Shown here one piece after another: positions 1-64,000 of a DNA stretch of 64,000 nucleotides (positions within the stretch are counted from its first letter, which is position 1; the number at the start of each line of letters is the position of its first letter). Position numbers and translations under genes: made by a program. The notes beneath the pieces are model-generated. The model did not search any database, was not told the origin of the DNA, and saw nothing but the letters and a program-made list of their open reading frames with translations. Origin of the DNA: a virus (lineage: Duplodnaviria > Caudoviricetes); the IMG/VR virus record IMGVR_UViG_3300028591_000106, positions 32,001 through 96,000 of that record; one strand, 5' to 3'.

Positions 1-3000
1 GCTGAAGCTCTTGAATTGACAACGGATACCATGAAACTTGCAACTATTGCAGGTAATGATTATTCAACTGCAACTTAGGAAATGACTGCCGCACTCCGTG
101 GTTTCAAAATGGAAATGGACGAAGGTAGCCATGTTTCTGATGTCTATTCTGAACTTGCTGCTCATGCAGCCGCATCTGTTGATGATATCGCACAAGCTAT
201 GTCAAGAACTGCATCTATTGCTAATTCTGCAGGTATGAGCTTTGAAAATACATCTGCATTCTTAACATAGATGATTGAAACTACACAGGAATCTGCTGAG
301 AATATCGGTACTTCTATGAAGACTATCATTGCTAGATTTACTGAATTAAAAAAGAATATAGCTGGTACTGCAGATTCTGAATTTGATGATCTCAATTTTA
401 ATAAGGTTGACGAAGCATTAAAATCTGTTGGAGTTGCTTTAAAAGACACTACTGGACAATTTAGAAATCTTGATGATGTTTTCCTTGAACTAAGTGGTAA
501 ATGGGCTTCTCTTGATCGTAACACGCAAAGATATATAGCAACTGTTGCTGCAGGTTCTCGTCAGCAGTCTCGTTTTATTGCTATGATGGACAACTATGAT
601 AGAACAGTTGAACTTATTAATACGGTTGCTGATTCAGAAGGAAAAGCAGATGAATAGTTCGCAAAAGCTGCGGATACTGTTGATTTTAAATTAAATGCTA
701 TCAGAACAAAATGGGAAGAATTTAAACTTTCTATTATGGATTCAAGTTTTGTTAAAAGTCTTTTAGATAGAGCTAATTCTTTAATGGATGGAATAAAAAA
801 TGTTAAAATGCCTTAGCTCGCAATAGGGTTGACTATCGCTGCTCCGGTAATAAAGCGTTTTGTTTTAACATTGATTAATTCTATTAAAAATAGTGCAAAA
901 CAATGGCAATCTTTAGGTTCTAATATAACTAATTTTATTGGAAAAGGAATTAAAAAACATCCAGTAAAATTAATGGCTCAATTAGAAATGGATAAAAATA
1001 AGTATAAAGAGCTTGAAGAAAAGAAAAAATAGCTAGAACAAAGTATTGCTTCTCATCCAATAAAAATATCTGCAAATGTAGATGAAAATTCATTAGAAAA
1101 ATTGAATGAAAGATTGACTGAATTAAAAACAAAATTCGGCGATTCTGAAATGACGGCAGAATAGTGGAGCGAAGAGCTTAAAGGTTGCGGTATTGCTACA
1201 GAAGATTTAGTTCCTATGTTAGAGAGACTAGCGCAAGGAGAAAAGCTCACTAATGAGCAAATAGCAGGATCTATTAGAAGTTTACAAGAATAGGAAAGTG
1301 CATTAAAAACTACTGATACCACAATGCAAGAAACTTCTACTAAGATATAGACGGCTTAGACAAAAATAAATGGATTAAGAAATGGTGTTGCAACTGTCGG
1401 TGCAGCTTTTACAGTTTTTGCTACATCATTATTTAGTGGTGTCGGAGCAGTAGAGAGTTTTTCTGCAGCAAACTCAATGTTAATAGCATCTTTAGCAAGC
1501 TTAGCTTTTCAAGCAATTCCGCAAGTAGTTGCAGCAGTTAAGATTGGAGGAGCTGAAACAAAAGCTGCTTTAGCATCTACTGGCATTGGAGCTGCGATTG
1601 TTGCAGCAGGTCTATTAATAGGAGTAATTGGTAAGGCTATTGCAAAAGCTAAACAACATTAGAAAGAGATGACAACAGAATATAAACTTTAGCAATAGTT
1701 AAATAAAATTTCAAATTTACAATAGTCAACCAGTTAGGCAAAAAGTGATTTATAGAATGCTAAAGACGAATTAAAGACAACAGAAGAGAAGTTAGATAGA
1801 TTCAAAGAATTGTCTGAAATGCAGGTAAAAACAACTGAAGAGCAAGAAGAATACAATAATTTAGTTGCAGAAATCAGATCTGAATACCCTTCAATTGTTT
1901 AGTATTATAACAGTATTACTGGAGAACTAACTATTCAAGAAACAAAAACTAAAAATATATTAGATATGTAGAGATAGCTTGTAGTTGAACAACAAAAAAG
2001 CTATGCTATGGCGTAGAATAATTTATATGATGCTAATATAAGAAAAGCACAATTAGAATCTATGCAAAAATTAGAAAAGTATGGAGAACTTTCATCATTA
2101 ACAACAACTAAAAAGAAAGATAAGTATGCAAGCTATAGGGGAGATGTTAGTGATGCTAGAAACACTCCTTCCAACTTTATAAAAGAATCTATTTTCTCTG
2201 GCGGAATTGCAAATGCAAAAAATGCAGGTTTAAGTTCTGAAAAAGCAATTGAATATAATTTAAATAGATATGGTATAGATAAAAATACATTTTTGAAATA
2301 GGCTGGATATAATACCACTTTGACAGATGAATAGTGGGATGATTTGGCTTCTAGTTTAATAAACAATTCGAATGAAATTTATAAAACTATTGAGGAAACA
2401 ACCAAAAAATCTATTAAGGCTATTGAAGATGAACGAGATAGTGCTATTTAGTATTATAAAGATATGAAAGCCGCCTCTATTAAATAGACATTATTAACTG
2501 AATTTGAGAATCTTGGAGAAGCAAGTGCAGATGCAATTTCAAAAGGAGCTTTAGATAATGTTTATTAGGTAATGGCGAAAGAAGCGACTTCTGACTATAT
2601 TGGACAGATGTCTACAGGATTTGTTAATGATCGTTATAATTATATAGAAGGAGGCCAAAACATAGGCAATCTCTTTGGACCTTTAGGTAGTATCATAGGT
2701 ACAGGAGTTGGCGCCTGGATTGGTTTAGCTAAGGAAGATAATCTTGCTGCTTGGGAAGACCTCGATAGTGATATTTAGAATATTTGGAAAGAAGTAGGAA
2801 AACAAAATGGTCATGAAGATGTTGTTGCTTGGTATGAAGAAATTAGATATGATGATGAAGATTATCAAAAATATCTTGAAGACTTTGCAAGTGTTGCAGA
2901 GACCTATTTTTCAGAAAAAATTGCAGAAGATATAGCAACAGCATTAGAAAGTAATCCAAAATTGGCTTAGACATTTGAAGATTTTAGTTCTAAACTTGCA

Positions 3001-6000
3001 ACAGGCGATTTAAATGAACAATAGCGCCATGATTAGTTTATAGCTACTCAAAATGCAATTAAAGAAGCTGGATTAGATCCTGAAACTGAACAGTCCCTTC
3101 TTAGATCTTTATATAATGAAAATAATTAGTATAAAAATAAGTTAGAGTAGCAAAAAAACTCTGTAAGAGGGCTATTTGGTAATGATGATGATGCTAATAA
3201 CTATCTTGAAAATTTAAGCGGAAAAGAATTAACTCAAATAAGTGATGCTGTCAATAAAATTATTGAATCTGCGGGAGAAGAGGCTGGACAGAAATATCTT
3301 AATAAATTATCTGACATGATGAAAGATTAGGGCCCAGAAATGACAGCTTAGTTAGCATTAATGCTTGATTTTTCTGAAGCAAATGATTATAATTGGGAAG
3401 ATTTTAAAGAAAAAGGTATTCAATCTATTATAGACACAGCAAAGGTAAGTAAGGACGAAGCTACTTCTATGTTTAATGAATTAGCTGATGCAGCATCTAA
3501 AGCTGGAATTTTAAATAAGCTTATGAGTATCGGAGATGTTAATTCTTTACAGGAGCAAATAGCCGGTAGAGAAGAAGCATTAATGAAGCATAAAGATATC
3601 GTAGAAAAAATCATGGGAACAGATAAGCCATTAAAATTAACATAGCAGGAAATTAAAAAATTATAGAAAGCCGTTTCAGACTTAGGAGACCAAGGCGTTA
3701 AATTAGATTTATCTAAATATTTAAAGGGAGATACTTTAAATGCTTAGGCTTTTAATGATGCTTTAACGACAGGCTTATTATTCTCAATACAAGACATTGA
3801 AACTGCCATTAAAAATCTAAAAGCTGCTGGTGGAGAAGATAATCTAGCTGTTGCCGAATAGCTAGGAGAAGTCTTGAATTTAGCTAAAGCTTTTAACATT
3901 AATGCAAAAGAAACATTCGAAAATTGGGATGATTTAGATAGAGTTATTAATGATGCTGCAAATAGTTTAGATAAAGTTGATAAAGTTATGAATCAATTTA
4001 TTTCTGATGGTTATGTTAATGCAGAGAGCATAGAAATCATAAGTGGGCTGCTTGAAGATCAAAATGATCTATATAAGTATGTTGATAACAATCTTGCTCT
4101 TAATGTTGAAGGACTTAAAGAATTAATTCATACCGAGATAGAAGATATTAAAGTTAAATATGCTCATGGAGAAGCTACAGCATATTAGCTACTTAAATTA
4201 GCAGCTCTTGAAAAATAGCTTTCTAATACAGAAAAAGAATGGAATACTTAGTCAAAAGATTTAGAAGATAAACATAAGAAAGCTATGGAAGATTATGCTA
4301 AGGCATAGGAAGATGTAACAGAAAAACAAAAGGCTCTTAATGAAGCTATTGCAGAATACAATAAACTTCTTTATGGTTCAGAAAATCGTCAATCTGGACT
4401 TGATCTTCTTTATAACTATAAAGAAGCAATATCTGCATTTTCTGATGAAATGGCTCGTGCATAGGAGCTTATTGAAGATTCTAAATCAGTAGATGATTCT
4501 GTTGCCGCGTTATCTCGTTATACTAATGCTGCTCATCAGAGACTCGCATATATGAATGCTTAGAATGAGCGCTATGATGCAGGACTTGCTGCTCGTAGGA
4601 ATCAGCTGCTTAGTGGAGCTACTTCTTATACTAATGAACTAACTGGAAATACAACAACAATTAACTTTGGTGATTATGTAAAATACAATGCAGATACCGG
4701 TTTGATTGCACTTGATTAGAAACTTATTCAAGATGCAAAAATTGCAGACGAATGGAAAGACTATATTGAAAAACAGGTTGATGATTATAATAAGCTTAGT
4801 ATGGAAAGCTTAAAGAATCAAGATGAAATTAGAAAACTCGAAAAAGAAATTTAGAAGCGTAGAGAAGATGCTATTAAGAAATATGCAGATTTTGAGAAAG
4901 ACATTGCAGAAACACTTAAAGAGGCTTATCAGAAACAAGTTGATGATTTAAAGGATAGATACGACTCTATGAAGGAAGCCGATGATGACTATCTTGATGC
5001 TCTTTAGGAAGCTATTGAAAAATAGAGAAAACTTAGAGAGCGTGAAAACAAATGGGAAGATTTAGCATAGAAGTAGAAAAAATTATCCCTTATGTAGAGA
5101 GACACCTCTGGAGCCAATGCTCTTGAAAATCAAAGACTTCAGAAAGAAATTGAAAAAGACCAAGAAGCTATGCTTGATGAGTCTATTGATTCAGCTATTG
5201 AAAATATGCAAAAACTTGCTGAAAAGTAGGATGAACTTAGATAGACAGAAGTTGAACTTAAGGAAGCTCTTCTTGATAATACCATGTATTGGAATCAACA
5301 AGCTGAAGGAGTTGCTCAAGGTTTCGAAACGGCTAAAGATTATGTTGAATGGTTTAAAAATACAGCAGTAGGATTAAATGAACAAACAGCGGCATAGTTT
5401 GAAAATACTATGAATGAAGCTCGAAATAAATTTGGGGAAGCTTCTGAAGAAATTGCTTGGCGTATCCAAGATGATATGACTTAGACGGGAGATGCAGTTG
5501 CTGAAACTATTGATGTTACAGCTGATGAAATTAAGAATATCGTCGCTACTACATCTGATACTTTTGTAGATGAGGTTAGCAACACTTTTGAGAGAACGAA
5601 ACGATCATTTAATGAAAATATGGATTCAGCAATCGAAAAAGTTCATAGTGCTCAAACTGCTTTACAAGAAGCTATTAATAAACTTAATGAAGCATCTGCT
5701 GCAGCAAAAGCAGCTTCTGAAGAAATTGCAAGACTTGAATATTAGATGTAGCATTAGCCACAAACTTCTTCTACATCTACGACAGATGCTGAAAATTATG
5801 GTATGACTGGTACATATGAAGCTCAAAAAGGTATTGCTGCCAATTTGGCTAATAATCTAACAAAATCTACAATAGACCAGTATATGTAGACATATGATTA
5901 GAGCATTATGAGTGGCGCAGTTTCAACTGCATTACATGATAATAAAAATATGTCATGGGATAATGCAAATAGAGCTGCTGATTATGCGACTGGTAGTGGA

Positions 6001-6504
6001 GGATATTCTTATTATACAGAACCTTGGGATAATAATACAGTATAGACTTTAAAAGATATTGGATTATGGGTAGCATCTTTAGGAAATTCATTACTTTTTG
6101 GTGATAAAGATTATTCTTCTTAGGCTTATTCAGCATATATGACATCAACTTATGGATAGGGTAAAGATAAAATTAAGCAATATTTAACTGGCGGACTTGT
6201 AAATTATACGGGTCCAGCTTGGGTTGATGGAACTTCTGATCGTCCTGAAGCATTCTTGTCTTCTGAAGATACAGAGCGTATTGGTAATGCAGCTAAACTT
6301 CTTTCTGATATTCCTGCTCTTACTCGTTCTAATATTTCAACTTCTAACTAGACTTATGGTGATACAAATATTGAAATTAACCTCAATATTGATCATATTT
6401 CTTCCGATGTCGATGTCGATGAAATGCTCGAAAGAGTTAAGCAAGAAATTGTTGATGTAGCTCGTCCTATTGGCACGAATGTTATTTTACAACAACAGGT
6501 TTAA
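1..6504 (+). CDS. Tape measure protein (5'-partial, >2160 aa), TAG=Gln readthrough
   Basis: ORF fragments at 82, 271, 829, 1477, 2062, 2572, 3361 and 3874 share one frame and are separated by TAG; first TAA is at 6502-6504. TP901-type TMP core (ESAENIGTSMKTIIARF, VAAGSRQQSRFIAMM), long coiled-coil, C-terminal GGLVNYTGPAWVDG..PE motif. Confidence 0.9.
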
Positions 6505-6510
6505 TTATTA

Positions 6511-6537
6511 GCCGCCATAGGCAAGACTTATGGCGGC
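6511..6537. other. GC-rich intergenic hairpin GCCGCCATA/TATGGCGGC
   Basis: Perfect 9-bp inverted repeat between the TMP stop and the lysin SD; no U-tract. Confidence 0.6.
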
Positions 6538-6559
6538 ATAATATAAATGAGGTGATATA

Positions 6560-7294
6560 ATGGCATTTATTCCTAGATTCACAAAACCAGAAGCCGGCAA
6601 TAAATATTATATTACTAAAGCCAAGGGCGGCTGGTCTACAGCAATTGTTGGTAATCCAACAGATCCTGATTGTAATGTTCTTCATAATTGCGTTGGATAC
6701 GCTTTTGGAAGATTTAATGAAATCATTGGCGATACAAAGATGACACATTTACAGCCAATTAACGCAGAAAACTTTTATGCCGTCGCTTAGTCACAAGGTC
6801 TTAAAACTGGACAAGAGCCTTAGCTTGGCGCTGTTATGGTTTGGCAAAAAGGACCAACCCTAAGCTATACAGATGGAGCAGGTCATGTCGCGGTAGTAGA
6901 ACAGATTAACGATGATGGCTCTATAATTACATCAGAGTCTGGATATGGCTGCGCATCAGCTTTCTGGACTTAGACTCGTAAAAAGGGTAACGGTAACTGG
7001 GGCGCAAATAGTAGTTATAAGTTTTTAGGTTTTATCTATTTGCCTGATGGTTCAGAAGTTAAGCCTACTCCACAACCAGTAATCCCTTCTCGTGTAATCA
7101 AAAAGGGAATGCATGGTGAAGATGTTAAACAAATGCAGACCAAGTTAGCAGCTAATGGATATCTTAGACAGACTGAAATTGACGGCGACTTTGGTAAGAT
7201 TACTCTTGGAGCGCTTCTTGCTTTCTAGCTTGAAAATGGACTTGAAGTTGATGGTCATTGCGGACCTGCAACAAAGAAAGCCTTGGGTATTTAA
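6560..7294 (+). CDS. CHAP-domain peptidoglycan hydrolase with C-terminal PG_binding_1 domain
   Basis: NCVGYAFGRF (catalytic Cys) and GHVAVVE (His); C-terminal KKGMHGEDVKQMQ..L...GY...IDGDFG..T..A..F(TAG=Q)..NGLEVDG; GAGGTG SD; in-frame TAGs; ends TAA. Confidence 0.88.
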
Positions 7295-7301
7295 TTAAAA
7301 T

Positions 7302-7330
7302 GGGAGGTCTTTTATAGACCTCCCTTTTTT
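7302..7330 (+). terminator. Rho-independent terminator
   Basis: GGGAGGTCT-tttat-AGACCTCCC followed by a T-run. Confidence 0.85.
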
Positions 7331-7372
7331 AGATTAAAGTCATAGCATTATTACATTATTTTAGATGAAGTC

Positions 7373-7401
7373 TTGACTTCGTTTCTGGATTATGGTATAA
7401 T
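7373..7401 (+). promoter_or_regulatory. sigmaA-type promoter (extended -10)
   Basis: TTGACT-17 nt-TATAAT with TGG before the -10. Confidence 0.75.
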
Positions 7402-7420
7402 AAAGAAAAAATGGGGTGAT

Positions 7421-10400
7421 ATGATGCAGCCAATAGATTTTCGAGGTTTTCGTTTTGGCAATGTGCATTCTAGTGATTTACAGCTAGAAGTTGTAAGTAC
7501 ATCCAATAGATATGAAGCTCGAACACTTCCTGCCCCTACTGATACGGTACAGGATGTGCCGGGCAGCGACGGACAGTATTATTTTGGTTCTGTCTTTAAG
7601 AATCGAGAAATTACTGTTAATGTGGCTTTTGATAATGTATCTGAATAGATTTATAGAAAAATCAGATAGCTGTTTGCAACAGATAAGCTACAAGATTTAG
7701 TTTTCGATGAAGAACCCTATAAGACTTGGAAAGCTAAATTGAAAGCAAAACCTGAATTTAAATCTTTGTGCTTTAAAGACGATGACGGGAATAGAATTTA
7801 TAAAGGCGACGGCAAATTATAGTTTATCTGTTATTTCCCTTATGCTTTTGGTTTTGATAAATATATTGTTAAAGCCGCAGATTACTATATGCTAAATACG
7901 CCAGAATAGATTCTTTGTGAGTTGTCCAATGATGAAGATAATTTTTATTTCGCTTCTCGCAGCTTGCCAGCTCCAGCATGGATTCCACAGGATTTGCGTT
8001 ACCATTATAATGTCAATCCTAAAGATGGGATGTATCAAGATATACAGGGCATAAGAGGTCCTTATATTGAAAGACCTAAAGACTATCAAAATAAAGGTGA
8101 TAGATATTGGGATCCAAATGATGGACTTTCTTGGAAGACTGGCTTCCCTACTATTGAGTAGGTATAGAACGGAGAGCTTTATTTTGATTTAAATGGAGAT
8201 ACTAAAACTTTAATTACAACTAGAGGATATTGGGATAATATTCCAGATTGGCAATCTACAGCAAAGTTATTGACAACACCAACATTGGATTACGAATAGG
8301 GGCTTATGTATATGCCGCAATACTCTAAGACAAACTATGTTAATATGGAGGTCGGCTTTGACAGTAGCCGTCCATTGATTGGTACAAGATTACTAGTATA
8401 TAATCCTGGCGACCTTCCAATTGATTGGTAGTTAAAAATCAATGAAAATAAACGAAGTTTCTGGTCTGGTCGCGGCAGCGAGAAATTCCGTATCAGAAGA
8501 TTTAATGTCGAAAGACTTTCTATTCCTGAAGCTGTTGATTGGTGTATGATGACTCCATATTATCAGAGAGATAAAGATGTCTTTAAATATGGTAATAAAT
8601 ATTTTAGAAGAAAGAAGTTTGATGTTGGAAAAATAATTGATGAAATTTACAAGGCAGAACAGAATGGCAGCCCTCTTGAGTTTACTGATGGTAATGGAAA
8701 TCTATTATCAACAGATGATTTAGTTTATATGATTCAACATGGATGCTTCCCTGCAGACAAAACTTGGGGGATCGAAGTTACTATCAACTTTAAATGTAGG
8801 AATAAAAATACTGGTAAAGAATTTCCAGTAGTGTACCAAAGTTTAATGGCAGAACTTCCAATAGATCTTATTAACAAAATTAAAAGTTATAGATTATATG
8901 AAAATGTTCAATGGAATGAAAATGAGTTATCTCCTACAGATTTAGAAGCCTGCTAGGTAAAAGATTTCACCAGATCTGAAGGAATAAAAGTTGCATATTA
9001 TTTAGGTTTTCCTCCTGATGAAGAGTGGGCTTAGTAGCACTATTATAATGAAAAAACTCATTATTATATTCAAGATCCTTATGAAGTAGTGTCTTTATTT
9101 ATTGGACTATTGCCAGATAGCAATCGTATGGATTATGACTATGATTATGAAAAATTTGATAGTGATCCAATTACTATAAAAGATGATGAGGCTCTTCGCA
9201 AGGCTAGCGAGTCAGGAGCAGTTACAGAATATCGTCCAAAGTCTCCAAGAGTTGCTTATAATCTTCATTTAGATAATCCTCGTTCTGGCGGACGCTTATT
9301 TAACAATAACAATCAAAATGACATCTTCGTTTATGAAGAGCTAGGAGACGCTCATCCCAAATATTGCTATTATGCAGAGCCAATTCCAAGACAGAAATTA
9401 GGAGAATATATCCGACTGTTCTATTGGCAAACAAAGCAATTATCTGAAGGAGAAATTGTTTATAATGATGTAAAGCTCAGAGAATTTGCAGACTGGGTTA
9501 ATAAAAACTTCTATATGTCTAATAAGATTAACTATGAAAAAGGAATTAAGCTAGCAGATAGATATGAAGAAGTCTTTAAATAGTGCATTGATGAAAAAGA
9601 AGAATTTGAACTATATTGGGATACATTAAAACAGTTATTCCAAGACTTTATCCCTATTTCAGAGGATGCTAGCTGGCAAGAATTATTCTATGACTATGTT
9701 AATGCACCGCTAGAATATGTTCCCACAGATTCAAGAGACTTGGACTATGGACAGGAAATATTTAATGCTTTTAAATATCCAGCTTGGATGACACCAGACT
9801 ATTTAGAGATAGATTCAAGTAAATTAGGCGCAATTCCTCTTATAACAGAATATATGAAAGCTATTAACTTAGATGAAAAGAGTTTGTTTACCGGTAAGAA
9901 GGTTTATTATGATAGCTCTTTACTTTCTGCCGCAAAATATTAGTAGTTAAGACTGAAACTTAATAAACTGCTTAATGACGGAGATTGTATCAACGACTTG
10001 ATTGATGATTGTTATTACATCAATAGTGATACAAGAATGCTTTATGCACTTGAAGAACCAAAAGGTTCTGAATTCAATTATAAGCCAAATAAAGTAGTAA
10101 TGAATGAAGCTATTACTAAAGGAAAATGGTTTAAACTCCCTCCTGGATGGTCACTTATTACTATTGAGCCTGTTATGGATGAAGACTTATATGGCGGAAA
10201 GCGTTGGGTTGATGCTCGTCCATTTGATTGGGGCTATGGCGGCGATATGAATAACAATGCAAAAGAAGTAGAACAGCTATTTGAATTGATCTATGATTTT
10301 GCAGATACAACATTTAGGACATTAAAATATCAAGAAATGAATGTTGCAATTCCAGAAGAAGATAGAGAAACCTACTGGGAGACTCCTTTTAACAAATGGT

Positions 10401-10774
10401 ATGAAAATAAAATTGATGGTAATGAAAATCAATTTATGGTTGAATATTATTATCATAAGCGTTCTCGTGCCGAATAGGAATTCTTATCTATTATTGATGA
10501 CTACTGGAACATGGTTGCTCCTTATTATACTTGGACTTCACGAAAAGGAGTATATCAGTAGGCAGATAAAGAGACGGCGGCAAAAGATGGCGTACTTTAT
10601 CTTGATCAGAAATTTGATGTAAACGGAGTTCCAATTCATAGTATTACAAATCATATTTCTGATTGGTGGTGGTATGCTTGTAACTATTTGTGGGGTAATT
10701 TCCCTCCTATTTACTGGACTGCCGCTGATATGTTAAACAATATGAAAATTGAGTATACACCATTATTCTATTAA
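7421..10774 (+). CDS. Distal tail (Dit)-like protein with large insertions (~1117 aa)
   Basis: N-terminus GFRFGNVHSSDL...DVPGSDGQYYFGS...REITVNVAFD...LVFDEEPYK is typical of siphophage Dit. Fragments 7373, 7922, 8546, 9089, 9740 and 9998 are in one frame, joined by TAG. Lies downstream of the TMP. Confidence 0.75.
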
Positions 10775-10786
10775 CGGGGTGATTAA

Positions 10787-13700
10787 ATGGGTATGATAAA
10801 ATATCCTTATGAACTATCCGTATGGAAAGAAGAACTAAATGGTACAAACAAAAAGATTGAGTCAAAGGGCGTCATTATTGGCGCCCATGACATGAATTAT
10901 CTTGGTAAGGCTACAAGTATCACTTTAACAAGAAAACTTAATGGTACTAATGTATTAGTCTTTTCAATGCCAGATAGATACTTCGATTCATTAACTGGTG
11001 AATTTGTTCGTAATGAGTTAATTGATGTTCTATCACCAGAAAGTAAAATTAAATTTCATTATAAAGATAGATGGTATGAGTTCTTTATTAAAAAAGTAGA
11101 CGAGAAGAAAATTTTTAAAAGCTATATAAAAACATTCACTTGTACTGACGCTTTTATTGATGAACTTTCTCGCAATGGTTATGGTATTACTTTTGATACT
11201 GAATTAAATAACAATGTTGAAGAGCTTGGTACTTTTACAGAAGAAGTCCTTGAAGATAGCATTTGGGCTTATGCTCCACAATATAACTGGGGAGATTTTA
11301 CCGAGTTTAAAGAAGAAAAGTTATTTAAAATACCTGTCAGTTAGTTCAAAAATTTAATTGGATATAAGCTAAGTTTCGGACTATCTAATAAACAATTAGA
11401 GTCTTTTGATGATTAGGAGATTACAAATGTCTCTACTGGTGATAAGCGTCCTATTGTATTGAGCGATGACATCGCTAGAAAGTGTTTTTGGGATTAGAGA
11501 GATGACTCACGCGGAACGCCAGATAATCAATTAAAACAAAAATTGGTTACAGATATTCCTAATGATGGATATATCTATGTACCTTATTCTTGTTTGAACT
11601 TCTGCTATGGAGCAGATGAGCCTAGTAATGAAAAAATTAAATATGATAGGGCGGCAACAGAAGTAGCTCTTAACTACCCTGGCACAGAAAAGCTCGCAAT
11701 CGCTCCGCCAAGCGTAGATCCTAGAACTTTAATTTAGTTCTATGCTATTCCGACAGATATGCCAATAGAGATTGACGATGCAGGAGTCATATTGAATACA
11801 GACTTTTGTTACTTTATGACTTTGAAATAGTGGAATGAGAATGTAGCAAACGATAATTGGTATTTCTTTGAAGATACTAGATTAGTTAGTGCAGAGGTCC
11901 TTGGATCTGTAGATTTGGAAGATGCTACTATTAGTCACACCTATCGTTATATTAAAAATGATACCGATGTTTTAGGTACTGCTAAAGAGGCTCTAGGAAA
12001 TAAATGTTTAACATATGATGGATATTTAAGCGACATCAATGATACAAATATAATTAAGGGAAAGAAATTTTCAATTACTAATAGAACAGAAGTTAATATC
12101 TCTGAAGACATTGATCAATATGTTACAGTATATAATAATCATGCCAATGAATTTGCAGGAGAATATACCAGTGACACTTGGGAGTATTCTACCTCTGATC
12201 CTGTTCCTTATAGAGTTTGTTCAAAACTTGAAACTAGATAGATAATCCCTCAGCTTGCTAGAAACCTTATTTAGAACGGCATTAAGATGGATTCAGAAGA
12301 TGGATGGGCGCCGATGTCATATATTTCTTTAGAAGACCGTCTTGTTTAGAATCCTTCTTTCCATCTTAGAACTATTAAGTATGATAGTGAAGAGAATAAT
12401 GACGATATTATTGATGATACAGCTTTATTATATGCATCTTCAAGAAGCGCAGTTGGATATCAATATAGATATGTTCCAAAGAAAATTGATAACACAGACA
12501 AATACTATACCGAAGAAAATTTGGTTATAAAATTTAGTCGAGAAGAAACAGTCTCTTATCCTTTTGCCGATGATATTAACTATGTATTCAATCAAATCTT
12601 TTCTGGAAATCCATTAATAAAAATGGGAAAGAAATATTATTTGTATGGTTATTAGAATCAAGAAGATAAAGAGAATAACCTTCTAAAATATATATTCATC
12701 TGTGAACACGCCACAAATAATCCTATTTATAAGGCACTTAATGAATTAGGTAGTATAATCAAGAATAATTCAGAAGCTGAAACTGTTTGGTATGAATATC
12801 CTCAGAAGATATCTTCAGACAGCGGAGAAATTGAAGGAATCTCATATATAATCCAAGATAGAGATTGGTATTACAAAGAAGGACAGTTAAAATATACTCC
12901 GAAAGATATGCCTCAGCAAAGTTCAGAAGATTTATCTAGTGCCTGCTCAATCGTAAATTTTGGTATTGTTGGTCAATAGAAAACAATTGAGAAGAACAAA
13001 ATTTACTGTGTAGGAATAGCAGCATTTTCTGAAATAAATCAGGATGGAGCTAAAGAAGGAGCGTTTGAGATATATATCGGTGAAGGGAGTCTTGTTCAAG
13101 ACGGCATCTACAAGATTGATGAAAAGAACTCTATAAAGTTAGATTCTACTTGTTTTTATCCTGTCGGTGAAGTATATAATAACTAGCCAAACTGGGATAA
13201 TTTAGACATTTTAACTGATGATATCTCTATTGGAAAAATGCCACCATAGCGTTTTATCTTCTTGAAATCAAATATGACTATTTAGAACCCATACTTTGTT
13301 ATTAAAACAAAGAAAAAGATGTTGATTTTTGAGCTTTATCTTTTTGAATGTTATACGAAAGGTAGAGACAGTTTTGCAGACGATAGTTTAAAATATCGTT
13401 ACAGTGGAAGAGATTTGTTCTGGCCTGTGACTAGCGAAGTAGAAACTGATGAACCTAGATTTAAATACTCTCCTTTTATGAGTAAAGAAGAAGCATCCCA
13501 TTATGTTATTTTTGAAGATGACATTATGCTAGGATCAACCTATACTTATTAGCATTATTTTATCCAGAGATTAAAAGCTATAAAGATCATAGATACGAAT
13601 GGTAAAAAATAGGAATAGATTAGTTATTATGATACTTGCGGAAAGAAGAGCTTTATTGATACTAAAGACTTCGTAGCTGGTGAACTTCCTTTAGATGAGT

Positions 13701-16700
13701 CTGAATATAGTATGGATGATTGTGAAGTTGAAACAAACTATATTGATCTTAATAAATGTGAATACTATGATCAAAACGCCGAACCTGAAGAATGCGATTG
13801 TTCTTGCGGCGGCAAGCATTTATGTTTCTATCAAAGATTTGGATATTGTCCTTATCGCTTCGAAACAGAAAAACATGATAGACGAATTAGAACTTTAAGT
13901 GTTTCAAAGTCTAATCGTTTTAATATTATTTAGAGTGAAAGTAAGGTATTTGAAGTCTATCCTTAGTTTTACATCTAGCATAAGGAGAATGGAACAGTAG
14001 TTTAGGATGAAAATGAATAGTATCTAAAGCAAGTATATTTTATCGCAGAAAAAGGAAATGAAAATAAAATAGGTTTTAGATATGAAAAGAATCTTAAAGA
14101 TATTAGTAGAAATATAACAAGTGAGAATATTGTTACTAAGTTATATGTCTTAGATGTTGATAGTGAGCTTTCTAAAACTGGTCTTTGTTCTATAAAAACT
14201 GCTGAGGATAACCCTTCTGCAGATTCATACATTATTGATCTATCTTATTATATTGAAAAAGGTATGCTTGATGAAGATGAAGTTCAGCAAGATTTGTATG
14301 GCGTTTATCCAACTTCATCTAATTCAGAAATTCCTTCTGGCTTCTTAAGATAGCTTGGATACTATAATAAGAGATATGATGAATTAACAAATAAAATCAT
14401 CAATCTTTAGGATGCTTCCTTCAATGAACTTGAAGCTAATTTATAGGTTAATTTGCAAGGAATTATAACCGCTTAGGAGCAAATCTTAAAAGCAAAAAAG
14501 CAAATTGAAAGTTATAAATAGCTTTATGCAGCGAAGGGCGGCACGGAAGCCGATTATAAAGATCAGGCTACATATAAAAATTATCTAACTAAACTCCATG
14601 AATAGCAAGCTACATTAAGCCAGCTTATTTCAGAAACATTTTTCACAAATAAGAAAACAGATACTAGACGCTCAGTTTATTTCTCAAATGAGGGTTAGCC
14701 ATATGATGGACTAATTGAGCAGTTCTCAAGCCAAGGGTTAGATTTTGACGCTCTAGTAAATGTAACAAATCCATTAGAGTTTTTTGAATTGATTGATGAT
14801 TTTAATAAGATTTAGAAGACTTGGGTAGATAAGCATATTTATAATGCAGGTATCCTTGGCTAGTTTAACAAAGAGTATCTTCAAATTCAATAGTGGAAAA
14901 AAGAAAGAGCAAGTTACTTAAAACTAATCAATTAGATTAGCTCAGCTTTCTATAAGAAATATGAGCCTTATCTTAAAGAGGGAACTTGGTCTGATAGTAA
15001 CTATCTTACTGATAATGCTTATTACTTTGGAGCGCTTGATGTGGCGGCACAAGGAGCAATCCCAAAGGTTTCTTACAATATTTCTGTTATTGATATTTCT
15101 TAGCAGAATGAAGAATATGAATCTGCTTATAACTTTGATCTAGCTGATTCCACTTATGTCGAAGATATTGGTATGTTTGGAATCAACAAGAAAACAGGTT
15201 TTCCTAATAAGCTTAAAGTATTGATTAGCGAAGTCTCTGAAAATCCTGACGATCAGAGTAAGAATGGAATTAAGGTTTAGAACTTCACAACTCAGTTTGA
15301 AGATTTATTCTAGCAAGTAACAGCTAGCGTTTAGTCTTTGACATTTAATGAGAATATTTATAAGCGTTCTTCTAATTTCACTTCTTTGCAGAACATTTCT
15401 AATGATAGCTTGCAAGGAGCTCTTGATACAAATGACCTTACGCTTCTTGATACCGATGAAAACAATATTAAAGTTGACAATAATGGTACAAGTGGTAGTG
15501 ATATCAACAATCATGCTAATAAATATAAACTTAATGGTCAAGGATTATATTTCTCTAACGATGGCGGACAACATTGGAGCGTAGGTGTTGGACCAAAAGG
15601 TATCAATGCAGACTATATTAAGGTCGGTAATCTTGATGCAGGTAAGATAAGAATTGCTGATAGTAGCTATGTTTATTTCTCTTGGGATAAAAATGGTATT
15701 GTAGCATATAGAGATCCTGCAGGTATAAATACAGATGATCAGAATATCAATGATATGGCTATATTTAATAAGTACGGTTTAAGTATTGTTCAAAATGGTA
15801 AAATTAAACTTCGTGCAGGCTATGGCTACAATATTGATGAAGATACTATGAATGGAGATATAGACAAAGAAAAAGATTAGGAAAATCATATTGGATTTTA
15901 TTTATATAACGATATGGGTGTTCCTATTTTTGCTACGACAGAGTATGAGGGCGGCGCAAGATTAAGTTTAAGAGGAGAAATTTATGTTACTAATAAAGAT
16001 ATTAATTCAGCAGAAGGATCTTAGGTTGAAACTTCATACATATATAGTAAAAGATTAATTACTCAAGTCCAGCCTTATTATGATTTAAAGTCTGAAAATG
16101 GTTCAACAATTGTCGAACATGGTACATATGATTAGTATTTGATTCTAGCATAGGGAGACGAAATAATTATAGATGGAGAAAATTATACTGTAGATAGTCA
16201 TATTACTGATGATACTCATTATGGAGAAGATTATAAAACAGATATGTATAAAATTTTAATCCATAAAATATCTTTACATAAAACGGATGATGCATCTATC
16301 ATAAAGCAAGTTGATTTTTGCCAAGGTTATAGTTTAATAAATGATAATGAAGTGGCAAATAATTATTACTATTTTGTAAAAAATTATAATTAGAATACAG
16401 TAGTTTTTTATAAAATTACTAATGAAGTTAAACCAGAAGTTATAAAACCGAATCCTCTTACTGGATATTATTATAGCGCATAGTATAATATGGATAGTAG
16501 ATCTATAGATAGTTAGACTAATAGTATTTATTTTAGAGATGCACATCTAGCAAATAATCGTATTCTTGCTTATAAAGATAATGACGACTTGCATTGGACA
16601 GAATAGACCGTTAGAACTGGTAGCGTTGGTTCAAATACTCCAGTATCTTTATATATGAATAATAGTAAACCAGCAACAAATACTTAGGAAGATAGAATTT

Positions 16701-17188
16701 TTTCTTGTGTTAAATGGAGAGATAATCCAAGCACTGGTAGCTCTCATGTTGAAAATTTGTTTACTATTTTAAAAGGTGGTTCACTTTATATTGGAGGAGA
16801 TGTATGGGAATATACTTCTGATACTGGAGACGCCTATAGAGACCCTTCAGACTTAGATAATTTAGGACATAGAGTGTATGTAACGAATCCAGGTATTTCA
16901 ATTATATAGGGAAAATTACACTTAGCATTTTCTTCTGTAATTGATACAACATCTAATCAAAAATTAGATGATTTTGTTCGAGAAGCAGTATCTTAGGGAA
17001 CAAGTGAATTAATTGGACATCATGATCATAGAATATATGTAGATGGAGCAAATACAAAATAGTTTGTAATAGATCCAGAAAGTTAGATAAGTCCAGGAGA
17101 TTAGGTCGCCGCATTTTTAAATGGCGTTTCTATTATTATATTAGCTCCAGGATATGGATATGATATAGGATATACATCTTATTATTGA
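10787..17188 (+). CDS. Large tail/baseplate hub (Tal-like) protein (~2133 aa)
   Basis: Fragments 10787, 11543, 11915, 13319, 13712 and 15338 are in one frame, joined by TAG; ends TGA. Contains FRYEKNLKDISR...IVTKLYV and GINADYIKVGNLDA motifs typical of phage tail proteins. Confidence 0.78.
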
Positions 17189-17198
17189 GGTGAAAGGA

Positions 17199-17579
17199 AT
17201 GGTTTACAGCAATGGAAATTTATATGCTTTAAAATCACTTTTAGATAAAATTAAGAAGCTTCATTTTTCAGTTCAAACACAATATAAGTTTCTTAAAATT
17301 AATAAAGTGGTTTTAAGTGAGATTGATATTTTTGAGCAACAAAAGCAATCTCTCATTGAGAGCTATGCTGAGTTTGATGAAAATAATAAGCTCATTGTAT
17401 CAGAAAATGGAGGAATCAAGATTAAAGAAGAATGTCTTTAGGAGTGTGTTGATAAAATAAATGAAATTAATGCTCTTCAAATTACATTTCCAGACATTTA
17501 CTTCTCTCTTGATGAACTTGAACCTCTTGGCTTAACCCTTGAGGAACTTGAACTTCTTGATCCATTTATTAAAGACTAA
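17199..17579 (+). CDS. Hypothetical tail-module protein (DUF1617-like)
   Basis: SD plus ATG, one TAG, ends TAA; acidic Leu-rich C-terminus (LTLEELELLDPFI). Confidence 0.65.
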
Positions 17580-17580
17580 C

Positions 17581-17615
17581 AAAAAAGGGGGTAGGTTTTA
17601 AACCTACTCCCTTTT
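17581..17615. terminator. Bidirectional terminator at the convergence of the plus and minus blocks
   Basis: AAAAAAGGGGGTAGGTTT/AAACCTACTCCCTTTT hairpin flanked by A and T tracts. Confidence 0.85.
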
Positions 17616-18336
17616 AAAATTCTATCATTCGATTTTGTTGTCCATCATCTGCCGCCCAGCGGCCAATTAAAATCGCATCGGCTTCGTCCTAAGTGACTTG
17701 CACATCATACAATGTTTTTACTAGAATCTAAGCATTCTTCTTTTTGTCATTTCTTTCCTTACCACGGATATTATTAAATGCTCGCCAAGTAGAAGGTGAA
17801 ACGATTTTATAAATAATGCCATTTTCATAGCAATAATTCTTCAAAACTCCTTGAAGATGAGCTAGCTTTTTGTAAGTTACAACAGCTTCACCGCCATCAA
17901 ACTTCTAAAGCTAAATATCTTCAAAAACAACAAGATCAGGCTTCCAAGTTTGAATCATATTTGCAACCCAGTGTTTTGTTTGAGCAATTTTTTCTGTACT
18001 ATGACTTCCAGAAGATGTCCATTTACCAAACTTAACTAAAGTTAAATTATCAAATACTGACCATCCACTTGTGTTTGCCGCCTAGTCAAAAGCTAAAATT
18101 CTATGAGCTTTTCTATCCTTCTTCGGCGCAGTATCATTCATCTAATAATACTTATTAGCTTTACAAATTGGACATTCTTTATGGCGGCGCCAGTATTCCA
18201 TTGTTAAATAATTGTCATGCTTGTTTGGACACTAAAACTACATTTGAGTTTTCAAATTGGTATATGAAGTGGAAATCAGCCTCCATCCGGCTGACTCCAC
18301 TTCTAATTTTATATCTTCGTACTTTAATCGTGCCAT
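17614..18336 (-). CDS. RuvC-like Holliday junction resolvase with N-terminal Zn-finger
   Basis: Absent from the ORF track because of many TAGs. Reads CPNKH...CPIC, then RILAFD(Q)AANTSGWSVFD, VVFEDI(Q), (Q)DEADAILIG (RuvC acidic residues). Confidence 0.8.
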
Positions 18337-18343
18337 TAAAGCA

Positions 18344-19195
18344 TCAACTCTTTACTCCGGTACTTCCAAAACCACCTTCACCGCGCTCTGTTGTACCGAG
18401 GTCTTCAACAGTTTCTACCTCTTCCCACTTGATACGAGGAACAGGAGAAATAACAAGTTGAGCAATCTTCATTCCCTTATCAATTACATAAGGAATATCT
18501 TTTGTATTAGTCATGATAATACCAATTTCACCACGATAATCAGAGTCAATAGTGCCTGGAGCATTCGCAATTCTAAGACCAGACTTCAAGCTTAATCCGC
18601 TACGAGGACGGACTTGAATCTCATAACCGACAGGAATTGCAACTGCAATACCAGTCTTTACAATCTTAGTCTCTCCAGCGGCAATAGTTGTTCCTTCAAC
18701 AGCGTAAACATCTGCACCAGCATCAGTTGGATGAGCATATTGAGGAATAATTGCTTCAGGATCGAGCTTAGTAATTTTTACCTTAACATATTCTCTACAG
18801 CCGCCCTTAAGGATCTCCTCGGCAATATCAATAGAGTTTGTAAAGATAGATGAAATAAGATCCTTCTTGTTTTCAGAAAGTGATTCATCATCAGTAATCT
18901 CAGAGAGAAAAACTGAAAGTTCTGCTCTAAGCATCTTTAAATCTTCAGGTGGATTCATTTTCATTTGAGAAACAAGGTCTCTCTGTGCATCAGGATTCTC
19001 AAAGAGTCCTTTTACTCTTTCCTTATAAGTCGGATAAATTGCATCAAAAGCAGGATCGGGAAGTTCAAGAACATAAACGAATTGCTCTAAAGAGGTTGGA
19101 TCTAGTGCCAGAGCATTACCGATTGCCTACTGAAGTTCTGGCTTTAATTTGACTTTCTTATTATCGTTCTTATGTTGTTCAATATTAGCCTTCAT
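18344..19195 (-). CDS. dut: dUTPase (trimeric) with ~130-aa N-terminal extension
   Basis: AGADV, RPRSGL, GTIDSDYRGE, AQLV and RGEGGFGSTG motifs; extended to ATG 19195 through one TAG (codon 23). Confidence 0.92.
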
Positions 19196-19943
19196 TATTA
19201 TTGTCCTCCGTATTTTCATTTGGGATGCCATTTATATTGGTACAAATGTCATCAATAATGTTATATTTAATAGCACTTTTTACATCAAAATACCAATCAT
19301 CTGTCTTATGCTTATCATAAAGCTCTGGAGAAATATCTGTATGTCCCAAAACATACTTTTTAATTTCTTTTAACATACCCTTATAATTATCAGATTGCTG
19401 TAAAGCCTTATGTGCATCTCCTGAAATTAAAGTAGAACCCTAATGGAACATAAAGGAAGCGTGTGGGAAAGCATATCTCTAATGACCAGCAAGAGTAATA
19501 AAGAATCCTCCGCTATAAGCAGTACCAGTAACAATCGTTACAACAGGTGTTTTAGAATTTTCAATGCAATCAATAATTAACCAAGTCGCATAAAGATCGC
19601 CGCCTGGAGTATTGATATAAAATTGAATAGCAGGTCTTAATTCTTCTGGTACCTCATTAAAAATATCTTGTGCATTCCAGAACTAAATCTGCTGTAAGAT
19701 TCGCTGTGCAATCTCATCGGTAATTTCTTCATTAAGATAAATCTTTCTATCTACGAAATGAAATTTCTGTAATACATCAATAGGATTATAGTCATTCTGT
19801 GGACCAGTTAGCTCTTTGATAAAATTATCTGCCTAAATACCTTCAAGCTATTCATAAACCTATCTAAGTTCTTCACTGAATGTTTCAAATGGTTTAAGGT
19901 TCCCCTGTGAGTCAAAAAAGTCAAGTCTAATTTCTTTATCCAT
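19185..19943 (-). CDS. clpP: ClpP-family serine protease
   Basis: DRKIYLNEEI, FYINTPGGD, GTAYSGG (Ser), FMFH(TAG=Q)GS (His), DWYFDVKSAIKYNIIDDI (Asp region). Confidence 0.9.
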
Positions 19944-20103
19944 TTTGTTCCTCCTCAAGAGCAGCGATCTGGTCTTTTATTGCAGTAATCTCATTCACTA
20001 GCTCATTAATTTCTGGATTTAAAGTAAAGATGTGTAACTCAAGCTTTTGCAGCTCTTCCTCTTTTTGCTTAAGCTCGAATTTTAGTTGATCAAGAGTTGT
20101 CAT
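19936..20103 (-). CDS. Small coiled-coil hypothetical protein (55 aa)
   Basis: Strong SD (AGGAGG), lies directly behind a promoter, stop overlaps the clpP start. Confidence 0.65.
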   Translation of the reverse strand: MTTLDQLKFELKQKEEELQKLELHIFTLNPEINELVNEITAIKDQIAALEEEQNG

Positions 20104-20126
20104 TATCATCCCTCCTTTATAATAAT

Positions 20127-20155
20127 ATTATACCATAAAATGTGAATTAAGTCAA
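20127..20155 (-). promoter_or_regulatory. sigmaA-type promoter
   Basis: TTGACT-17-TATAAT with TGG extension. Confidence 0.8.
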
Positions 20156-21079
20156 GTATTTAAGGTATTTATCCTTAAATTGCTGTGGGGTTATATCTTG
20201 TGGGTTTTGATATAATAGCTCTTTCGGTTTGAAATTAAAATGAAAGCTATCAATAGGAAGATATCCACTATATTTTTTTCTAAAATCCACATAACTATTT
20301 TGTTCACGGTTCTAACCCCAGTGAATAATAGTTGTACCTAATTCATCATTAGGGCAAGGAAAATGAAAAGGAATCCTTTCATTTGAAAAGGTTTTAACAA
20401 AGGCAATGAAAGCTAACAGCTCTTTGTGAGAAACGGTTAAATTGTTAAAAAATATATTTTTAGTATCTAGCAATTCTCTTACAAGTTCTTCATCAAAAGA
20501 TATAGGAACAACAATCTTCGCGCCTGCATAGTTTTTATGCATAAGACTTTTTATCTGATCTTCGCCGGGATATAGTGTATAGATAAATTTAATATTATTG
20601 TCAAAATGATCAAATAACTCTTCCCAGTCATAATTATCCATGAAGTCTCGATCAGCAACATATGTAATGCCCGCGCCGGTTCTTACTCCTGAAAAATCTT
20701 TATCTCGCCAACTAATAAGGCTGTTCTGTCGAATTGACTTAAATAGCGTCTTATTTTTAATACGATCATAATTCATTTCATATGGCGTGAAGTCTGGCGG
20801 CGTAGCTAATGTTTCTGCAAGAAGATTTGATTTACCATAGAAGCCATATCCAACCATTTTTCCTTTTTCAGTATTGATTGTTAATCCTTTTGGAATAGGA
20901 TTCTTTCCTTCTTTAAAGTAGAAGATTTTATTGTATCGTCCTGTATTTTCATAAGGCTTCATCATAATAACAATATGACCTTCATCAGAAAGCTTTCTAT
21001 AAGCCTTCATCAAAGGAAGGCTTATAGAAAAATTTTGTCCATGATTAAAGTCGATATCATAAAGTCCAATTGTTGCCAT
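20147..21079 (-). CDS. Hypothetical protein resembling a phage radical-SAM-family N-terminus; CxxxCxxC absent
   Basis: MATIGLYDID..N..LPLMK; one TAG at 20312 read through to TAA 20147. Confidence 0.6.
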
Positions 21080-24000
21080 TATTCATCTACCTCCGCACGC
21101 TCTGTTGTAGACTTGGTGATAAATCCATCTGCATCCATTTCTTCGATTTTTTCAAAAAGAGGGAAGCTAGTGTTTTTATATTTCTTCGGAACGAAATCGT
21201 CTTCTCTTCTAATACCAGTTATAATCAATTTATTACCGCGTGCGAAGAAACTCTTTTCAATAACAGTTTTTGTACCGTCTGGATTCTTTCGGCTAATTTG
21301 ACGATCCCATTTAGCATACTGATTCTTCCAAACTTTTACATTAACTACCTGCATTTCCGGTGTTAAGATCGTTACTGTACTTTTGTTCTTATCTTTATCA
21401 ATAACCGTACCACAAATACGACTGATCTCATAAAGACGAATGATTCCACCATCTTTAGATTTAAATTCGCTTGCAATTTTTGGCTGTTCATCCAGATACT
21501 CAAATGGAGTAATATTATAGGCTCCAAATTTCAAATCTTTCAACTCATGTTCATGACAATAAGTTCCAAGAGAATCCATATCCCATTTATCAATTGAGCC
21601 AAGAGCATACTTCTGTCTCACTTCTTCATAAAGTGCATTATTAAGTTGAGTAAGAATCTCCATTTGATTCTTTTTCATCCAAGCCCTGACTCTATCCATT
21701 GACTTCTGATAGATTGTTTCCCATTTAGTTTGCTTAATCAAAGCATAAGATTCAAACAAGCTAATATTCACAGTTTCAAGCAAATCTGGATCAAAATGGT
21801 CTGTGAAGAACTTTACTGCGGCATCATCAAGACGGTAACAATCACCTTCAACATTGCCCTTCAAATACTTATTGAAGTTATAGACTTTTGCTTCAAATAC
21901 AAGATCATCTGGGATTAAATCTTTTTTCATCAGCATCATCATATTTTGAAGTGTGATTCTCTTTTTCTTATCTGCGATAAGATCAAGATACTTCATCATT
22001 ACTTCTACTCTATTGCCGCGATAAAGATTATCAAAAGCACCAGATTTAATTAAAGACACCATTTGAGTTTTATTAACCTTAACTTTTGCCATAAAATCTT
22101 CCATTGAAGTGTAAGGTCTATTTGCAATAATTTCATAAACAAGCGCAGTTCCAATTCTATCAATACCTTTAAGTCCATAAATAATAGCATTTGCTTCGAC
22201 ATCAGGCTTAAAGATAAGATCAGATTTATTTATGTCTGGCGGCAAAACATTAATGCCGGCTTTCTTTGACTTACCGAGAGCAACACTAATCTTACCATAG
22301 TTAACAGACTTATTCTTTTTCTTCTTTGGAGTATCTTCACTTTCGTCATCTTCTTCTTCTCTATCGACATCGTCTGCATCAAGAAGATCTGCACCACCTG
22401 CATTTGTAATCAAACAAGCACAATTCCAATAAATATCATTATACTGCGTTGCAAGTACAAGTGTTTGAATGCCTACATAAGAATAAGCTAATGCGTGAGG
22501 CTTTGCAAAAGAATACCCCATTTGAGGTCCCATTGTAGTTTCCCACACATACTCTCCGAAGTTCTTTGTTTCACACGCATTGATAAACTTTTCATGTAAC
22601 TCTGGAATCTTATCCATCTTTTTCTTAGCAACAATTTTTCTTGTTGCGTTAGCTTCAGACAAAGAAAAGTTTGCTACATGCTCGTCCATGCAAATCTCCA
22701 TCATATCTTCCTGAGATGCAGGAACACCATAGTTAGGGAGATAATATGGTTCAAGAGTTTTAATTTGAGATTCAGTCAATCCTGCCGTTCTACATTCTTG
22801 ATACCAAGCACTCATATCTTCCTTTAATCTACAATATCTATCAAGAGGTCTCTCCTTATCTTTTTCTCCCATCAATCTCATTAGAGCATTTGCAGACATC
22901 ATCTCAGTAGGATTACGAGGCTTAACCTGTTTTGCTGTTGCAAGACCAACACCAGTACTGAACTGGAATACATCAAGAACTTTACCTTCGCCAAGTGCAT
23001 CCCAAATTTCAGAATTGTTCAAATCAATAACATCAGGATTCAAATATTTATCATATGCTTCTCTTAAACTTAAATTCGGATCCATAAGACCATCTTTTTG
23101 TAACAGGTTAACTGCAATAGTGATCTTATCACAAATTTCTGTAACAAGGAAGTCATACTTAACATCGCCCAATGATTCTGCTTCATGAAGTGAATATTGC
23201 GTAGTTAAGTCTCCATTAGGACTTCTCATGATTGCTCCAGTTTCAAATGGGCTTTCATTATAAAGAATAACACCAGATGCGTGCTGTCCTCTTTTATTTA
23301 CAAGACCATCAATAGACTCAATGATGTCAAGAAGCCCCGGATATTTATTCAGCTCATTTACAAGAGCTTGGATTGGCTTTCTTTCTTTCTCTTCATTGCC
23401 ATAAACTGCATCATGAATTGACCACAAGAAACCACGCTCTTGAGGAATCAAAGAGCTAAAATATAGAGCCGTATCAGAATCAATTCCTTCAGGATATGCC
23501 TCAGAACGATAACCTCTACATGCCGCGGCAATAGCTGAACGAGTTCCTTCTGTACCATAAGTACAAACCTGAATAACATTCAGTTCTCCACGCTCCTGAC
23601 GAATCGCTTTAAAGATTGAACTTCTCTTTGAAGGAGTAAGGTCAATATCAATATCAGGCAACTCTACACGCTCTTCATTAAGAAAACGCCAATATTTAAG
23701 TCCCCACTTCAGAGGATCAAGTTGAGTAATTCCAAGAAGATAATTACTTAAGAAACAAACTGCAGAACCACGCCCAGGTCCAACGATTGAACCATTATCC
23801 CAGAACAAGTCAATATAATGCTTAAAAGTATTAAAATATTCATAAAGGCAGTTGCCGAGCTTTTCACCAACAACTTTAATAACTCTAGCTTCTGTTTCAA
23901 GTCTCTTTAAATATTCAGAGTTAATCAAGTTCTTATCTTTTAATGAAATAAAGCATTCATTTACCCAATATCTTTCCTGCTCATTATCACTCATAAACAA

Positions 24001-25014
24001 TTGGATAAGAGTCGGATAATCCCCTTTAAATGTCATTGGGATTTTAGGATATTGATGAACTGTGACTTTAGGAATGATTGGCTGCCTAAATAAATCGTAA
24101 GTCTCAATTTTGTCATAAATTTCCATTGAGTTACGGCACATTTCAAAAAACTCTTCCAAATCAAAAGTTCCTTGAAGATTGCCAAATGCTTCTTCATTAT
24201 CCATCATATGAGAATAAGCATAAAACTCGTCAACTTCTCGCTCTGCTTCTTTTGAGTTAAGATATGCTTTATGAACCTGACGCTCTTTTGCAGTTAAATA
24301 GTGGGCATCAGAACCAATAACAAGTTTTCTTCCATATGCTCTCGCAATAGACTTAACACGCTCATTAAACTTTATCTGGTCCTTTGATGCCGCGGCGGCA
24401 ATTTCAATATAAAAGTCATCACCAAACAAATCTATGTTCCAACGAATAAACTCGTCAATTTTCATTTTCCAATCATAGATCTCTGCTTCACTATTATTAT
24501 GCTCAGCTTTGATCAACTCAAAAACAAAATGAGGAAGTTCTCCACCAATACAGGCTGTTGTTGCAATTAAAGTATTCGGATACTTTCTTACAATTTCTTC
24601 AAGCTCATTCTTTTGAGTCGGCACTCTCATAATACCACGAGAGTTAAAACCATTATACCATGCGATAGAACTAAGTTCTCTTAAGGCTCTATGTCCTTCA
24701 GTATTCTTCGCAATAAGAATGTAGTGCCAATATCTTTCAATATTGGTCCTATCATCAACCAAATAAATCTCATTGCCGCAAGCACATTTAAATTCTTTCG
24801 GAATCAAACCTTTTTCCTTTAATTCCTTTTCACACATCAGCCATTCGACATGACCGGCAACAGTCTCGTGGTCTGTCAATGCAATACCAGCCATTCCAAG
24901 TTTGTGTGCTGTTAAAATCATATCTTTTGGACGATTGATAGAATCAATCAATCTAAAATTTGAAAACATGCTATGGCTATGGTCATCAAATCTAGGTACA
25001 CTATTAAGATCCAT
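21079..25014 (-). CDS. dnaE: DNA polymerase III alpha subunit
   Basis: PHP domain (HSHS, ALTDH), GPGRGSA, LPDIDID, GQHASGV; 1311 aa with no TAG. Confidence 0.96.
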   Translation of the reverse strand: MDLNSVPRFDDHSHSMFSNFRLIDSINRPKDMILTAHKLGMAGIALTDHETVAGHVEWLMCEKELKEKGLIPKEFKCACGNEIYLVDDRTNIERYWHYILIAKNTEGHRALRELSSIAWYNGFNSRGIMRVPTQKNELEEIVRKYPNTLIATTACIGGELPHFVFELIKAEHNNSEAEIYDWKMKIDEFIRWNIDLFGDDFYIEIAAAASKDQIKFNERVKSIARAYGRKLVIGSDAHYLTAKERQVHKAYLNSKEAEREVDEFYAYSHMMDNEEAFGNLQGTFDLEEFFEMCRNSMEIYDKIETYDLFRQPIIPKVTVHQYPKIPMTFKGDYPTLIQLFMSDNEQERYWVNECFISLKDKNLINSEYLKRLETEARVIKVVGEKLGNCLYEYFNTFKHYIDLFWDNGSIVGPGRGSAVCFLSNYLLGITQLDPLKWGLKYWRFLNEERVELPDIDIDLTPSKRSSIFKAIRQERGELNVIQVCTYGTEGTRSAIAAACRGYRSEAYPEGIDSDTALYFSSLIPQERGFLWSIHDAVYGNEEKERKPIQALVNELNKYPGLLDIIESIDGLVNKRGQHASGVILYNESPFETGAIMRSPNGDLTTQYSLHEAESLGDVKYDFLVTEICDKITIAVNLLQKDGLMDPNLSLREAYDKYLNPDVIDLNNSEIWDALGEGKVLDVFQFSTGVGLATAKQVKPRNPTEMMSANALMRLMGEKDKERPLDRYCRLKEDMSAWYQECRTAGLTESQIKTLEPYYLPNYGVPASQEDMMEICMDEHVANFSLSEANATRKIVAKKKMDKIPELHEKFINACETKNFGEYVWETTMGPQMGYSFAKPHALAYSYVGIQTLVLATQYNDIYWNCACLITNAGGADLLDADDVDREEEDDESEDTPKKKKNKSVNYGKISVALGKSKKAGINVLPPDINKSDLIFKPDVEANAIIYGLKGIDRIGTALVYEIIANRPYTSMEDFMAKVKVNKTQMVSLIKSGAFDNLYRGNRVEVMMKYLDLIADKKKRITLQNMMMLMKKDLIPDDLVFEAKVYNFNKYLKGNVEGDCYRLDDAAVKFFTDHFDPDLLETVNISLFESYALIKQTKWETIYQKSMDRVRAWMKKNQMEILTQLNNALYEEVRQKYALGSIDKWDMDSLGTYCHEHELKDLKFGAYNITPFEYLDEQPKIASEFKSKDGGIIRLYEISRICGTVIDKDKNKSTVTILTPEMQVVNVKVWKNQYAKWDRQISRKNPDGTKTVIEKSFFARGNKLIITGIRREDDFVPKKYKNTSFPLFEKIEEMDADGFITKSTTERAEVDE

Positions 25015-25090
25015 TATTTACCTCCATCAATGCCGCCGAGCTATTAAGCAGGGACATTCATTTAAGTCTTTTTTACCTCTTTATATATAT

Positions 25091-25119
25091 ATTATACCAT
25101 ATTTTATAAAAAAAGTCAA
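25091..25119 (-). promoter_or_regulatory. sigmaA-type promoter for dnaE
   Basis: TTGACT-17-TATAAT with TGG extension; the -35 lies inside an upstream hairpin (about 25112-25143). Confidence 0.8.
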
Positions 25120-25246
25120 GGGTTTTAACGCCCCTGACTTTTCTTCTACTTATTTGATTTCTGGATTTCCTTATTGCGTCTTTCGATAGCATCCTTATTC
25201 TTTTCGATACGCTCAATCCACTCTTTCTTATTATCGGTTCTCATGC

Positions 25247-25558
25247 TCATTGAAATTCACCCCTAAATGGTTCTTTATCAAGGCTTAAAGTTCCAATTGT
25301 TGGAACGATGCCAGCTCCAGCAAGTAGCTGCTCTAAAACAGTATCTACATCATCAACAATTACATATGCGCTGAAGAATTTTCTGTCAATGACTTCCTGA
25401 ACTGTATGCACAGCGACTGGCGGCAAGCCAAGCTCTCTGCAGCGATCCTTATAAATCTTAGGATTCCATGCGGTCAAAATTGGACAATGAAGTCTTGCAG
25501 CTTCTTTACAAGCCCAAGTAGTTTTTCCGAATCCACGCGGCATAATAATAAATTTCAT
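25247..25558 (-). CDS. Small P-loop-like protein
   Basis: MPRGFGKTT (Walker A-like) and VIVDD (Walker B-like). Confidence 0.6.
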   Translation of the reverse strand: MKFIIMPRGFGKTTWACKEAARLHCPILTAWNPKIYKDRCRELGLPPVAVHTVQEVIDRKFFSAYVIVDDVDTVLEQLLAGAGIVPTIGTLSLDKEPFRGEFQ

Positions 25559-25578
25559 TCAATCAACTCCGTTAAAAA

Positions 25579-25782
25579 TTATTGCCATTTCTTTACTAAG
25601 GTTACAATAACCCATTCATCAATGATCTCACCCTTGGATTTCTTATCTTTCTTTACCATTTTATAAGAAACCAATTCATATCCCTCTCCTTCAGGATCAC
25701 GCTTAGCCTAGTCAATTAACGCCTAGGCTTCAGCTTCATTATTGACTCTCCATTCCTCTGTCTTCTTGCATAGTTCTCCCAT
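25579..25782 (-). CDS. Hypothetical protein (67 aa)
   Basis: Open only with two TAG readthroughs; SD present; ends TAA. Confidence 0.6.
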
Positions 25783-25909
25783 TATCTTCTCCCTCCCAAT
25801 CTGGAACTTTTACATCTGTCAAAGTAGTAACATATTGCCATTCTCCATTATGAAGGCGGTATATATTTACTGATTCTATATCTTTTAATATAAATTCCAT
25901 TATATCTCC

Positions 25910-27715
25910 TTAAAAGTCATAAATAGAAACAGGCTTAATCTCATACTGATCAACAATAATCTGTGGGGTAGTATTCCCTCTAAAGTGGTTTAAACTTGCC
26001 TTACCTGCAATATTTAATTTAATAGTATCCCCATCTGTATTATTAAATTCTTCAATAGCATCGGCGGCTTTAAAGAATAAATATGTCATTCGATTAAACT
26101 CAATCTTCATGGTATCACCTTTAGATCCCATAACTTTTACAGATGATTTTGGAATAGTTAAATCTTCTACAATAATGACTGGCTCTTTATTTCCTTGTCC
26201 CCAGTATTTACTCTTTTCTCCAATTGAGTAAACTAAATCATAGAGATCAGAATAGTTTGCCGGCACAACGAAATCTGCTTCATAGAAGTTTTCATTGAAG
26301 TTAATATCTTTTAATGCTTCGTTAGCATAATTTACCAGTCTATCAATATCATTCTTTTTGATACTAAAACCTGCAGCATTAGCATGACCTTCTACAAAAT
26401 CTGTGTAACCACTGTAATTTAAGAAACCTTTGAAATCTTTTAACTCGCTTTCTTCACGACCGCGAATTGATCCTTTCAAATATCCGCCAGGAGTTGTTCG
26501 ACCAAGCATTGTAGGCTTCTTATACTTTGCCGCGATACCCATAGCAATTAATCCTGTTAAGGTTGTTGGGACATCCAAGTCATCAGCATTTAGAATAAGA
26601 ATTTTATTTTCATCGAGACAGTTATTCATAATTTGAATATCAAGTAACTCAATAGCCTTATCCTTTTCTCGATTCTAGCGAGAACGAGCATTAGTACAAT
26701 TTCTTGCACTCTGCTCTGCGATAGTCTCCATAGTACCTGCGGCACCGCGTTTTGTTGATGCGATCTCATTTTTGCCATGAATAAAACTCTCAAACATGAT
26801 TTCCTTTTCATGCTGAGATCCTACTCGGATAAGTGCATTGATAAGAGGAGTTACATAAAATGCTACTTTAAGCTAAGTTACATCTCCGTTAGTGTAATAG
26901 CTGTCAGTCCATGCATCTTCATAGATACCAAACATTGAGTAACATTGCTTTTTAACAACAGTCCTAAAAAATTCATTGTTGATATGAGAAAGACCATAAT
27001 CACAAATAAATCTGTTTTCAGGAGTTTGCATCCACATCATATCACTAATTTCTCCGAGTGCTACTAAATCTAAGTATTTATCGCTTTCCTCGGCTCCGAT
27101 CTTTTCATCGAGTGCTTGTAAAAATTTATAAACAATACCTACACCACTAGCCATTTTATTCGGATAATCTTGTGAAAGCTGATTATTTACAACTACAGCA
27201 TCTTCACTATATTTCTCTGCATCATGGTGATCAAGTACAAGAATATCATAACCGATTTCCTTTAGAAGTTTATGATATTCATAATCATTACTGGAACTAT
27301 CTGGTAGGACAATTAAGTCACAAATCTATCCGTCTTTTGTTAACTCCTCCATAACAGTTTCAAGACCATGTTCTTTACCTTCCGGAATATGATAACTAAT
27401 TTTTACTTCCGGATAATCATGACAAACTACTTCCTGCATATAGTTAATAAATACGGCGGCAGAAGTAAATCCATCAACATCACAGTCCACATAGACTCTA
27501 ATATGACTCTTATTATCAATATGCTTTATAAGCAATTCTATTGCTTCATTCATATGATCGAGTGAATAAGGATCACATAGATTGTCTTTTGTAGGCTTAA
27601 AATACCAAGAGGCCCCCTATTCGATATCTTCCGGAGTTAGGATTCCTCTATCTATGAGCAAATTCTTGGCATAATCGCTTCTAATGTCATAAGTTGTTTT
27701 TCTTATATATTTCAT
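25910..27715 (-). CDS. recJ: RecJ-like ssDNA exonuclease (DHH family)
   Basis: YVDCDVDG, VLDHH, DLVALGEISD, GHANAAG; four TAGs join the track fragments. Confidence 0.92.
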
Positions 27716-28776
27716 TAAAACCAGACTCCTTTTGAAATTAATTCTCTTGCTACCTCCGGTCCACAGTCAAAAGGAGACTGTTTCAACTTCAGCAGATGAC
27801 TATAGTCGTAAGTATATCCCATGATACAATAATTACGGTATTTTTGACACAATGATTCAAGTTTTTTAACATAAGCCTCTTGTTCAGCCCATGTTTCGCC
27901 TTCTTTATCATACGCAATTAAAATACGCTCTGCACCACAAGATATTAGTAAATCAAGCTAATATTTATGGAATGTACTTCCACAAGTTGCGACGACGATA
28001 TTATTTTCTTGTCCGAACATCGTTCCATATTGCATAGGACTTTTCTCGCCTTCTGCAACGATCGCCATCTTAAATTTCCTAATATTGTCTTTTACAAGAT
28101 TTAATCCATATAAGTTATATTGGAGAGGATGATTGTAGGTCTTTCCTTCAATCACTACTGGCATATATTTTCCAAAAACTAAATCTTCTTCATTTAATGC
28201 CCTTCCTCTAATTCCAATAAGCCTATCGTTAATATCATAATGAGGAATGATAATTTTATTTTCAGAAATTGAATAAAGGATATTATATTTACGCATAATC
28301 TCTTCTGAAATGCCGTCATTTAGCCATTCAGGAGTAGGATTAAAAGTATAAACATTTAACACACCTTTATTTATTTCAGGCAATTCAATATTAGTTTCCT
28401 AATGAGATAAATTGTATATTGACTCATATCTTTGAGTAAAATCTGTCAGTCCAAAAGTTCGATGTTTCTTTCCGCCGCCAATCTTTAATACAATGTCTTT
28501 ATAGAAATCATATGTAATGCCCAATAATTCATATCGTTTCTTGAACATTTCAATGACATTAAATGTAGAACAACAATCAGTATAACAATGGAAAGTTTTT
28601 GTTTTTGGATAATAGTATAATTTCATACTTGCTTCGGCGGCATCGGCATTATGACAAATAGTAGGAAAGATAATGGCATTATGTGTCTATTCATATCTAT
28701 CTGCTCCAAGTGATGTCATAATCTCAATGATCTGTTCATCTGACAAACTTTTTGCAAGTTCAGTCAACTCACTCAT
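27715..28776 (-). CDS. DNA primase
   Basis: Zn-binding TICH...FHCYTDC, IIIPHYD..RLIGIRGR, TOPRIM AEGEKS and IAYD; three TAGs. Confidence 0.88.
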
Positions 28777-28787
28777 TTAATCACTCC

Positions 28788-30494
28788 TTACAGAAAATCT
28801 GAAAACTTTTTGCCATGGACTCTCGCTCTTCTATCATCCATGTCATCAAATGCTTCTGACATATTTGTCATTAGTTCTTCTGGATCATCTGCCATTTCGC
28901 TCATATCAATCATTCCTGTATCGACTCCGTTATCTCCTTCATTCAAACTGTTGATAAAATCAATATCTTTATCAAATTCAAGATCTACAACTTGAGTAAT
29001 AACCTTGAAGTTTTCAATCGGTTTCATTTCAGGAGTTGTTACGAACAAGTCTTCTGTTCTCAAACAACCGGAATCATAATAAGACCATATCCTAACACGA
29101 TTCCATCTTCCGCCACGATTCTTAAACACATCTGTTACAAGAGTTGGGGCAAAAGAGAAATTCTTGATATAGCCTGCAAGTAAAGTCAATTCTTCTTGGG
29201 TTGGGCGGCTCATAATAGAACTGCAGTCAGACAAGTCATTGATTGCCTTAGATCCTCTAATGCATCTCTCATCTTTAAATCCACCCTTTGCAGCTTCTTC
29301 ATTTGTCAAACTTAACTGTGTAGCTGACATAATAAAAACATTCAGCTCTTTAGCAAGATTCTTGAGAGTTGTCGTAAACAATCTTAAAGCAACATCTTCT
29401 CTAATTCCAATATCACGATACTCATTCAGCATTGCCGGACAAGAGAAAATATAGTCATAGAAGAAATGCGTTACATCAAACTCAATAGCATACTGACGAA
29501 TAAGAGTTTTCATTATCTCGCCGCAAGGTTCAGGAACTTCAATCATTTCGAAATTCTCACGATATTGTTCCATGATTTCCATTGCCTTTTCGATACGAGG
29601 CATCTCTTCTTCGCCAAATAAACCATATTTAAACATATCTTCATTATAACCAGTAAGATATGCTAAAATCATTGGCTGGATTTCATCAATACTTTGCTCA
29701 GTCATAATATAAGCGACATGATAACAAGGTCCAGTTGAAACCCATTTATTACTTTTTGTATCAAACCTACAGGGATAAGCGAGATAACAGGCATCGCCAA
29801 CCATTCGACGAGTTTTACCAACACCAGACGCTGCACAACGAAGATAAAATTTACCAAGTCTTAAACCTCGACAAATCGTATGATATCTTTCACCTTGTGG
29901 AGTTGCTCCGATATCTGGCTTCTCTTTATAAGAAGCAACCAAGTCTCTGATACCTTCTGCCGCATTACCCTTCTTAATTGAACCATTAAGAATATATTTC
30001 TATTCTAATCGACCTACTTCAATTCTAAGATGATTAACTAAGTCTTGAAGAGTCATATGCTCAAAGCGTTCATTGATTTCATTATAACGACTATCAATGA
30101 TATTCTCACAATATAAATCGTTTGTATCTCTGCCGCTTTTCTGTAAGTCTTTGATAAAGTTTAGCTTTTTCAGCTTATTATAATAGTAATTGAAATTTTC
30201 AGGTTCGCCGGTCGCTTCACAGTCTTGCAAGAATCCTTCTGCATTCTCTTTTTCCAATAAAGCATTAGCTACCTCATTTGATTTGAGGTAGTTTAAAATA
30301 TCAATCGAACGAATGACCCTTGCTCCATCACCACTATTATACAGATTATTTATCGCTGAAAAGATAAATCTATCTAATGTGTTTGGGAAGTCATTAACTT
30401 CAAACAAATATCTATCAACTTCACTGAGAAAAGAAGGATGATGCATTAGACCACCAAGAACCTAAATAATAGTATGGCGGTCAATTTTTATCAT
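28788..30494 (-). CDS. Replicative DnaB-like helicase
   Basis: AASGVGKT Walker A, FYDYI, SATQL, KNRGG; TAGs at codons 11 and 165. Confidence 0.9.
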
Positions 30495-31204
30495 TCGTCA
30501 TCACCTGTAATAGAGTTTAAATCAATTTGCTTACGCTTCTTCCTTCCGATATAATCACTCGGATTATATTTAATTTCTACTCTATCTTTCTCTAACTGTC
30601 TTTCAATAGCCTCTTCAATTTCTTTTTGTCTTTTATCCTGACTCTTATAATAAGCAGAAGCCTAATCATAAATATAAGGAATAATTCCGATTGTTTTATA
30701 TTTTTCTGTGACCTTATTACCTTTTACTTCATACCACCATTTCAATGTAAGAAGTTGAGATCTATAACTCATTCCTTCTTTTTGATGCTTTTGCATTTGA
30801 GCTACATTCCAGTCGCTTACTGGCTTATCTCCATCAGGTCCAAATAAACGATAAATATAAAACCACAAAGCGTCACGATCATCATTTATTTTTTCTTTCA
30901 ACTAAAGATTTTCTTCTGAAAGATGATTCTTAACGGTTGATGCAGAAATTCCAAGTTCTCTAGCTACTCGTGCCATATTTCGCCAAGCCGCAAAAAGTTC
31001 GTTAATCTTTTTGATCATTTCATCGTCAATTTTAACTCTTGCTTTTCTTACGACTTCAACCGGCGCGCCTTGATAAATATTTAAATACTTAGTAACAGAT
31101 GTCGTACTAATGCCAAGTTCTTCTGCTACCTTCTTTTTGCTATTGTATTTTTCATACAATACTGGAATTTGTGCGATAATTTCATCACTGATTTTTTTCG
31201 CCAT
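30491..31204 (-). CDS. Double-HTH protein upstream of the helicase (possible replication/loader factor)
   Basis: Two HTH motifs (KKVAEELGISTTSV, ARVARELGISASTV); two TAGs; ATGA overlap with the helicase. Confidence 0.7.
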
Positions 31205-31239
31205 CTTATCACACCCTTCTTTTAATTTCTTATATTTAT

Positions 31240-31268
31240 ATTATACCATATTCTATATGAAAAGTCAA
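31240..31268 (-). promoter_or_regulatory. sigmaA-type promoter
   Basis: TTGACT-17-TATAAT with TGG extension. Confidence 0.8.
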
Positions 31269-31280
31269 GCATTCGCATAT

Positions 31281-31308
31281 AAAACGGCGGCAAATAATAT
31301 GCCGCCGC
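31281..31308 (-). terminator. Terminator after phoH
   Basis: CGGCGGCA/TGCCGCCG stem followed by a T-tract on the minus strand. Confidence 0.7.
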
Positions 31309-31313
31309 TTACA

Positions 31314-32561
31314 TCATAGCTTATCCAAGTAGTCTGCAGCCGCCGCAACCATACTACGCTCAATTGTGACAAGTTGAATTGTAGAAAAAATACGAGACAA
31401 CTCTGGAGATTTGTGCAACTCAAGAAGTAATTGAAGTCCGTTACGATCCTTAAAAATTGCACTATCAGCCTGATGGATATCACCATCAAAGAAGATTCTA
31501 GTTCCTTCTCCACAACGACCGACAAGTAGCTTAATATGTTCTTCAGTTAGGTTTTCAGCTTCACTTACAATTACGATAGAATCAGTAAAGTTTCTACCTC
31601 TAATGTAAGCCATAGGAACAATTTCAAGCTTTTCCTCTTTAATCCATTCAAGTACAGTAATAATACCAACAATGTCGATAAGCGGTCCAATGAGAGGCTG
31701 AATTTTTTCAATCATATCTCCAGGCAATGCGCCAAGATCCATAGTATTTTGTGTATAAGAGTTATTTGGTACATATACAATCTTTTTAATCTTTTCTTTT
31801 TCAAGCTGGTTGATTGCATAGTGGTGAGTGCAATATGTCTTACCAGTTCCAAATGTTCCTCCGACATAAAGAATCTTATTGTCTTCATTTAAAATGGCAT
31901 CAATTAAGCAAATCTATTCTGGATTACGCGGTTTGATTATACCAGAATTATCATCCGTCCAATTAGATTCAAGTGTTTTGAACTTAACTGGTTCAAATTT
32001 ATCGCCATTAAATTTAAAAATACTAACCTTGCCAAGTGATGCATCATAGTCTGGCGGCGGAATAATTAAATATTCATTATAACTAAAAGCATGATCTTCA
32101 CACTCGAAAGTGCCTGTTTCACAAAGTTCTGCAAGAATAGAGTTATAAACTTCTCTGCTCATATCAGAAATATTAAGATAATAAGCTCCAACATAATCGC
32201 TAATAAAAGAATATCCTTCAGTATTAACGCCAAGAACTTTTGCTCGAACTTTTAATGAAATATCATTAGTTACAAGTACACCATTGCGTTCTTTAGTTAG
32301 CTATATAAGTTGGTCATCGGCGCTTACTCCCTTTGGATCGTCAAGAGTAAATTCAATATTACTAATATTCATATTTTTAGCAATAGTGACTGCCGCCTTA
32401 CGAGCCTTCTATCCAATTTCTGAATTTTGATTTTTCTTCAGATCATCAATTTCTCTTAATACACACATTGGAATAATCCAATATTCCTCTTCTCTAGTTA
32501 CTACTTGAGGGTAATCAAGAAGAACATTTGTATCAAGGATTTTAACTTTCTTATCTTCCAA
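31314..32561 (-). CDS. phoH: PIN-PhoH protein (PhoH2/YlaK-like)
   Basis: PIN motifs ILDTNVLL and LVTNDISL; NPE(TAG=Q); GGTFGTGKT; LGALPGD; YIRGRNF; SEAEN; GDIHQAD. TTG start is inferred. Confidence 0.88.
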
Positions 32562-32580
32562 AAGTCTTCAACTCCTAATA

Positions 32581-32613
32581 AAAAAGAGGGGAAGCATAAA
32601 ACTCCCCCTCTTT
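32581..32613 (-). terminator. Rho-independent terminator
   Basis: AAAGAGGGG/CCCCTCTTT stem with A-tract on the plus strand. Confidence 0.75.
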
Positions 32614-32620
32614 ATAGATT

Positions 32621-33586
32621 TTAAAGAACGGCGGTTTTAATTTCATTTAGTGCCTGATGCAATTTTTCAACATCTTGCGGCAAAATCTCTGAAAACTTAG
32701 TAGGCTTACCAAAGACCTCTTCAAGAATCTTAGAAACCTCTTCCACCTTTCCGGCATCTGTTGCCTAAGTAAAGACAATCTTTGCCTGTTCAATTAATTC
32801 ATCAAAATTAAGTTCAAGATAAGCATTATCAGCTTCAGTTGCCTGAGAGTTATGAGCTTCAGCTTCTTTATCACAAGCGGTCTGAATGGCTTCAGCAATA
32901 TCATTATAACTAAATTTTACCTTTGGCTCAATATACTGAAAACGAGACTTTGCAAGGAATCTTTCGTCTCCTCTGAAGAATATGAAACGCTCCTTATTGC
33001 CTTCGTTATCAATAGGAATAAGACGAATATAACCAACAAGGTCAACCATCTTATTGATAATATCAAAAGGACGAGCAGGAAGAGCTGGAACAATTCGTGT
33101 ATATTCCTTGCCAGCGTCATCCTTAAAGACTTTTTCTGTAGCATGGGAAATAAATACAATACCATAGCCAGATTTAGAAAGAGTATCGAGACCAGAGATT
33201 AGTTCTTGCTTTGCAATTTCATAACCCTAGCCCCAATTGAGTTCTCCAATACGAACTACATTATTATCAGCGCAGATCTTTCTTACGAGAAGTTCCCACA
33301 TCATATCAGCAGTATCAATACAAATTGTCTCGAACTTTTCTTTAAGGGCTTCATTCTTAGAAAGCTGATTTACAACAGATTTCCAGTCTGACCAAGTTTT
33401 AATCTGCTGAACAAAAACATTGTCCAAAGCATTAGTACCTTGTTCAAATCCTAAAATCAATGATTTTGGAAACTATGAAGCCAATGTGGTTTTACCAATA
33501 CCAGGGTCTCCATAAAGAAGGATGAACTTGCCTTTAAGACTACGGCTAATTCTCTGCGGTTCAAGTGCCATTAAATTTACAGCCAT
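32621..33586 (-). CDS. AAA_24 / Sak4-like ssDNA-annealing ATPase
   Basis: LLYGDPGIGKTT, ICIDT, VFISH, FLAKSR; three TAGs. Confidence 0.82.
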
Positions 33587-33626
33587 TTATATCCCTCCTA
33601 ATATTTAGATAAAAGTCCAGTTGGGA

Positions 33627-34538
33627 TTACCAACTGAACTTATTATCAGTCTTAGGAGTCTGAGTTCTACCCTGCGGTGCCTTTGTCTTGCTCTCCTCAA
33701 TACGCTTCAAACGAGCCTGAAGACCTGCCATGATGTCGTCGGAATCATAAGCACGCTCTTCGCTAAGACCACACTCGGAACCACTTGTGATGATAAACTC
33801 ACGGCAGCTAGTAGTCTTCTTACGAATAATAGGCTCACCAAAGCCCTGCTTCTCTTCCCAAGTCTCTACCTTATGAGACATATTGATTCTACCAGCGATC
33901 TTAACAGTATCGCCTTCATTCCAGTTTGCAGAAATGAACTGAACTGCGCTAGGAGAAGCTGCAATCATAGGAATGACATCTACCTTGCCCTGATAGCCAA
34001 CAACAGCAACAGTAACTTCAAGTCTACCAGTTTCAATGCCTTCCTTATCTACTTCAGGCTTAGTCTTGAGAATAGTACCACTAATCTCAAATCTAGCTTC
34101 AGGAGTAAAATCTTCAAGAGAACCATTATAAACATTCAGGAAGTTAGAACGAATCTTGTAAGAACTTCTCTCCTGATTGCTTCTGGAGTCAAACCAGACA
34201 TTTTCACTAAGCTGTGCGCCCTTAACAGTAATCTTAGAAGCCAACTGCGGCTGATCTTCTGGACAGGCGGCGAGAGAGGTAAGCTTTTCCTTGTAACCAA
34301 CAACGATTGGATAAAGGTTGCTAACTGTACCATCTTTCTTCAGCTTCGTTGCATAAAGCTCAATAGGAATTTCGCATTCACTGAGCTATCCGTTGATTTC
34401 CTGATCCACTTTAATGGTAGCCTTACCAACAACGATATCCTTGCCGTCAGCAGTCTACTTCTCTTCAAGCTCTAGTTCTTTCAAAATACCGGTAACATCT
34501 ACATTATTAATACTTGGTGTTTCATTAATATTAAGCAT
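33627..34538 (-). CDS. Putative single-stranded DNA-binding protein (tandem OB-like)
   Basis: Two NNVDVTGIL/FEISGTIL-type beta-rich repeats; aromatic C-terminus; adjacent to the Sak4-like gene; TAGs at codons 28 and 51. Confidence 0.65.
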
Positions 34539-34633
34539 TCTTTAACCTCCAAACAATTACAACTATAAAGTAAATTAGGAAATCAACGGAGCGCTTAAAC
34601 GCTCCGCTAATCCCTACCGACTATTAGTAATTA

Positions 34634-34921
34634 TTACTCAGCGTCGGTGACTGCATCTGGATCGAAAGCTGCGCCAGCCTCGGTGAGGTAGAACACAGAA
34701 ACTTCCTTGGTCTTGCCCTCTGCATCGGTGCGAGTCTCCTTCTCACGAACTGCATAGCCCTTGTTGCAAAGACCAGTGACAGAACCGGTGACAGAACCAG
34801 CCTTCTCAAAACCAAGCTCGGTCTGGACTTCCTTAGTTGTGAAACGAACGCCTACGCCAGCTGCCTTCAAGAACTCAAACACCTTACGAGAATTTTCAGT
34901 CATAGTACCTTTCTTAGCCAT
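34634..34921 (-). CDS. Small winged-helix DNA-binding protein
   Basis: RKVFEFLK...FTTKEV..ELG...SVTGSVTGLCNKGYA..YLTEAG. Confidence 0.7.
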   Translation of the reverse strand: MAKKGTMTENSRKVFEFLKAAGVGVRFTTKEVQTELGFEKAGSVTGSVTGLCNKGYAVREKETRTDAEGKTKEVSVFYLTEAGAAFDPDAVTDAE

Positions 34922-34993
34922 TAAAAATCACTCCTTAAATATAAGTAAATATAGTTTATTAAAATAGCGTAGTTGCTATTTTTTTACAATTTT

Positions 34994-35022
34994 ATTATAT
35001 CACACTGTGGATAAAAAGTCAA
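34994..35022 (-). promoter_or_regulatory. sigmaA-type promoter
   Basis: TTGACT-17-TATAAT with TG extension. Confidence 0.8.
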
Positions 35023-35411
35023 ATCTCTGACTGCTTTTTATCAGGTGACATCAAATCTTTGACCATCTGTTCTGATAGGTCAATAGCTTTATTAAAAGAA
35101 ATAATTAAGCCATGCATTCTAGCTGCACTATAGTGGAACGCTAGTGCGACATAATTAATTTCGGTGAGAGACAAATTAAAGTCGCCAGATAACAATTTTT
35201 GTCTAACTTTTTCATACTTTGAAGCATCTTTCCTCAATGTTTCAACAAATTCCTAAGCATCGTAATTACCAATTTTTTCAGTTGCGATACTCTCTTTGTT
35301 GTCTAGTAATGGATCGGTAAGATTATAAATCCTATCAGTTACCGCCTCAAGTGCGGCTAAAGCAGGATCCTTATTTTTTATAATAATTTCTCTTTTTTGT
35401 TCAAGAGTCAT
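35019..35411 (-). CDS. Hypothetical protein (130 aa)
   Basis: SD GGAGG, one TAG, ends TGA. Confidence 0.65.
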
Positions 35412-35443
35412 ATTAATTCCTCCCTTTCTCATTTTCTATATTA

Positions 35444-35472
35444 AGTATATCATAGATTATGAAAAAAGTCAA
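35444..35472 (-). promoter_or_regulatory. sigmaA-type promoter
   Basis: TTGACT-17-TATACT with TG extension. Confidence 0.75.
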
Positions 35473-35475
35473 ACA

Positions 35476-37884
35476 TTAGGCTTTTATCAAATCTACAATT
35501 TTTGATCCTTCAGGAAGTTTCATCGCTTTAACACCAGTTGCTTCACGAGACAATACTCTCAGTTCGCCAGTATTAAATTTCAGAGTTCCTTTGTTTGATA
35601 TAACAATTATATCACAGTCTTCATTCAAAGTCAAGAATTTAACTATTTCATCGCCCTCTCGAACGCCAGAAATCCTCTTGCCTTTGATACCTCTATTGCA
35701 AACAGGGAAATCAGCAATATCGGCTTTCTTAATAAGACCATCACTGGATACTGTAACAAGATACTTACCAGTAATAATCTTGGAATCAATTACCTTATCG
35801 CCATCACTTAGCTTAATCGCTTTTACTCCGGCGGTTACTCTACCAATCGTGGTTATTGATTCTGTATCAATTATAACATAATTTCCAAAAGAAGTCAAGA
35901 TTCCGACTCGCTCTTTATTCATAAAATGAACAGCGACAACTTCATCATCATCTTTAAGATTGATAGCCTTCAAAGACTTTCCACGCTTCTTCTCATATTC
36001 AGATGCACTTGTCTTTTTAATCATACCATTTTTAGTAATAAAGACAAAGTTTTCCACTTCACTCTTACGAGCAATAGTAGTAATAGTATTGATTCTTTCG
36101 CCATTTGTAAACTCAAAAAGCTGATTTACATTGATCTTACCACCGACAGGTAAATCAGATGTGGCAATAGAATACATATTACCCTTATTGGAAAATGCAA
36201 GAAGCGTACCAAGATTGTTGTCAGAAAGAGTTTGAGTTATAGCTTCTCTATCGCCAACTTTAACTTTTGATCCTTTACCGCCGCGGCGAACAGACATAAG
36301 AGTAGAAGACTCCTGTGTATAAATATTGCCGAGGTTGGTAAAGTGAATAAGAAGTTCCTTCTTTTCGATAGGTTCTGCATCTTCTTCTTCGCCGGCAAAG
36401 TCAAAATTAGTCAAACGAGTTCTACGCTCGTCGCCATATTTCTTTGCAATTTCACGAAGATCTTTCTCGATTTCTGCATAAAGTAACTTATTATCAGCAA
36501 GAATATCTTCATGCTCCTTCTTCTCAACGAGAAGTTTTGCTTTTTCATCGTCATAAGATGAACTCTCAAGATGAGTCAATTTGCTTAAAGTGAGTTTAAG
36601 AATAGCATCAGCTTGTTCTTCATCAAGAGGATACTTCTTCATCAGCTCAGATCTAGCTTGATCTTTATCATCAGAGAAACGAATTGTCTGAACTACATCA
36701 TCAATATTTGCAATAGCAATAAGTAAACCATCTATAATGTGAATACGATGCGTAATCTTTTTAATGTAGAATTGATGAATTTTAGTTCTAATATCAATCT
36801 CATGGTCAAGGTGCGCCTGCAAAGCCTCTTTCCAAGAAAAGAGTTTAGGATAAGTACCATGATCAAGCATAATCATGTTAATAGGATAACAAGAATCCAA
36901 ATCTGTCTTTTTGAACAGAGTTTTAATCATCTTGCTAGGATTAACACCTTTTTCAAGAACAATCTTTAGATTTGCGGTATTTTTAGACAAATCCTTAATT
37001 CCGTCTTTTGCAATACCAATAATCTCTCCGTTATTGATTCCATCAACAATCTGCTCAACAATAGTATGAGTATAAACTCCATATGGAACTTCTGTAAAAT
37101 ACAACGCATTTTCATCAGAATTAAACTCTACAGTTGCTCTCATACGAACAGAACTACCCAGCTTCTTGCCGTTCCATTTCATACCTTGCACAGCTTCACC
37201 ACCGCCATATCGAAGAACTTCCTTAACAGCATCTGCATTAAGAATAGTTCCACCGATACAGAAATCCGGTGCGCAATAGATTTCATCAAAATCAATATCT
37301 GGATTCCACAATAATTTAATCATAGCTTCATTAACTTCTCTTAAATTAAACTGTGGAATAGAACTTGCCATAGCCGTAGCAATACCAGAAGTACCATTTA
37401 CAATATTATAAAATCCTAAAGAAGGAACTACACTTGGGAATTGTTTTGTTCCAGAATAATTGTCAAACCAAATGTCTACGCAATCTTCGTCAATCCCGTC
37501 ATAAAGCTGGCAACCAAGTTCACCTAGTCTCATATCAGTATAACGGGCGGCGGAAGGCTTACCAGTTTTAATATGACCAAACTGTCCCTTAAATCCCATA
37601 AGAGGATATCTCATGTTATAAGGACGAGCAAGTCTTGTTAAAAGATCATAACAGGCGGCGTCACCATGAACATAGAAATCTGCCATAGCTCCACCGACAC
37701 ATTCTTGAGACTTAACAAAAGGTTTCTTATAAGTATATTTACGAAGAAGCAATGAATACATACACATACGATGAGACGGCTTTAAACCGTCTCTCGCATC
37801 AATAACAGCACGATCTTGAATTGTCATGCCAGCATATGTACCAAAGCTATCTTCAACAACAGATAACATATCGAGTTCGTTCAT
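35476..37884 (-). CDS. gyrA: Type IIA topoisomerase subunit A (gyrase-like, with CTD)
   Basis: RDGLKP, HGD, AARYT (catalytic Tyr), RRGGKG box and beta-pinwheel repeats; no TAG. Confidence 0.92.
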   Translation of the reverse strand: MNELDMLSVVEDSFGTYAGMTIQDRAVIDARDGLKPSHRMCMYSLLLRKYTYKKPFVKSQECVGGAMADFYVHGDAACYDLLTRLARPYNMRYPLMGFKGQFGHIKTGKPSAARYTDMRLGELGCQLYDGIDEDCVDIWFDNYSGTKQFPSVVPSLGFYNIVNGTSGIATAMASSIPQFNLREVNEAMIKLLWNPDIDFDEIYCAPDFCIGGTILNADAVKEVLRYGGGEAVQGMKWNGKKLGSSVRMRATVEFNSDENALYFTEVPYGVYTHTIVEQIVDGINNGEIIGIAKDGIKDLSKNTANLKIVLEKGVNPSKMIKTLFKKTDLDSCYPINMIMLDHGTYPKLFSWKEALQAHLDHEIDIRTKIHQFYIKKITHRIHIIDGLLIAIANIDDVVQTIRFSDDKDQARSELMKKYPLDEEQADAILKLTLSKLTHLESSSYDDEKAKLLVEKKEHEDILADNKLLYAEIEKDLREIAKKYGDERRTRLTNFDFAGEEEDAEPIEKKELLIHFTNLGNIYTQESSTLMSVRRGGKGSKVKVGDREAITQTLSDNNLGTLLAFSNKGNMYSIATSDLPVGGKINVNQLFEFTNGERINTITTIARKSEVENFVFITKNGMIKKTSASEYEKKRGKSLKAINLKDDDEVVAVHFMNKERVGILTSFGNYVIIDTESITTIGRVTAGVKAIKLSDGDKVIDSKIITGKYLVTVSSDGLIKKADIADFPVCNRGIKGKRISGVREGDEIVKFLTLNEDCDIIVISNKGTLKFNTGELRVLSREATGVKAMKLPEGSKIVDLIKA

Positions 37885-37905
37885 TTTATCACTCCTTATA
37901 ATAAT

Positions 37906-37934
37906 ATTATATCATATTTACTTTTAAAAGTCAA
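37906..37934 (-). promoter_or_regulatory. sigmaA-type promoter for gyrA
   Basis: TTGACT-17-TATAAT with TG extension. Confidence 0.8.
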
Positions 37935-37937
37935 ATG

Positions 37938-39830
37938 TTAAACATTATTATACTTACTAAAATCAATACGAGACATAACGAACTCTTTTCTTGGCTTAAT
38001 ATCAACACCCATAAGCTCGCAAAGTCTTTGAGCAGCTTCTTCTGAGTATATAATCTGCTCCATCTTTTGTCCGCCAGTTTTAGAGAACATTGTTGCCTTC
38101 AAGTCTGCTTCTTCAAGCTGACCAAGTCCTTTAATACGGTCCAAGTCGCCTTTGATCTTGCCCTTAGCTTTTGCGGCGGCAAGCTCTTCATCAGTATAAT
38201 ACCAGCTCAATGGCTGCATATTTTTATCATACGCAATATGAAGAGGACAGCGTAGCCAGTATACACGATTTTCTTGTAAAAATTGAGGACAAATTCTATA
38301 AAGGTTGGCGAGAATAAGAAGTGCAATATGATAGCCGTCATCATCAGCATCAACGCAGATAGCAATTTTTCCATAACGGAGTTTCTTTTTATCATAGTGA
38401 CCAACATCAATTCCTAGAGCATAGATTAAAAGCTCAATTTCTTTATTGCTAAAATACTTTTCATCGTCATCTTCTTTTAATCCATTTAACATCTTACCAC
38501 GAAGATACATTACTCCATAGTTCTTTGTATCTCGACCTGCGATAATTGCATTGCCTGCAGAGTCTCCCTCGCACACACAAAGAATAGAATCTTCACCCAA
38601 GTTCTCTGCATCAGCAAGTTTATCAAGAAAAGCTACCTTCTGCTTACGAAGTTCATTCATCTTCTTATTACGATTCAATGCGGCTTCTCTTGCTTTATTT
38701 GCAGCTTTTTCAGCATTTGCAAATTTCTTCATCATTTCAATGATAGGTCCAAAGTCAGGAGTATCAGAGAATTGAGTCAGTCCATCATCAAATGCCTGTG
38801 ATGCAAGAGTACGAAGATTAGGGTTGTTAATCTTGCTCTTAGTCTGGTTTGCAAATGAAGGATTGACAACGCGGCAGTTAATCGCATATACTAATCCTTT
38901 ACGAATAAGGTCTGGATCAAAGTTCTCTCCACTTAAAGATTTAATCTTTGTGGTGATCTTTGTTTTAGCTCCAGTGATAGGAGAGCCGCCTTCCGGACAA
39001 TAAAGACCATTAACAAAAACATAGTCTTGAGTAGGATCTGCAGTCCACATGAAAGCAATTTCTACTTCATCAACTCCATCTGTTGCAGAAGCAAGAATCG
39101 GAGCAAGCATAAGCGGCTTTTCAACATGGTCTCGAATGAAGTCTGCGATACCATTTTCAGAGTAATATTCCTCTTTCTTACCTCCCTTTGTAGCAACAAT
39201 AAAATGAATACCTCTGTTAAGGTAAGAAATATTCTTTATCTCACTACAAATTCTTTCATAAGAAAAGCCTTCTGTATCATTAACAAAAACTTCTTTATCA
39301 GGTTTAAAAACGATAAGAGTTCCAGTTTTCTTTTTATCGTCTACAACAATACCGCTATCTTTAAGATTAACTTCTCGATAATCTTTCAGGATACCTTTAT
39401 CGAAGCAGGCTTCTGCAACTTTTCCATCTCTAATACTACGAACATTAAAATATTCTGAACTCATACATACAGCTGTACCGCCAATACCGTTAAGTCCAGA
39501 ACTATTTTTATATGCGTTTTTATCAAACTTACCACCGGTATGACTCTCAGTATAAATTGCAACAAGGATGTTCTTCCCGTCTTTAATACCAAAAGGAACG
39601 CCGCGTCCATAGTCTCTTACTTCGATACGGTCAGTTTCCTCATCAAGAGTAATTTCAATTCTATCGCCATAACCAGCTAAAGCCTCATCAGTAGAGTTGT
39701 TTATAATCTCTTTAAGTGCCTGATAAATACCTTCAGTGTCATCTGAACCAAGATACATTTGAATACGAGTTCTCATAGCTTCTCTTGTTTCAAGATGCTG
39801 AATACTATCAATACTATAATCTTGAGCCAT
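37938..39830 (-). CDS. gyrB: Type IIA topoisomerase subunit B
   Basis: EIINNSTDE, DYGRGVP, GLNGIG, EGDSA, LRGKMLN, DADDDG, KGLG; no TAG. Confidence 0.93.
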   Translation of the reverse strand: MAQDYSIDSIQHLETREAMRTRIQMYLGSDDTEGIYQALKEIINNSTDEALAGYGDRIEITLDEETDRIEVRDYGRGVPFGIKDGKNILVAIYTESHTGGKFDKNAYKNSSGLNGIGGTAVCMSSEYFNVRSIRDGKVAEACFDKGILKDYREVNLKDSGIVVDDKKKTGTLIVFKPDKEVFVNDTEGFSYERICSEIKNISYLNRGIHFIVATKGGKKEEYYSENGIADFIRDHVEKPLMLAPILASATDGVDEVEIAFMWTADPTQDYVFVNGLYCPEGGSPITGAKTKITTKIKSLSGENFDPDLIRKGLVYAINCRVVNPSFANQTKSKINNPNLRTLASQAFDDGLTQFSDTPDFGPIIEMMKKFANAEKAANKAREAALNRNKKMNELRKQKVAFLDKLADAENLGEDSILCVCEGDSAGNAIIAGRDTKNYGVMYLRGKMLNGLKEDDDEKYFSNKEIELLIYALGIDVGHYDKKKLRYGKIAICVDADDDGYHIALLILANLYRICPQFLQENRVYWLRCPLHIAYDKNMQPLSWYYTDEELAAAKAKGKIKGDLDRIKGLGQLEEADLKATMFSKTGGQKMEQIIYSEEAAQRLCELMGVDIKPRKEFVMSRIDFSKYNNV

Positions 39831-39858
39831 TTAATCACTCCTTTCTATTTATAATTTA

Positions 39859-39887
39859 ATTATATCATAAAAAACGAAAAAAGTCAA
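39859..39887 (-). promoter_or_regulatory. sigmaA-type promoter for gyrB
   Basis: TTGACT-17-TATAAT; the -35 is one arm of the hairpin AAAGTCAAGA/TCTTGACTTT. Confidence 0.8.
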
Positions 39888-40058
39888 GATATTTAGTCTT
39901 GACTTTCATTACTATTAAAAATTTTATCTAAAATATCTTCAATACAATATTTCATTCATCTCTATTTTCCTCAATCATTTTCATTGTTCTTTTCCAATCC
40001 ATATCACTAAGAATATTGCCAATAAAAAATACTCCAAGAATAATTAATACATATTTCA

Positions 40059-41006
40059 TTACTTCTGCTCCTTCAAATACTTGATTGCACTTTGTACTGC
40101 ATTAGCTCCATCAGATGCAGCAGTTAGAGCTTGTCGTGTCATTTTTGTGCGACAATCTCCGGCGGCAAAGAAGCCTGGATTAAGCATACTAATACCAGTA
40201 TCCAATGCGGTTATATAACCGTCTTTATTAACTACATCAGAAATATTAATATGAGCAGTATTTGGAATCATACCAATCGCGACAAAAACTCCGTCAACAC
40301 TAATACATAGCAATCTTGCTTTACCATCATCTGGTACTTTACGGAACAATACTATTTTATGCTGCTCTTCGCCATCAGTAATAGAAAAGCGATTTGTTGC
40401 AATTTCATTAACGATAAAATCATAGGTAATGTGAATATTTTTAATTTTAGAAACTCTTTCAAAAGTTGCTGGTGCTGCAGTTACATTGCGGTCGCACATA
40501 ATAATATGAACTTGCTTACAAATCTTTGATAGATATTCTGCTTGAGTAAAAGCCACATCACCGCCGCCAATAACAGCAACAGTTTTATCTTTATATAGTG
40601 CTCCGTCACAAAGTGCGCAATAATGAATCGGGATTCCTTCTTCGATTTCACAATTCAATTCTCTATGTCTTGCGCCAAGGGCATAAATGATTGCTTTCGC
40701 ATAGTCTTCTGTACCATCAGTATATTCAACTGCGAATCCGCCTTCTACAAGTTCACTAACTACTCCTATCTCATGTTCTTCAACTTTAATTCCATTTGCT
40801 TCAAGTTGATCATGAAGTTTCATAGCTAAATCGAAGCCAGACATTGGTTCTACACAAGGAAAATTTTCTACAAGAATAGCATTACTAATCTATCCGAAGT
40901 CATATTCATCGCGTCCAACAAGTTTAAAATCAAGATTTGCGCGCTTAGCATAGAGGGCGGCAGTCATACCTGCCATACCATTACCGAGAATTATTAAGTC
41001 TTTCAT
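40059..41006 (-). CDS. trxB: Thioredoxin reductase
   Basis: ILGNGMAGMTAALY, FG(TAG=Q)I, VENFP, HYCALCDG, IGGGDVA, GFFAAGDC. Confidence 0.92.
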
Positions 41007-41172
41007 CGTCTACCTCCTCGAATAAAGATAAGCCATCTTCAATGTTAATTGATTCTCCATTATAACCTATAATTGTGCCGTCACAATCTGAATCTTTGTC
41101 AATTAATCCCATTTCATTAAGAATCTTATCAAGTGATGATAAAGCTTCTTCAGAAAAATCAATATGCTTCAC
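40981..41172 (-). CDS. Hypothetical acidic protein
   Basis: ORF overlaps both neighbours. Confidence 0.5.
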   Translation of the reverse strand: MKHIDFSEEALSSLDKILNEMGLIDKDSDCDGTIIGYNGESINIEDGLSLFEEVDDERLNNSR

Positions 41173-41600
41173 TGATTATCCCCCAAATCAATTTCATAGT
41201 CTGGTAAAACACGAATTCCCTTTAAATCTTTTTCAAGAGTGCTTTTTTGAAAAGGAAAACAACCGCAATGAGGTTCTATATTTGCTGATACCATAAATAT
41301 TTCAGTAACTACATCATAAGAAAAATTACTGTCAAAAATTACTGCATTAGCCCTGCGGCCGCGAAAAGAAATCACTTCATCATTCATTAAATAAATGTCA
41401 ATCTATTGATGGATACCTCTATATTTAATGGCTTTCTCAAATTTAATTTTATTAAAATTTAATTCATTTGCGTCAATTTCTTTTTCAAATATAGCCATAG
41501 ATTCTTTATCCTTGCAGAAAATATTAACAGTAAAAGGCTTAGGATACCATTTAAATCTATCCATTAAGTCTTCAAATATCATATCATTTAAATATCTCAT
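41169..41600 (-). CDS. Hypothetical protein (143 aa)
   Basis: Track ORFs 41403-41600 and 41169-41387 are in frame across a TAG. Confidence 0.6.
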
Positions 41601-41863
41601 TATCTATTCTCCCAATAATTAGATTCTCTCTGTTGCATCCTGATCTCTTTATCAACGATTTGACTTAATCTATTACGCTGTTGGATATCATAAGCCTTAT
41701 GTCCGCAACATGGACACTTAACATACCAGCTATCTCCTTCTCTTTGATCGCCACAATATGTATATTCGGTCTTATCTGCCTTACCAATCCAGCCGCAATT
41801 AAGGCATTCAAAATATTTATATTCTTTAGTAACTTCAAGATTACCCTCAACTATTGTTTTCAT
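41600..41863 (-). CDS. Zn-ribbon protein
   Basis: FECLNCG...VKCPCCG. Confidence 0.65.
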   Translation of the reverse strand: MKTIVEGNLEVTKEYKYFECLNCGWIGKADKTEYTYCGDQREGDSWYVKCPCCGHKAYDIQQRNRLSQIVDKEIRMQQRESNYWENR

Positions 41864-42107
41864 TATTGTCCTCCATTTTTTTTCGATGTAAATAATCTAA
41901 TGTCATTCCCTTGGCAGTATCGCAATTATAATAATCTCGACAGGATTGACAAAATAGATTATATCCCTCATTCTGACACTTATAGCAATCGCCACATCCG
42001 GGCGCACCGCCATTAACTTCTGCAATTAAGCAAGTCTTACAAATACAGTGGTGACAAAATTTCTTAACATTGTCCTCATGCTCTTTTTGAATTTCAATTG
42101 CTCCCAT
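41847..42107 (-). CDS. Cysteine-rich small protein
   Basis: CHHCICKTC...CGDCYKC...CQSC....C. Confidence 0.65.
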   Translation of the reverse strand: MGAIEIQKEHEDNVKKFCHHCICKTCLIAEVNGGAPGCGDCYKCQNEGYNLFCQSCRDYYNCDTAKGMTLDYLHRKKMEDNNENNS

Positions 42108-42597
42108 TAATCCAATCCTCCAATCTCATTGCTTTTTGATTACAAGATGCTAAATTAACTCCAAGTAGTTCATCATAAACAGGTGAGCTATCTGGAATAA
42201 AACGCCCAAACTTAACTATAATATTATCTCTGCCATCAAAAAGCCATAATTTATAAAGTTTTCCTTTAATTTCTTCAGGATAATACCCAGTATAAATTAC
42301 AATATCATCCTTGCTTTTCTGTCTGAATTTCTATATAAAATCAAACAAATATAAAAAGTCGTCAAAAGGTTCAAGTCCTCCTATAACAACTGCCTCTGTA
42401 ATTGAATTATTTAAATATCTTTCAATTACTTCATCATACTCAACTTCGATAGTAGGTGCGGCGGCAAGAGAAGAGTTCTAACATACAGGTCTTCCACATT
42501 CTTTATCGCACTTAAAACTACAAGAAGGAAAGTTAATAAACATCGAAGGCTTCTTGTAATTTACGAAATCTTCATCAATTATTCCTTTTATTAGCAT
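42094..42597 (-). CDS. nrdG: Anaerobic RNR activating enzyme (radical SAM)
   Basis: DEDFVNY, CSFKC......C(TAG=Q)N, GGLEP, IYTGY, VKFGRF, LASCNQ; missed by the ORF track. Confidence 0.88.
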
Positions 42598-43000
42598 TAA
42601 CTTCCTCCTAAATTTTCTCCATAGCAGCTCTTATATTTTCAGTTGAAACTGCATGAATTAATGGTATTTCACTATATTTATCAATAACTTTCTCTTCTTT
42701 AGAATCTCCTCCAAATTCATTAAACCAATCTTTCCACGCTTTTGTAATAGCTTCTTTACTATATATTCTTCCCATACGGTCAGGACCAGAACAATCCATT
42801 ATGCTCATTCTAACAAGTGTCTTTTTCATTTCATCTTCTGAAACTTGGGGAGGATTAAATTCCGCAAAGGTATTTAACCATTCAGGTGGATGTTCTGGCA
42901 CAATAGTGGTATTTCTCATGGCTTCTAATATATTTTCATCCTTAAAAAGTTCTTCAAAAAACTTTTTCAATTCTTCATAATCATTCGTACCCATATTCAT
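42575..43000 (-). CDS. Hypothetical protein
   Basis: Track ORF ends at TAG 42608; readthrough reaches TGA 42575. Confidence 0.55.
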
Positions 43001-43382
43001 GATCAACCTTCCTTACTATAGCTTCCATCCCGCATCTTTTAGCAATATCAATCATTCCTTTTGTACCGCGAGATTGTCCATCCCAAAAAGCAAAAAGTAT
43101 TGCCTTATCAGAATCCTTAATAGCATAATCAGCCATTTCCTTATTCCTAATCATTCCTGCTGCCTTACCATAGGTATCCCATTGAGCATGGAAGACAGTC
43201 AATTTTAACCCATAAGATTTAGCTAACTATTCGCCTAAACTATCTGCACCTCTTGCTCCGCCAGAAATGATCTCAACATTTTCTTTAAGAATACCGCGGC
43301 TCATAAAACATGAAACCACGGTATCCTCAACTATGTCATAATCGTAAAAATTGCGCGAACCGGCAATAATTACTTTAATCAT
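42981..43382 (-). CDS. SLOG-family (DUF2493/YspA-like) protein
   Basis: VIIAGSRNF, IISGGARGADSLGE, AAGMIRNKEMA, AFWDGQSRGT; one TAG. Confidence 0.85.
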
Positions 43383-45324
43383 TAACATTCTCCCATCTTC
43401 TCATGGTATATTCCTTCCTTCTAGCCTTTGTCCAAGTCTTAATTGGAGTGTAGAAACCTACAACTCTAGTATACTCGGTTGCAACTGGCTTACCACAAAC
43501 AGGGCAGGTCATACCATAGAAAGCATGATTATCTTCGCAAGCCTGAATTTTTGTATTAAATGCGAAATATGTAACACCCTGATCAGCGATATACTCAACC
43601 ATCTTACGAGCAGTTTCATAATTGTTGAAAGGCGCATCAATATTCGCATGAAGAATAGAACCGCCATTGCAGAATCCATCAAACATAGCCTGAACTCTGA
43701 CACGCTCTTGAAGAGTAGTTTTAATACCAAGCGGCATAAACTGATTACCATAAAGAGGAAGATCATAAATATCTGCTGTTGGATAGAAGAACTGGTCTTT
43801 CTTCATAAGTTTAGCGGCAGCGTTCTCGCCAGGGATCTGTTCGGTATTGATCTTATAATCAAACTTACCTTCTTCAAGGAAAGCATCTGCAACAGATCTC
43901 ATTGTTTCAAAAATCTTCTTACCAAAATCTGCAGCCTCTTGAGTATAGAAAGTATTACCCAGCTTATCCTGATAAGTACAGCCAAATTTCTTCATTGTCT
44001 CATAAATGCCAATGAAGCCAATGGTATTATACAAATGCTCAAAATCAATAAGTCCATAGCTAAAATTAGGAAGAAGTCCTTTTTCAACATTACGCTCAAT
44101 AATGTGACGAACAACATGAAGAGAACGAACAACACAAAGAGTTCTATTCTTAAGTTCTTCCAGATACTCTTCTTTACTATTTGTATCAAGAGCAAGTCTT
44201 GCAAGGTTAATTGTATTAACTTTAACAGAACCAACCTTCAAAGCAGTACCACCAATAGAGTTGAAATATCCAAGATCACGAATATCGCTCTTAAGGCGGC
44301 AACAATTAGACAAGCTAGAAACATTGTCATCAATGAATAGATTGGAGTCGCTCCATCTCATATTATGTTCAATAGCCCAACCTGCAAAATCTTCATCAAG
44401 GAACTTGCCATCTTTTCTGACAAGTGAAATTGTAGAAACAGGGAAGGTGAACATATTTTCTGAACGAATATCTGCCATAACTTCCATATATTTCTTCTGG
44501 AAGTCAATGATTCCCTCGATATCATCAATCATAAAAGAACCATCAGGGAACTCAGAGCCGCCAAATAGTGCTTCGAGATATTCTCTATCAAAAACAGAGG
44601 TATTAGTAAATGCAGACTGCTGCCCATCTCTTACGCATGGCTGATTGACAGCATAGATAAATCTCTGGATATTCTGGCGACCATAGACATCTTCATTACC
44701 GCTTGACTTAATTCCAAGATAGTTTTCATCGACATCCTTTTTCCAGAAATAATACATATAAGGAATAAGGTTAGGTAGACCGACTGCACCTGAAGTTCTG
44801 TTACTTGCAAAGTTAATAAACTCCTTTACAAAATCAACAAAAGTTGTCAAGTGCTTAGGCGGCTTAGCATTGAAAGAATCTTCAAGGAAATAAAGTCCTT
44901 TATTCGCCAAATCTGTTAAATCATATGCAAAACAATAAGATTTGAAAGTAGATGTATCTGCGTCGTGCATATAAATTTCGCCCATCCATTCACGACGGAG
45001 CCATTCATTTGCAGCTTTGAAGCCATATGCCTTCTACATTTCAAAATAAATCTTCTAAAAAGCCATAACTTTTCTGTGAGGTTTTGGCATTTCAGAAAGA
45101 AGGGTTACAATATCCTTGCGTCTTACATTACTATTTGAATCAATAGAACTATCTGCAACAACAGCTTCACCGATAAAATTATCCATAAATTCGCCATATG
45201 AAAGCTGTTCATCACCAGCACCATTTAATGTAGCAAGTTCTGTACCAAATTCATCTTGTAACTTGTTCCACTAAGTAGTGAAGTTTTTATTCCTTTTACC
45301 AATATTACTAACATTATACTGCAT
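43375..45324 (-). CDS. nrdD: Class III anaerobic ribonucleotide reductase
   Basis: IYMHD, YC, SNCCRL, EQIPGE, GGSI, CPVCG, RVVGF (glycyl radical site); TAGs at codons 18, 90 and 97 only. Confidence 0.93.
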
Positions 45325-45329
45325 TTAAT

Positions 45330-45533
45330 TCACCTCTGATTAATCCATTCTACGGCGGCACGAAAATCCATAATCTTTCCATTAACTTCGAGCATTGGCG
45401 CTTCATGCCAACCTTGTGATTTCATAAAACTTACATCATCACAAACACTGTAGTTAATGCCGGCTTTCGCAAGTTTCTTTTCCAGAACCTAGCATCGAGG
45501 ACAGTGCGTAGAATAAAGAGTAATTGATTCCAT
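45330..45533 (-). CDS. Glutaredoxin/NrdH-like redoxin
   Basis: LYSTHCPRC(TAG=Q)VLEKKL...APMLEVNG; missed by the ORF track. Confidence 0.85.
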
Positions 45534-45567
45534 TAGCTTCACTCCTTTCATCTTATTTTATAATTTT

Positions 45568-45596
45568 ATTATACCACATTCTTTCTTAAAAGTCAA
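45568..45596 (-). promoter_or_regulatory. sigmaA-type promoter for the nrd/trx operon
   Basis: TTGACT-17-TATAAT with TGG extension. Confidence 0.8.
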
Positions 45597-45614
45597 GTGA
45601 TACATTTATTAAGT

Positions 45615-45671
45615 AAAAAATGAGCGATTCGCCTCAAATGAATTGATGAACTCATTTTGACCGAATCGCTC
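45615..45671 (-). terminator. Long hairpin terminator after RNase H
   Basis: GAGCGATTCG/CGAATCGCTC outer stem plus an inner stem, followed by T6 on the minus strand. Confidence 0.65.
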
Positions 45672-45679
45672 GAATAGTA

Positions 45680-46189
45680 TTAAATTGTAGCGGTAAAAGA
45701 ACCATGAATAGATACTTCTTGCTTTCCCTGAACAGCATATCTATCTGCGAGATTATTGCCGACAGTAGTAGCGTGTCCTTTTACTTTTTGAATTTTGACC
45801 ATTGGCATTTCTTTTAATAGCGCGTAAATAGCCTTGATTGCAGTAAGATTTTCAATAGGCTCATGTTTTCTACCGCGAGTCCAGCCATTAGCTTCCCACT
45901 TTTTAACCCAGTCATTAAAAATGTTTACACAATAAGCTGAATCGGAAAAAACAGTTGCATTAGAAAAAGGAGTAAAATCTTCTCTTTTCTTTAACCAAAG
46001 AAGAGCCTGATAAATTCCATATAGCTCCATTGCATTATTAGTAGTTTCAGGTTCGCCGCCATAGAATCCACAAATACGACATCCACAATCATCGTAAACA
46101 ATAGTGGACCATCCGCCGGCAACACGAACATATTCTCCATTGACCTTTTTCATTGTGGCGGCGCCATCAGTATAGATATTAAAGTTCAT
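45680..46189 (-). CDS. rnhA: Ribonuclease HI
   Basis: IYTDGA, TTNNAMEL, SDSAY, VKGH, GNNLAD. Confidence 0.93.
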   Translation of the reverse strand: MNFNIYTDGAATMKKVNGEYVRVAGGWSTIVYDDCGCRICGFYGGEPETTNNAMELYGIYQALLWLKKREDFTPFSNATVFSDSAYCVNIFNDWVKKWEANGWTRGRKHEPIENLTAIKAIYALLKEMPMVKIQKVKGHATTVGNNLADRYAVQGKQEVSIHGSFTATI

Positions 46190-46192
46190 TCT

Positions 46193-46441
46193 TTACACTC
46201 CTCTTTCTTCAAAATGTTTACAACTATCATCTGGTTTAAAACAAGGAATACCACTTGTGATTATTCCATAACCTTCACCGCCAGTAGGATAAGCATTGAG
46301 ATTTACCCAACCAGTTGAAATTTCTTGCTTCCCATAAAAATGAAAATAATCAGTTATATCTTGACGGACGGCGGCGGAACAACCTACATATTCGGAGTTC
46401 GCTGCTTTTCGAGCATACTTACAGTCTCTACATTCTTTCAT
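46193..46441 (-). CDS. Hypothetical Cys-containing protein
   Basis: CRDCKY...C...CKHFE; SD present; lies behind a promoter. Confidence 0.65.
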   Translation of the reverse strand: MKECRDCKYARKAANSEYVGCSAAVRQDITDYFHFYGKQEISTGWVNLNAYPTGGEGYGIITSGIPCFKPDDSCKHFEERGV

Positions 46442-46473
46442 TAGCCTTCTCTCCTTTCTAACTTTCTATTTAT

Positions 46474-46502
46474 ATCATATCATAAAAAATAAAAAAAGTC
46501 AA
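46474..46502 (-). promoter_or_regulatory. sigmaA-type promoter
   Basis: TTGACT-17-TATGAT with TG extension; terminator hairpin (about 46508-46534) just upstream. Confidence 0.65.
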
Positions 46503-46537
46503 AAATTTAAGGGGTAGAAACTAATCTACCCCTTTTA

Positions 46538-46933
46538 TTACTTAGTATCCCACTTCATCATTTCTTCATAGATTTCATGAACATAACTATTTCCGTTTAA
46601 TAAGGTATAAACTTCATAAAGACTACATAAGTCTTTTTTAGTATTACCCGGAAGTATTTTTCTGTCTTTATATTTTTCATAGATATAGGTTATTTCATGT
46701 CTTAATGAAGCTCTTGTGGCTTCTTGATCTTTTTCAATATCTGATTTTAAGCCAACGAGTAAAGCTTTTACTTCTTCAACTTTATCAGTAACAATTTGTT
46801 CAGTATGCTCTTTATAGCTTTTCTTAAACCATTTCATTGGTAATTTAAAGATGATGCCAATAAGAGTACCAATGACGATTATCGCACTACAAACTGAACC
46901 AATTACGGTAATAACCTAAATGGCCTTATCCAT
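46538..46933 (-). CDS. Membrane-anchored phage protein (N-terminal TM helix, LRHEI...LNGNS motif)
   Basis: Start extended through a TAG at codon 6; hydrophobic N-terminus followed by a coiled coil. Confidence 0.65.
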
Positions 46934-46937
46934 CTTC

Positions 46938-47330
46938 TCACCTCCGTTTCAGCAAGTCATTGTGAAATTGCGTGATGACACGATACTCCATTTTTGTCAA
47001 CAAGCTCTATAGAGTGAGATTGTCATAATCCCAATAAGGGACTCTAATAAGTGGTATACCTTTTGCTAAACAATAAGCATTTTTTCTTCTATCTCTTTCC
47101 TAAGCTTTTCTAAAGTCTATAATTGTTTTCTAATATCTTTTAACCCACTTAAAGTGCTGTTCTCCATCATACTCGATTAAAGCTACTAATTTACCTTTTG
47201 AATAAATAGCAAAGTCAAATCGTAATAAATGTCCGCCATAGTTTTTAAGGTCTGGAAAACTTACTTCTTTCTTATAAGTAATTCCGCCGCACTATAGAAG
47301 TTTAGCGATTTTATCCTCGCCTTTGCTCAC
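46938..47330 (-). CDS. PD-(D/E)xK / Vsr-like endonuclease
   Basis: SKGEDKIAKLL, LRFDFAI, IEYDGEQHF, RDRRKNAYC...IPLIRVPY; four TAGs; GTG start. Confidence 0.8.
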
Positions 47331-48268
47331 AAGTCGTCTCTCCTTTTGGGCGGCTTCGGCATTGGAGGAGGAGGCGGTGGGAAGAATGGCTTAGGAGGTT
47401 TAGGTAGCGGTTCTCCTTTATAATAAGGGGAATAAGGAACTTCTCCATCAACAACATGATAAGTTGCAATATGATATAGCTGTCTACCATGTTCATCAAT
47501 AGGAATACCATATGGATATTTTCTCTTTAATTTTGCAATAGATTCGTCAATGGTTTCTCGATTCCATTCATATAAGTCGCATTCCAGAGCCGCAGAGAAA
47601 TGAGTCGTATTAATAACATCATGATGTCTAGGCTTCATCCATTCGGTTGGTGCCTTGGCATTAATAATAATTTCTCTCCATTCCATTAAATTAAGCTAAA
47701 TGGTCTCTAAAGAATCTTTGTTAAGTTCATAAGGAACACGATAAAATGCTTCTTGGCACTTCTTTAGTTCGTAAAGAGAACTCTCTTTATCATAAACAAG
47801 CTAAATTAAAATAAAATATTTAGTATCCTTATAAACAACATTAACAAAGTTAATTCCATTGAACTTAGCCCCAAATAATTTTCCAACATTATCACTATTG
47901 TCGAAAATTACTTCGGCTGGAAAATAGTCTTTCTCATTCATTAATGGGAAACCATCAAATCCCGGAATCGTTACATAGCGCTCTGTCAATTCAAAAGCAA
48001 ATGCAGGATCGCCAAGATCATTCTGAATAAGAGTTGCAGTTTTCAAATAATCTTTCTTATACTTGCACATTTCAAAATGTTTACAAGTAAAGCACCTTGG
48101 TTTGACCTGTGTATGAGCTGGCGGAGCAGGCGGCATATATGGAGCCAACATCGGAGGGTTCTTTACAGGATGTACCTTTTCTCCAGGCCAGCCCAACCCT
48201 GGAGTATCAACACCAGGTGGTGGTGGAGGAAGAAAGTCCCAACGAGGTTCCACTTGATAATCTCTCAT
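47327..48268 (-). CDS. Proline-rich hypothetical protein (~313 aa)
   Basis: Track ORFs 47801-48277 and 47327-47686 fuse across two TAGs; poly-Pro at both ends; CxxCxH motif. Confidence 0.65.
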
Positions 48269-48292
48269 CGCTTTCACCTCACAATAAAAAAA

Positions 48293-48322
48293 TAAGAGGA
48301 ATAGAAAACTATCCCTCTTAAT
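48293..48322 (-). terminator. Terminator after the ligase
   Basis: TAAGAGG.ATAG/CTAT.CCTCTTA stem with an A-tract on the plus strand. Confidence 0.65.
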
Positions 48323-48357
48323 TTAATGTATTTTATTGTATAGGTTTATCTAAGGTT

Positions 48358-49494
48358 TTAATTAGCAATTTGATCGTATAGACAATCCTCGGCTCTCTTG
48401 TCATCTCTCCAAGTCTTGATAATACCGTGGCGAAGACTGAAGCCACCATCAATATGCTCGGTCATCATTCCACTAAGCTCAGCGACCTTACCCTTCCACT
48501 TCTCAGGCTCAGTAACGATACCTTCTCGAAGAGCTTCTGTAATTCCCTGCATCCATGCGATTTTAACCGGAACGCCATCTTTTAAAACGGAGAAAGATAC
48601 AGAACCTGCCCATCCATAGAAGTAATATTTTGTAACAGGTTCAACAGGAACTCCATTGATATAGTCCTTAAACTGACTTGTGGAGTACTTCTGACCAGTC
48701 TTTGTATTCTCCCAGTAAGGCCATGTCGCAAGCAGCTCAGGAGTCTTAGCTGAATGAACTCTTGTTGCGGGCGCATAATCGCCATCAAGAAAAGCGTCGA
48801 TCGTTTCTTCGAGCTCTCTCTTCATTTTAAGAGTCATCCAAGCTGTGCGCTTGCCGGGAAGATATTTGCAATCCTTACGAGTGATAACGATTCCTTCTCC
48901 GCCGGCGGCAATAACAGAGCCGAAAAGATCCCAAAGTTCAGGACCTTCAAGATACTCTGCGATTGAAGTATGTTCATTCTTAAGAACATCAAGCAGCTCA
49001 TAGTTAAGATACTTTTCAATTCTTTCCTCGAACTTAATATCAATCAGAGACTTTCCCTTATATGCAAGAACATCAAAAACATAAAAATGAAGCCATCCGT
49101 TAGTCTTCTGTCGTTCGATGCACTTGTCTTTCAGACAGCCAAGAACAGAAGTAACTTTACGGCTGCCCTCATTGTTCGGGAAGTAGATTTCTCCTACCAA
49201 AACAGTGCCATTTGGTACACAAGAAAGCTCTTCACAAATATGAGGAATCCATTCTGCCTTATCAGCAAATTCACCACTAACACCTGCATCACGACTTCTA
49301 AGATGAATTTGTCCATCCATGTCTTTAATAATCATGCTCCAGAAGCCATCCATTTTGCGGCTTCCAAGATAGTTATGAGATGTAGCAAGTTCTTTTGCTT
49401 TTGCGGTTCGATTACCTTTAAAACTTGAAGTAAAGCTATAATATTTCATAGCTTTCATATTCCAAAAATCATAGTTATCAATCAAAATCTCCAT
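48358..49494 (-). CDS. ATP-dependent DNA ligase
   Basis: RKMDG (motif I), LVGEIY, VFDVL, EGIVI, LKMK, WRDDK; no TAG. Confidence 0.9.
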   Translation of the reverse strand: MEILIDNYDFWNMKAMKYYSFTSSFKGNRTAKAKELATSHNYLGSRKMDGFWSMIIKDMDGQIHLRSRDAGVSGEFADKAEWIPHICEELSCVPNGTVLVGEIYFPNNEGSRKVTSVLGCLKDKCIERQKTNGWLHFYVFDVLAYKGKSLIDIKFEERIEKYLNYELLDVLKNEHTSIAEYLEGPELWDLFGSVIAAGGEGIVITRKDCKYLPGKRTAWMTLKMKRELEETIDAFLDGDYAPATRVHSAKTPELLATWPYWENTKTGQKYSTSQFKDYINGVPVEPVTKYYFYGWAGSVSFSVLKDGVPVKIAWMQGITEALREGIVTEPEKWKGKVAELSGMMTEHIDGGFSLRHGIIKTWRDDKRAEDCLYDQIAN

Positions 49495-49522
49495 TGTTTT
49501 CCTCCTTTATTTTTCTAATTAT

Positions 49523-49551
49523 ATTATATCACAATTTTCCCATAAAGTAAA
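49523..49551 (-). promoter_or_regulatory. sigmaA-type promoter for the ligase
   Basis: TTTACT-17-TATAAT with TG extension. Confidence 0.65.
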
Positions 49552-50278
49552 GTTTTCCGTTTTTCAAATTTTTGAGTTCCTTAATATCAATAAGAGGATT
49601 ATCATCTACAATAAAAATAGGATTGGTTTTAGATTTTGTTAAAGCCCAACGATAAAATCTAAATTTATCAAATTTTCCAGACCATTGGAAATTTTTATTT
49701 GAATTGATATGTGCGATAATTATAGCGCGAGGCGGCACATCGACATAGGCATAGTCACCAACTCTAAAGTTAATATATGGATAGTTTGTTGTATTATACT
49801 GATTCATGTGATCTAATCTGGCTTCATGATAATAATCTCTCTTTCCAAGAGGAGCCATACCTTGAGAAAATCCTCCATGACCAAAACTACCATACCATTC
49901 CATTTCTCCAATTATATATGGTTGAATAAGATTATTTTTATTGGCATAATCAATATAATCTTTAAGAGTTCTTTTCGGACCTTTTTGCTGATGCAGAATT
50001 TTATAATCATGATAACATTCATCCCATCGTTCTTTAGATAGCTCTCGCACATCTTTGAACGCATAATTCCCAATAACAGAATGGTGCAGGGCAATAAGTG
50101 TAGGAGAAATATCATATCCCCAAAGTGTTTTACATTCTATTTTGTCAAGAATATTTGCTCCGCCAACCGTTAAATCAAAACATTCGGTATTGTCTAGGCC
50201 ATCATGTTTTTTAATGTATTCATTAATTACTTCTGCGACGATCTTGCAATCATCTTGATTCGTTCCCATATAAAGCAT
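49529..50278 (-). CDS. Dam-like adenine methyltransferase homologue lacking DPPY
   Basis: YMG, FDLTVGGANILDKI, GYDISPTLIALH, GDY; the expected YCDPPY position reads IIAHINS. Confidence 0.65.
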   Translation of the reverse strand: MLYMGTNQDDCKIVAEVINEYIKKHDGLDNTECFDLTVGGANILDKIECKTLWGYDISPTLIALHHSVIGNYAFKDVRELSKERWDECYHDYKILHQQKGPKRTLKDYIDYANKNNLIQPYIIGEMEWYGSFGHGGFSQGMAPLGKRDYYHEARLDHMNQYNTTNYPYINFRVGDYAYVDVPPRAIIIAHINSNKNFQWSGKFDKFRFYRWALTKSKTNPIFIVDDNPLIDIKELKNLKNGKLYFMGKL

Positions 50279-50793
50279 TAGTTTTCTTCCTCTCCAATCC
50301 AAGTCTCAACAAATAACTTAGCCTCTTGATTGAGTTCGTCAAGTCCTCGACTATTATCTATCGTAATATCATATTGATAATTTCTTACATTATCATCTGC
50401 ATGATTACCATAGGTAATTGATTCACCACGCTGTACTAAAATTGTAATAGCATTGTAGTCTTTAACAAATCGTGCTATTTCCTCTGGCTCGCGGCAATCA
50501 ATAAAAACAGCATCAATTTGTCCGATAAAGTTAAAAGCTTCAAGTGTTTCTTTAATATTCTAATACGGAACATCCTTCCATCGAGTTAAAGCATCTTTCA
50601 AATCAGAAAGAAATCTTCTGTCGTTTAATGACTTGCCGCCGTCCCAGCCGAAATGTCTAGCCATTCCCTTTACATAATCAATAGTAGATACAATCCTTAT
50701 ATCGTATCCTTCCTATTCAGCAATAGTTTCAACCATTTTTTCAAAAGTGGTTTTTCCTGAACCGCCTGTTCCATTTACAATAAAAATCTTCAT
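50278..50793 (-). CDS. Deoxynucleoside monophosphate kinase-like P-loop protein
   Basis: IVNGTGGSGKTTF, GWDGGK..DRRFLSDLK, FIDCREPEEI, NHAD; two TAGs; missed by the ORF track. Confidence 0.8.
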
Positions 50794-51653
50794 TCGCTAT
50801 CCTCCATAAATTCCTCATAATTATAAGTATATAAGGGATGATAAATTGTATTTTCTCCAATTATAATATTGTAGTCATTTGGAGCATGATAACGGTGCAT
50901 ATAAGGATTTAAATTTGTTTTAGTCCATTCAGCGGCTTCTTCTGAATCTACTTGATAAAGGAAGATTGCAGGACTGTCTTCTTCAATATCTTTCTTAAGA
51001 ATAAAGTCATAACACTTAAAATCTTTTTCAGTGCCTGAAAGTTTAAAAAGTATTACTTCTTTAGGGATATAACCTATTTCTACAAAATCTGTAGTATTTC
51101 CAAGAGGATACTGATAAAATTTATAAATAGGTTCTTCAGTATCTACTTGACGATAATGCTCTTTTTCTTTTTTACAATAAAAATTAAATAATTGATTGAT
51201 TTGTGATGGAGTAAATCTTTCAACTGGATTTACTATTGATAAATGCTTAGATTCTTCAGGGATGGGAGTTACATTATAAATAGGATGAAATCCCCTAATA
51301 TATATGCCTTTTTTCATTTTCTTTAATTTCTTTTTACCAATTGGAGTAGCATCGGAATAAACCTTCTTTTGGTCATTAGATTCAGGCATATATGAGAACA
51401 TTTCTGGCTTTACTGTTGTTAATGGAGACAAACTTAAAATAAGTTTATATGCAAGATAATCATATGTCTCATTTTCAATTTCAAATATAATTGGATACTT
51501 CATTTTAATAAGGTGTCCATAATTTCTTAAAAAGTTATTGATAAAATTTAAGATAGCTACATCAGTATCTTTAATAGGATCTTCCATATGAGGACCGTCA
51601 AATCTATAACGATTTATAATCTCAAGATAGTTTCTGATAAGATTTGCTGTCAT
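50790..51653 (-). CDS. Hypothetical protein (287 aa)
   Basis: Long TAG-free ORF with SD; first gene of the minus block. Confidence 0.7.
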   Translation of the reverse strand: MTANLIRNYLEIINRYRFDGPHMEDPIKDTDVAILNFINNFLRNYGHLIKMKYPIIFEIENETYDYLAYKLILSLSPLTTVKPEMFSYMPESNDQKKVYSDATPIGKKKLKKMKKGIYIRGFHPIYNVTPIPEESKHLSIVNPVERFTPSQINQLFNFYCKKEKEHYRQVDTEEPIYKFYQYPLGNTTDFVEIGYIPKEVILFKLSGTEKDFKCYDFILKKDIEEDSPAIFLYQVDSEEAAEWTKTNLNPYMHRYHAPNDYNIIIGENTIYHPLYTYNYEEFMEDSE

Positions 51654-51687
51654 TAAAATCCCTCCATTTTCAAAATTTTCTATTTTT

Positions 51688-51716
51688 AGTATAACATAGA
51701 AAAGTCAGAAAGTCAA
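51688..51716 (-). promoter_or_regulatory. sigmaA-type promoter in the divergent region
   Basis: TTGACT-17-TATACT with TG extension. Confidence 0.75.
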
Positions 51717-51746
51717 TTTTTTGATAATGAATAAGGAGTGAAAATA

Positions 51747-52001
51747 ATGAATTTTCAATATAAATTAAATAAGCATTTACTTGGTAGAAACGCGGCGTAG
51801 TTGGTTTTTGAAATCAACTCATTGCATAGCGGCGTGTCTATATATAGAAAAGATGCCACTACTTGTATTAACGCGAAGTCTCTGGTGGGAGTTCTTTCAG
51901 GTTATTACAAGATTGGAGACATTATTACAGTATATGTTGATAATGTTGAGGATTTGAGCAGAGTAAAGGAAATATTAAATGAATATGGAACTGAAGTGTG
52001 A
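51747..52001 (+). CDS. HPr/Crh-like protein
   Basis: 84 aa; INAKSLVGVLS (Ser46 motif), GDIITVYVD; His15 region reads LLGRNAA(Q)LV. Confidence 0.75.
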
Positions 52002-52022
52002 GTTCTATTAGGAGGCGAAATA

Positions 52023-52307
52023 ATGGATTATCGTATGTATTCTGGGGGAGCCCCAGCAGGCAAAAATGTAATTCCATTAATCAAGGAGTCTTTAAAAGCA
52101 CAGGGAATTAAAGTAGATGGTCCCCTTAAAATGGTTGCATTTGAAGGCTCTAGTGGAACGAAATTTAAGCTCAATTAGCATGAAGAAGAGACCGCTATCC
52201 CTTCAACAGGAAGATTTGTAACCCCTTACGCAGGAGACCGTTTTATGCCAGTTTACAATCTCATCTTCACTGAAGCATTTAGCGGCGACATTTACTACAT
52301 TATTTAA
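52023..52307 (+). CDS. Hypothetical protein (94 aa)
   Basis: SD AGGAGG, one TAG, ends TAA. Confidence 0.65.
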
Positions 52308-52320
52308 GAGGTGAGATTAA

Positions 52321-54843
52321 ATGGAAGGATTCTTTAATCCGTTCGTCGGCGGAGCTGGCGGTGGCGGCGGCGGTGGAGTCGGACCACAAGGCCCCAAGGG
52401 CGATAAAGGTGATAAAGGTGATAAAGGTGATAAAGGTGATACTGGTAATGGTATTGCTTCTATCGTTCGTACAGGTAGCGAGGGCAATCTCGATTCCTAT
52501 GTAATTAATTTTACTAACGGCAGTACATTTTCTTTCACCGTAACTAATGGTTTAGATGGAGCGACTGGTGCGACAGGACCAAAAGGTGACAAGGGTGATA
52601 AGGGAGACACTGGTGAACAAGGCCCTAAAGGAGATACCGGTGAACAAGGTATCCAAGGTATCTAGGGAGAACAGGGTGTCCCAGGTGTAAATGGAAGCAA
52701 CGGTGCCGATGGTGTCGATGGTGTTTCAGTTACTGGAGCCTCTATTGATGCTCAAGGACACTTAATCTTAACTCTTAGTAGGGGCGCGGCAATTGATGCC
52801 GGTCTTGCAAAGGGTGAAGATGGTACTTCTATTACTATTTTAGGTAGCTTTAATGATTCTTCTAGTCTTCCTTCTTCAGGAAATACTAAAGGAGATTGCT
52901 ACTTAATTGATGGAGACCTTTGGGTTTATACCAATAGTTCAAAAACTGGATCTGTTAATGGATTTGAAAATGTTGGTCGTATTCAAGGTCCTGCCGGTAG
53001 AGGTATTTCTGCAGTTGCAATTAGAGATGGAAATCTCTATGTTACTTTTACTGATGACTTAGCAAATCCAGTTTACATCGGTCCAGTAAAAGGAGAAAAA
53101 GGTGACACTGGTGAGACCGGTCCACAAGGTATTCAAGGTATTCAAGGTATTCAGGGTGAGCAAGGTCCTCAAGGAGAGTAGGGTATTCAGGGTATTAAGG
53201 GTGATACTGGTGTTGGTATTACTTCAATTACAAAAACTTCTACCTCTGGATTGACTGATACTTATACTATTACCTATAGTGACAATACATCAACTACCTT
53301 TACAGTAACTAATGGTGCCAAGGGTAATGCTGGTGAGCAGGGCGAAACAGGTAATGGAATTGTTTCTATCTTGAAAACGGGAACATCTGAACTCGTTGAC
53401 ACCTATACAATTACCTATACGAATGGTGGCACAGATACTTTTACAGTAACTAATGGAGCTAATGGAGCTAATGGAGCTAATGGCGCTGATGGTGCAAAAG
53501 GCGATAAAGGTGATAAGGGTGACAAGGGTGATACTGGTAATGGTATTGCTTCTATTACTAAAACTGGAACCTCTGGACTTGTTGATACTTATACTATTAC
53601 TTATACAGATAATACTACAAAAACATTTACAGTTAAGAACGGTGTTTCTGTTACTGCTGCTTCTATTGTAAATGACGAACTTATCTTAACTCTTAGCGAA
53701 GGAAATCCAATTAATGTAGGAAAAGTAATTTTGAGAAGCACTCAAATTTCTTTTGTATTAAGTTCATCTAATTGGACTCGTCTTTAGGATGGATCTTATC
53801 AATATGTTTATAGCAATAATAATATTAAAGCAGACAGTTTTGTTGATGTCGGTCCAGCTCTTGGTATCACTTAGGACCAGCTCAATGCTTTGCTTGGTAC
53901 TAAATTAACCGTTGCTAGCCTTGCTAATGGCAGCATAACTCTTGTTGCTTACGGCGAAGCTCCAAATATTGATATTCCTATGCTTCTTGTTATTGAAGGT
54001 AGTTATCAGGAAGTTACTCCTGTTATCACTGTTGATGATACTTTAAGCAAAGTTTCTACCAATCCAATTCAAAACTAGGCAGTAGCTAATAAGTTTGAAG
54101 AGCAAGACAATAAAATTGATTCTCTTATGGAGACAAAAAGCAACAATTTACTTACTTTCAATACTGTTACTGCAGGTTCAGGTTATACAGCAATAAAGCG
54201 TTCAGATGGTTCACTTGCTATTTCTGCAGACGGTACTTAGAGAGGTAGCACTGGAACTGTTACACTTACAAGTGACACAGTTTTGCCGCCTGGAGACTAT
54301 GTATTCTCAGGTTGTAAAGGAGGCTCTTCTTCTACATACTATATGAATCTTCGTAAAAAGGGTGGCGCTGTTATTGCTGTTAGTTTTGACGATCCTACGC
54401 CTTTTACCTTGGCTGAATCTACTGAAGTTTCTTTGGAAGTTGTCGCTGTTGGTGGCGTGACTATGACAGATAGATTATTCTATCCGATGATTGTTAGCGC
54501 GCTAGTTGATAATCCAACCTTTGATCGAGAAGATGCTGCAAGCCATCCTATCGTAGTAGTAGGTCATGATAAAGTAGATGTTGTTTTTGGTCGTAAGGAT
54601 TATTATTTAGTTTAGGTTACTGTATTGAGTAGAAATACTCCTGGCTAGGTCATTAAATTCGCTTATTATTGGGTAGAAAGAAACAGTGGAGTAGATCGTG
54701 CTACAGTAATTTTTGACACTACAAGTGGACCAGAAGGGGCTCCAACATTCAGCAAATATTATGATGAAAATGGCACTCCTTGCGTTAGAATTTCAGATAC
54801 TTATAATAACAGAGATATTGTTGCAACTGTTATCGGATATTAA
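52321..54843 (+). CDS. Collagen-like tail fibre / virion appendage protein (840 aa)
   Basis: Gly-X-Y runs interleaved with repeated GNGIASITKTGTSGLVDTYTITYT modules; TVDDTLSKVSTNPIQN motif; fragments joined by TAG. Confidence 0.85.
52400..52440 (+). repeat. 9-bp tandem repeat (GATAAAGGT)n encoding GDK collagen triplets
   Basis: Seen directly; similar arrays near 53125-53155 (CAAGGTATT), 53452-53487 (AATGGAGCT) and 53500-53535. Confidence 0.85.
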
Positions 54844-54855
54844 GGAGGGGAGTGA

Positions 54856-55509
54856 ATGGGAGCAATTTTACACTTGCCGCAGGGCGGCGCTCAGATTGTT
54901 GTTGTTTCTGAAATCCCTGAAGTTCCTATTCCTGGCGAAGATGCAACAACTCAAGAAATTCTAACAACACTTGGAACTTATACTCATGTTGTTGCTCCAG
55001 ACGGAACTTATAGAACAATCGAAGATATATGGGCAGATTATGAGAGTTGGGAGACAACTGCAGGTAACGGAGATATGGTACTAATTAATGATCAAAAGCA
55101 TAATGGATTGAATTTCCAGCCTCAATCTAGTTAGCATCCATATACAGTCAGCTTTATGTATATCGACCGCGTTATGAATTTTGCTTCAAAAAGAGTCATT
55201 GGGCAAGCAAGAATTAGTGAAGGAAGCTGGGGTAATACTGTTGTTAAAATTCATATTATCCCTTATTCTATTACTTCAACTGTTGATAGTGATATAACTA
55301 AAGTTAAGAATTATCTTGATGGTGGAGCGGCAAACGGTATTGTTACTTTAAGTTTTAGACACAATGGCTATGGTCCTGCTAATGATGATGTTGGAATTAT
55401 GCTTGGCGAGCTTGCTTCTGCAGGTCGTTATAAGATCGCGATTTCAATGGAATCTGACCAAACGAATGTTTGTCCTTCAATTTACGAATTAAATTTCCGT
55501 ACTTATTAA
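54856..55509 (+). CDS. Hypothetical virion-associated protein (217 aa)
   Basis: Two track ORFs in frame across TAG 55132. Confidence 0.65.
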
Positions 55510-55513
55510 AGTC

Positions 55514-55542
55514 TTGACTTTTCTCGCAAAGTATGGTATATT
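55514..55542 (+). promoter_or_regulatory. sigmaA-type promoter
   Basis: TTGACT-17-TATATT with TGG extension. Confidence 0.65.
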
Positions 55543-55563
55543 TATTATAATGGGGTGAAAGAA

Positions 55564-55896
55564 ATGCAAAATATTAATGTCCCAGTAAGAAAAAAGAAGA
55601 AGAGCATTGAAGAATTTTCCAAGTTACTTCTTCGTATGATTGTAGGGCTTACTATGGTTATTACTTTCTTTTGTATTTTCTTTTGCTTTAAATTTGAAAC
55701 AACCGAGCCTTTAACTTATCTCGTGCCGTCAGTTTTCACAGAGCTGGCGGCCGGGACTGGCTTTTATTATTGGAAAGCTAAGTCTGAAAATAAGATTAAG
55801 ATTACACTCGGTGCTATTGATGATTTAAGGCAGAAAGAAGACTTAACAGAGAATGAAGTAAGAATTATGGAAGCTCTAATAAATAGTTTGGGGTGA
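55564..55896 (+). CDS. Two-TM membrane protein (holin-like)
   Basis: Basic N-terminus, two hydrophobic helices, FYYWKAKSENKIK motif. Confidence 0.65.
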   Translation: MQNINVPVRKKKKSIEEFSKLLLRMIVGLTMVITFFCIFFCFKFETTEPLTYLVPSVFTELAAGTGFYYWKAKSENKIKITLGAIDDLRQKEDLTENEVRIMEALINSLG

Positions 55897-55900
55897 GAGA

Positions 55901-56161
55901 ATGAAGAAAAATATTCCTGCAACCCCACAATATTTGGACTTTCTTAAAGAAGCTGAAAGTATTGATGATTTAGGAATATGGCTAGGCGGCGCAACGGTCA
56001 CTGGTACTTATGAGTTTAAAGTTGGTGAAGATGAACCTGTTCTTTTAACAGGTGAAGATACTACCAATTTTGTAGCTCCTGACCTTGCAGCGGCAGAAAA
56101 CGAGAAATTTAAGTTTCTTCGTACTAGCGATCATAAATTTTTATGTTAGAAGGAGGAATGA
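55901..56161 (+). CDS. Hypothetical protein
   Basis: TAG at 56147 read through to TGA 56159-56161. Confidence 0.6.
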
Positions 56162-56163
56162 TA

Positions 56164-59100
56164 ATGGCAGAACCAAGAGAATTTTATTTTCCTCTCCAAG
56201 ATAAAGCTGCTGATATTGATAGAGTTCTCCATGATTTAGTTGGAATTACAGATGCCGAAAATAGCATTGGTATGTATGTAAAAGTTATTGAACAAGAAGG
56301 AAAACCTCATTTCTGGTTTGGAGAGGGCGGCGAGAAATAGAAACCTATTGAAGTTGATAGTAGAGAGGTTCCAGTTGGAGACGGATAGGAATGGGTTGAG
56401 CCATCTGAATGGTATGCATAGGTTGGATTAAGCGAATATCGTATTGAAGATCATCCCGGAGTTGGTTATGTCTTAAAAAATGTTAATTCAAAACCTTAGT
56501 GTAAAATATGGGGCGGTTTTAAATAGGATGGCGTAATACATTATTTTACTTAGGAAGAATATGAAGAGTATTTCTTGTCATATAGTAACGCTTAGTATAA
56601 ATATGCTAATATTCGTCCTTTAACGGATGAATAGATAAATGCAATTAAATCTCTTGTTTAGAATCCAGATTTTTTTGATTAGTTTAATATTACTCATTAC
56701 TGTGGACCTGCTAATTTTAATTTTACTACTGCATATAGTGTAAGTGGTGTGGAATATGTAAACTTTCTTGAAGAAGATGGAATATTGAAACTTTAGCTTA
56801 CATCTTTAGCAGTAAATTCAAAATGGGATTCTTCAACTTAGACATATATTTATACTTTAGTTTCAACATTAGAAAGTTTTAATAGCCAAATTTTATTGGA
56901 ATTTTCATCAGATAAAGATCTTGTACTTAATTTTGATTGTGAAACTAAAGTAACTGGTGGTGGTTCTCTTTTAGAGTATATAGATACTGTCACAACAGAG
57001 ATAGAAATTCATAGAGAAGATTTTTATATTGATGAAACCAGATATTTTGGTTCTGAATTTACTTAGAATCCTTATTATGCTTCTTAGCTTGTCTTTGGTA
57101 ATGATCCAAAAGGTAATTTAGGTTTTAATAATAGTTGCAATTTAACTTTAAGAGGAAAGGCAAAAATTATTGGAGATGACTCCTCTTGGGCTCATTTCGC
57201 TCATAATTCAAAGATTGAGCTATACGATAATTCTTCCATTATAGGTAAAGAAAATGGATTGTTGATTATTGGCGGAAATGCATCTGCGTTAATCGGCTAG
57301 AGAGGAATGAGTAGTAACTACAAAGGAAAACGCCATTTAATATCCAAACACTCTTCTGCTCCAAATCTTCTAATTGGAGAATATGCTTGGATTGATGCAG
57401 AAGGAACCGGATATCTAAGTATAAAAGACGATTGCGATTTATTTATGGAAGATCATGCATGGTTTGCAATGTCAGGAGAATCAAGGGTAAGTTTAGATGG
57501 CTATTCTAGACTTCATATGTCAGCCGGCTCACCATATGCTAAAAGAAATCCTTGCAGCAACCAGGTCGTAGCAGATGATCATAGATTCATTTTTTAGAGT
57601 CTTTTTGAACAAGCAGATAATGAACATATAAGAAGTGGAGATATAAGTTCTCCTACGATTTTCGAAGTAGGAAGCCAGTATGATCCTGTAATGAAGCATT
57701 ATCGTTCTTAGGCAGATGTTCCATATATCTCATAGGCACATAAGTATGTTTCAGAATCTGAATATATGTCAACATTTAAGACAGATTTAGATAATAGTAT
57801 TGTTTTCATAAGTGTCTTAAGGGATTATTGGTATAGTGATCTAGATCCATTAAATAATCAGTTACAGGCATTACTTCCTGATTATAGTATTAAAAGGTAT
57901 TATTTATTTAGTGACTAGAATGCTCTTGATAGAGTGTTAAATTTCTTAGATGAAAACCCTTCATATAAAGAGTAGTTAACCGATTTTATTGAAAGATAGC
58001 ATCCTTATTTTACTGAAGAAGAGTTTAATTTATTTGAGAGTTTTTCTTCAAGTCCTTATTTTAATTATTCTTCAGTAAAGTCTTTAAATCCGATAGCAGT
58101 AAAACAAGATCCTTCTTTTGTCAATACCATTAAGTAGCTTAATTCATTTCCATTCTTTGATATTGAATATAAAATGGAAGGATAGTATGTATATACAGCC
58201 TTGTATCTTTTTTCACAAGAGCCGGATAAAAGTGATTTTAACTATATTTTAGATAAAGATATGTTTGATCCTAAATTAGTTCGTTATAACTACGATCATA
58301 AAACTTCTTATTCTCGTTATAGCATGGACAATTATTTTGACAGTGAATAGTATTATTGTGTTGTTACTCCATATGATCCAACAGTTGCAAGTAGCGGTTG
58401 CTATATTCTTCCTTCTCTTGCAGAATAGACGAGAGGAAAACTTATATCTGATGGAGGCTCATTAAATGAAAGAAAAGTAGGTACGACTTTCTTATTTGGT
58501 GGTCCAGATACTACTGCGATAATTGAAGGCTATGGAAAAACAAATATTCGAATAGGTGGAGATCCTTAGTCTTTCATAGGTCTTGATATTACTTCTGGAG
58601 ATAATTCTGTTACTAATTTTAAAATCGGTGCTAATGAATGGGGAGAAGTAAACTATTTCTTGACAGGTAATGATCTATTTATTGAATATAGCGATTAGGC
58701 TCATATTGAAGTTCATGACAACTCTAATTTTATTTTAAGTGGCAGAAAACCAAGTACCGAGAAAGCCCTTAATGACTAGAATCTTGTATTAGGACATCAC
58801 GATGAATTGTGGACTGTTCCCAAAAAGAATAGAAGCAATACAAGTCCTACATTATAGCTATATCATGGTTCAAGTTTTTCCATGTATGGAGTACTTTTAA
58901 ACACAAGTCTAATGACTATTGCTACAGAGATACTGGGATAGATTCAAGTAGATACTATTACACTAGTGAATTTACAAAATTCTCAAAAAGAAGAAAATTA
59001 GAAGTATGTCAAGGGCGCATAGTTCTTATTAAATTATATTGATTATGATAATGAGCCTCACAATCGTACTGAAGATGTAGTTATTATTGATCGAGATACT

Positions 59101-60006
59101 CTTTTCTCTATATTAGATTTATATATGCTATTTAATAAGAATGATCGTGGGAGCAAGCATCTTGAAACTATGGTTAGAGATGTTATTGAATTTACTGAAA
59201 CTCCTTAGGATTATACTAATCCATCTGAATATCTACCTTCAGGAGCACAAACAGCAGTTTTTACAGTGACATAGGCAAGAAAATATAGTGATTATCAATA
59301 TAATTGGATATTTTATTTCAAGGTTCAAAATTGTTTAAGTGGTATTAACGATACTTATAGAATGAACAAAGTTCCTTATAATCCTTTGTGTGAAATTGCT
59401 GATAATTCTGAATTTAGAATGTGGGGCAATACTAAGTTTATGATTAAAGATACTGGTATTACTCTTAAAGATAGCTCTGTAAATGATGATTATACCTTTA
59501 CTGTTAATGAATTATAGTCTGCTATTAATGGCGGCGGAGCTTCTAGTGCAAGTCAAGTTAGTTATGATAATACAACATCTGGTTTAATCGCGACAGATGT
59601 ACAAGGCGCAATTGATGAACTTGCAGCAGGAAGTGGAAGTGGTGGCACTTCTGTTTATAAAGAAGAAGTTCTTTGGGATTCAACCACTTCTACTGACACC
59701 TAGGGTCAATATACTTTATCTAAACCTTTTACAGATTTTGATGCAATTTGTTTCAAAGTTAATTGGAGTAATAGTAATGGTAATTATAGATTTGTAAAAA
59801 TACTACCGGTTTCTATTTTTACAGAAGAAATTGGTACTCTTTCTCGAATTGCAGTAGCAACTGGAGATGTCCAATACCTATATGTTCAAGTGTCTAATGA
59901 TAGTAAATTTGTTAGACAAGATACTGTTAATGGTATGTTAATGAGTAAAATTATTGGTATAAAATATGGTACTTCAGTCGCTTCTCTTAATGGCGTTGGT
60001 TTTTGA
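56164..60006 (+). CDS. Large tail fibre / receptor-binding protein (~1280 aa)
   Basis: Single frame closed only by TAGs in the stretches checked; beta-helix-like segments; ASQVSYDNTTSGLIATDVQGAIDEL fibre motif; almost invisible in the ORF track. Confidence 0.72.
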
Positions 60007-60016
60007 GGTGAGTTAA

Positions 60017-60814
60017 ATGAATTATATTATTGATGGAACTTAGCTTACTGCAATAGCTGATGCAATTAGAGAAAAAACTGGGGAAGTTAATACTATGACT
60101 GTCGATGAGATGCCTGATGAAATTTCAGGCATCTCAGGCGGAATACCAGTACTCACTGAATCATAGTGGAATTCATTAACAACTGCATAGAAATAGTCTT
60201 ATAATTTAGTTGCTATACGAGATAAAGATCAAGGTTTTGAACGCGGTATTCTTGTAAATGGTGCTGATTATGTTGAAAAATCTTGGGATTTTACAGTAGT
60301 TAAAACTGGTTCTATAAGTGGGACTGAGACATATGAGTTTGAAGAATCTGGAACATATCAATTATTTATGATAGCAATTAACAGTGAGGCTTCAACATTT
60401 AATTTGAATAATACAGCTAGTTTAAATAATAACGCTATTACTGGTGAAGATATGAAATACAATGCTTGGGATGGTAGTTAGACAGATAAAAGAAATTATC
60501 GTATAACTAAATTTGAATTCAATGCGAATGTAAACGATATTTTAAGTTTTGAAACCTCTAATGTATCAAGCTATACTAATACGATATATGCAATTATAAA
60601 ATCTGATATTGCGTCAGTTGTTAAAACACTATCAACAGCAGACGATGTCACATCTGGAACATATGACGAACAGGCAATTGTTATGTATGGTACTTCTAAT
60701 TCAAATGCTGGTGGAACAATAGCAATAGAAGCTTATTTACCTAATACTCTTATTACGACGCCTTCGCCTGGATAGAGTTATAAATCATCATATATTTTCT
60801 GGTTCGAAATTTAA
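60017..60814 (+). CDS. Tail fibre-associated protein (265 aa)
   Basis: N-terminal LTAIADAIREKTG...MTVDEMPDEI motif; several TAGs; missed by the ORF track. Confidence 0.72.
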
Positions 60815-60841
60815 TTTATATATCATAAGGAGTTGAGAGAA

Positions 60842-61972
60842 ATGGAGTATGATTTTAACAAATACGCTACCTTTGGTTCAGATGGCGGCGGAGAATTTTA
60901 TGGTAAAAATTCTCCACAAAATATTGGCTATACTGATGGCATTCCCTATCCAGAGCCAAACTGGGAGCCTTTTGAAACTGCAACTTCTTCAGTTTCAACA
61001 TTAAAAAAAAATGAAAAAATTTTAGGCATGACCTATGGTTACTTTGCCAATCGTGGAGAAATTACATCAGCTAGTGGACTTAAATCACAACAGGCGATGT
61101 TTAATCTTGGAATTAACTGGACTTGTTTAACGGTAGTAAATTATCAAGAAACATATCACTCAACTCGAATTTATGCAGATCATCTAAGAACTCCTTCTGA
61201 CTATGATATAGAGCAATTCATTTCCAACGCTCATAACCGCAATATTAAAGTTTGTTTAAAACCGATGATTCATTCAGAAGATAATGTCTGGCGTGCTCAT
61301 ATTGGCTTTCCAGATTTAAACATGGATGATCTAAATGCGTATTGGTAGCCGTGGTTTGAGTCTTACAAAAACTTTATTCTTCGCTATGCCGAATTGGCTT
61401 AGCGTTGCGGCGTAGAAATGTTGTGTATTGGATGCGAAATGCTAGGTACAGAACATCGTCGATATGATTGGGAATACATCATTAAAGAAGTTCGTAGAGT
61501 CTATCATGGTGCAGTAGTCTATAATACAAATCATGACCATGAAGATGCACAAGAGTGGTTTGATTGTCTTGACTATATTGGAACATCTGCGTACTTTCCA
61601 GTTGGTAGACCAGATAGCTCATATGCAACTATGCTAAAAAATTGGCAAGAGGTCCGTTATCGTCTTGATGCGATTGCAGAAAGCCGCGGCAAGAGATTTA
61701 TTTTTATGGAAGTAGGATGCCGCTCTGTTAAGGGAGCATCTCAACATCCTTGGGACTTCACTCAAGAATTGGAATATAGTGAATGTGAACAGGAAGATTT
61801 TTATCGCTCTTGTATGAATATATTCTATGATGATCCTTACTTTGCTGGCGTATTCTGGTGGGATTGGCCTACTAATCTTCCTAAGAAAAAAGATAAAGAA
61901 TTTTATATTTATTAGAAACAAACAGAGCGTTATTTGACTGATTTCAATAAGACTAAATTGTTAAAGAAATAA
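60842..61972 (+). CDS. Glycoside hydrolase family 113 (beta-mannanase-like TIM barrel)
   Basis: GMTYG, VCLKPM, WRAHI, WFESY, CIGCEM (acid/base Glu), SAYFP, FMEVGC (nucleophile Glu), GVFWWDW; three TAGs. Confidence 0.82.
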
Positions 61973-61991
61973 CGCCTCAAAATTACATTAA

Positions 61992-62028
61992 TAGAGAGAA
62001 GACTAATAACCTTCTCTCTATTTCTTTT
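61992..62028 (+). terminator. Rho-independent terminator
   Basis: TAGAGAGAAG/CTTCTCTCTA stem followed by TTTCTTTT. Confidence 0.75.
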
Positions 62029-62042
62029 ATGGAGGGATTTTA

Positions 62043-62225
62043 ATGCTAAAATTAACAGATGAGCAAAAGAAGGAAATCGTAAAAGCAAGATTCTATGGCT
62101 TCCTTCCTTATTAGATTGCCAATGTTATGGATATTACTTCGCCAGATGTTCTTCAAATCGTAAAAGAGAACGAAGACTATACTGCAGAATTGGAGGGAAG
62201 AAACTATGTAGATGAAGGGAATTGA
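62043..62225 (+). CDS. Small HTH-like protein overlapping the endolysin start
   Basis: LTDEQKKEIVKA..YG...Y(Q)IANVMDI; SD GGAGG; TAG at codon 24. Confidence 0.6.
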
Positions 62226-63297
62226 TGTTAGTGTATGGAATGGCACTATTGATTGGGCAAAAGCAAAAACAGACATTGACTTTGCAATTCTTCGTGCAGG
62301 CTATGGAAGATTAGTTTCTCAAAAAGATGGGTAGTTTGAAAATAATTACAAGGGATGCAAAGAAAATAACATTCCATTTGGCGTCTATTGGTATAACTAT
62401 GCAACAACAGTAGAAGATGCTAAAGAGGAAGCCGCAGCTTGTATTGAAGTTTTAAAGGGCAAGACTTTTGATATGCCGGTCTGGTATGACATTGAAGAAA
62501 ATAATGTCTTTGATACTGGCAAGGAAAATGTTTCTAAGATTGCAAAGGTCTTTTGTGAAGTTCTTAAGGCTGCAGGTTATAAGGTCGGTATCTATTCTTC
62601 TCTTTGCACATTCAAAGCATATTTTACAGAAGAAGTTAAAAATAAATATGATATCTGGCTTGCTCATGTAGGAGCTGGTGGTCAGCCACTTACAAAAACT
62701 TCCTATGACGGTCACAAAGAAATGTGGCAGTATTCTTGGAAGGGTGTAATTAGTGGTATTAAAGGAGATGTTGATACAGATTACTGCTATAAGGATTACA
62801 GCTCCGCCGCAGTACCTGAACCAGTAAAACCTACTACACCAATCGTTAAGCCTGCGAACGGCGGCGAAAAGATCGATGTTATTTATAGTGCTTATATTGG
62901 AAGATGGCTAGGAACCATTACTAACTATAACGATGTTAATACTAATGGTTATGCAGGTATTCCAAAGAGAGGGATCTCCGGTCTCGCTGCTAAAGCAACA
63001 AAAGGTATTTTAAGATATAGAGTCCATACTGTAAATGGACAGTGGCTTGGTTGGATTACTAATTTTAACTAGGCAAATTGGGCAACTGGTGTTGCAGGTA
63101 TTGCTGGTAGAAATATTGACGGTATCTAGGCTGAGCTTGTTGGTGTTCCCGGATATTAGGTTGAATATCGTGTTGGAACTTATAGAACTCCTGGTTATTT
63201 ATCTTGGATTCGTGGATACGGCGCCGGCTCTATGGGATATGCGGGAATCTATGGATAGACTATTGACAGAATTCAAATGAGAATTGTCAAAATTTAA
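62206..63297 (+). CDS. GH25 muramidase endolysin with C-terminal ChW-like cell-wall-binding region
   Basis: KGIDVSVWNG, FAILRAGYG, GVYWY, VWYDIE, MWQYS, VDTD; C-terminal YRVH...WLGW and AGI.G..ID repeats; starts ATG-TAG-ATG; six TAGs. Confidence 0.9.
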
Positions 63298-63309
63298 TGA
63301 GGTGATTTA

Positions 63310-63627
63310 ATGGAAACAATGTTGGGTATGAGTGCAGGTTCTGTTCTTGGTATTGCAGGAACTTTGGCAGCTATTAATACTATTATTGTAGAGGTATTGA
63401 AGAATATTCTTCCTAAAAAAGTTCCTACTAAAATTGTTGCCATGATCTCTGCTATGGTCGTTGTTCTTGGATACATTTTCCTTTTTGGAGTTATTACTCC
63501 TCAAAGCATTATTCTCGGTATCCTTGGCGGCTTTGTTGTAGCTTTTATTTCCATGTTCGGTTTTGATTCTCTTAAAGATATATTTAATAGATTCAAAATC
63601 AAGGAGGATGACGGTGGTGAGAAATAA
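63310..63627 (+). CDS. Holin (3 TM)
   Basis: Three hydrophobic helices, charged C-terminus, directly after the endolysin. Confidence 0.75.
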   Translation: METMLGMSAGSVLGIAGTLAAINTIIVEVLKNILPKKVPTKIVAMISAMVVVLGYIFLFGVITPQSIILGILGGFVVAFISMFGFDSLKDIFNRFKIKEDDGGEK

Positions 63628-64000
63628 TGGCGGAAAACAGATCAACAGAACAGGAAAGGTTTGATGATTTTGTTACTAATCTTATTAAAACAACCGATGT
63701 TTCAGATTTTAATGGAGCCTTGCTTAAAGGATTGGAGAATTAGACACCTGATTTTTGGAGATATATGATTGATTATATGTATCATGAATATGAAGATTAG
63801 TATTTAGGTCATGCGCCCATTCAAGAAGATGACTTCCCCGGAACTCCATCATTTGTTGAATTTTTGAATCAGTATATTGATTTAGATAATGATACAAATA
63901 GAAAAACAAGTTGGTCTACAATTTGGCAACAAATTAAAACCAATGCAATTAAAGGGGATAATGAGGTATGGAATGAGTCATTAGCGAATATTATTAAAAC
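63627..64000 (+). CDS. Hypothetical protein (3'-partial)
   Basis: TAATG overlap with the holin; open to the window end with two TAGs. Confidence 0.6.

Follow-up and report, generated by a model that had tools for sequence, protein, structure and literature searches.

TAG as a predicted glutamine codon, and its uneven use across gene modules, in a large siphovirus from the ruminant gut

What does the codon TAG mean in a phage genome in which standard annotation breaks most genes, 103 of 165 carrying at least one TAG in frame? The question is raised by IMG/VR record IMGVR_UViG_3300028591_000106 (146,596 bp in full, about 89% complete), which comes from the ruminant gut (sheep) and is entered in the database as a virus with IMG/VR end classes. 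We analysed its central 64,000 nucleotides (hereafter, the window; coordinates refer to it unless stated otherwise). A first-pass annotation had predicted this fragmentation and attributed it to TAG being read as glutamine; our analysis confirms its observation on TAG and supports its interpretation. Taken as a whole, the evidence is almost certainly best explained by a siphovirus that uses NCBI code 15, decodes TAG with a phage-encoded tRNA-CUA and employs the codon in graded fashion, with a putative consequence for the timing of translation.

Coding density and gene content

The sequence is that of a phage, as had been recognized, with a terminase, portal, HK97-fold capsid protein, 2,641-aa tape measure, Dit, tail fibre and endolysins; specifically, it is a large siphovirus-type phage with a DnaE polymerase. 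When ORFs of at least 200 aa are counted, they cover 85% of the window with TAG as sense versus 30% under code 11, and the gain is confined to TAG (32% with TGA and 42% with TAA as sense), which shows that TAG is a sense codon there. Across the whole record, a gene caller limited to TAA and TGA as stops yields 165 genes that give 94% coverage, end in TAA (101 genes) or TGA (64 genes), and contain 539 TAG, 555 CAG and 636 CAA codons in frame; 54 of these genes overlap the window, where 40 carry at least one TAG and the in-frame TAGs total 302. The overlapping junctions said to be regained under this reading occur between same-strand neighbours genome-wide, 15 being of the 4-nt ATGA type and seven of the 1-nt TAATG type. 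Further, known families (Pfam, PHROG) are intact only if TAG is read through. Within genes, TAG is distributed evenly by decile (chi-square p = 0.45), without a pile-up at 3' ends; in a few small genes the sole TAG lies 2-6 codons upstream of TAA or TGA, and hence TAG could terminate those genes.

Glutamine at TAG codons

The five TAGs that the first-pass annotation had placed at family glutamines are all exact and in frame, and Pfam agrees with the family names given to the five genes. With TAG masked as X, glutamine is the family residue in three of them. Specifically, the masked position faces the Q of a conserved H-Q in ClpP (19440-19442, context FMFHqGS; 3 of the 3 structure alignments shown), of a conserved G-Q in TrxB (40890-40892, DFGqIS; 3 of 3 PDB alignments shown) and of a conserved F-Q in PG_binding_1 (7226-7228, LAFqLE; 4 of 4 structure alignments shown). 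A PDB search gave no match for NrdG (42478-42480, PVCqNS), nor, at a strict threshold, for PhoH (31914-31916, NPEqIC), whose alignment with the homologue in the standard-code Enterococcus phage VRE9_1 is gapped at the TAG column. For the resolvase, the VRE9_1 homologue has Q in all five aligned TAG columns.

In relatives with 63-70% portal identity, the codons facing TAG are TAG (.20), CAG (.18), CAA (.17), GAA (.07) and AAA (.06), the first three jointly making up 55%, the same pattern as is seen for true Gln codons; the residues facing TAG are Q (.50), E (.11) and K (.11), and those facing CAA/CAG are Q (.48), E (.11) and K (.08). A Codetta-style likelihood on these close relatives, which are themselves recoded and of which only the non-TAG codons were scored, places Gln above Glu, the next best, by 97 nats (2000/2000 bootstraps, 69 columns) and above Lys by 100 nats. 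Distant standard-code comparators alone also rank Q first, though weakly (ahead of Asn by 5.4 nats, in 58% of bootstraps). TAG columns are thus enriched for glutamine. The conserved motif columns and the likelihood, together with the tRNA described below, uphold the glutamine assignment: judged by comparative sequence evidence, TAG appears to be an ordinary glutamine codon in this phage (NCBI code 15), and TAA and TGA would be the only terminators needed.

A phage-encoded tRNA-CUA

A search of the remainder of the genome, as the first-pass annotation had proposed, located a tRNA-CUA (ARAGORN; genome positions 144941-145014), outside the window. The five tRNAs closest to it are tRNA-Gln without exception; it is 85% and 82% identical to the tRNA-Gln(CUG) of relatives, with which it shares the acceptor stem (U1-A72, A73) and the D arm. 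It follows a tRNA-Gln(CUG) and lies upstream of a tRNA-Trp, the place that tRNA-Gln(CUG) occupies in relatives, among which two further tRNA-CUA genes were found. By similarity and gene order, it is the orthologue of the tRNA-Gln(CUG) of related phages, its anticodon changed from CUG to CUA. The accompanying search for GlnRS and RF2 gave a different result: the record, at 89% completeness, encodes neither a GlnRS nor any release factor. At least one tRNA of the phage's own, with a CUA anticodon, would thus decode TAG; a host enzyme would load it with glutamine, since the record has no GlnRS, and the charged tRNA would compete with host RF1 at UAG, since the record has no release factor.

Uneven use of TAG across gene modules

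TAG accounts for 36-45% of Gln codons in the genes for packaging, tail, fibre and lysis, for about 20% in the replication module and for about 15% in the small genes of the right arm (chi-square across modules, p = 6e-30), and within the window plus-strand genes set against minus-strand genes have an odds ratio of 3.7 for TAG use (p = 4e-16). The plus-strand genes begin with the tail tape measure (1-6504; PHROG tape-measure families, best E 3.9e-47), which starts 1,421 nt upstream of the window and is represented by its C-terminal 2,167 of 2,641 aa, with 62 of its 79 TAGs inside. It is followed by a CHAP and PG_binding_1 cell-wall hydrolase (6560-7294, 4 TAGs; Pfam CHAP E 4.7e-15, PG_binding_1 E 3.5e-15), a Dit-like distal tail protein of 1,133 aa (7373-10774, 16 TAGs; Pfam Sipho_tail E 6e-12, PHROG Dit) and a large tail protein of 2,133 aa (10787-17188, 50 TAGs; PHROG tail protein E 1.6e-15). 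Toward the other end of the window, the same strand encodes a collagen-repeat tail fibre of 840 aa (52321-54843, 8 TAGs; Pfam Collagen, PHROG tail fibre families), a 1,287-aa protein with 36 TAGs and no match in Pfam or PHROG (56143-60006), a GH113 glycoside hydrolase (60833-61972, 3 TAGs; Pfam GH113 E 1.7e-94) and a GH25 endolysin (62206-63297, 6 TAGs; Pfam Glyco_hydro_25 E 5.8e-23, PHROG endolysin E 2.9e-45).

Between these lie the minus-strand genes, starting with a RuvC-like Holliday junction resolvase (17614-18336, 8 TAGs; PHROG resolvase families), a dUTPase (18344-19231, 1 TAG; Pfam E 4.7e-28) and a ClpP-like protease (19185-19958, 6 TAGs; Pfam CLP_protease E 1.8e-29). The DnaE-type DNA polymerase III alpha (1,311 aa, 21079-25014; Pfam PHP, DNA_pol3_alpha, finger, HHH_6), 37-38% identical to the polymerases of Enterococcus VRE9/EF1 and SPbeta, has no TAG among 35 Gln codons, which has a probability of 2e-6 given the genome-wide TAG share. 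Next come a RecJ-like exonuclease (25910-27715, 4 TAGs; Pfam DHH, RecJ_OB), a DnaB-like helicase (28788-30494, 2 TAGs; Pfam DnaB_C E 6.6e-7), a PIN and PhoH-like ATPase (31314-32561, 3 TAGs; Pfam PhoH E 1.5e-37, PIN_4 E 6e-17), an AAA_24/Sak4-like ATPase (32621-33586, 3 TAGs; Pfam AAA_24 E 2e-45) and the A and B subunits of a gyrase/topoisomerase IV-type enzyme (35476-37884, Pfam DNA_topoisoIV E 1e-91; 37938-39830, Pfam DNA_gyraseB, Toprim), each with 0 TAGs among 16 Gln codons. A thioredoxin reductase-like flavoprotein (40059-41102, 3 TAGs; Pfam Pyr_redox_2, best PDB matches thioredoxin reductases, E 4.6e-44) precedes an anaerobic ribonucleotide reductase module (42094-45324; Pfam) of an NrdG-like activase (42094-42597, 2 TAGs; Pfam Fer4_12 E 4.4e-7), two small ORFs and NrdD (43375-45324, 3 TAGs; Pfam NRDD E 5.5e-91). 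Small genes fill the stretch from the RNase H (45680-46189; Pfam RNase_H E 7e-24) to the ATP-dependent DNA ligase (48358-49494; Pfam DNA_ligase_A_M E 1.3e-15), both TAG-free.

Beyond the polymerase, gyrase subunits, RNase H and ligase, the scaffold and HK97-fold major capsid genes also lack TAG. The capsid identity of the latter is predicted from structure, where all listed top matches are HK97-fold capsids or encapsulins. The genes for scaffold, capsid and a 1,080-aa virion protein use CAG almost exclusively, and their avoidance of TAG is common to relatives. If the host reads the standard code, which we assume from published precedent, TAG-free genes would most likely be translatable at entry, and TAG-rich tail and lysis genes would give full-length product only after the suppressor tRNA accumulates. 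We infer a timing function for the recoding on this basis. A simple early/late switch misfits some genes, as RecJ, PhoH, NrdD and DnaB carry TAGs and the late capsid gene has none. Superimposed on timing, TAG would be kept out of the virion proteins produced in greatest amount, which fits expectation for a weakly decoded codon.

Alternative explanations

One potential explanation of the gradient keeps TAG as glutamine and dispenses with any timing device: TAG was captured neutrally in an AT-rich genome that had already lost it as a terminator, and selection for translation efficiency purges the poorly decoded codon from highly expressed or essential genes. We regard this as possible, if somewhat doubtful. 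The near-exclusive CAG of the most abundant virion proteins clade-wide fits it, as do the TAGs in some replication genes, the lack of a code-switch module with release factor or synthetase, and the mixing of recoded and standard lineages on the portal tree, where the state changes readily. However, the sharp differences in TAG share separate whole functional modules and not merely single abundant genes, TAG is richest in lysis and tail genes, where early expression would be costly, and the same bias has been published for unrelated recoded clades (bioRxiv 10.1101/2021.08.26.457843). Graded use with a timing consequence is thus the reading that we prefer.

It is very improbable that TAG is sense for another residue, be it Glu (through a non-discriminating GluRS, left unamidated), Tyr, Lys, Trp, Leu, Ser or pyrrolysine. 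ARAGORN calls any CUA anticodon 'tRNA-Pyl', E and K are the next commonest residues facing TAG, and distant comparators part Q from N weakly, but the likelihood on close relatives separates Q from E and K in every bootstrap, TAG occupies invariant Q motif columns, and the tRNA-CUA descends from a tRNA-Gln. Moreover, CAA, two mutations away from TAG, faces it as frequently as CAG, one mutation away, and the remaining single-mutation neighbours (Tyr, Trp, Leu and Ser codons) are rare there.

There is scarcely any chance that the TAGs are undecoded, through assembly or sequencing error (e.g., C read as T), RNA editing or decay of the phage, and we found no support for this. In independent assemblies, which are assembled contigs and not raw reads, the codon is TAG and not CAG, so that the artefact envisaged by the first-pass annotation does not materialize: at positions 1-12000, contigs of the probable source sample (depth about 30) reproduce 87 of 87 TAGs, every one in the tape measure included, and runs from other studies contain this phage or strains 95% similar to it. 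Contigs from an RNA library of a separate study carry 26 TAGs, in the tape measure, with zero differences, and thus no editing to CAG is seen. Such contigs could stem from contaminating DNA. TAG -> CAG changes are present in strains from the bovine gut. CAG also stands beside TAG within the same genes, substitutions facing TAG indicate purifying selection for Gln, and ORF coverage rises in the same TAG-specific way in about 70 related contigs.

Lineage, host and known systems

TAG-to-Gln recoding in phages has been published, and this phage belongs to a lineage other than the published recoded clades compared. Its own clade comprises about 13 IMG/VR relatives (63-70% portal identity), and on the portal tree recoded and standard-code lineages are interleaved, which suggests that coding state changes readily. 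The host is probably an anaerobic member of the Bacillota, and the Clostridia-like host first suggested is plausible: the nearest cultured relatives have Bacillota hosts, the phage carries genes for the anaerobic reductase NrdD/NrdG, and the three closest MAG-binned relatives are labelled Oscillospirales, although other relatives lie in unrelated bins and these contigs are phage-sized.

Code 15 phages are known to have suppressor tRNAs and late genes rich in TAG (bioRxiv 10.1101/2021.08.26.457843; PMC10607447), with a TAG bias to lysis and tail modules in unrelated recoded clades (bioRxiv 10.1101/2021.08.26.457843), and in crAss-like phages TAG-to-Gln has been proven at the peptide level (PMC9523058). 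Like crAss-like, Lak and 'gemstone' code 15 phages (bioRxiv 10.1101/2021.08.26.457843), the phage studied here has in-frame TAG at Gln and a suppressor tRNA-CUA, uses TAG more densely in structural and lysis genes and to a varying extent in replication genes, has close relatives with the standard code and lives in an animal gut; unlike them, it is a large DnaE siphovirus, kin to Bacillota phages, in which no RF2 or synthetase was found. The words 'capsid' and 'highly expressed' are absent from the preprint text consulted, which hence does not describe TAG avoidance in capsid or scaffold genes.

Enterococcus VRE9/EF1, Bacillus SPbeta and Geobacillus virus E3 are large Bacillota siphoviruses of standard code (25-39% identity) that have the gene set and its order in common with this phage: sigma factor, PhoH, terminase, portal, capsid, long tape measure and tail, followed on the other strand by dUTPase, DnaE, RecJ, DnaB and Sak4, and in addition a tRNA set; the gyrase, ClpP and TrxB have no annotated counterpart in VRE9_1. 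Among recoded phages, phAss-1 of the proposed Phassvirus group (PMC10607447; OQ749652) is a distant relative in a separate clade, its portal being 28% identical and its polymerase absent from the best 20 matches listed. Nevertheless, it too is a siphovirus from gut viromes that reads TAG as Gln; its genome of about 136 kb encodes a DnaE-type polymerase, a very long tape measure protein (more than 3,000 aa) and suppressor tRNAs but no synthetase of its own, and its predicted host belongs to the Clostridia.

TAG as a sense codon

The first-pass annotation had proposed that this phage belongs among those using genetic code 15, and coding density bore out the TAG-specific gain that such a code entails. 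Specifically, open reading frames of at least 200 aa covered 30% of the window under the standard code (code 11) versus 85% with TAG as sense, while control recodings gave 32% (TGA as sense) and 42% (TAA as sense). A simple gene caller that accepted only TAA and TGA as stops recovered 165 genes over 94% of the contig, ending in TAA (101) or TGA (64) and containing, in frame, 539 TAG, 555 CAG, and 636 CAA codons. A TAA or TGA end was possible for every called gene, tight ATGA and TAATG junctions between genes were common, and TAG positions showed an even distribution over the length of genes (chi-square p = 0.45); a few small genes, which carry a lone TAG two to six codons before the stop, may terminate at that TAG. 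Of the 54 genes overlapping the window, 40 contain TAG, with 302 in-frame occurrences among them. Conserved families were intact only under TAG read-through in Pfam searches, and the protein families named from the sequence alone were confirmed there once TAG was read through. Each of the five motif positions initially singled out proved to be an in-frame TAG (window 19440 in ClpP, 40890 in TrxB, 42478 in NrdG, 31914 in PhoH, and 7226 in PG_binding_1). The expectation that standard annotation would break most genes also held, as TAG occurs in 103 of the 165 genes, 79 times in the tape measure alone.

The alternative that TAG here represents a misread CAG was examined by comparing sequencing runs as assembled contigs. 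The virus record (146,596 bp, 36.8% G+C, without a terminal repeat, CheckV completeness 89%) was placed by sequencing-run search in a sheep-gut metagenome; the window spans its bases 32001-96000. Further gut studies of sheep and cattle, one of whose libraries was a metatranscriptome, contained the same phage or ~95%-similar strains. Over window 1-12000, contigs from the probable source sample (depth ~30) showed no difference and kept all 87 in-frame TAGs. Contigs from the RNA library, which derives from a different study, covered 26 TAGs, again without difference, so that editing to CAG was not evident. In two bovine-gut studies holding ~95%-similar strains, TAG to CAG accounted for two of the ten listed changes at codon positions 1 and 2, in a check of 40 of the 864 variant sites.

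TAG specifies glutamine

To avoid circularity, TAG was translated as X for alignment with homologs. In structure alignments the masked residue fell on the conserved glutamine of ClpP (H-Q, all three alignments shown), thioredoxin reductase (G-Q, all three), and PG_binding_1 (F-Q, all four), as had been predicted for these three of the five motifs. Further, all five aligned TAG columns of the RuvC-like resolvase were glutamine in the standard-code Enterococcus phage VRE9_1. PhoH had no PDB match at a strict threshold of 1e-20, and its TAG column was a gap in the alignment to VRE9_1; NrdG had no PDB match at a threshold of 0.01.

Assorted residues stood opposite TAG in less conserved columns, and we therefore turned to a Codetta-style likelihood test, using per-residue empirical substitution profiles drawn from the same alignments. 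Against distant standard-code phages (VRE9_1 and 15 IMG/VR loci; 152 TAG columns), glutamine came first by a weak margin, at +5.4 nats over asparagine and in 58% of bootstraps. Given this weak preference, we used the codons of 13 close relatives (portal 63-70% identical) instead. Opposite TAG, these carried TAG (20%), CAG (18%), CAA (17%), GAA (7%), and AAA (6%). When the relatives' non-TAG codons alone were scored, the residues facing TAG (Q.50, E.11, K.11) matched those facing CAA/CAG (Q.48, E.11, K.08), and glutamine, preferred in 2000 of 2000 bootstraps over 69 columns, exceeded the next residue by 97 nats. This pattern is not accounted for by mutational proximity, since CAA, two mutations from TAG, stood opposite it as often as CAG did, and Tyr, Trp, Leu, and Ser codons were rare opposite it. 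TAG is a glutamine codon in this phage. Glutamine is enriched opposite TAG both in the motif columns and across close relatives, and the first-pass annotation was correct as an observation and as an interpretation.

A suppressor derived from tRNA-Gln

No tRNA was found in the window; ARAGORN identified 11 on the contig, with ten forming an array at the right end (genome 144480-146170) within which the contig terminates. This array includes the tRNA with anticodon CUA that the first-pass annotation had suggested seeking in the rest of the genome (144941-145014, outside the window), where ARAGORN's "Pyl" label is merely its name for that anticodon. Among all the tRNAs of this phage and two relatives, the five nearest to tRNA-CUA are all tRNA-Gln, and it matches the relatives' tRNA-Gln(CUG) at 85% and 82% identity. 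The acceptor stem (U1-A72, A73, and an encoded CCA) and the D arm are identical between the two; the tRNAs differ in the anticodon, in its stem, where the substitutions are paired, and at a few sites of the variable loop and T stem. Both bacterial GlnRS and the GatCAB amidotransferase use U1-A72 as an identity element. Gene order tells the same story: the relatives have a tandem tRNA-Gln(CUG) pair upstream of tRNA-Trp, and here the order is tRNA-Gln(CUG), tRNA-CUA, tRNA-Trp. The phage encodes a tRNA-CUA of tRNA-Gln type, and its origin from tRNA-Gln(CUG) by anticodon change is a clear case.

Two relatives, G003 and the complete 186-kb genome G004, encode 47-48 tRNAs each (48 in G004), with two additional tRNA-CUA genes among them, those of G004 being more diverged. 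Because the present contig ends inside its tRNA array, the missing ~11% of the genome probably holds further tRNAs and more suppressors than the one seen; going by the relatives, some 35 tRNAs would be missing, two tRNA-CUA genes among them. The array also includes a tRNA-Phe with the unusual anticodon AAA (genome 144670-144745; ARAGORN), as does G003. At the other end of the genome, an Rfam scan of positions 1-4000 found no family. GlnRS and RF2, accessory genes that are optional for a code-15 phage and that the initial reading had thought worth seeking, did not appear: neither PF00749 (GlnRS) nor PF00472 (release factor) matched anything in the 89%-complete record. Hence, the suppressor would be charged by a host enzyme and would compete with host RF1.

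Genome organization

The markers of a siphovirus-type member of Caudoviricetes are all present, namely terminase, portal, HK97-fold capsid, tape measure, and distal tail protein. Late functions lie in + strand blocks that carry an endolysin, a putative sigma factor, terminase, portal (PHROG match, E 4e-58), scaffold, capsid, five paralogous virion proteins, a 2,641-aa tape measure, Dit, and a 2,133-aa tail protein. The capsid assignment falls to a 419-aa protein whose predicted structure (moderate model, pLDDT 58) gave 341 fold matches at E <= 0.001, the listed top ones all being HK97-fold capsids or encapsulins, and which thus matches an HK97-fold capsid protein. The putative sigma factor (genome 4885-6129, nine TAGs) was assigned by PHROG 5767 (E 3e-20) and has no Pfam match, and the virion paralogs (PHROG 2729; 1080, 773, 791, 448, and 330 aa) are consecutive at genome 17718-28226. 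Within the tape measure, a variable segment (window 2548-2779) has 206 unrelated letters for 230 nt in the strain from one bovine-gut sequencing run (X4).

The replication block occupies the - strand at window 17.6-51.7 kb and encodes resolvase, dUTPase, ClpP, DnaE polymerase, RecJ, DnaB, PhoH, a Sak4-like ATPase, GyrA, GyrB, TrxB, NrdG, NrdD, RNase H, and ligase. Past it, the + strand resumes with a collagen-like fiber, large proteins without a known family, GH113, and a GH25 endolysin. The sign of the GC skew flips at ~17 kb and ~52 kb (window 16001-20000 and 48001-56000), where gene orientation turns from the + strand late blocks to the - strand replication block and back. The four cell-wall-degrading genes (CHAP+PG_binding_1 at window 6560-7294, GH113 and GH25-type genes within window 60833-63297, and genome 3984-4844; two of the four are GH25-type endolysins) all contain TAG. 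Neither a serine recombinase nor a tyrosine integrase was found in the 89%-complete record.

In the right arm (genome 119647-121996), a 392-aa PurA-like adenylosuccinate synthetase homolog (Pfam E 2.4e-24, with the last third of the profile unmatched) adjoins a protein with AAA_33 kinase and HD domains, both genes lacking TAG. The pairing recalls the PurZ/DatZ module of 2-aminoadenine (Z-genome) phages. Against the PDB, the PurA-like protein matched ordinary adenylosuccinate synthetases only, and weakly (best E 2.9e-13), so a PurZ identity is not established.

Distribution of TAG among genes and its possible role

TAG use is graded across the genome. The late blocks use it for 36-45% of their glutamine codons, the replication block for 20%, and the right arm for 15% (chi-square p = 6e-30), and + versus - strand genes within the window differed with a TAG odds ratio of 3.7 (p = 4e-16). 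TAG is absent from 62 genes, including DnaE polymerase (none in 35 glutamine codons, P = 2e-6), both gyrase subunits, RNase H, ligase, a UvrD-like helicase, scaffold, and the 419-aa capsid-like protein. The relatives likewise avoid TAG in the genes for the scaffold, capsid, and 1,080-aa virion protein, where it makes up 0-2% of glutamine codons versus 15-51% in other genes of the terminase-to-head region. The first two of the five virion paralogs are TAG-poor and the last three TAG-rich, with the first lacking TAG in the relatives, and among the aligned genes the TAG share peaks in the putative sigma factor (0.51 in relatives).

A timing model has been proposed for other recoded phages (bioRxiv 10.1101/2021.08.26.457843). 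Applied here, the host would take TAG as a stop upon entry, such that TAG-free genes, core replication enzymes included, would be made at once, and accumulation of the suppressor would then permit full-length TAG-rich tail, fiber, and lysis products. The fit is imperfect, given that several replication genes carry two to four TAGs each and the late capsid and scaffold genes carry none. That the recoded codon is avoided in abundant virion proteins bears on the choice between timing and mere decoding efficiency: a TAG-free capsid and scaffold fit, and are what would be expected from, the purging of a weakly decoded codon from the most heavily translated genes. One could go further and attribute the whole gradient to translation efficiency or drift, with no timing device involved, an account that we regard as possible but somewhat improbable. 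We consider it likely that timing and decoding efficiency both operate.

A more speculative proposal, which we put forward as doubtful, is that the suppressor has been caught at birth, one member of a tandem tRNA-Gln(CUG) pair having become CUA, and that suppressor capacity is actively expanding, since that pair is still CUG in relatives already holding two older tRNA-CUA genes. TAG would then serve as a translational throttle tunable gene by gene, rather than a simple early/late switch, as is suggested by its clade-wide exclusion from capsid, scaffold, polymerase, and gyrase together with its peak share in the putative late sigma factor, and might gate late transcription through that factor. 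Should late transcription be driven by this sigma factor, the suppressor tRNA would be needed to translate it.

Relatives, host, and comparison with known phages

Code state was scored with a simple threshold on ~20 kb around the portal, and of 76 IMG/VR loci in the portal family, 60 showed an ORF-coverage gain specific to TAG, whereas 16 looked standard-code. In a quick portal tree (recoded label at a gain of 0.2), the phage and its nine closest relatives formed one deep clade, all recoded save one locus (L008) whose gain of 0.18 falls just under the threshold. The sister clade in that tree holds both code states, and well-supported branches force at least three changes. Standard-code and TAG-recoded lineages are interleaved within a single portal family (loci L019-L034, L057, and L071 against L025-L081). 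Annotation under code 11 would break most genes of this phage and of ~70 relatives, and broken genes distort protein databases, completeness estimates, and host prediction.

The host is probably an anaerobic member of the Bacillota, on account of the nearest cultured relatives, the CHAP/PG_binding_1/GH25 lysins, and NrdD/NrdG. Of the relatives in MAG collections, the three closest bear the labels Oscillospiraceae, Ruminococcus, and Ca. Fimenecus, and other contigs of the clade sit in bins labeled Gastranaerophilales, Erysipelotrichaceae, Bacteroidetes, and Mollicutes. A search for prophage copies that could name the host yielded nothing beyond contigs of phage size, filed in MAG bins whose labels conflict, and these bins therefore give only a weak hint of the host. 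The clade contigs filed in bacterial bins (L088-L095) are probably misbinned free phage genomes.

Recoding of TAG to glutamine is already an established phenomenon in phages; thus, this phage is a further member, and knowledge of the phenomenon itself is unchanged. Two details deserve to be kept: the suppressor comes from a tRNA-Gln(CUG), and across the clade TAG is excluded from the genes for capsid, scaffold, and core replication. The known code-15 phages nonetheless gain a ruminant-gut lineage that probably infects Bacillota. Among them, phAss-1 is a 136-kb gut phage of like general architecture (PMC10607447), to which this phage is only distantly related, the portal proteins being 28% identical; two related genomes placed in its genus share 82.7% and 86.4% nucleotide identity with it (PMC10607447). 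We therefore reject membership in the Phassvirus genus in favor of a related architecture. The nearest cultured phages are large siphoviruses of Bacillota that use the standard code (Enterococcus VRE9/EF1, SPbeta, and Geobacillus E3), with which this phage has gene order in common and shares 37-38% identity in DnaE, 31-39% in TerL (39% to that of Geobacillus virus E3), and ~25% in portal.

Follow-up and report, generated by a model that had tools for sequence, protein, structure and literature searches.

Code 15 gut phages, which read in-frame TAG as glutamine via a phage suppressor tRNA, have been described together with a model in which expression switches from the standard to the alternative code (Borges et al., bioRxiv 10.1101/2021.08.26.457843). 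In these phages TAG accumulates in structural and lysis genes, early genes can for the most part be read in the host code, and recoding is proposed to hold back late and lytic proteins. The model treats accessory code-change genes (RF2, aaRS) as optional, and use of the alternative code in the replication machinery is described only as "variable" between clades (bioRxiv 10.1101/2021.08.26.457843). The published model is that of a two-state early/late switch, derived chiefly from the distribution of in-frame stops among genes. In crAss-like genomes of Bacteroidota phages, TAG-free and TAG-using parts form contiguous code blocks that track early and late function (Yutin et al., PMC7886860; Mgcod, bioRxiv 10.1101/2022.06.29.495998). 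Kienbeck et al. (PMC10879173) proposed, with theta ribozymes, a concentration-based switch that takes effect once tRNA(Sup) accumulates and overwhelms termination.

Genome and genetic code of the phage

The 64,000-nucleotide stretch of DNA analysed here (the window; positions 32,001 to 96,000 of IMG/VR record IMGVR_UViG_3300028591_000106) stems from a rumen or gut phage that reads TAG, normally a stop codon, as glutamine. Once TAG=Gln is applied, long ORFs extend across the window. Gln is the most frequent partner in 109 TAG columns aligned to homologues, and among the 28 columns that are well conserved it is the matching residue in 20. As in the phages of Borges et al., this code 15 reading proceeds via the phage's own suppressor, a tRNA(CUA) encoded at genome positions 144941-145014 (ARAGORN and Rfam), whose acceptor and anticodon arms are similar to those of the adjacent tRNA-Gln(CUG). 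In the record, about 89% complete, we detected no release factor, no GlnRS and no further component of a switch (no match to PF00472 or PF00749). Unlike in the proposal of Kienbeck et al., the tRNA array stands directly downstream of a host-type consensus promoter at genome position 144423, and no ribozyme family exceeded the Rfam threshold at three loci including the array, where the search, covering Rfam families only, returned tRNAs and one abiF motif.

The phage is a 146.6-kb siphophage of Firmicutes type with a probably virulent lifestyle; its DnaE resembles YorL of SPbeta and its promoters fit the sigma-A consensus. In a comparison at the level of DnaE, full-length identity is 36-38% to YorL and to the polymerases of about 140-kb Enterococcus phages. 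The phage shares with these phages a large siphophage genome and a very long tape measure gene. The named SPbeta-like and Enterococcus phages use the standard code, whereas TAG is recoded here and searches of the record turned up neither a tyrosine integrase nor a serine recombinase.

A sigma factor label (PHROG 5767) for a TAG-rich gene at genome positions 4885-6129 was not confirmed: Pfam, NCBIfam and PDB sequence searches were empty, an AF2 model of the product (pLDDT 74) gave no significant Foldseek match, and VIA-align returned only sigma-region-4-like matches with Z of about 6, inside the background. A TAG-gated sigma factor is therefore not part of the mechanism considered below.

TAG load of late and replication genes

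TAG makes up 46-47% of the Gln codons in most late genes (about 45% for the tail and lysis genes) and 0-25% elsewhere (counts in Table 1). It is the most frequent Gln codon, and evenly spread, in the majority of tail, packaging and lysis genes. The tape measure gene, for which a hand count had given 55-60 TAGs in about 2170 codons, holds 62 in the 2,167 codons within the window and 79 in its entirety (2,641 aa). The preliminary description was also right that the tail and fibre genes are TAG-rich, as seen in the Dit-like protein, the 2133-aa tail protein and the gene at 56143-60006. Late-function genes behind host-type promoters still carry TAG, namely the Dit-like gene and a GH25 lysin gene with 4, and a TAG-rich late-function set sits at the distal end of the minus-strand block (17614..19958).

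Table 1. Features of the window, with in-frame TAG counts; family names were checked with Pfam and PHROGs.
Feature	Position	Strand	TAG	Remarks
Tape measure gene, C-terminal 2,167 codons	1..6504	+	62	PHROG tape-measure families
Dit-like tail protein	7421-10774	+	16	Consensus promoter 7373-7401 upstream
2133-aa tail protein	within 7373..17188	+	50	
RuvC-like resolvase, dUTPase, ClpP-like prohead protease	17614..19958	-	8, 1, 6	Resolvase: 53%
DnaE-type DNA polymerase III alpha (YorL-like)	21079..25014	-	0	1311 aa; 35 CAA/CAG; Pfam PHP, DNA_pol3_alpha, finger, HHH_6
Consensus promoter of dnaE	25091..25119	-		TTGACT-17-TATAAT with TG; kept in 3/5 recoded relatives
Operon HTH protein, DnaB, primase, RecJ	25910..31204	-	2, 2, 3, 4	
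Consensus promoter of this operon	31240-31268	-		
PhoH/PIN, AAA_24 ATPase	within 31314..35411	-	3, 3	
Gene	33627-34538	-	2	Within 31314..35411
Gene	34634-34921	-	0	Within 31314..35411
Gene	35019-35411	-	1	130 aa; within 31314..35411
Promoters of the 31314..35411 region	34994-35022, 35444-35472	-		
GyrA	35476..37884	-	0	802 aa; Pfam
Two consensus promoters inside gyrA	35606-35634, 35870-35898	-		Conserved
Consensus promoter of gyrA	37906..37934	-		Kept in 4/4 recoded relatives
GyrB	37938..39830	-	0	630 aa; Pfam
Consensus promoter of gyrB	39859..39887	-		Kept in 4/4 recoded relatives
Nucleotide-metabolism operon: NrdH-like, NrdD, NrdG, TrxR, small ORFs	40059..45533	-	1, 3, 2, 1-3 (TrxR)	
Promoter of this operon	45568-45596	-		
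RNase H	45680..46189	-	0	169 aa; Gln codons too few for significance
ATP-dependent DNA ligase	48358..49494	-	0	378 aa; Pfam and NCBIfam
Near-consensus promoter of the ligase gene	49523..49551	-		
Second TAG-rich block: 1287-aa protein, 265-aa protein, GH113, endolysin	56143..63297	+	36, 6, 3, 6	1287-aa protein: 56143-60006

Four products, the capsid, the putative scaffold and two virion proteins, are exceptions to the late-gene enrichment. The genes for the HK97-fold capsid protein and the putative scaffold lack TAG here, and across about 20 relatives these two and a 1080-aa virion protein are TAG-free or TAG-poor. TAG avoidance therefore tracks more than earliness, the additional factor probably being abundance, and a TAG-free gene is not necessarily an early one. 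The earlier use of TAG-free status as a mark of early genes does not survive this result, and "TAG-free" is unusable in annotation for calling a gene early. The capsid and scaffold also break the rule, drawn from the Borges account, that structural genes are recoded.

DnaE, GyrA, GyrB and ligase had been reported to lack in-frame TAG over about 3100 codons, and pooled they indeed contain none in 3,121 codons, compared with 73 CAA/CAG. The minus-strand block to which they belong has 34 further genes, in which TAG accounts for 23% of the Gln codons; this rest of the block is homogeneous (permutation p 0.18) and distinct from the late genes (45%; p 3e-9). The four genes differ from it with a Fisher p of 7e-8, for a gene set picked post hoc. 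Taken singly, the probability of zero TAG is 1e-4 for DnaE, 0.015 each for GyrA and GyrB, and 0.2, not significant alone, for ligase. The remaining genes for replication and nucleotide metabolism tolerate TAG at roughly one Gln codon in four, for the most part close to the 5' end. A load of 2-4 TAGs, previously assigned to helicase, primase, RecJ, SSB and RNR, applies to DnaB, primase, RecJ, NrdD and NrdG; the gene at 35019-35411, presumably the one meant as SSB, has a single TAG and no family match in Pfam, PHROGs or NCBIfam. Discrete tiers did not emerge: in the early region 16.5% of the Gln codons are TAG, and for the small genes the absence of TAG lies within chance. The TAG load is graded and under selection.

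One reading of these loads, which we consider rather unlikely, is selection on dosage or efficiency with no temporal role. UAG read-through would be slightly inefficient all through infection, TAG would be purged from the genes for which a full yield is most critical (capsid, scaffold, polymerase, gyrase, ligase), and in other genes it would be tolerated or used to turn down output. The TAG-free or TAG-poor capsid, scaffold and 1080-aa virion protein genes fit this, as does the genome-wide drop of the TAG fraction with increasing CAG/AAG/GAG preference and GC; the four replication genes, moreover, each have their own strong promoter, in standard-code relatives too. However, the four genes do not share the CAG/AAG bias of the capsid class (fCAG 0.46-0.67 versus 0.92-0.93), and genes with 50-79 TAGs need almost perfect reading at some stage.

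Codon-level selection in the replication block

We compared nine dereplicated recoded relatives. In these, the four genes contain 3 TAG versus 315 CAA/CAG (3/318), whereas the other replication-block genes contain 135 versus 914 (135/1049; p = 6e-13). The near absence of TAG in DnaE, GyrA, GyrB and ligase is conserved, with 0-1 TAG in dnaE and none in the ligase gene of any relative. Although the four genes were picked post hoc in this genome, the relatives bear the set out.

As a synonymous test, we examined columns of conserved Gln. TAG occurs in 0 of 35 such columns in the four genes and in 16 of 53 in eight neighbouring genes (RecJ, primase, DnaB, NrdD and others), although 27 of the 35 columns are CAA/CAG-polymorphic and all of them hold CAG, the one-step precursor of TAG. 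The middle-tier TAG sites are mostly lineage-specific, showing that TAG gains are ongoing; in the HTH-DnaB-primase-RecJ operon of the relatives, TAG was gained at many such columns.

That no codon selection is involved, and that the pattern reflects chance, slow evolution of conserved genes or a recent swap from standard-code donors, is very improbable and largely refuted by these comparisons. Ligase alone (P = 0.2) and all small TAG-free genes would be compatible with it, and recoded genes evolve faster in a published time series (bioRxiv 10.1101/2023.08.07.552389). Against it stand the pooled result in the relatives and the contrast between 0/35 and 16/53 TAG columns at equal CAA/CAG turnover. 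The TAG fraction is also uncorrelated with protein conservation (rho 0.02), NrdD being 87% conserved yet carrying three TAGs. Recent acquisition from code-11 donors, raised initially as a possible explanation, is contradicted by synteny, by trees in which the four genes group with recoded relatives, albeit with some mosaicism among the relatives, and by CAG, AAG, GAG and GC3 usage identical to that of the neighbours. The split thus does not stem from chance, fast evolution or recent import. Its conservation in relatives, together with the evidence against recent import, shows that the split within the replisome proposed earlier is real and kept by selection on the codon itself, which excludes TAG from the polymerase, gyrase and ligase genes. 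What is new is the demonstration, at the level of codons, of an active exclusion of TAG from particular replication enzymes across long divergence. Unlike in the Borges account, the split runs gene by gene inside one replication module and is conserved in recoded relatives, with synonymous-site evidence and a 5' bias in the middle tier.

This bias is seen at homology-supported sites of the replication block, where the mean relative position is 0.37 for TAG and 0.57 for CAA/CAG (p 3e-5) and the TAGs fall 25/19/8 into gene thirds. In late genes they are uniform, with a mean of 0.51. The bias recurs in a weaker form in the relatives (0.446 versus 0.525, p 0.004). A 5'-biased middle tier beside uniform late genes is a new positional signature, and one expected if some genes are translated while TAG still partly terminates; the constant inefficiency assumed under selection on dosage leaves it unexplained. 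It would also fit selection against long truncated products. Fragments of gyrase, polymerase and ligase may poison DNA metabolism, so that TAG is selected against in these genes, while fragments of other enzymes, especially short N-terminal ones, would be harmless. The four products are indeed DNA-bound, multi-domain or multi-subunit enzymes. Truncated forms of DnaB or primase would, however, be expected to be no less dominant-negative, and both genes carry TAG. We regard such toxicity as improbable; it needs a phase with TAG terminating and amounts to a variant of the gradual-switch model rather than a true alternative. The first TAG falls at codons 26-40 in 9 genes (3.7 expected), a cluster that was set aside, the range of codons having been chosen post hoc.

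Promoter layout and the read-out of TAG

The promoter motif TTGACT-N14-TG-N-TATAAT occurs at 40 sites genome-wide, compared with 0-1 in shuffles. DnaE, GyrA, GyrB and ligase are each encoded by the first cistron after their own consensus promoter, and every gene named in the preliminary description as preceded by a sigmaA-type promoter has one. The exceptions listed there, at 7421, 31204, 35411 and 45533, are correct when taken as promoter-proximal genes with TAG (16, 2, 1 and 1). Of the 36 first cistrons that follow consensus promoters across the genome, 28 lack TAG and are in this respect compatible with the host code; the early region as a whole has 16.5% TAG. One consensus promoter class is common to the suppressor-tRNA operon, the TAG-free genes and the HTH-DnaB-primase-RecJ operon. 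There is therefore no separate transcriptional first wave, contrary to the initial proposal, and only a translational lag is possible. The shared promoter class and the TAG-free, highly expressed capsid provide new natural controls for timing versus dosage. Unlike in the crAss-like blocks, TAG-free and TAG-bearing genes alternate here in one strand block of a Firmicutes-type siphophage, with boundaries that follow promoters.

Building on the observed counts, conservation, codon-level selection, promoter layout and positional bias, we favour a gradual gate driven by tRNA dosage, to which we would give an even chance; the promoter class shared by the tRNA, the TAG-free genes and the helicase-primase operon points to it. 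The suppressor-tRNA operon would be driven by the class of host-type promoter that also serves the early and replication genes, from which we infer that the read-through efficiency s climbs gradually after infection. A protein with n TAGs would be made in an amount roughly proportional to s to the power n. Zero-TAG genes would be synthesized at full rate from the start, and genes with 1-4 TAGs would lag or be attenuated during the transition, a delay that we likewise infer, with 5' TAGs keeping their abortive products short and harmless. Genes with 16-79 TAGs would yield products only at near-complete suppression, which would require RF1 to be outcompeted at 79 sites within one gene. Against the gate count the TAG-free or TAG-poor capsid, scaffold and virion genes, the 16.5% TAG of the early region, the failure to find any switch component besides the tRNA in the record, and the point that polymerase, gyrase and ligase, if made ahead of helicase and primase, would have no obvious use by themselves. 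The graded number and position of TAGs per gene would represent the read-out side of a switch like that of Kienbeck et al., a side that their paper does not address.

A more far-reaching reading, which we consider less likely than not, would make TAG number and position a conserved multi-level translational timer through the replisome (zero-TAG, 1-4 5' TAGs, TAG-dense). Polymerase, gyrase and ligase would be made before the switch; helicase, primase, RecJ and RNR, with their 5' TAGs, would be released as the suppressor tRNA builds up; and the evenly TAG-dense tail, packaging and lysis genes would follow only at full suppression. If the timer is true, codon choice rather than promoter class would determine in which order the replisome assembles and morphogenesis proceeds. 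The graded load refines the published idea of codon-timed protein synthesis in recoded phages. In one sheep-gut metatranscriptome (n=1), identical contigs, which carry no information on level or time, cover both TAG-free and TAG-bearing genes.

TAG usage across the genome

The virus is represented by a single record of 146,596 bp, of which the window covers bases 32001-96000. Long ORFs appear on both strands once TAG is treated as a sense codon, and the 11 tRNAs of the genome include one with anticodon CUA, whose acceptor and anticodon arms are similar to those of the adjoining tRNA-Gln(CUG). Among 109 alignment columns with TAG in the phage or a relative, Gln was the most frequent partner of TAG, and it occupied 20 of the 28 well-conserved TAG columns. 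The reading of TAG as Gln in this phage is therefore well supported. Neither a release factor or GlnRS nor an integrase or serine recombinase was found in the record, which is estimated to be ~89% complete. DnaE shares 36-38% identity over its full length with SPbeta YorL and the polymerases of ~140-kb Enterococcus phages. The motif TTGACT-N14-TG-N-TATAAT has 40 matching sites, compared with 0-1 in shuffles, which points to a Firmicutes-type host. A 63-kb contig from a public run of unknown type is ~97% identical to window 20100-39170, so a very close relative exists in another sample. The phage itself is present in one RNA library, as contigs, which do not rank genes.

As the preliminary description had stated, the minus-strand genes for DnaE, GyrA, GyrB and ligase lack in-frame TAG: their 3,121 codons include 73 CAA/CAG and 0 TAG. 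In the remaining 34 genes of the minus-strand block, 23% of Gln codons are TAG, homogeneously so (permutation p 0.18), and the four genes, a set picked post hoc in this genome, differ from them at p = 7e-8. RecJ carries 4 TAGs, primase and NrdD 3 each, and DnaB and NrdG 2 each. The plus-strand late genes reach 45% TAG (p = 3e-9 against the 34-gene set); the tape measure gene, rightly described earlier as TAG-rich, has 62 among its 2,167 in-window codons and 79 over its full 2,641, and a 2133-aa tail protein has 50. Tested gene by gene, the absence of TAG reaches clear significance for DnaE alone (1e-4); it is marginal for both GyrA and GyrB (0.015 each), and for ligase and every small TAG-free gene it lies within chance.

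Conservation of TAG avoidance and its causes

Two IMG/VR scans, with DnaE and GyrB as queries, yielded 52 loci; around twelve recoded contigs are among them, as are many standard-code relatives. Counted over nine dereplicated recoded relatives, the four genes contain 3 TAG vs 315 CAA/CAG (3/318 Gln codons) and the other replication-block genes 135 vs 914 (135/1049; p = 6e-13), showing that the avoidance is kept. TAG columns in RecJ (15), DnaB (7), the HTH protein (7), primase (6) and NrdD (6) are mostly lineage-specific, so TAG keeps arising in these genes.

It has been suggested that recoding simply follows fast-evolving genes (bioRxiv 10.1101/2023.08.07.552389). This idea does not explain the contrast between the four genes and their neighbours. 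TAG fraction and protein identity are uncorrelated (rho 0.02), NrdD is the most conserved gene yet contains TAG, and the conservation of ligase is not above that of primase. At conserved-Gln columns, the four genes have TAG in 0/35 in any recoded lineage, although 27 of these columns are CAA/CAG-polymorphic and CAG, the one-step precursor of TAG, is present at all 35. In eight neighbouring genes, 16/53 such columns have TAG, with equal CAA/CAG turnover. Recent acquisition, which the preliminary description had raised as a competing source of the pattern, failed as well: CAG, AAG, GAG and GC3 usage is common to the four genes and their neighbours, and in trees the four cluster with recoded relatives (66-84% identity), apart from standard-code phages. 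A neutral or imported origin of the TAG pattern, involving no codon selection, is thus essentially excluded.

Promoters, TAG position and a possible gradual code switch

All four genes are first cistrons, each after its own consensus promoter, a layout found in both recoded and standard-code relatives. Of the 36 first cistrons that follow consensus promoters genome-wide, 28 lack TAG, and the promoter statements of the preliminary description proved correct, including four promoter-proximal genes carrying TAG. The same promoter class precedes the HTH-DnaB-primase-RecJ operon, the NrdH-NrdD operon and the tRNA array holding the suppressor. Two TAG-carrying genes of late function, for the GH25 lysin (4 TAG) and the Dit-like tail protein (16), lie behind host-type promoters, as a translational gate would require. 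The C-terminal domain of gyrA contains two perfect TTGACT-17-TATAAT sites with TG, which may be internal promoters serving downstream genes; these two, in some cases with a third, are found again in 16 relatives, down to ~43% protein identity. A palindrome overlapping the -35 of the gyrB promoter could be a terminator or operator.

At homology-supported positions in the replication block, TAG has a mean relative position of 0.37 vs 0.57 for CAA/CAG (p 3e-5), with counts by gene thirds of 25/19/8 and 39/48/67, respectively. The bias is weaker in relatives (0.446 vs 0.525, p 0.004), and in late genes TAG is uniform along the gene (0.51). The 5' bias fits genes translated while TAG still terminates in part, since partial termination would favour short abortive products. 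In one 143-codon ORF the sole TAG, at codon 133, lies ten codons ahead of TGA and a short way upstream of where nrdG begins; it may be a true stop codon, subject to read-through once the switch has occurred.

We favour a gradual code switch as the mechanism, giving it about an even chance. The suppressor tRNA would be produced from the start and read-through would climb over time, so that more TAGs in a gene would mean lower yield: immediate synthesis with 0 TAG, lagging synthesis with 1-4 TAG near the 5' end, and late synthesis with 16-79 evenly spread TAG. That TAG avoidance reflects dosage purely is rather unlikely, and that it reflects toxicity of truncated products is improbable. A concentration-driven switch has been proposed by Kienbeck et al. 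(PMC10879173). Borges et al. (bioRxiv 10.1101/2021.08.26.457843) found structural and lysis genes enriched in recoding, early genes in standard code and recoding of replication genes 'variable' between clades, whereas here TAG usage splits gene by gene within one replication module. Our literature search found no prior report of such a split, of a synonymous-site demonstration, of 5' TAG bias or of a TAG-free capsid; these are refinements of the known recoding picture.

Capsid genes and other observations

The major capsid protein has an HK97 fold, its AF2 model matching many capsids at a Foldseek probability of 1.0. It and the putative scaffold are encoded with 0 TAG, which contradicts the earlier equation of TAG-free genes with a first wave; TAG-free status does not mean early. 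In ~20 relatives, these two genes and the gene for a 1080-aa virion protein contain no TAG or almost none. The portal, putative terminase and sigma-like genes next to the capsid and scaffold genes are TAG-rich. All three show extreme CAG/AAG preference, in standard-code relatives too. This bias is absent from DnaE, GyrAB and ligase, pointing to two kinds of TAG avoidance, with and without strong codon bias.

Features and basis of gene identities (unprefixed coordinates, window; L001, genome coordinates outside it; L003 and L004, other stretches)
Feature	Coordinates	Basis or detail
DnaE, RecJ, DnaB, PhoH/PIN, AAA_24 ATPase, GyrA, GyrB, TrxR, NrdG, NrdD, RNase H, ATP-dependent ligase		Pfam
Primase, RuvC-like resolvase, dUTPase, ClpP-like protease, tape measure, Dit-like protein, endolysin		PHROGs
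tRNA(CUA)	genome 144941-145014	
gyrA-internal site	35606-35634 (-)	codon ~750
gyrA-internal site	35870-35898 (-)	codon ~662
Palindrome at gyrB promoter	39879-39907	11-bp stem, TTGACT on both strands
143-codon ORF	42575-43006	
Major capsid protein	L001:13097-14356	
Putative scaffold	L001:12328-13077	
Putative sigma factor	L001:4885-6129	PHROG 5767 label
Adenylosuccinate-synthetase homologue	L004:8647-9825	divergent, far under PurA and PurZ model cut-offs
AAA_33 kinase + HD-domain protein	L004:10076-10996	own consensus promoter
Lysin-like	6560-7294	endolysin-family matches, C-terminal part
Full endolysin	62206-63297	
GH25 muramidase	L001:3984-4844	PG_binding_1 domain
Fourth endolysin-like gene	L003:9202-10128	
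GH113 glycosidase	60833-61972	

The putative sigma gene, preceded by a host-type promoter (genome 3899), has 9 TAGs; its counterparts in most recoded relatives have 4-14. If it truly encodes a late sigma factor, late transcription itself would depend on the code switch. The adenylosuccinate-synthetase homologue and the kinase gene ~250 bp downstream are both TAG-free and may function in nucleotide modification or salvage. The lysin-like genes number at least four, all TAG-bearing (4-6 each).
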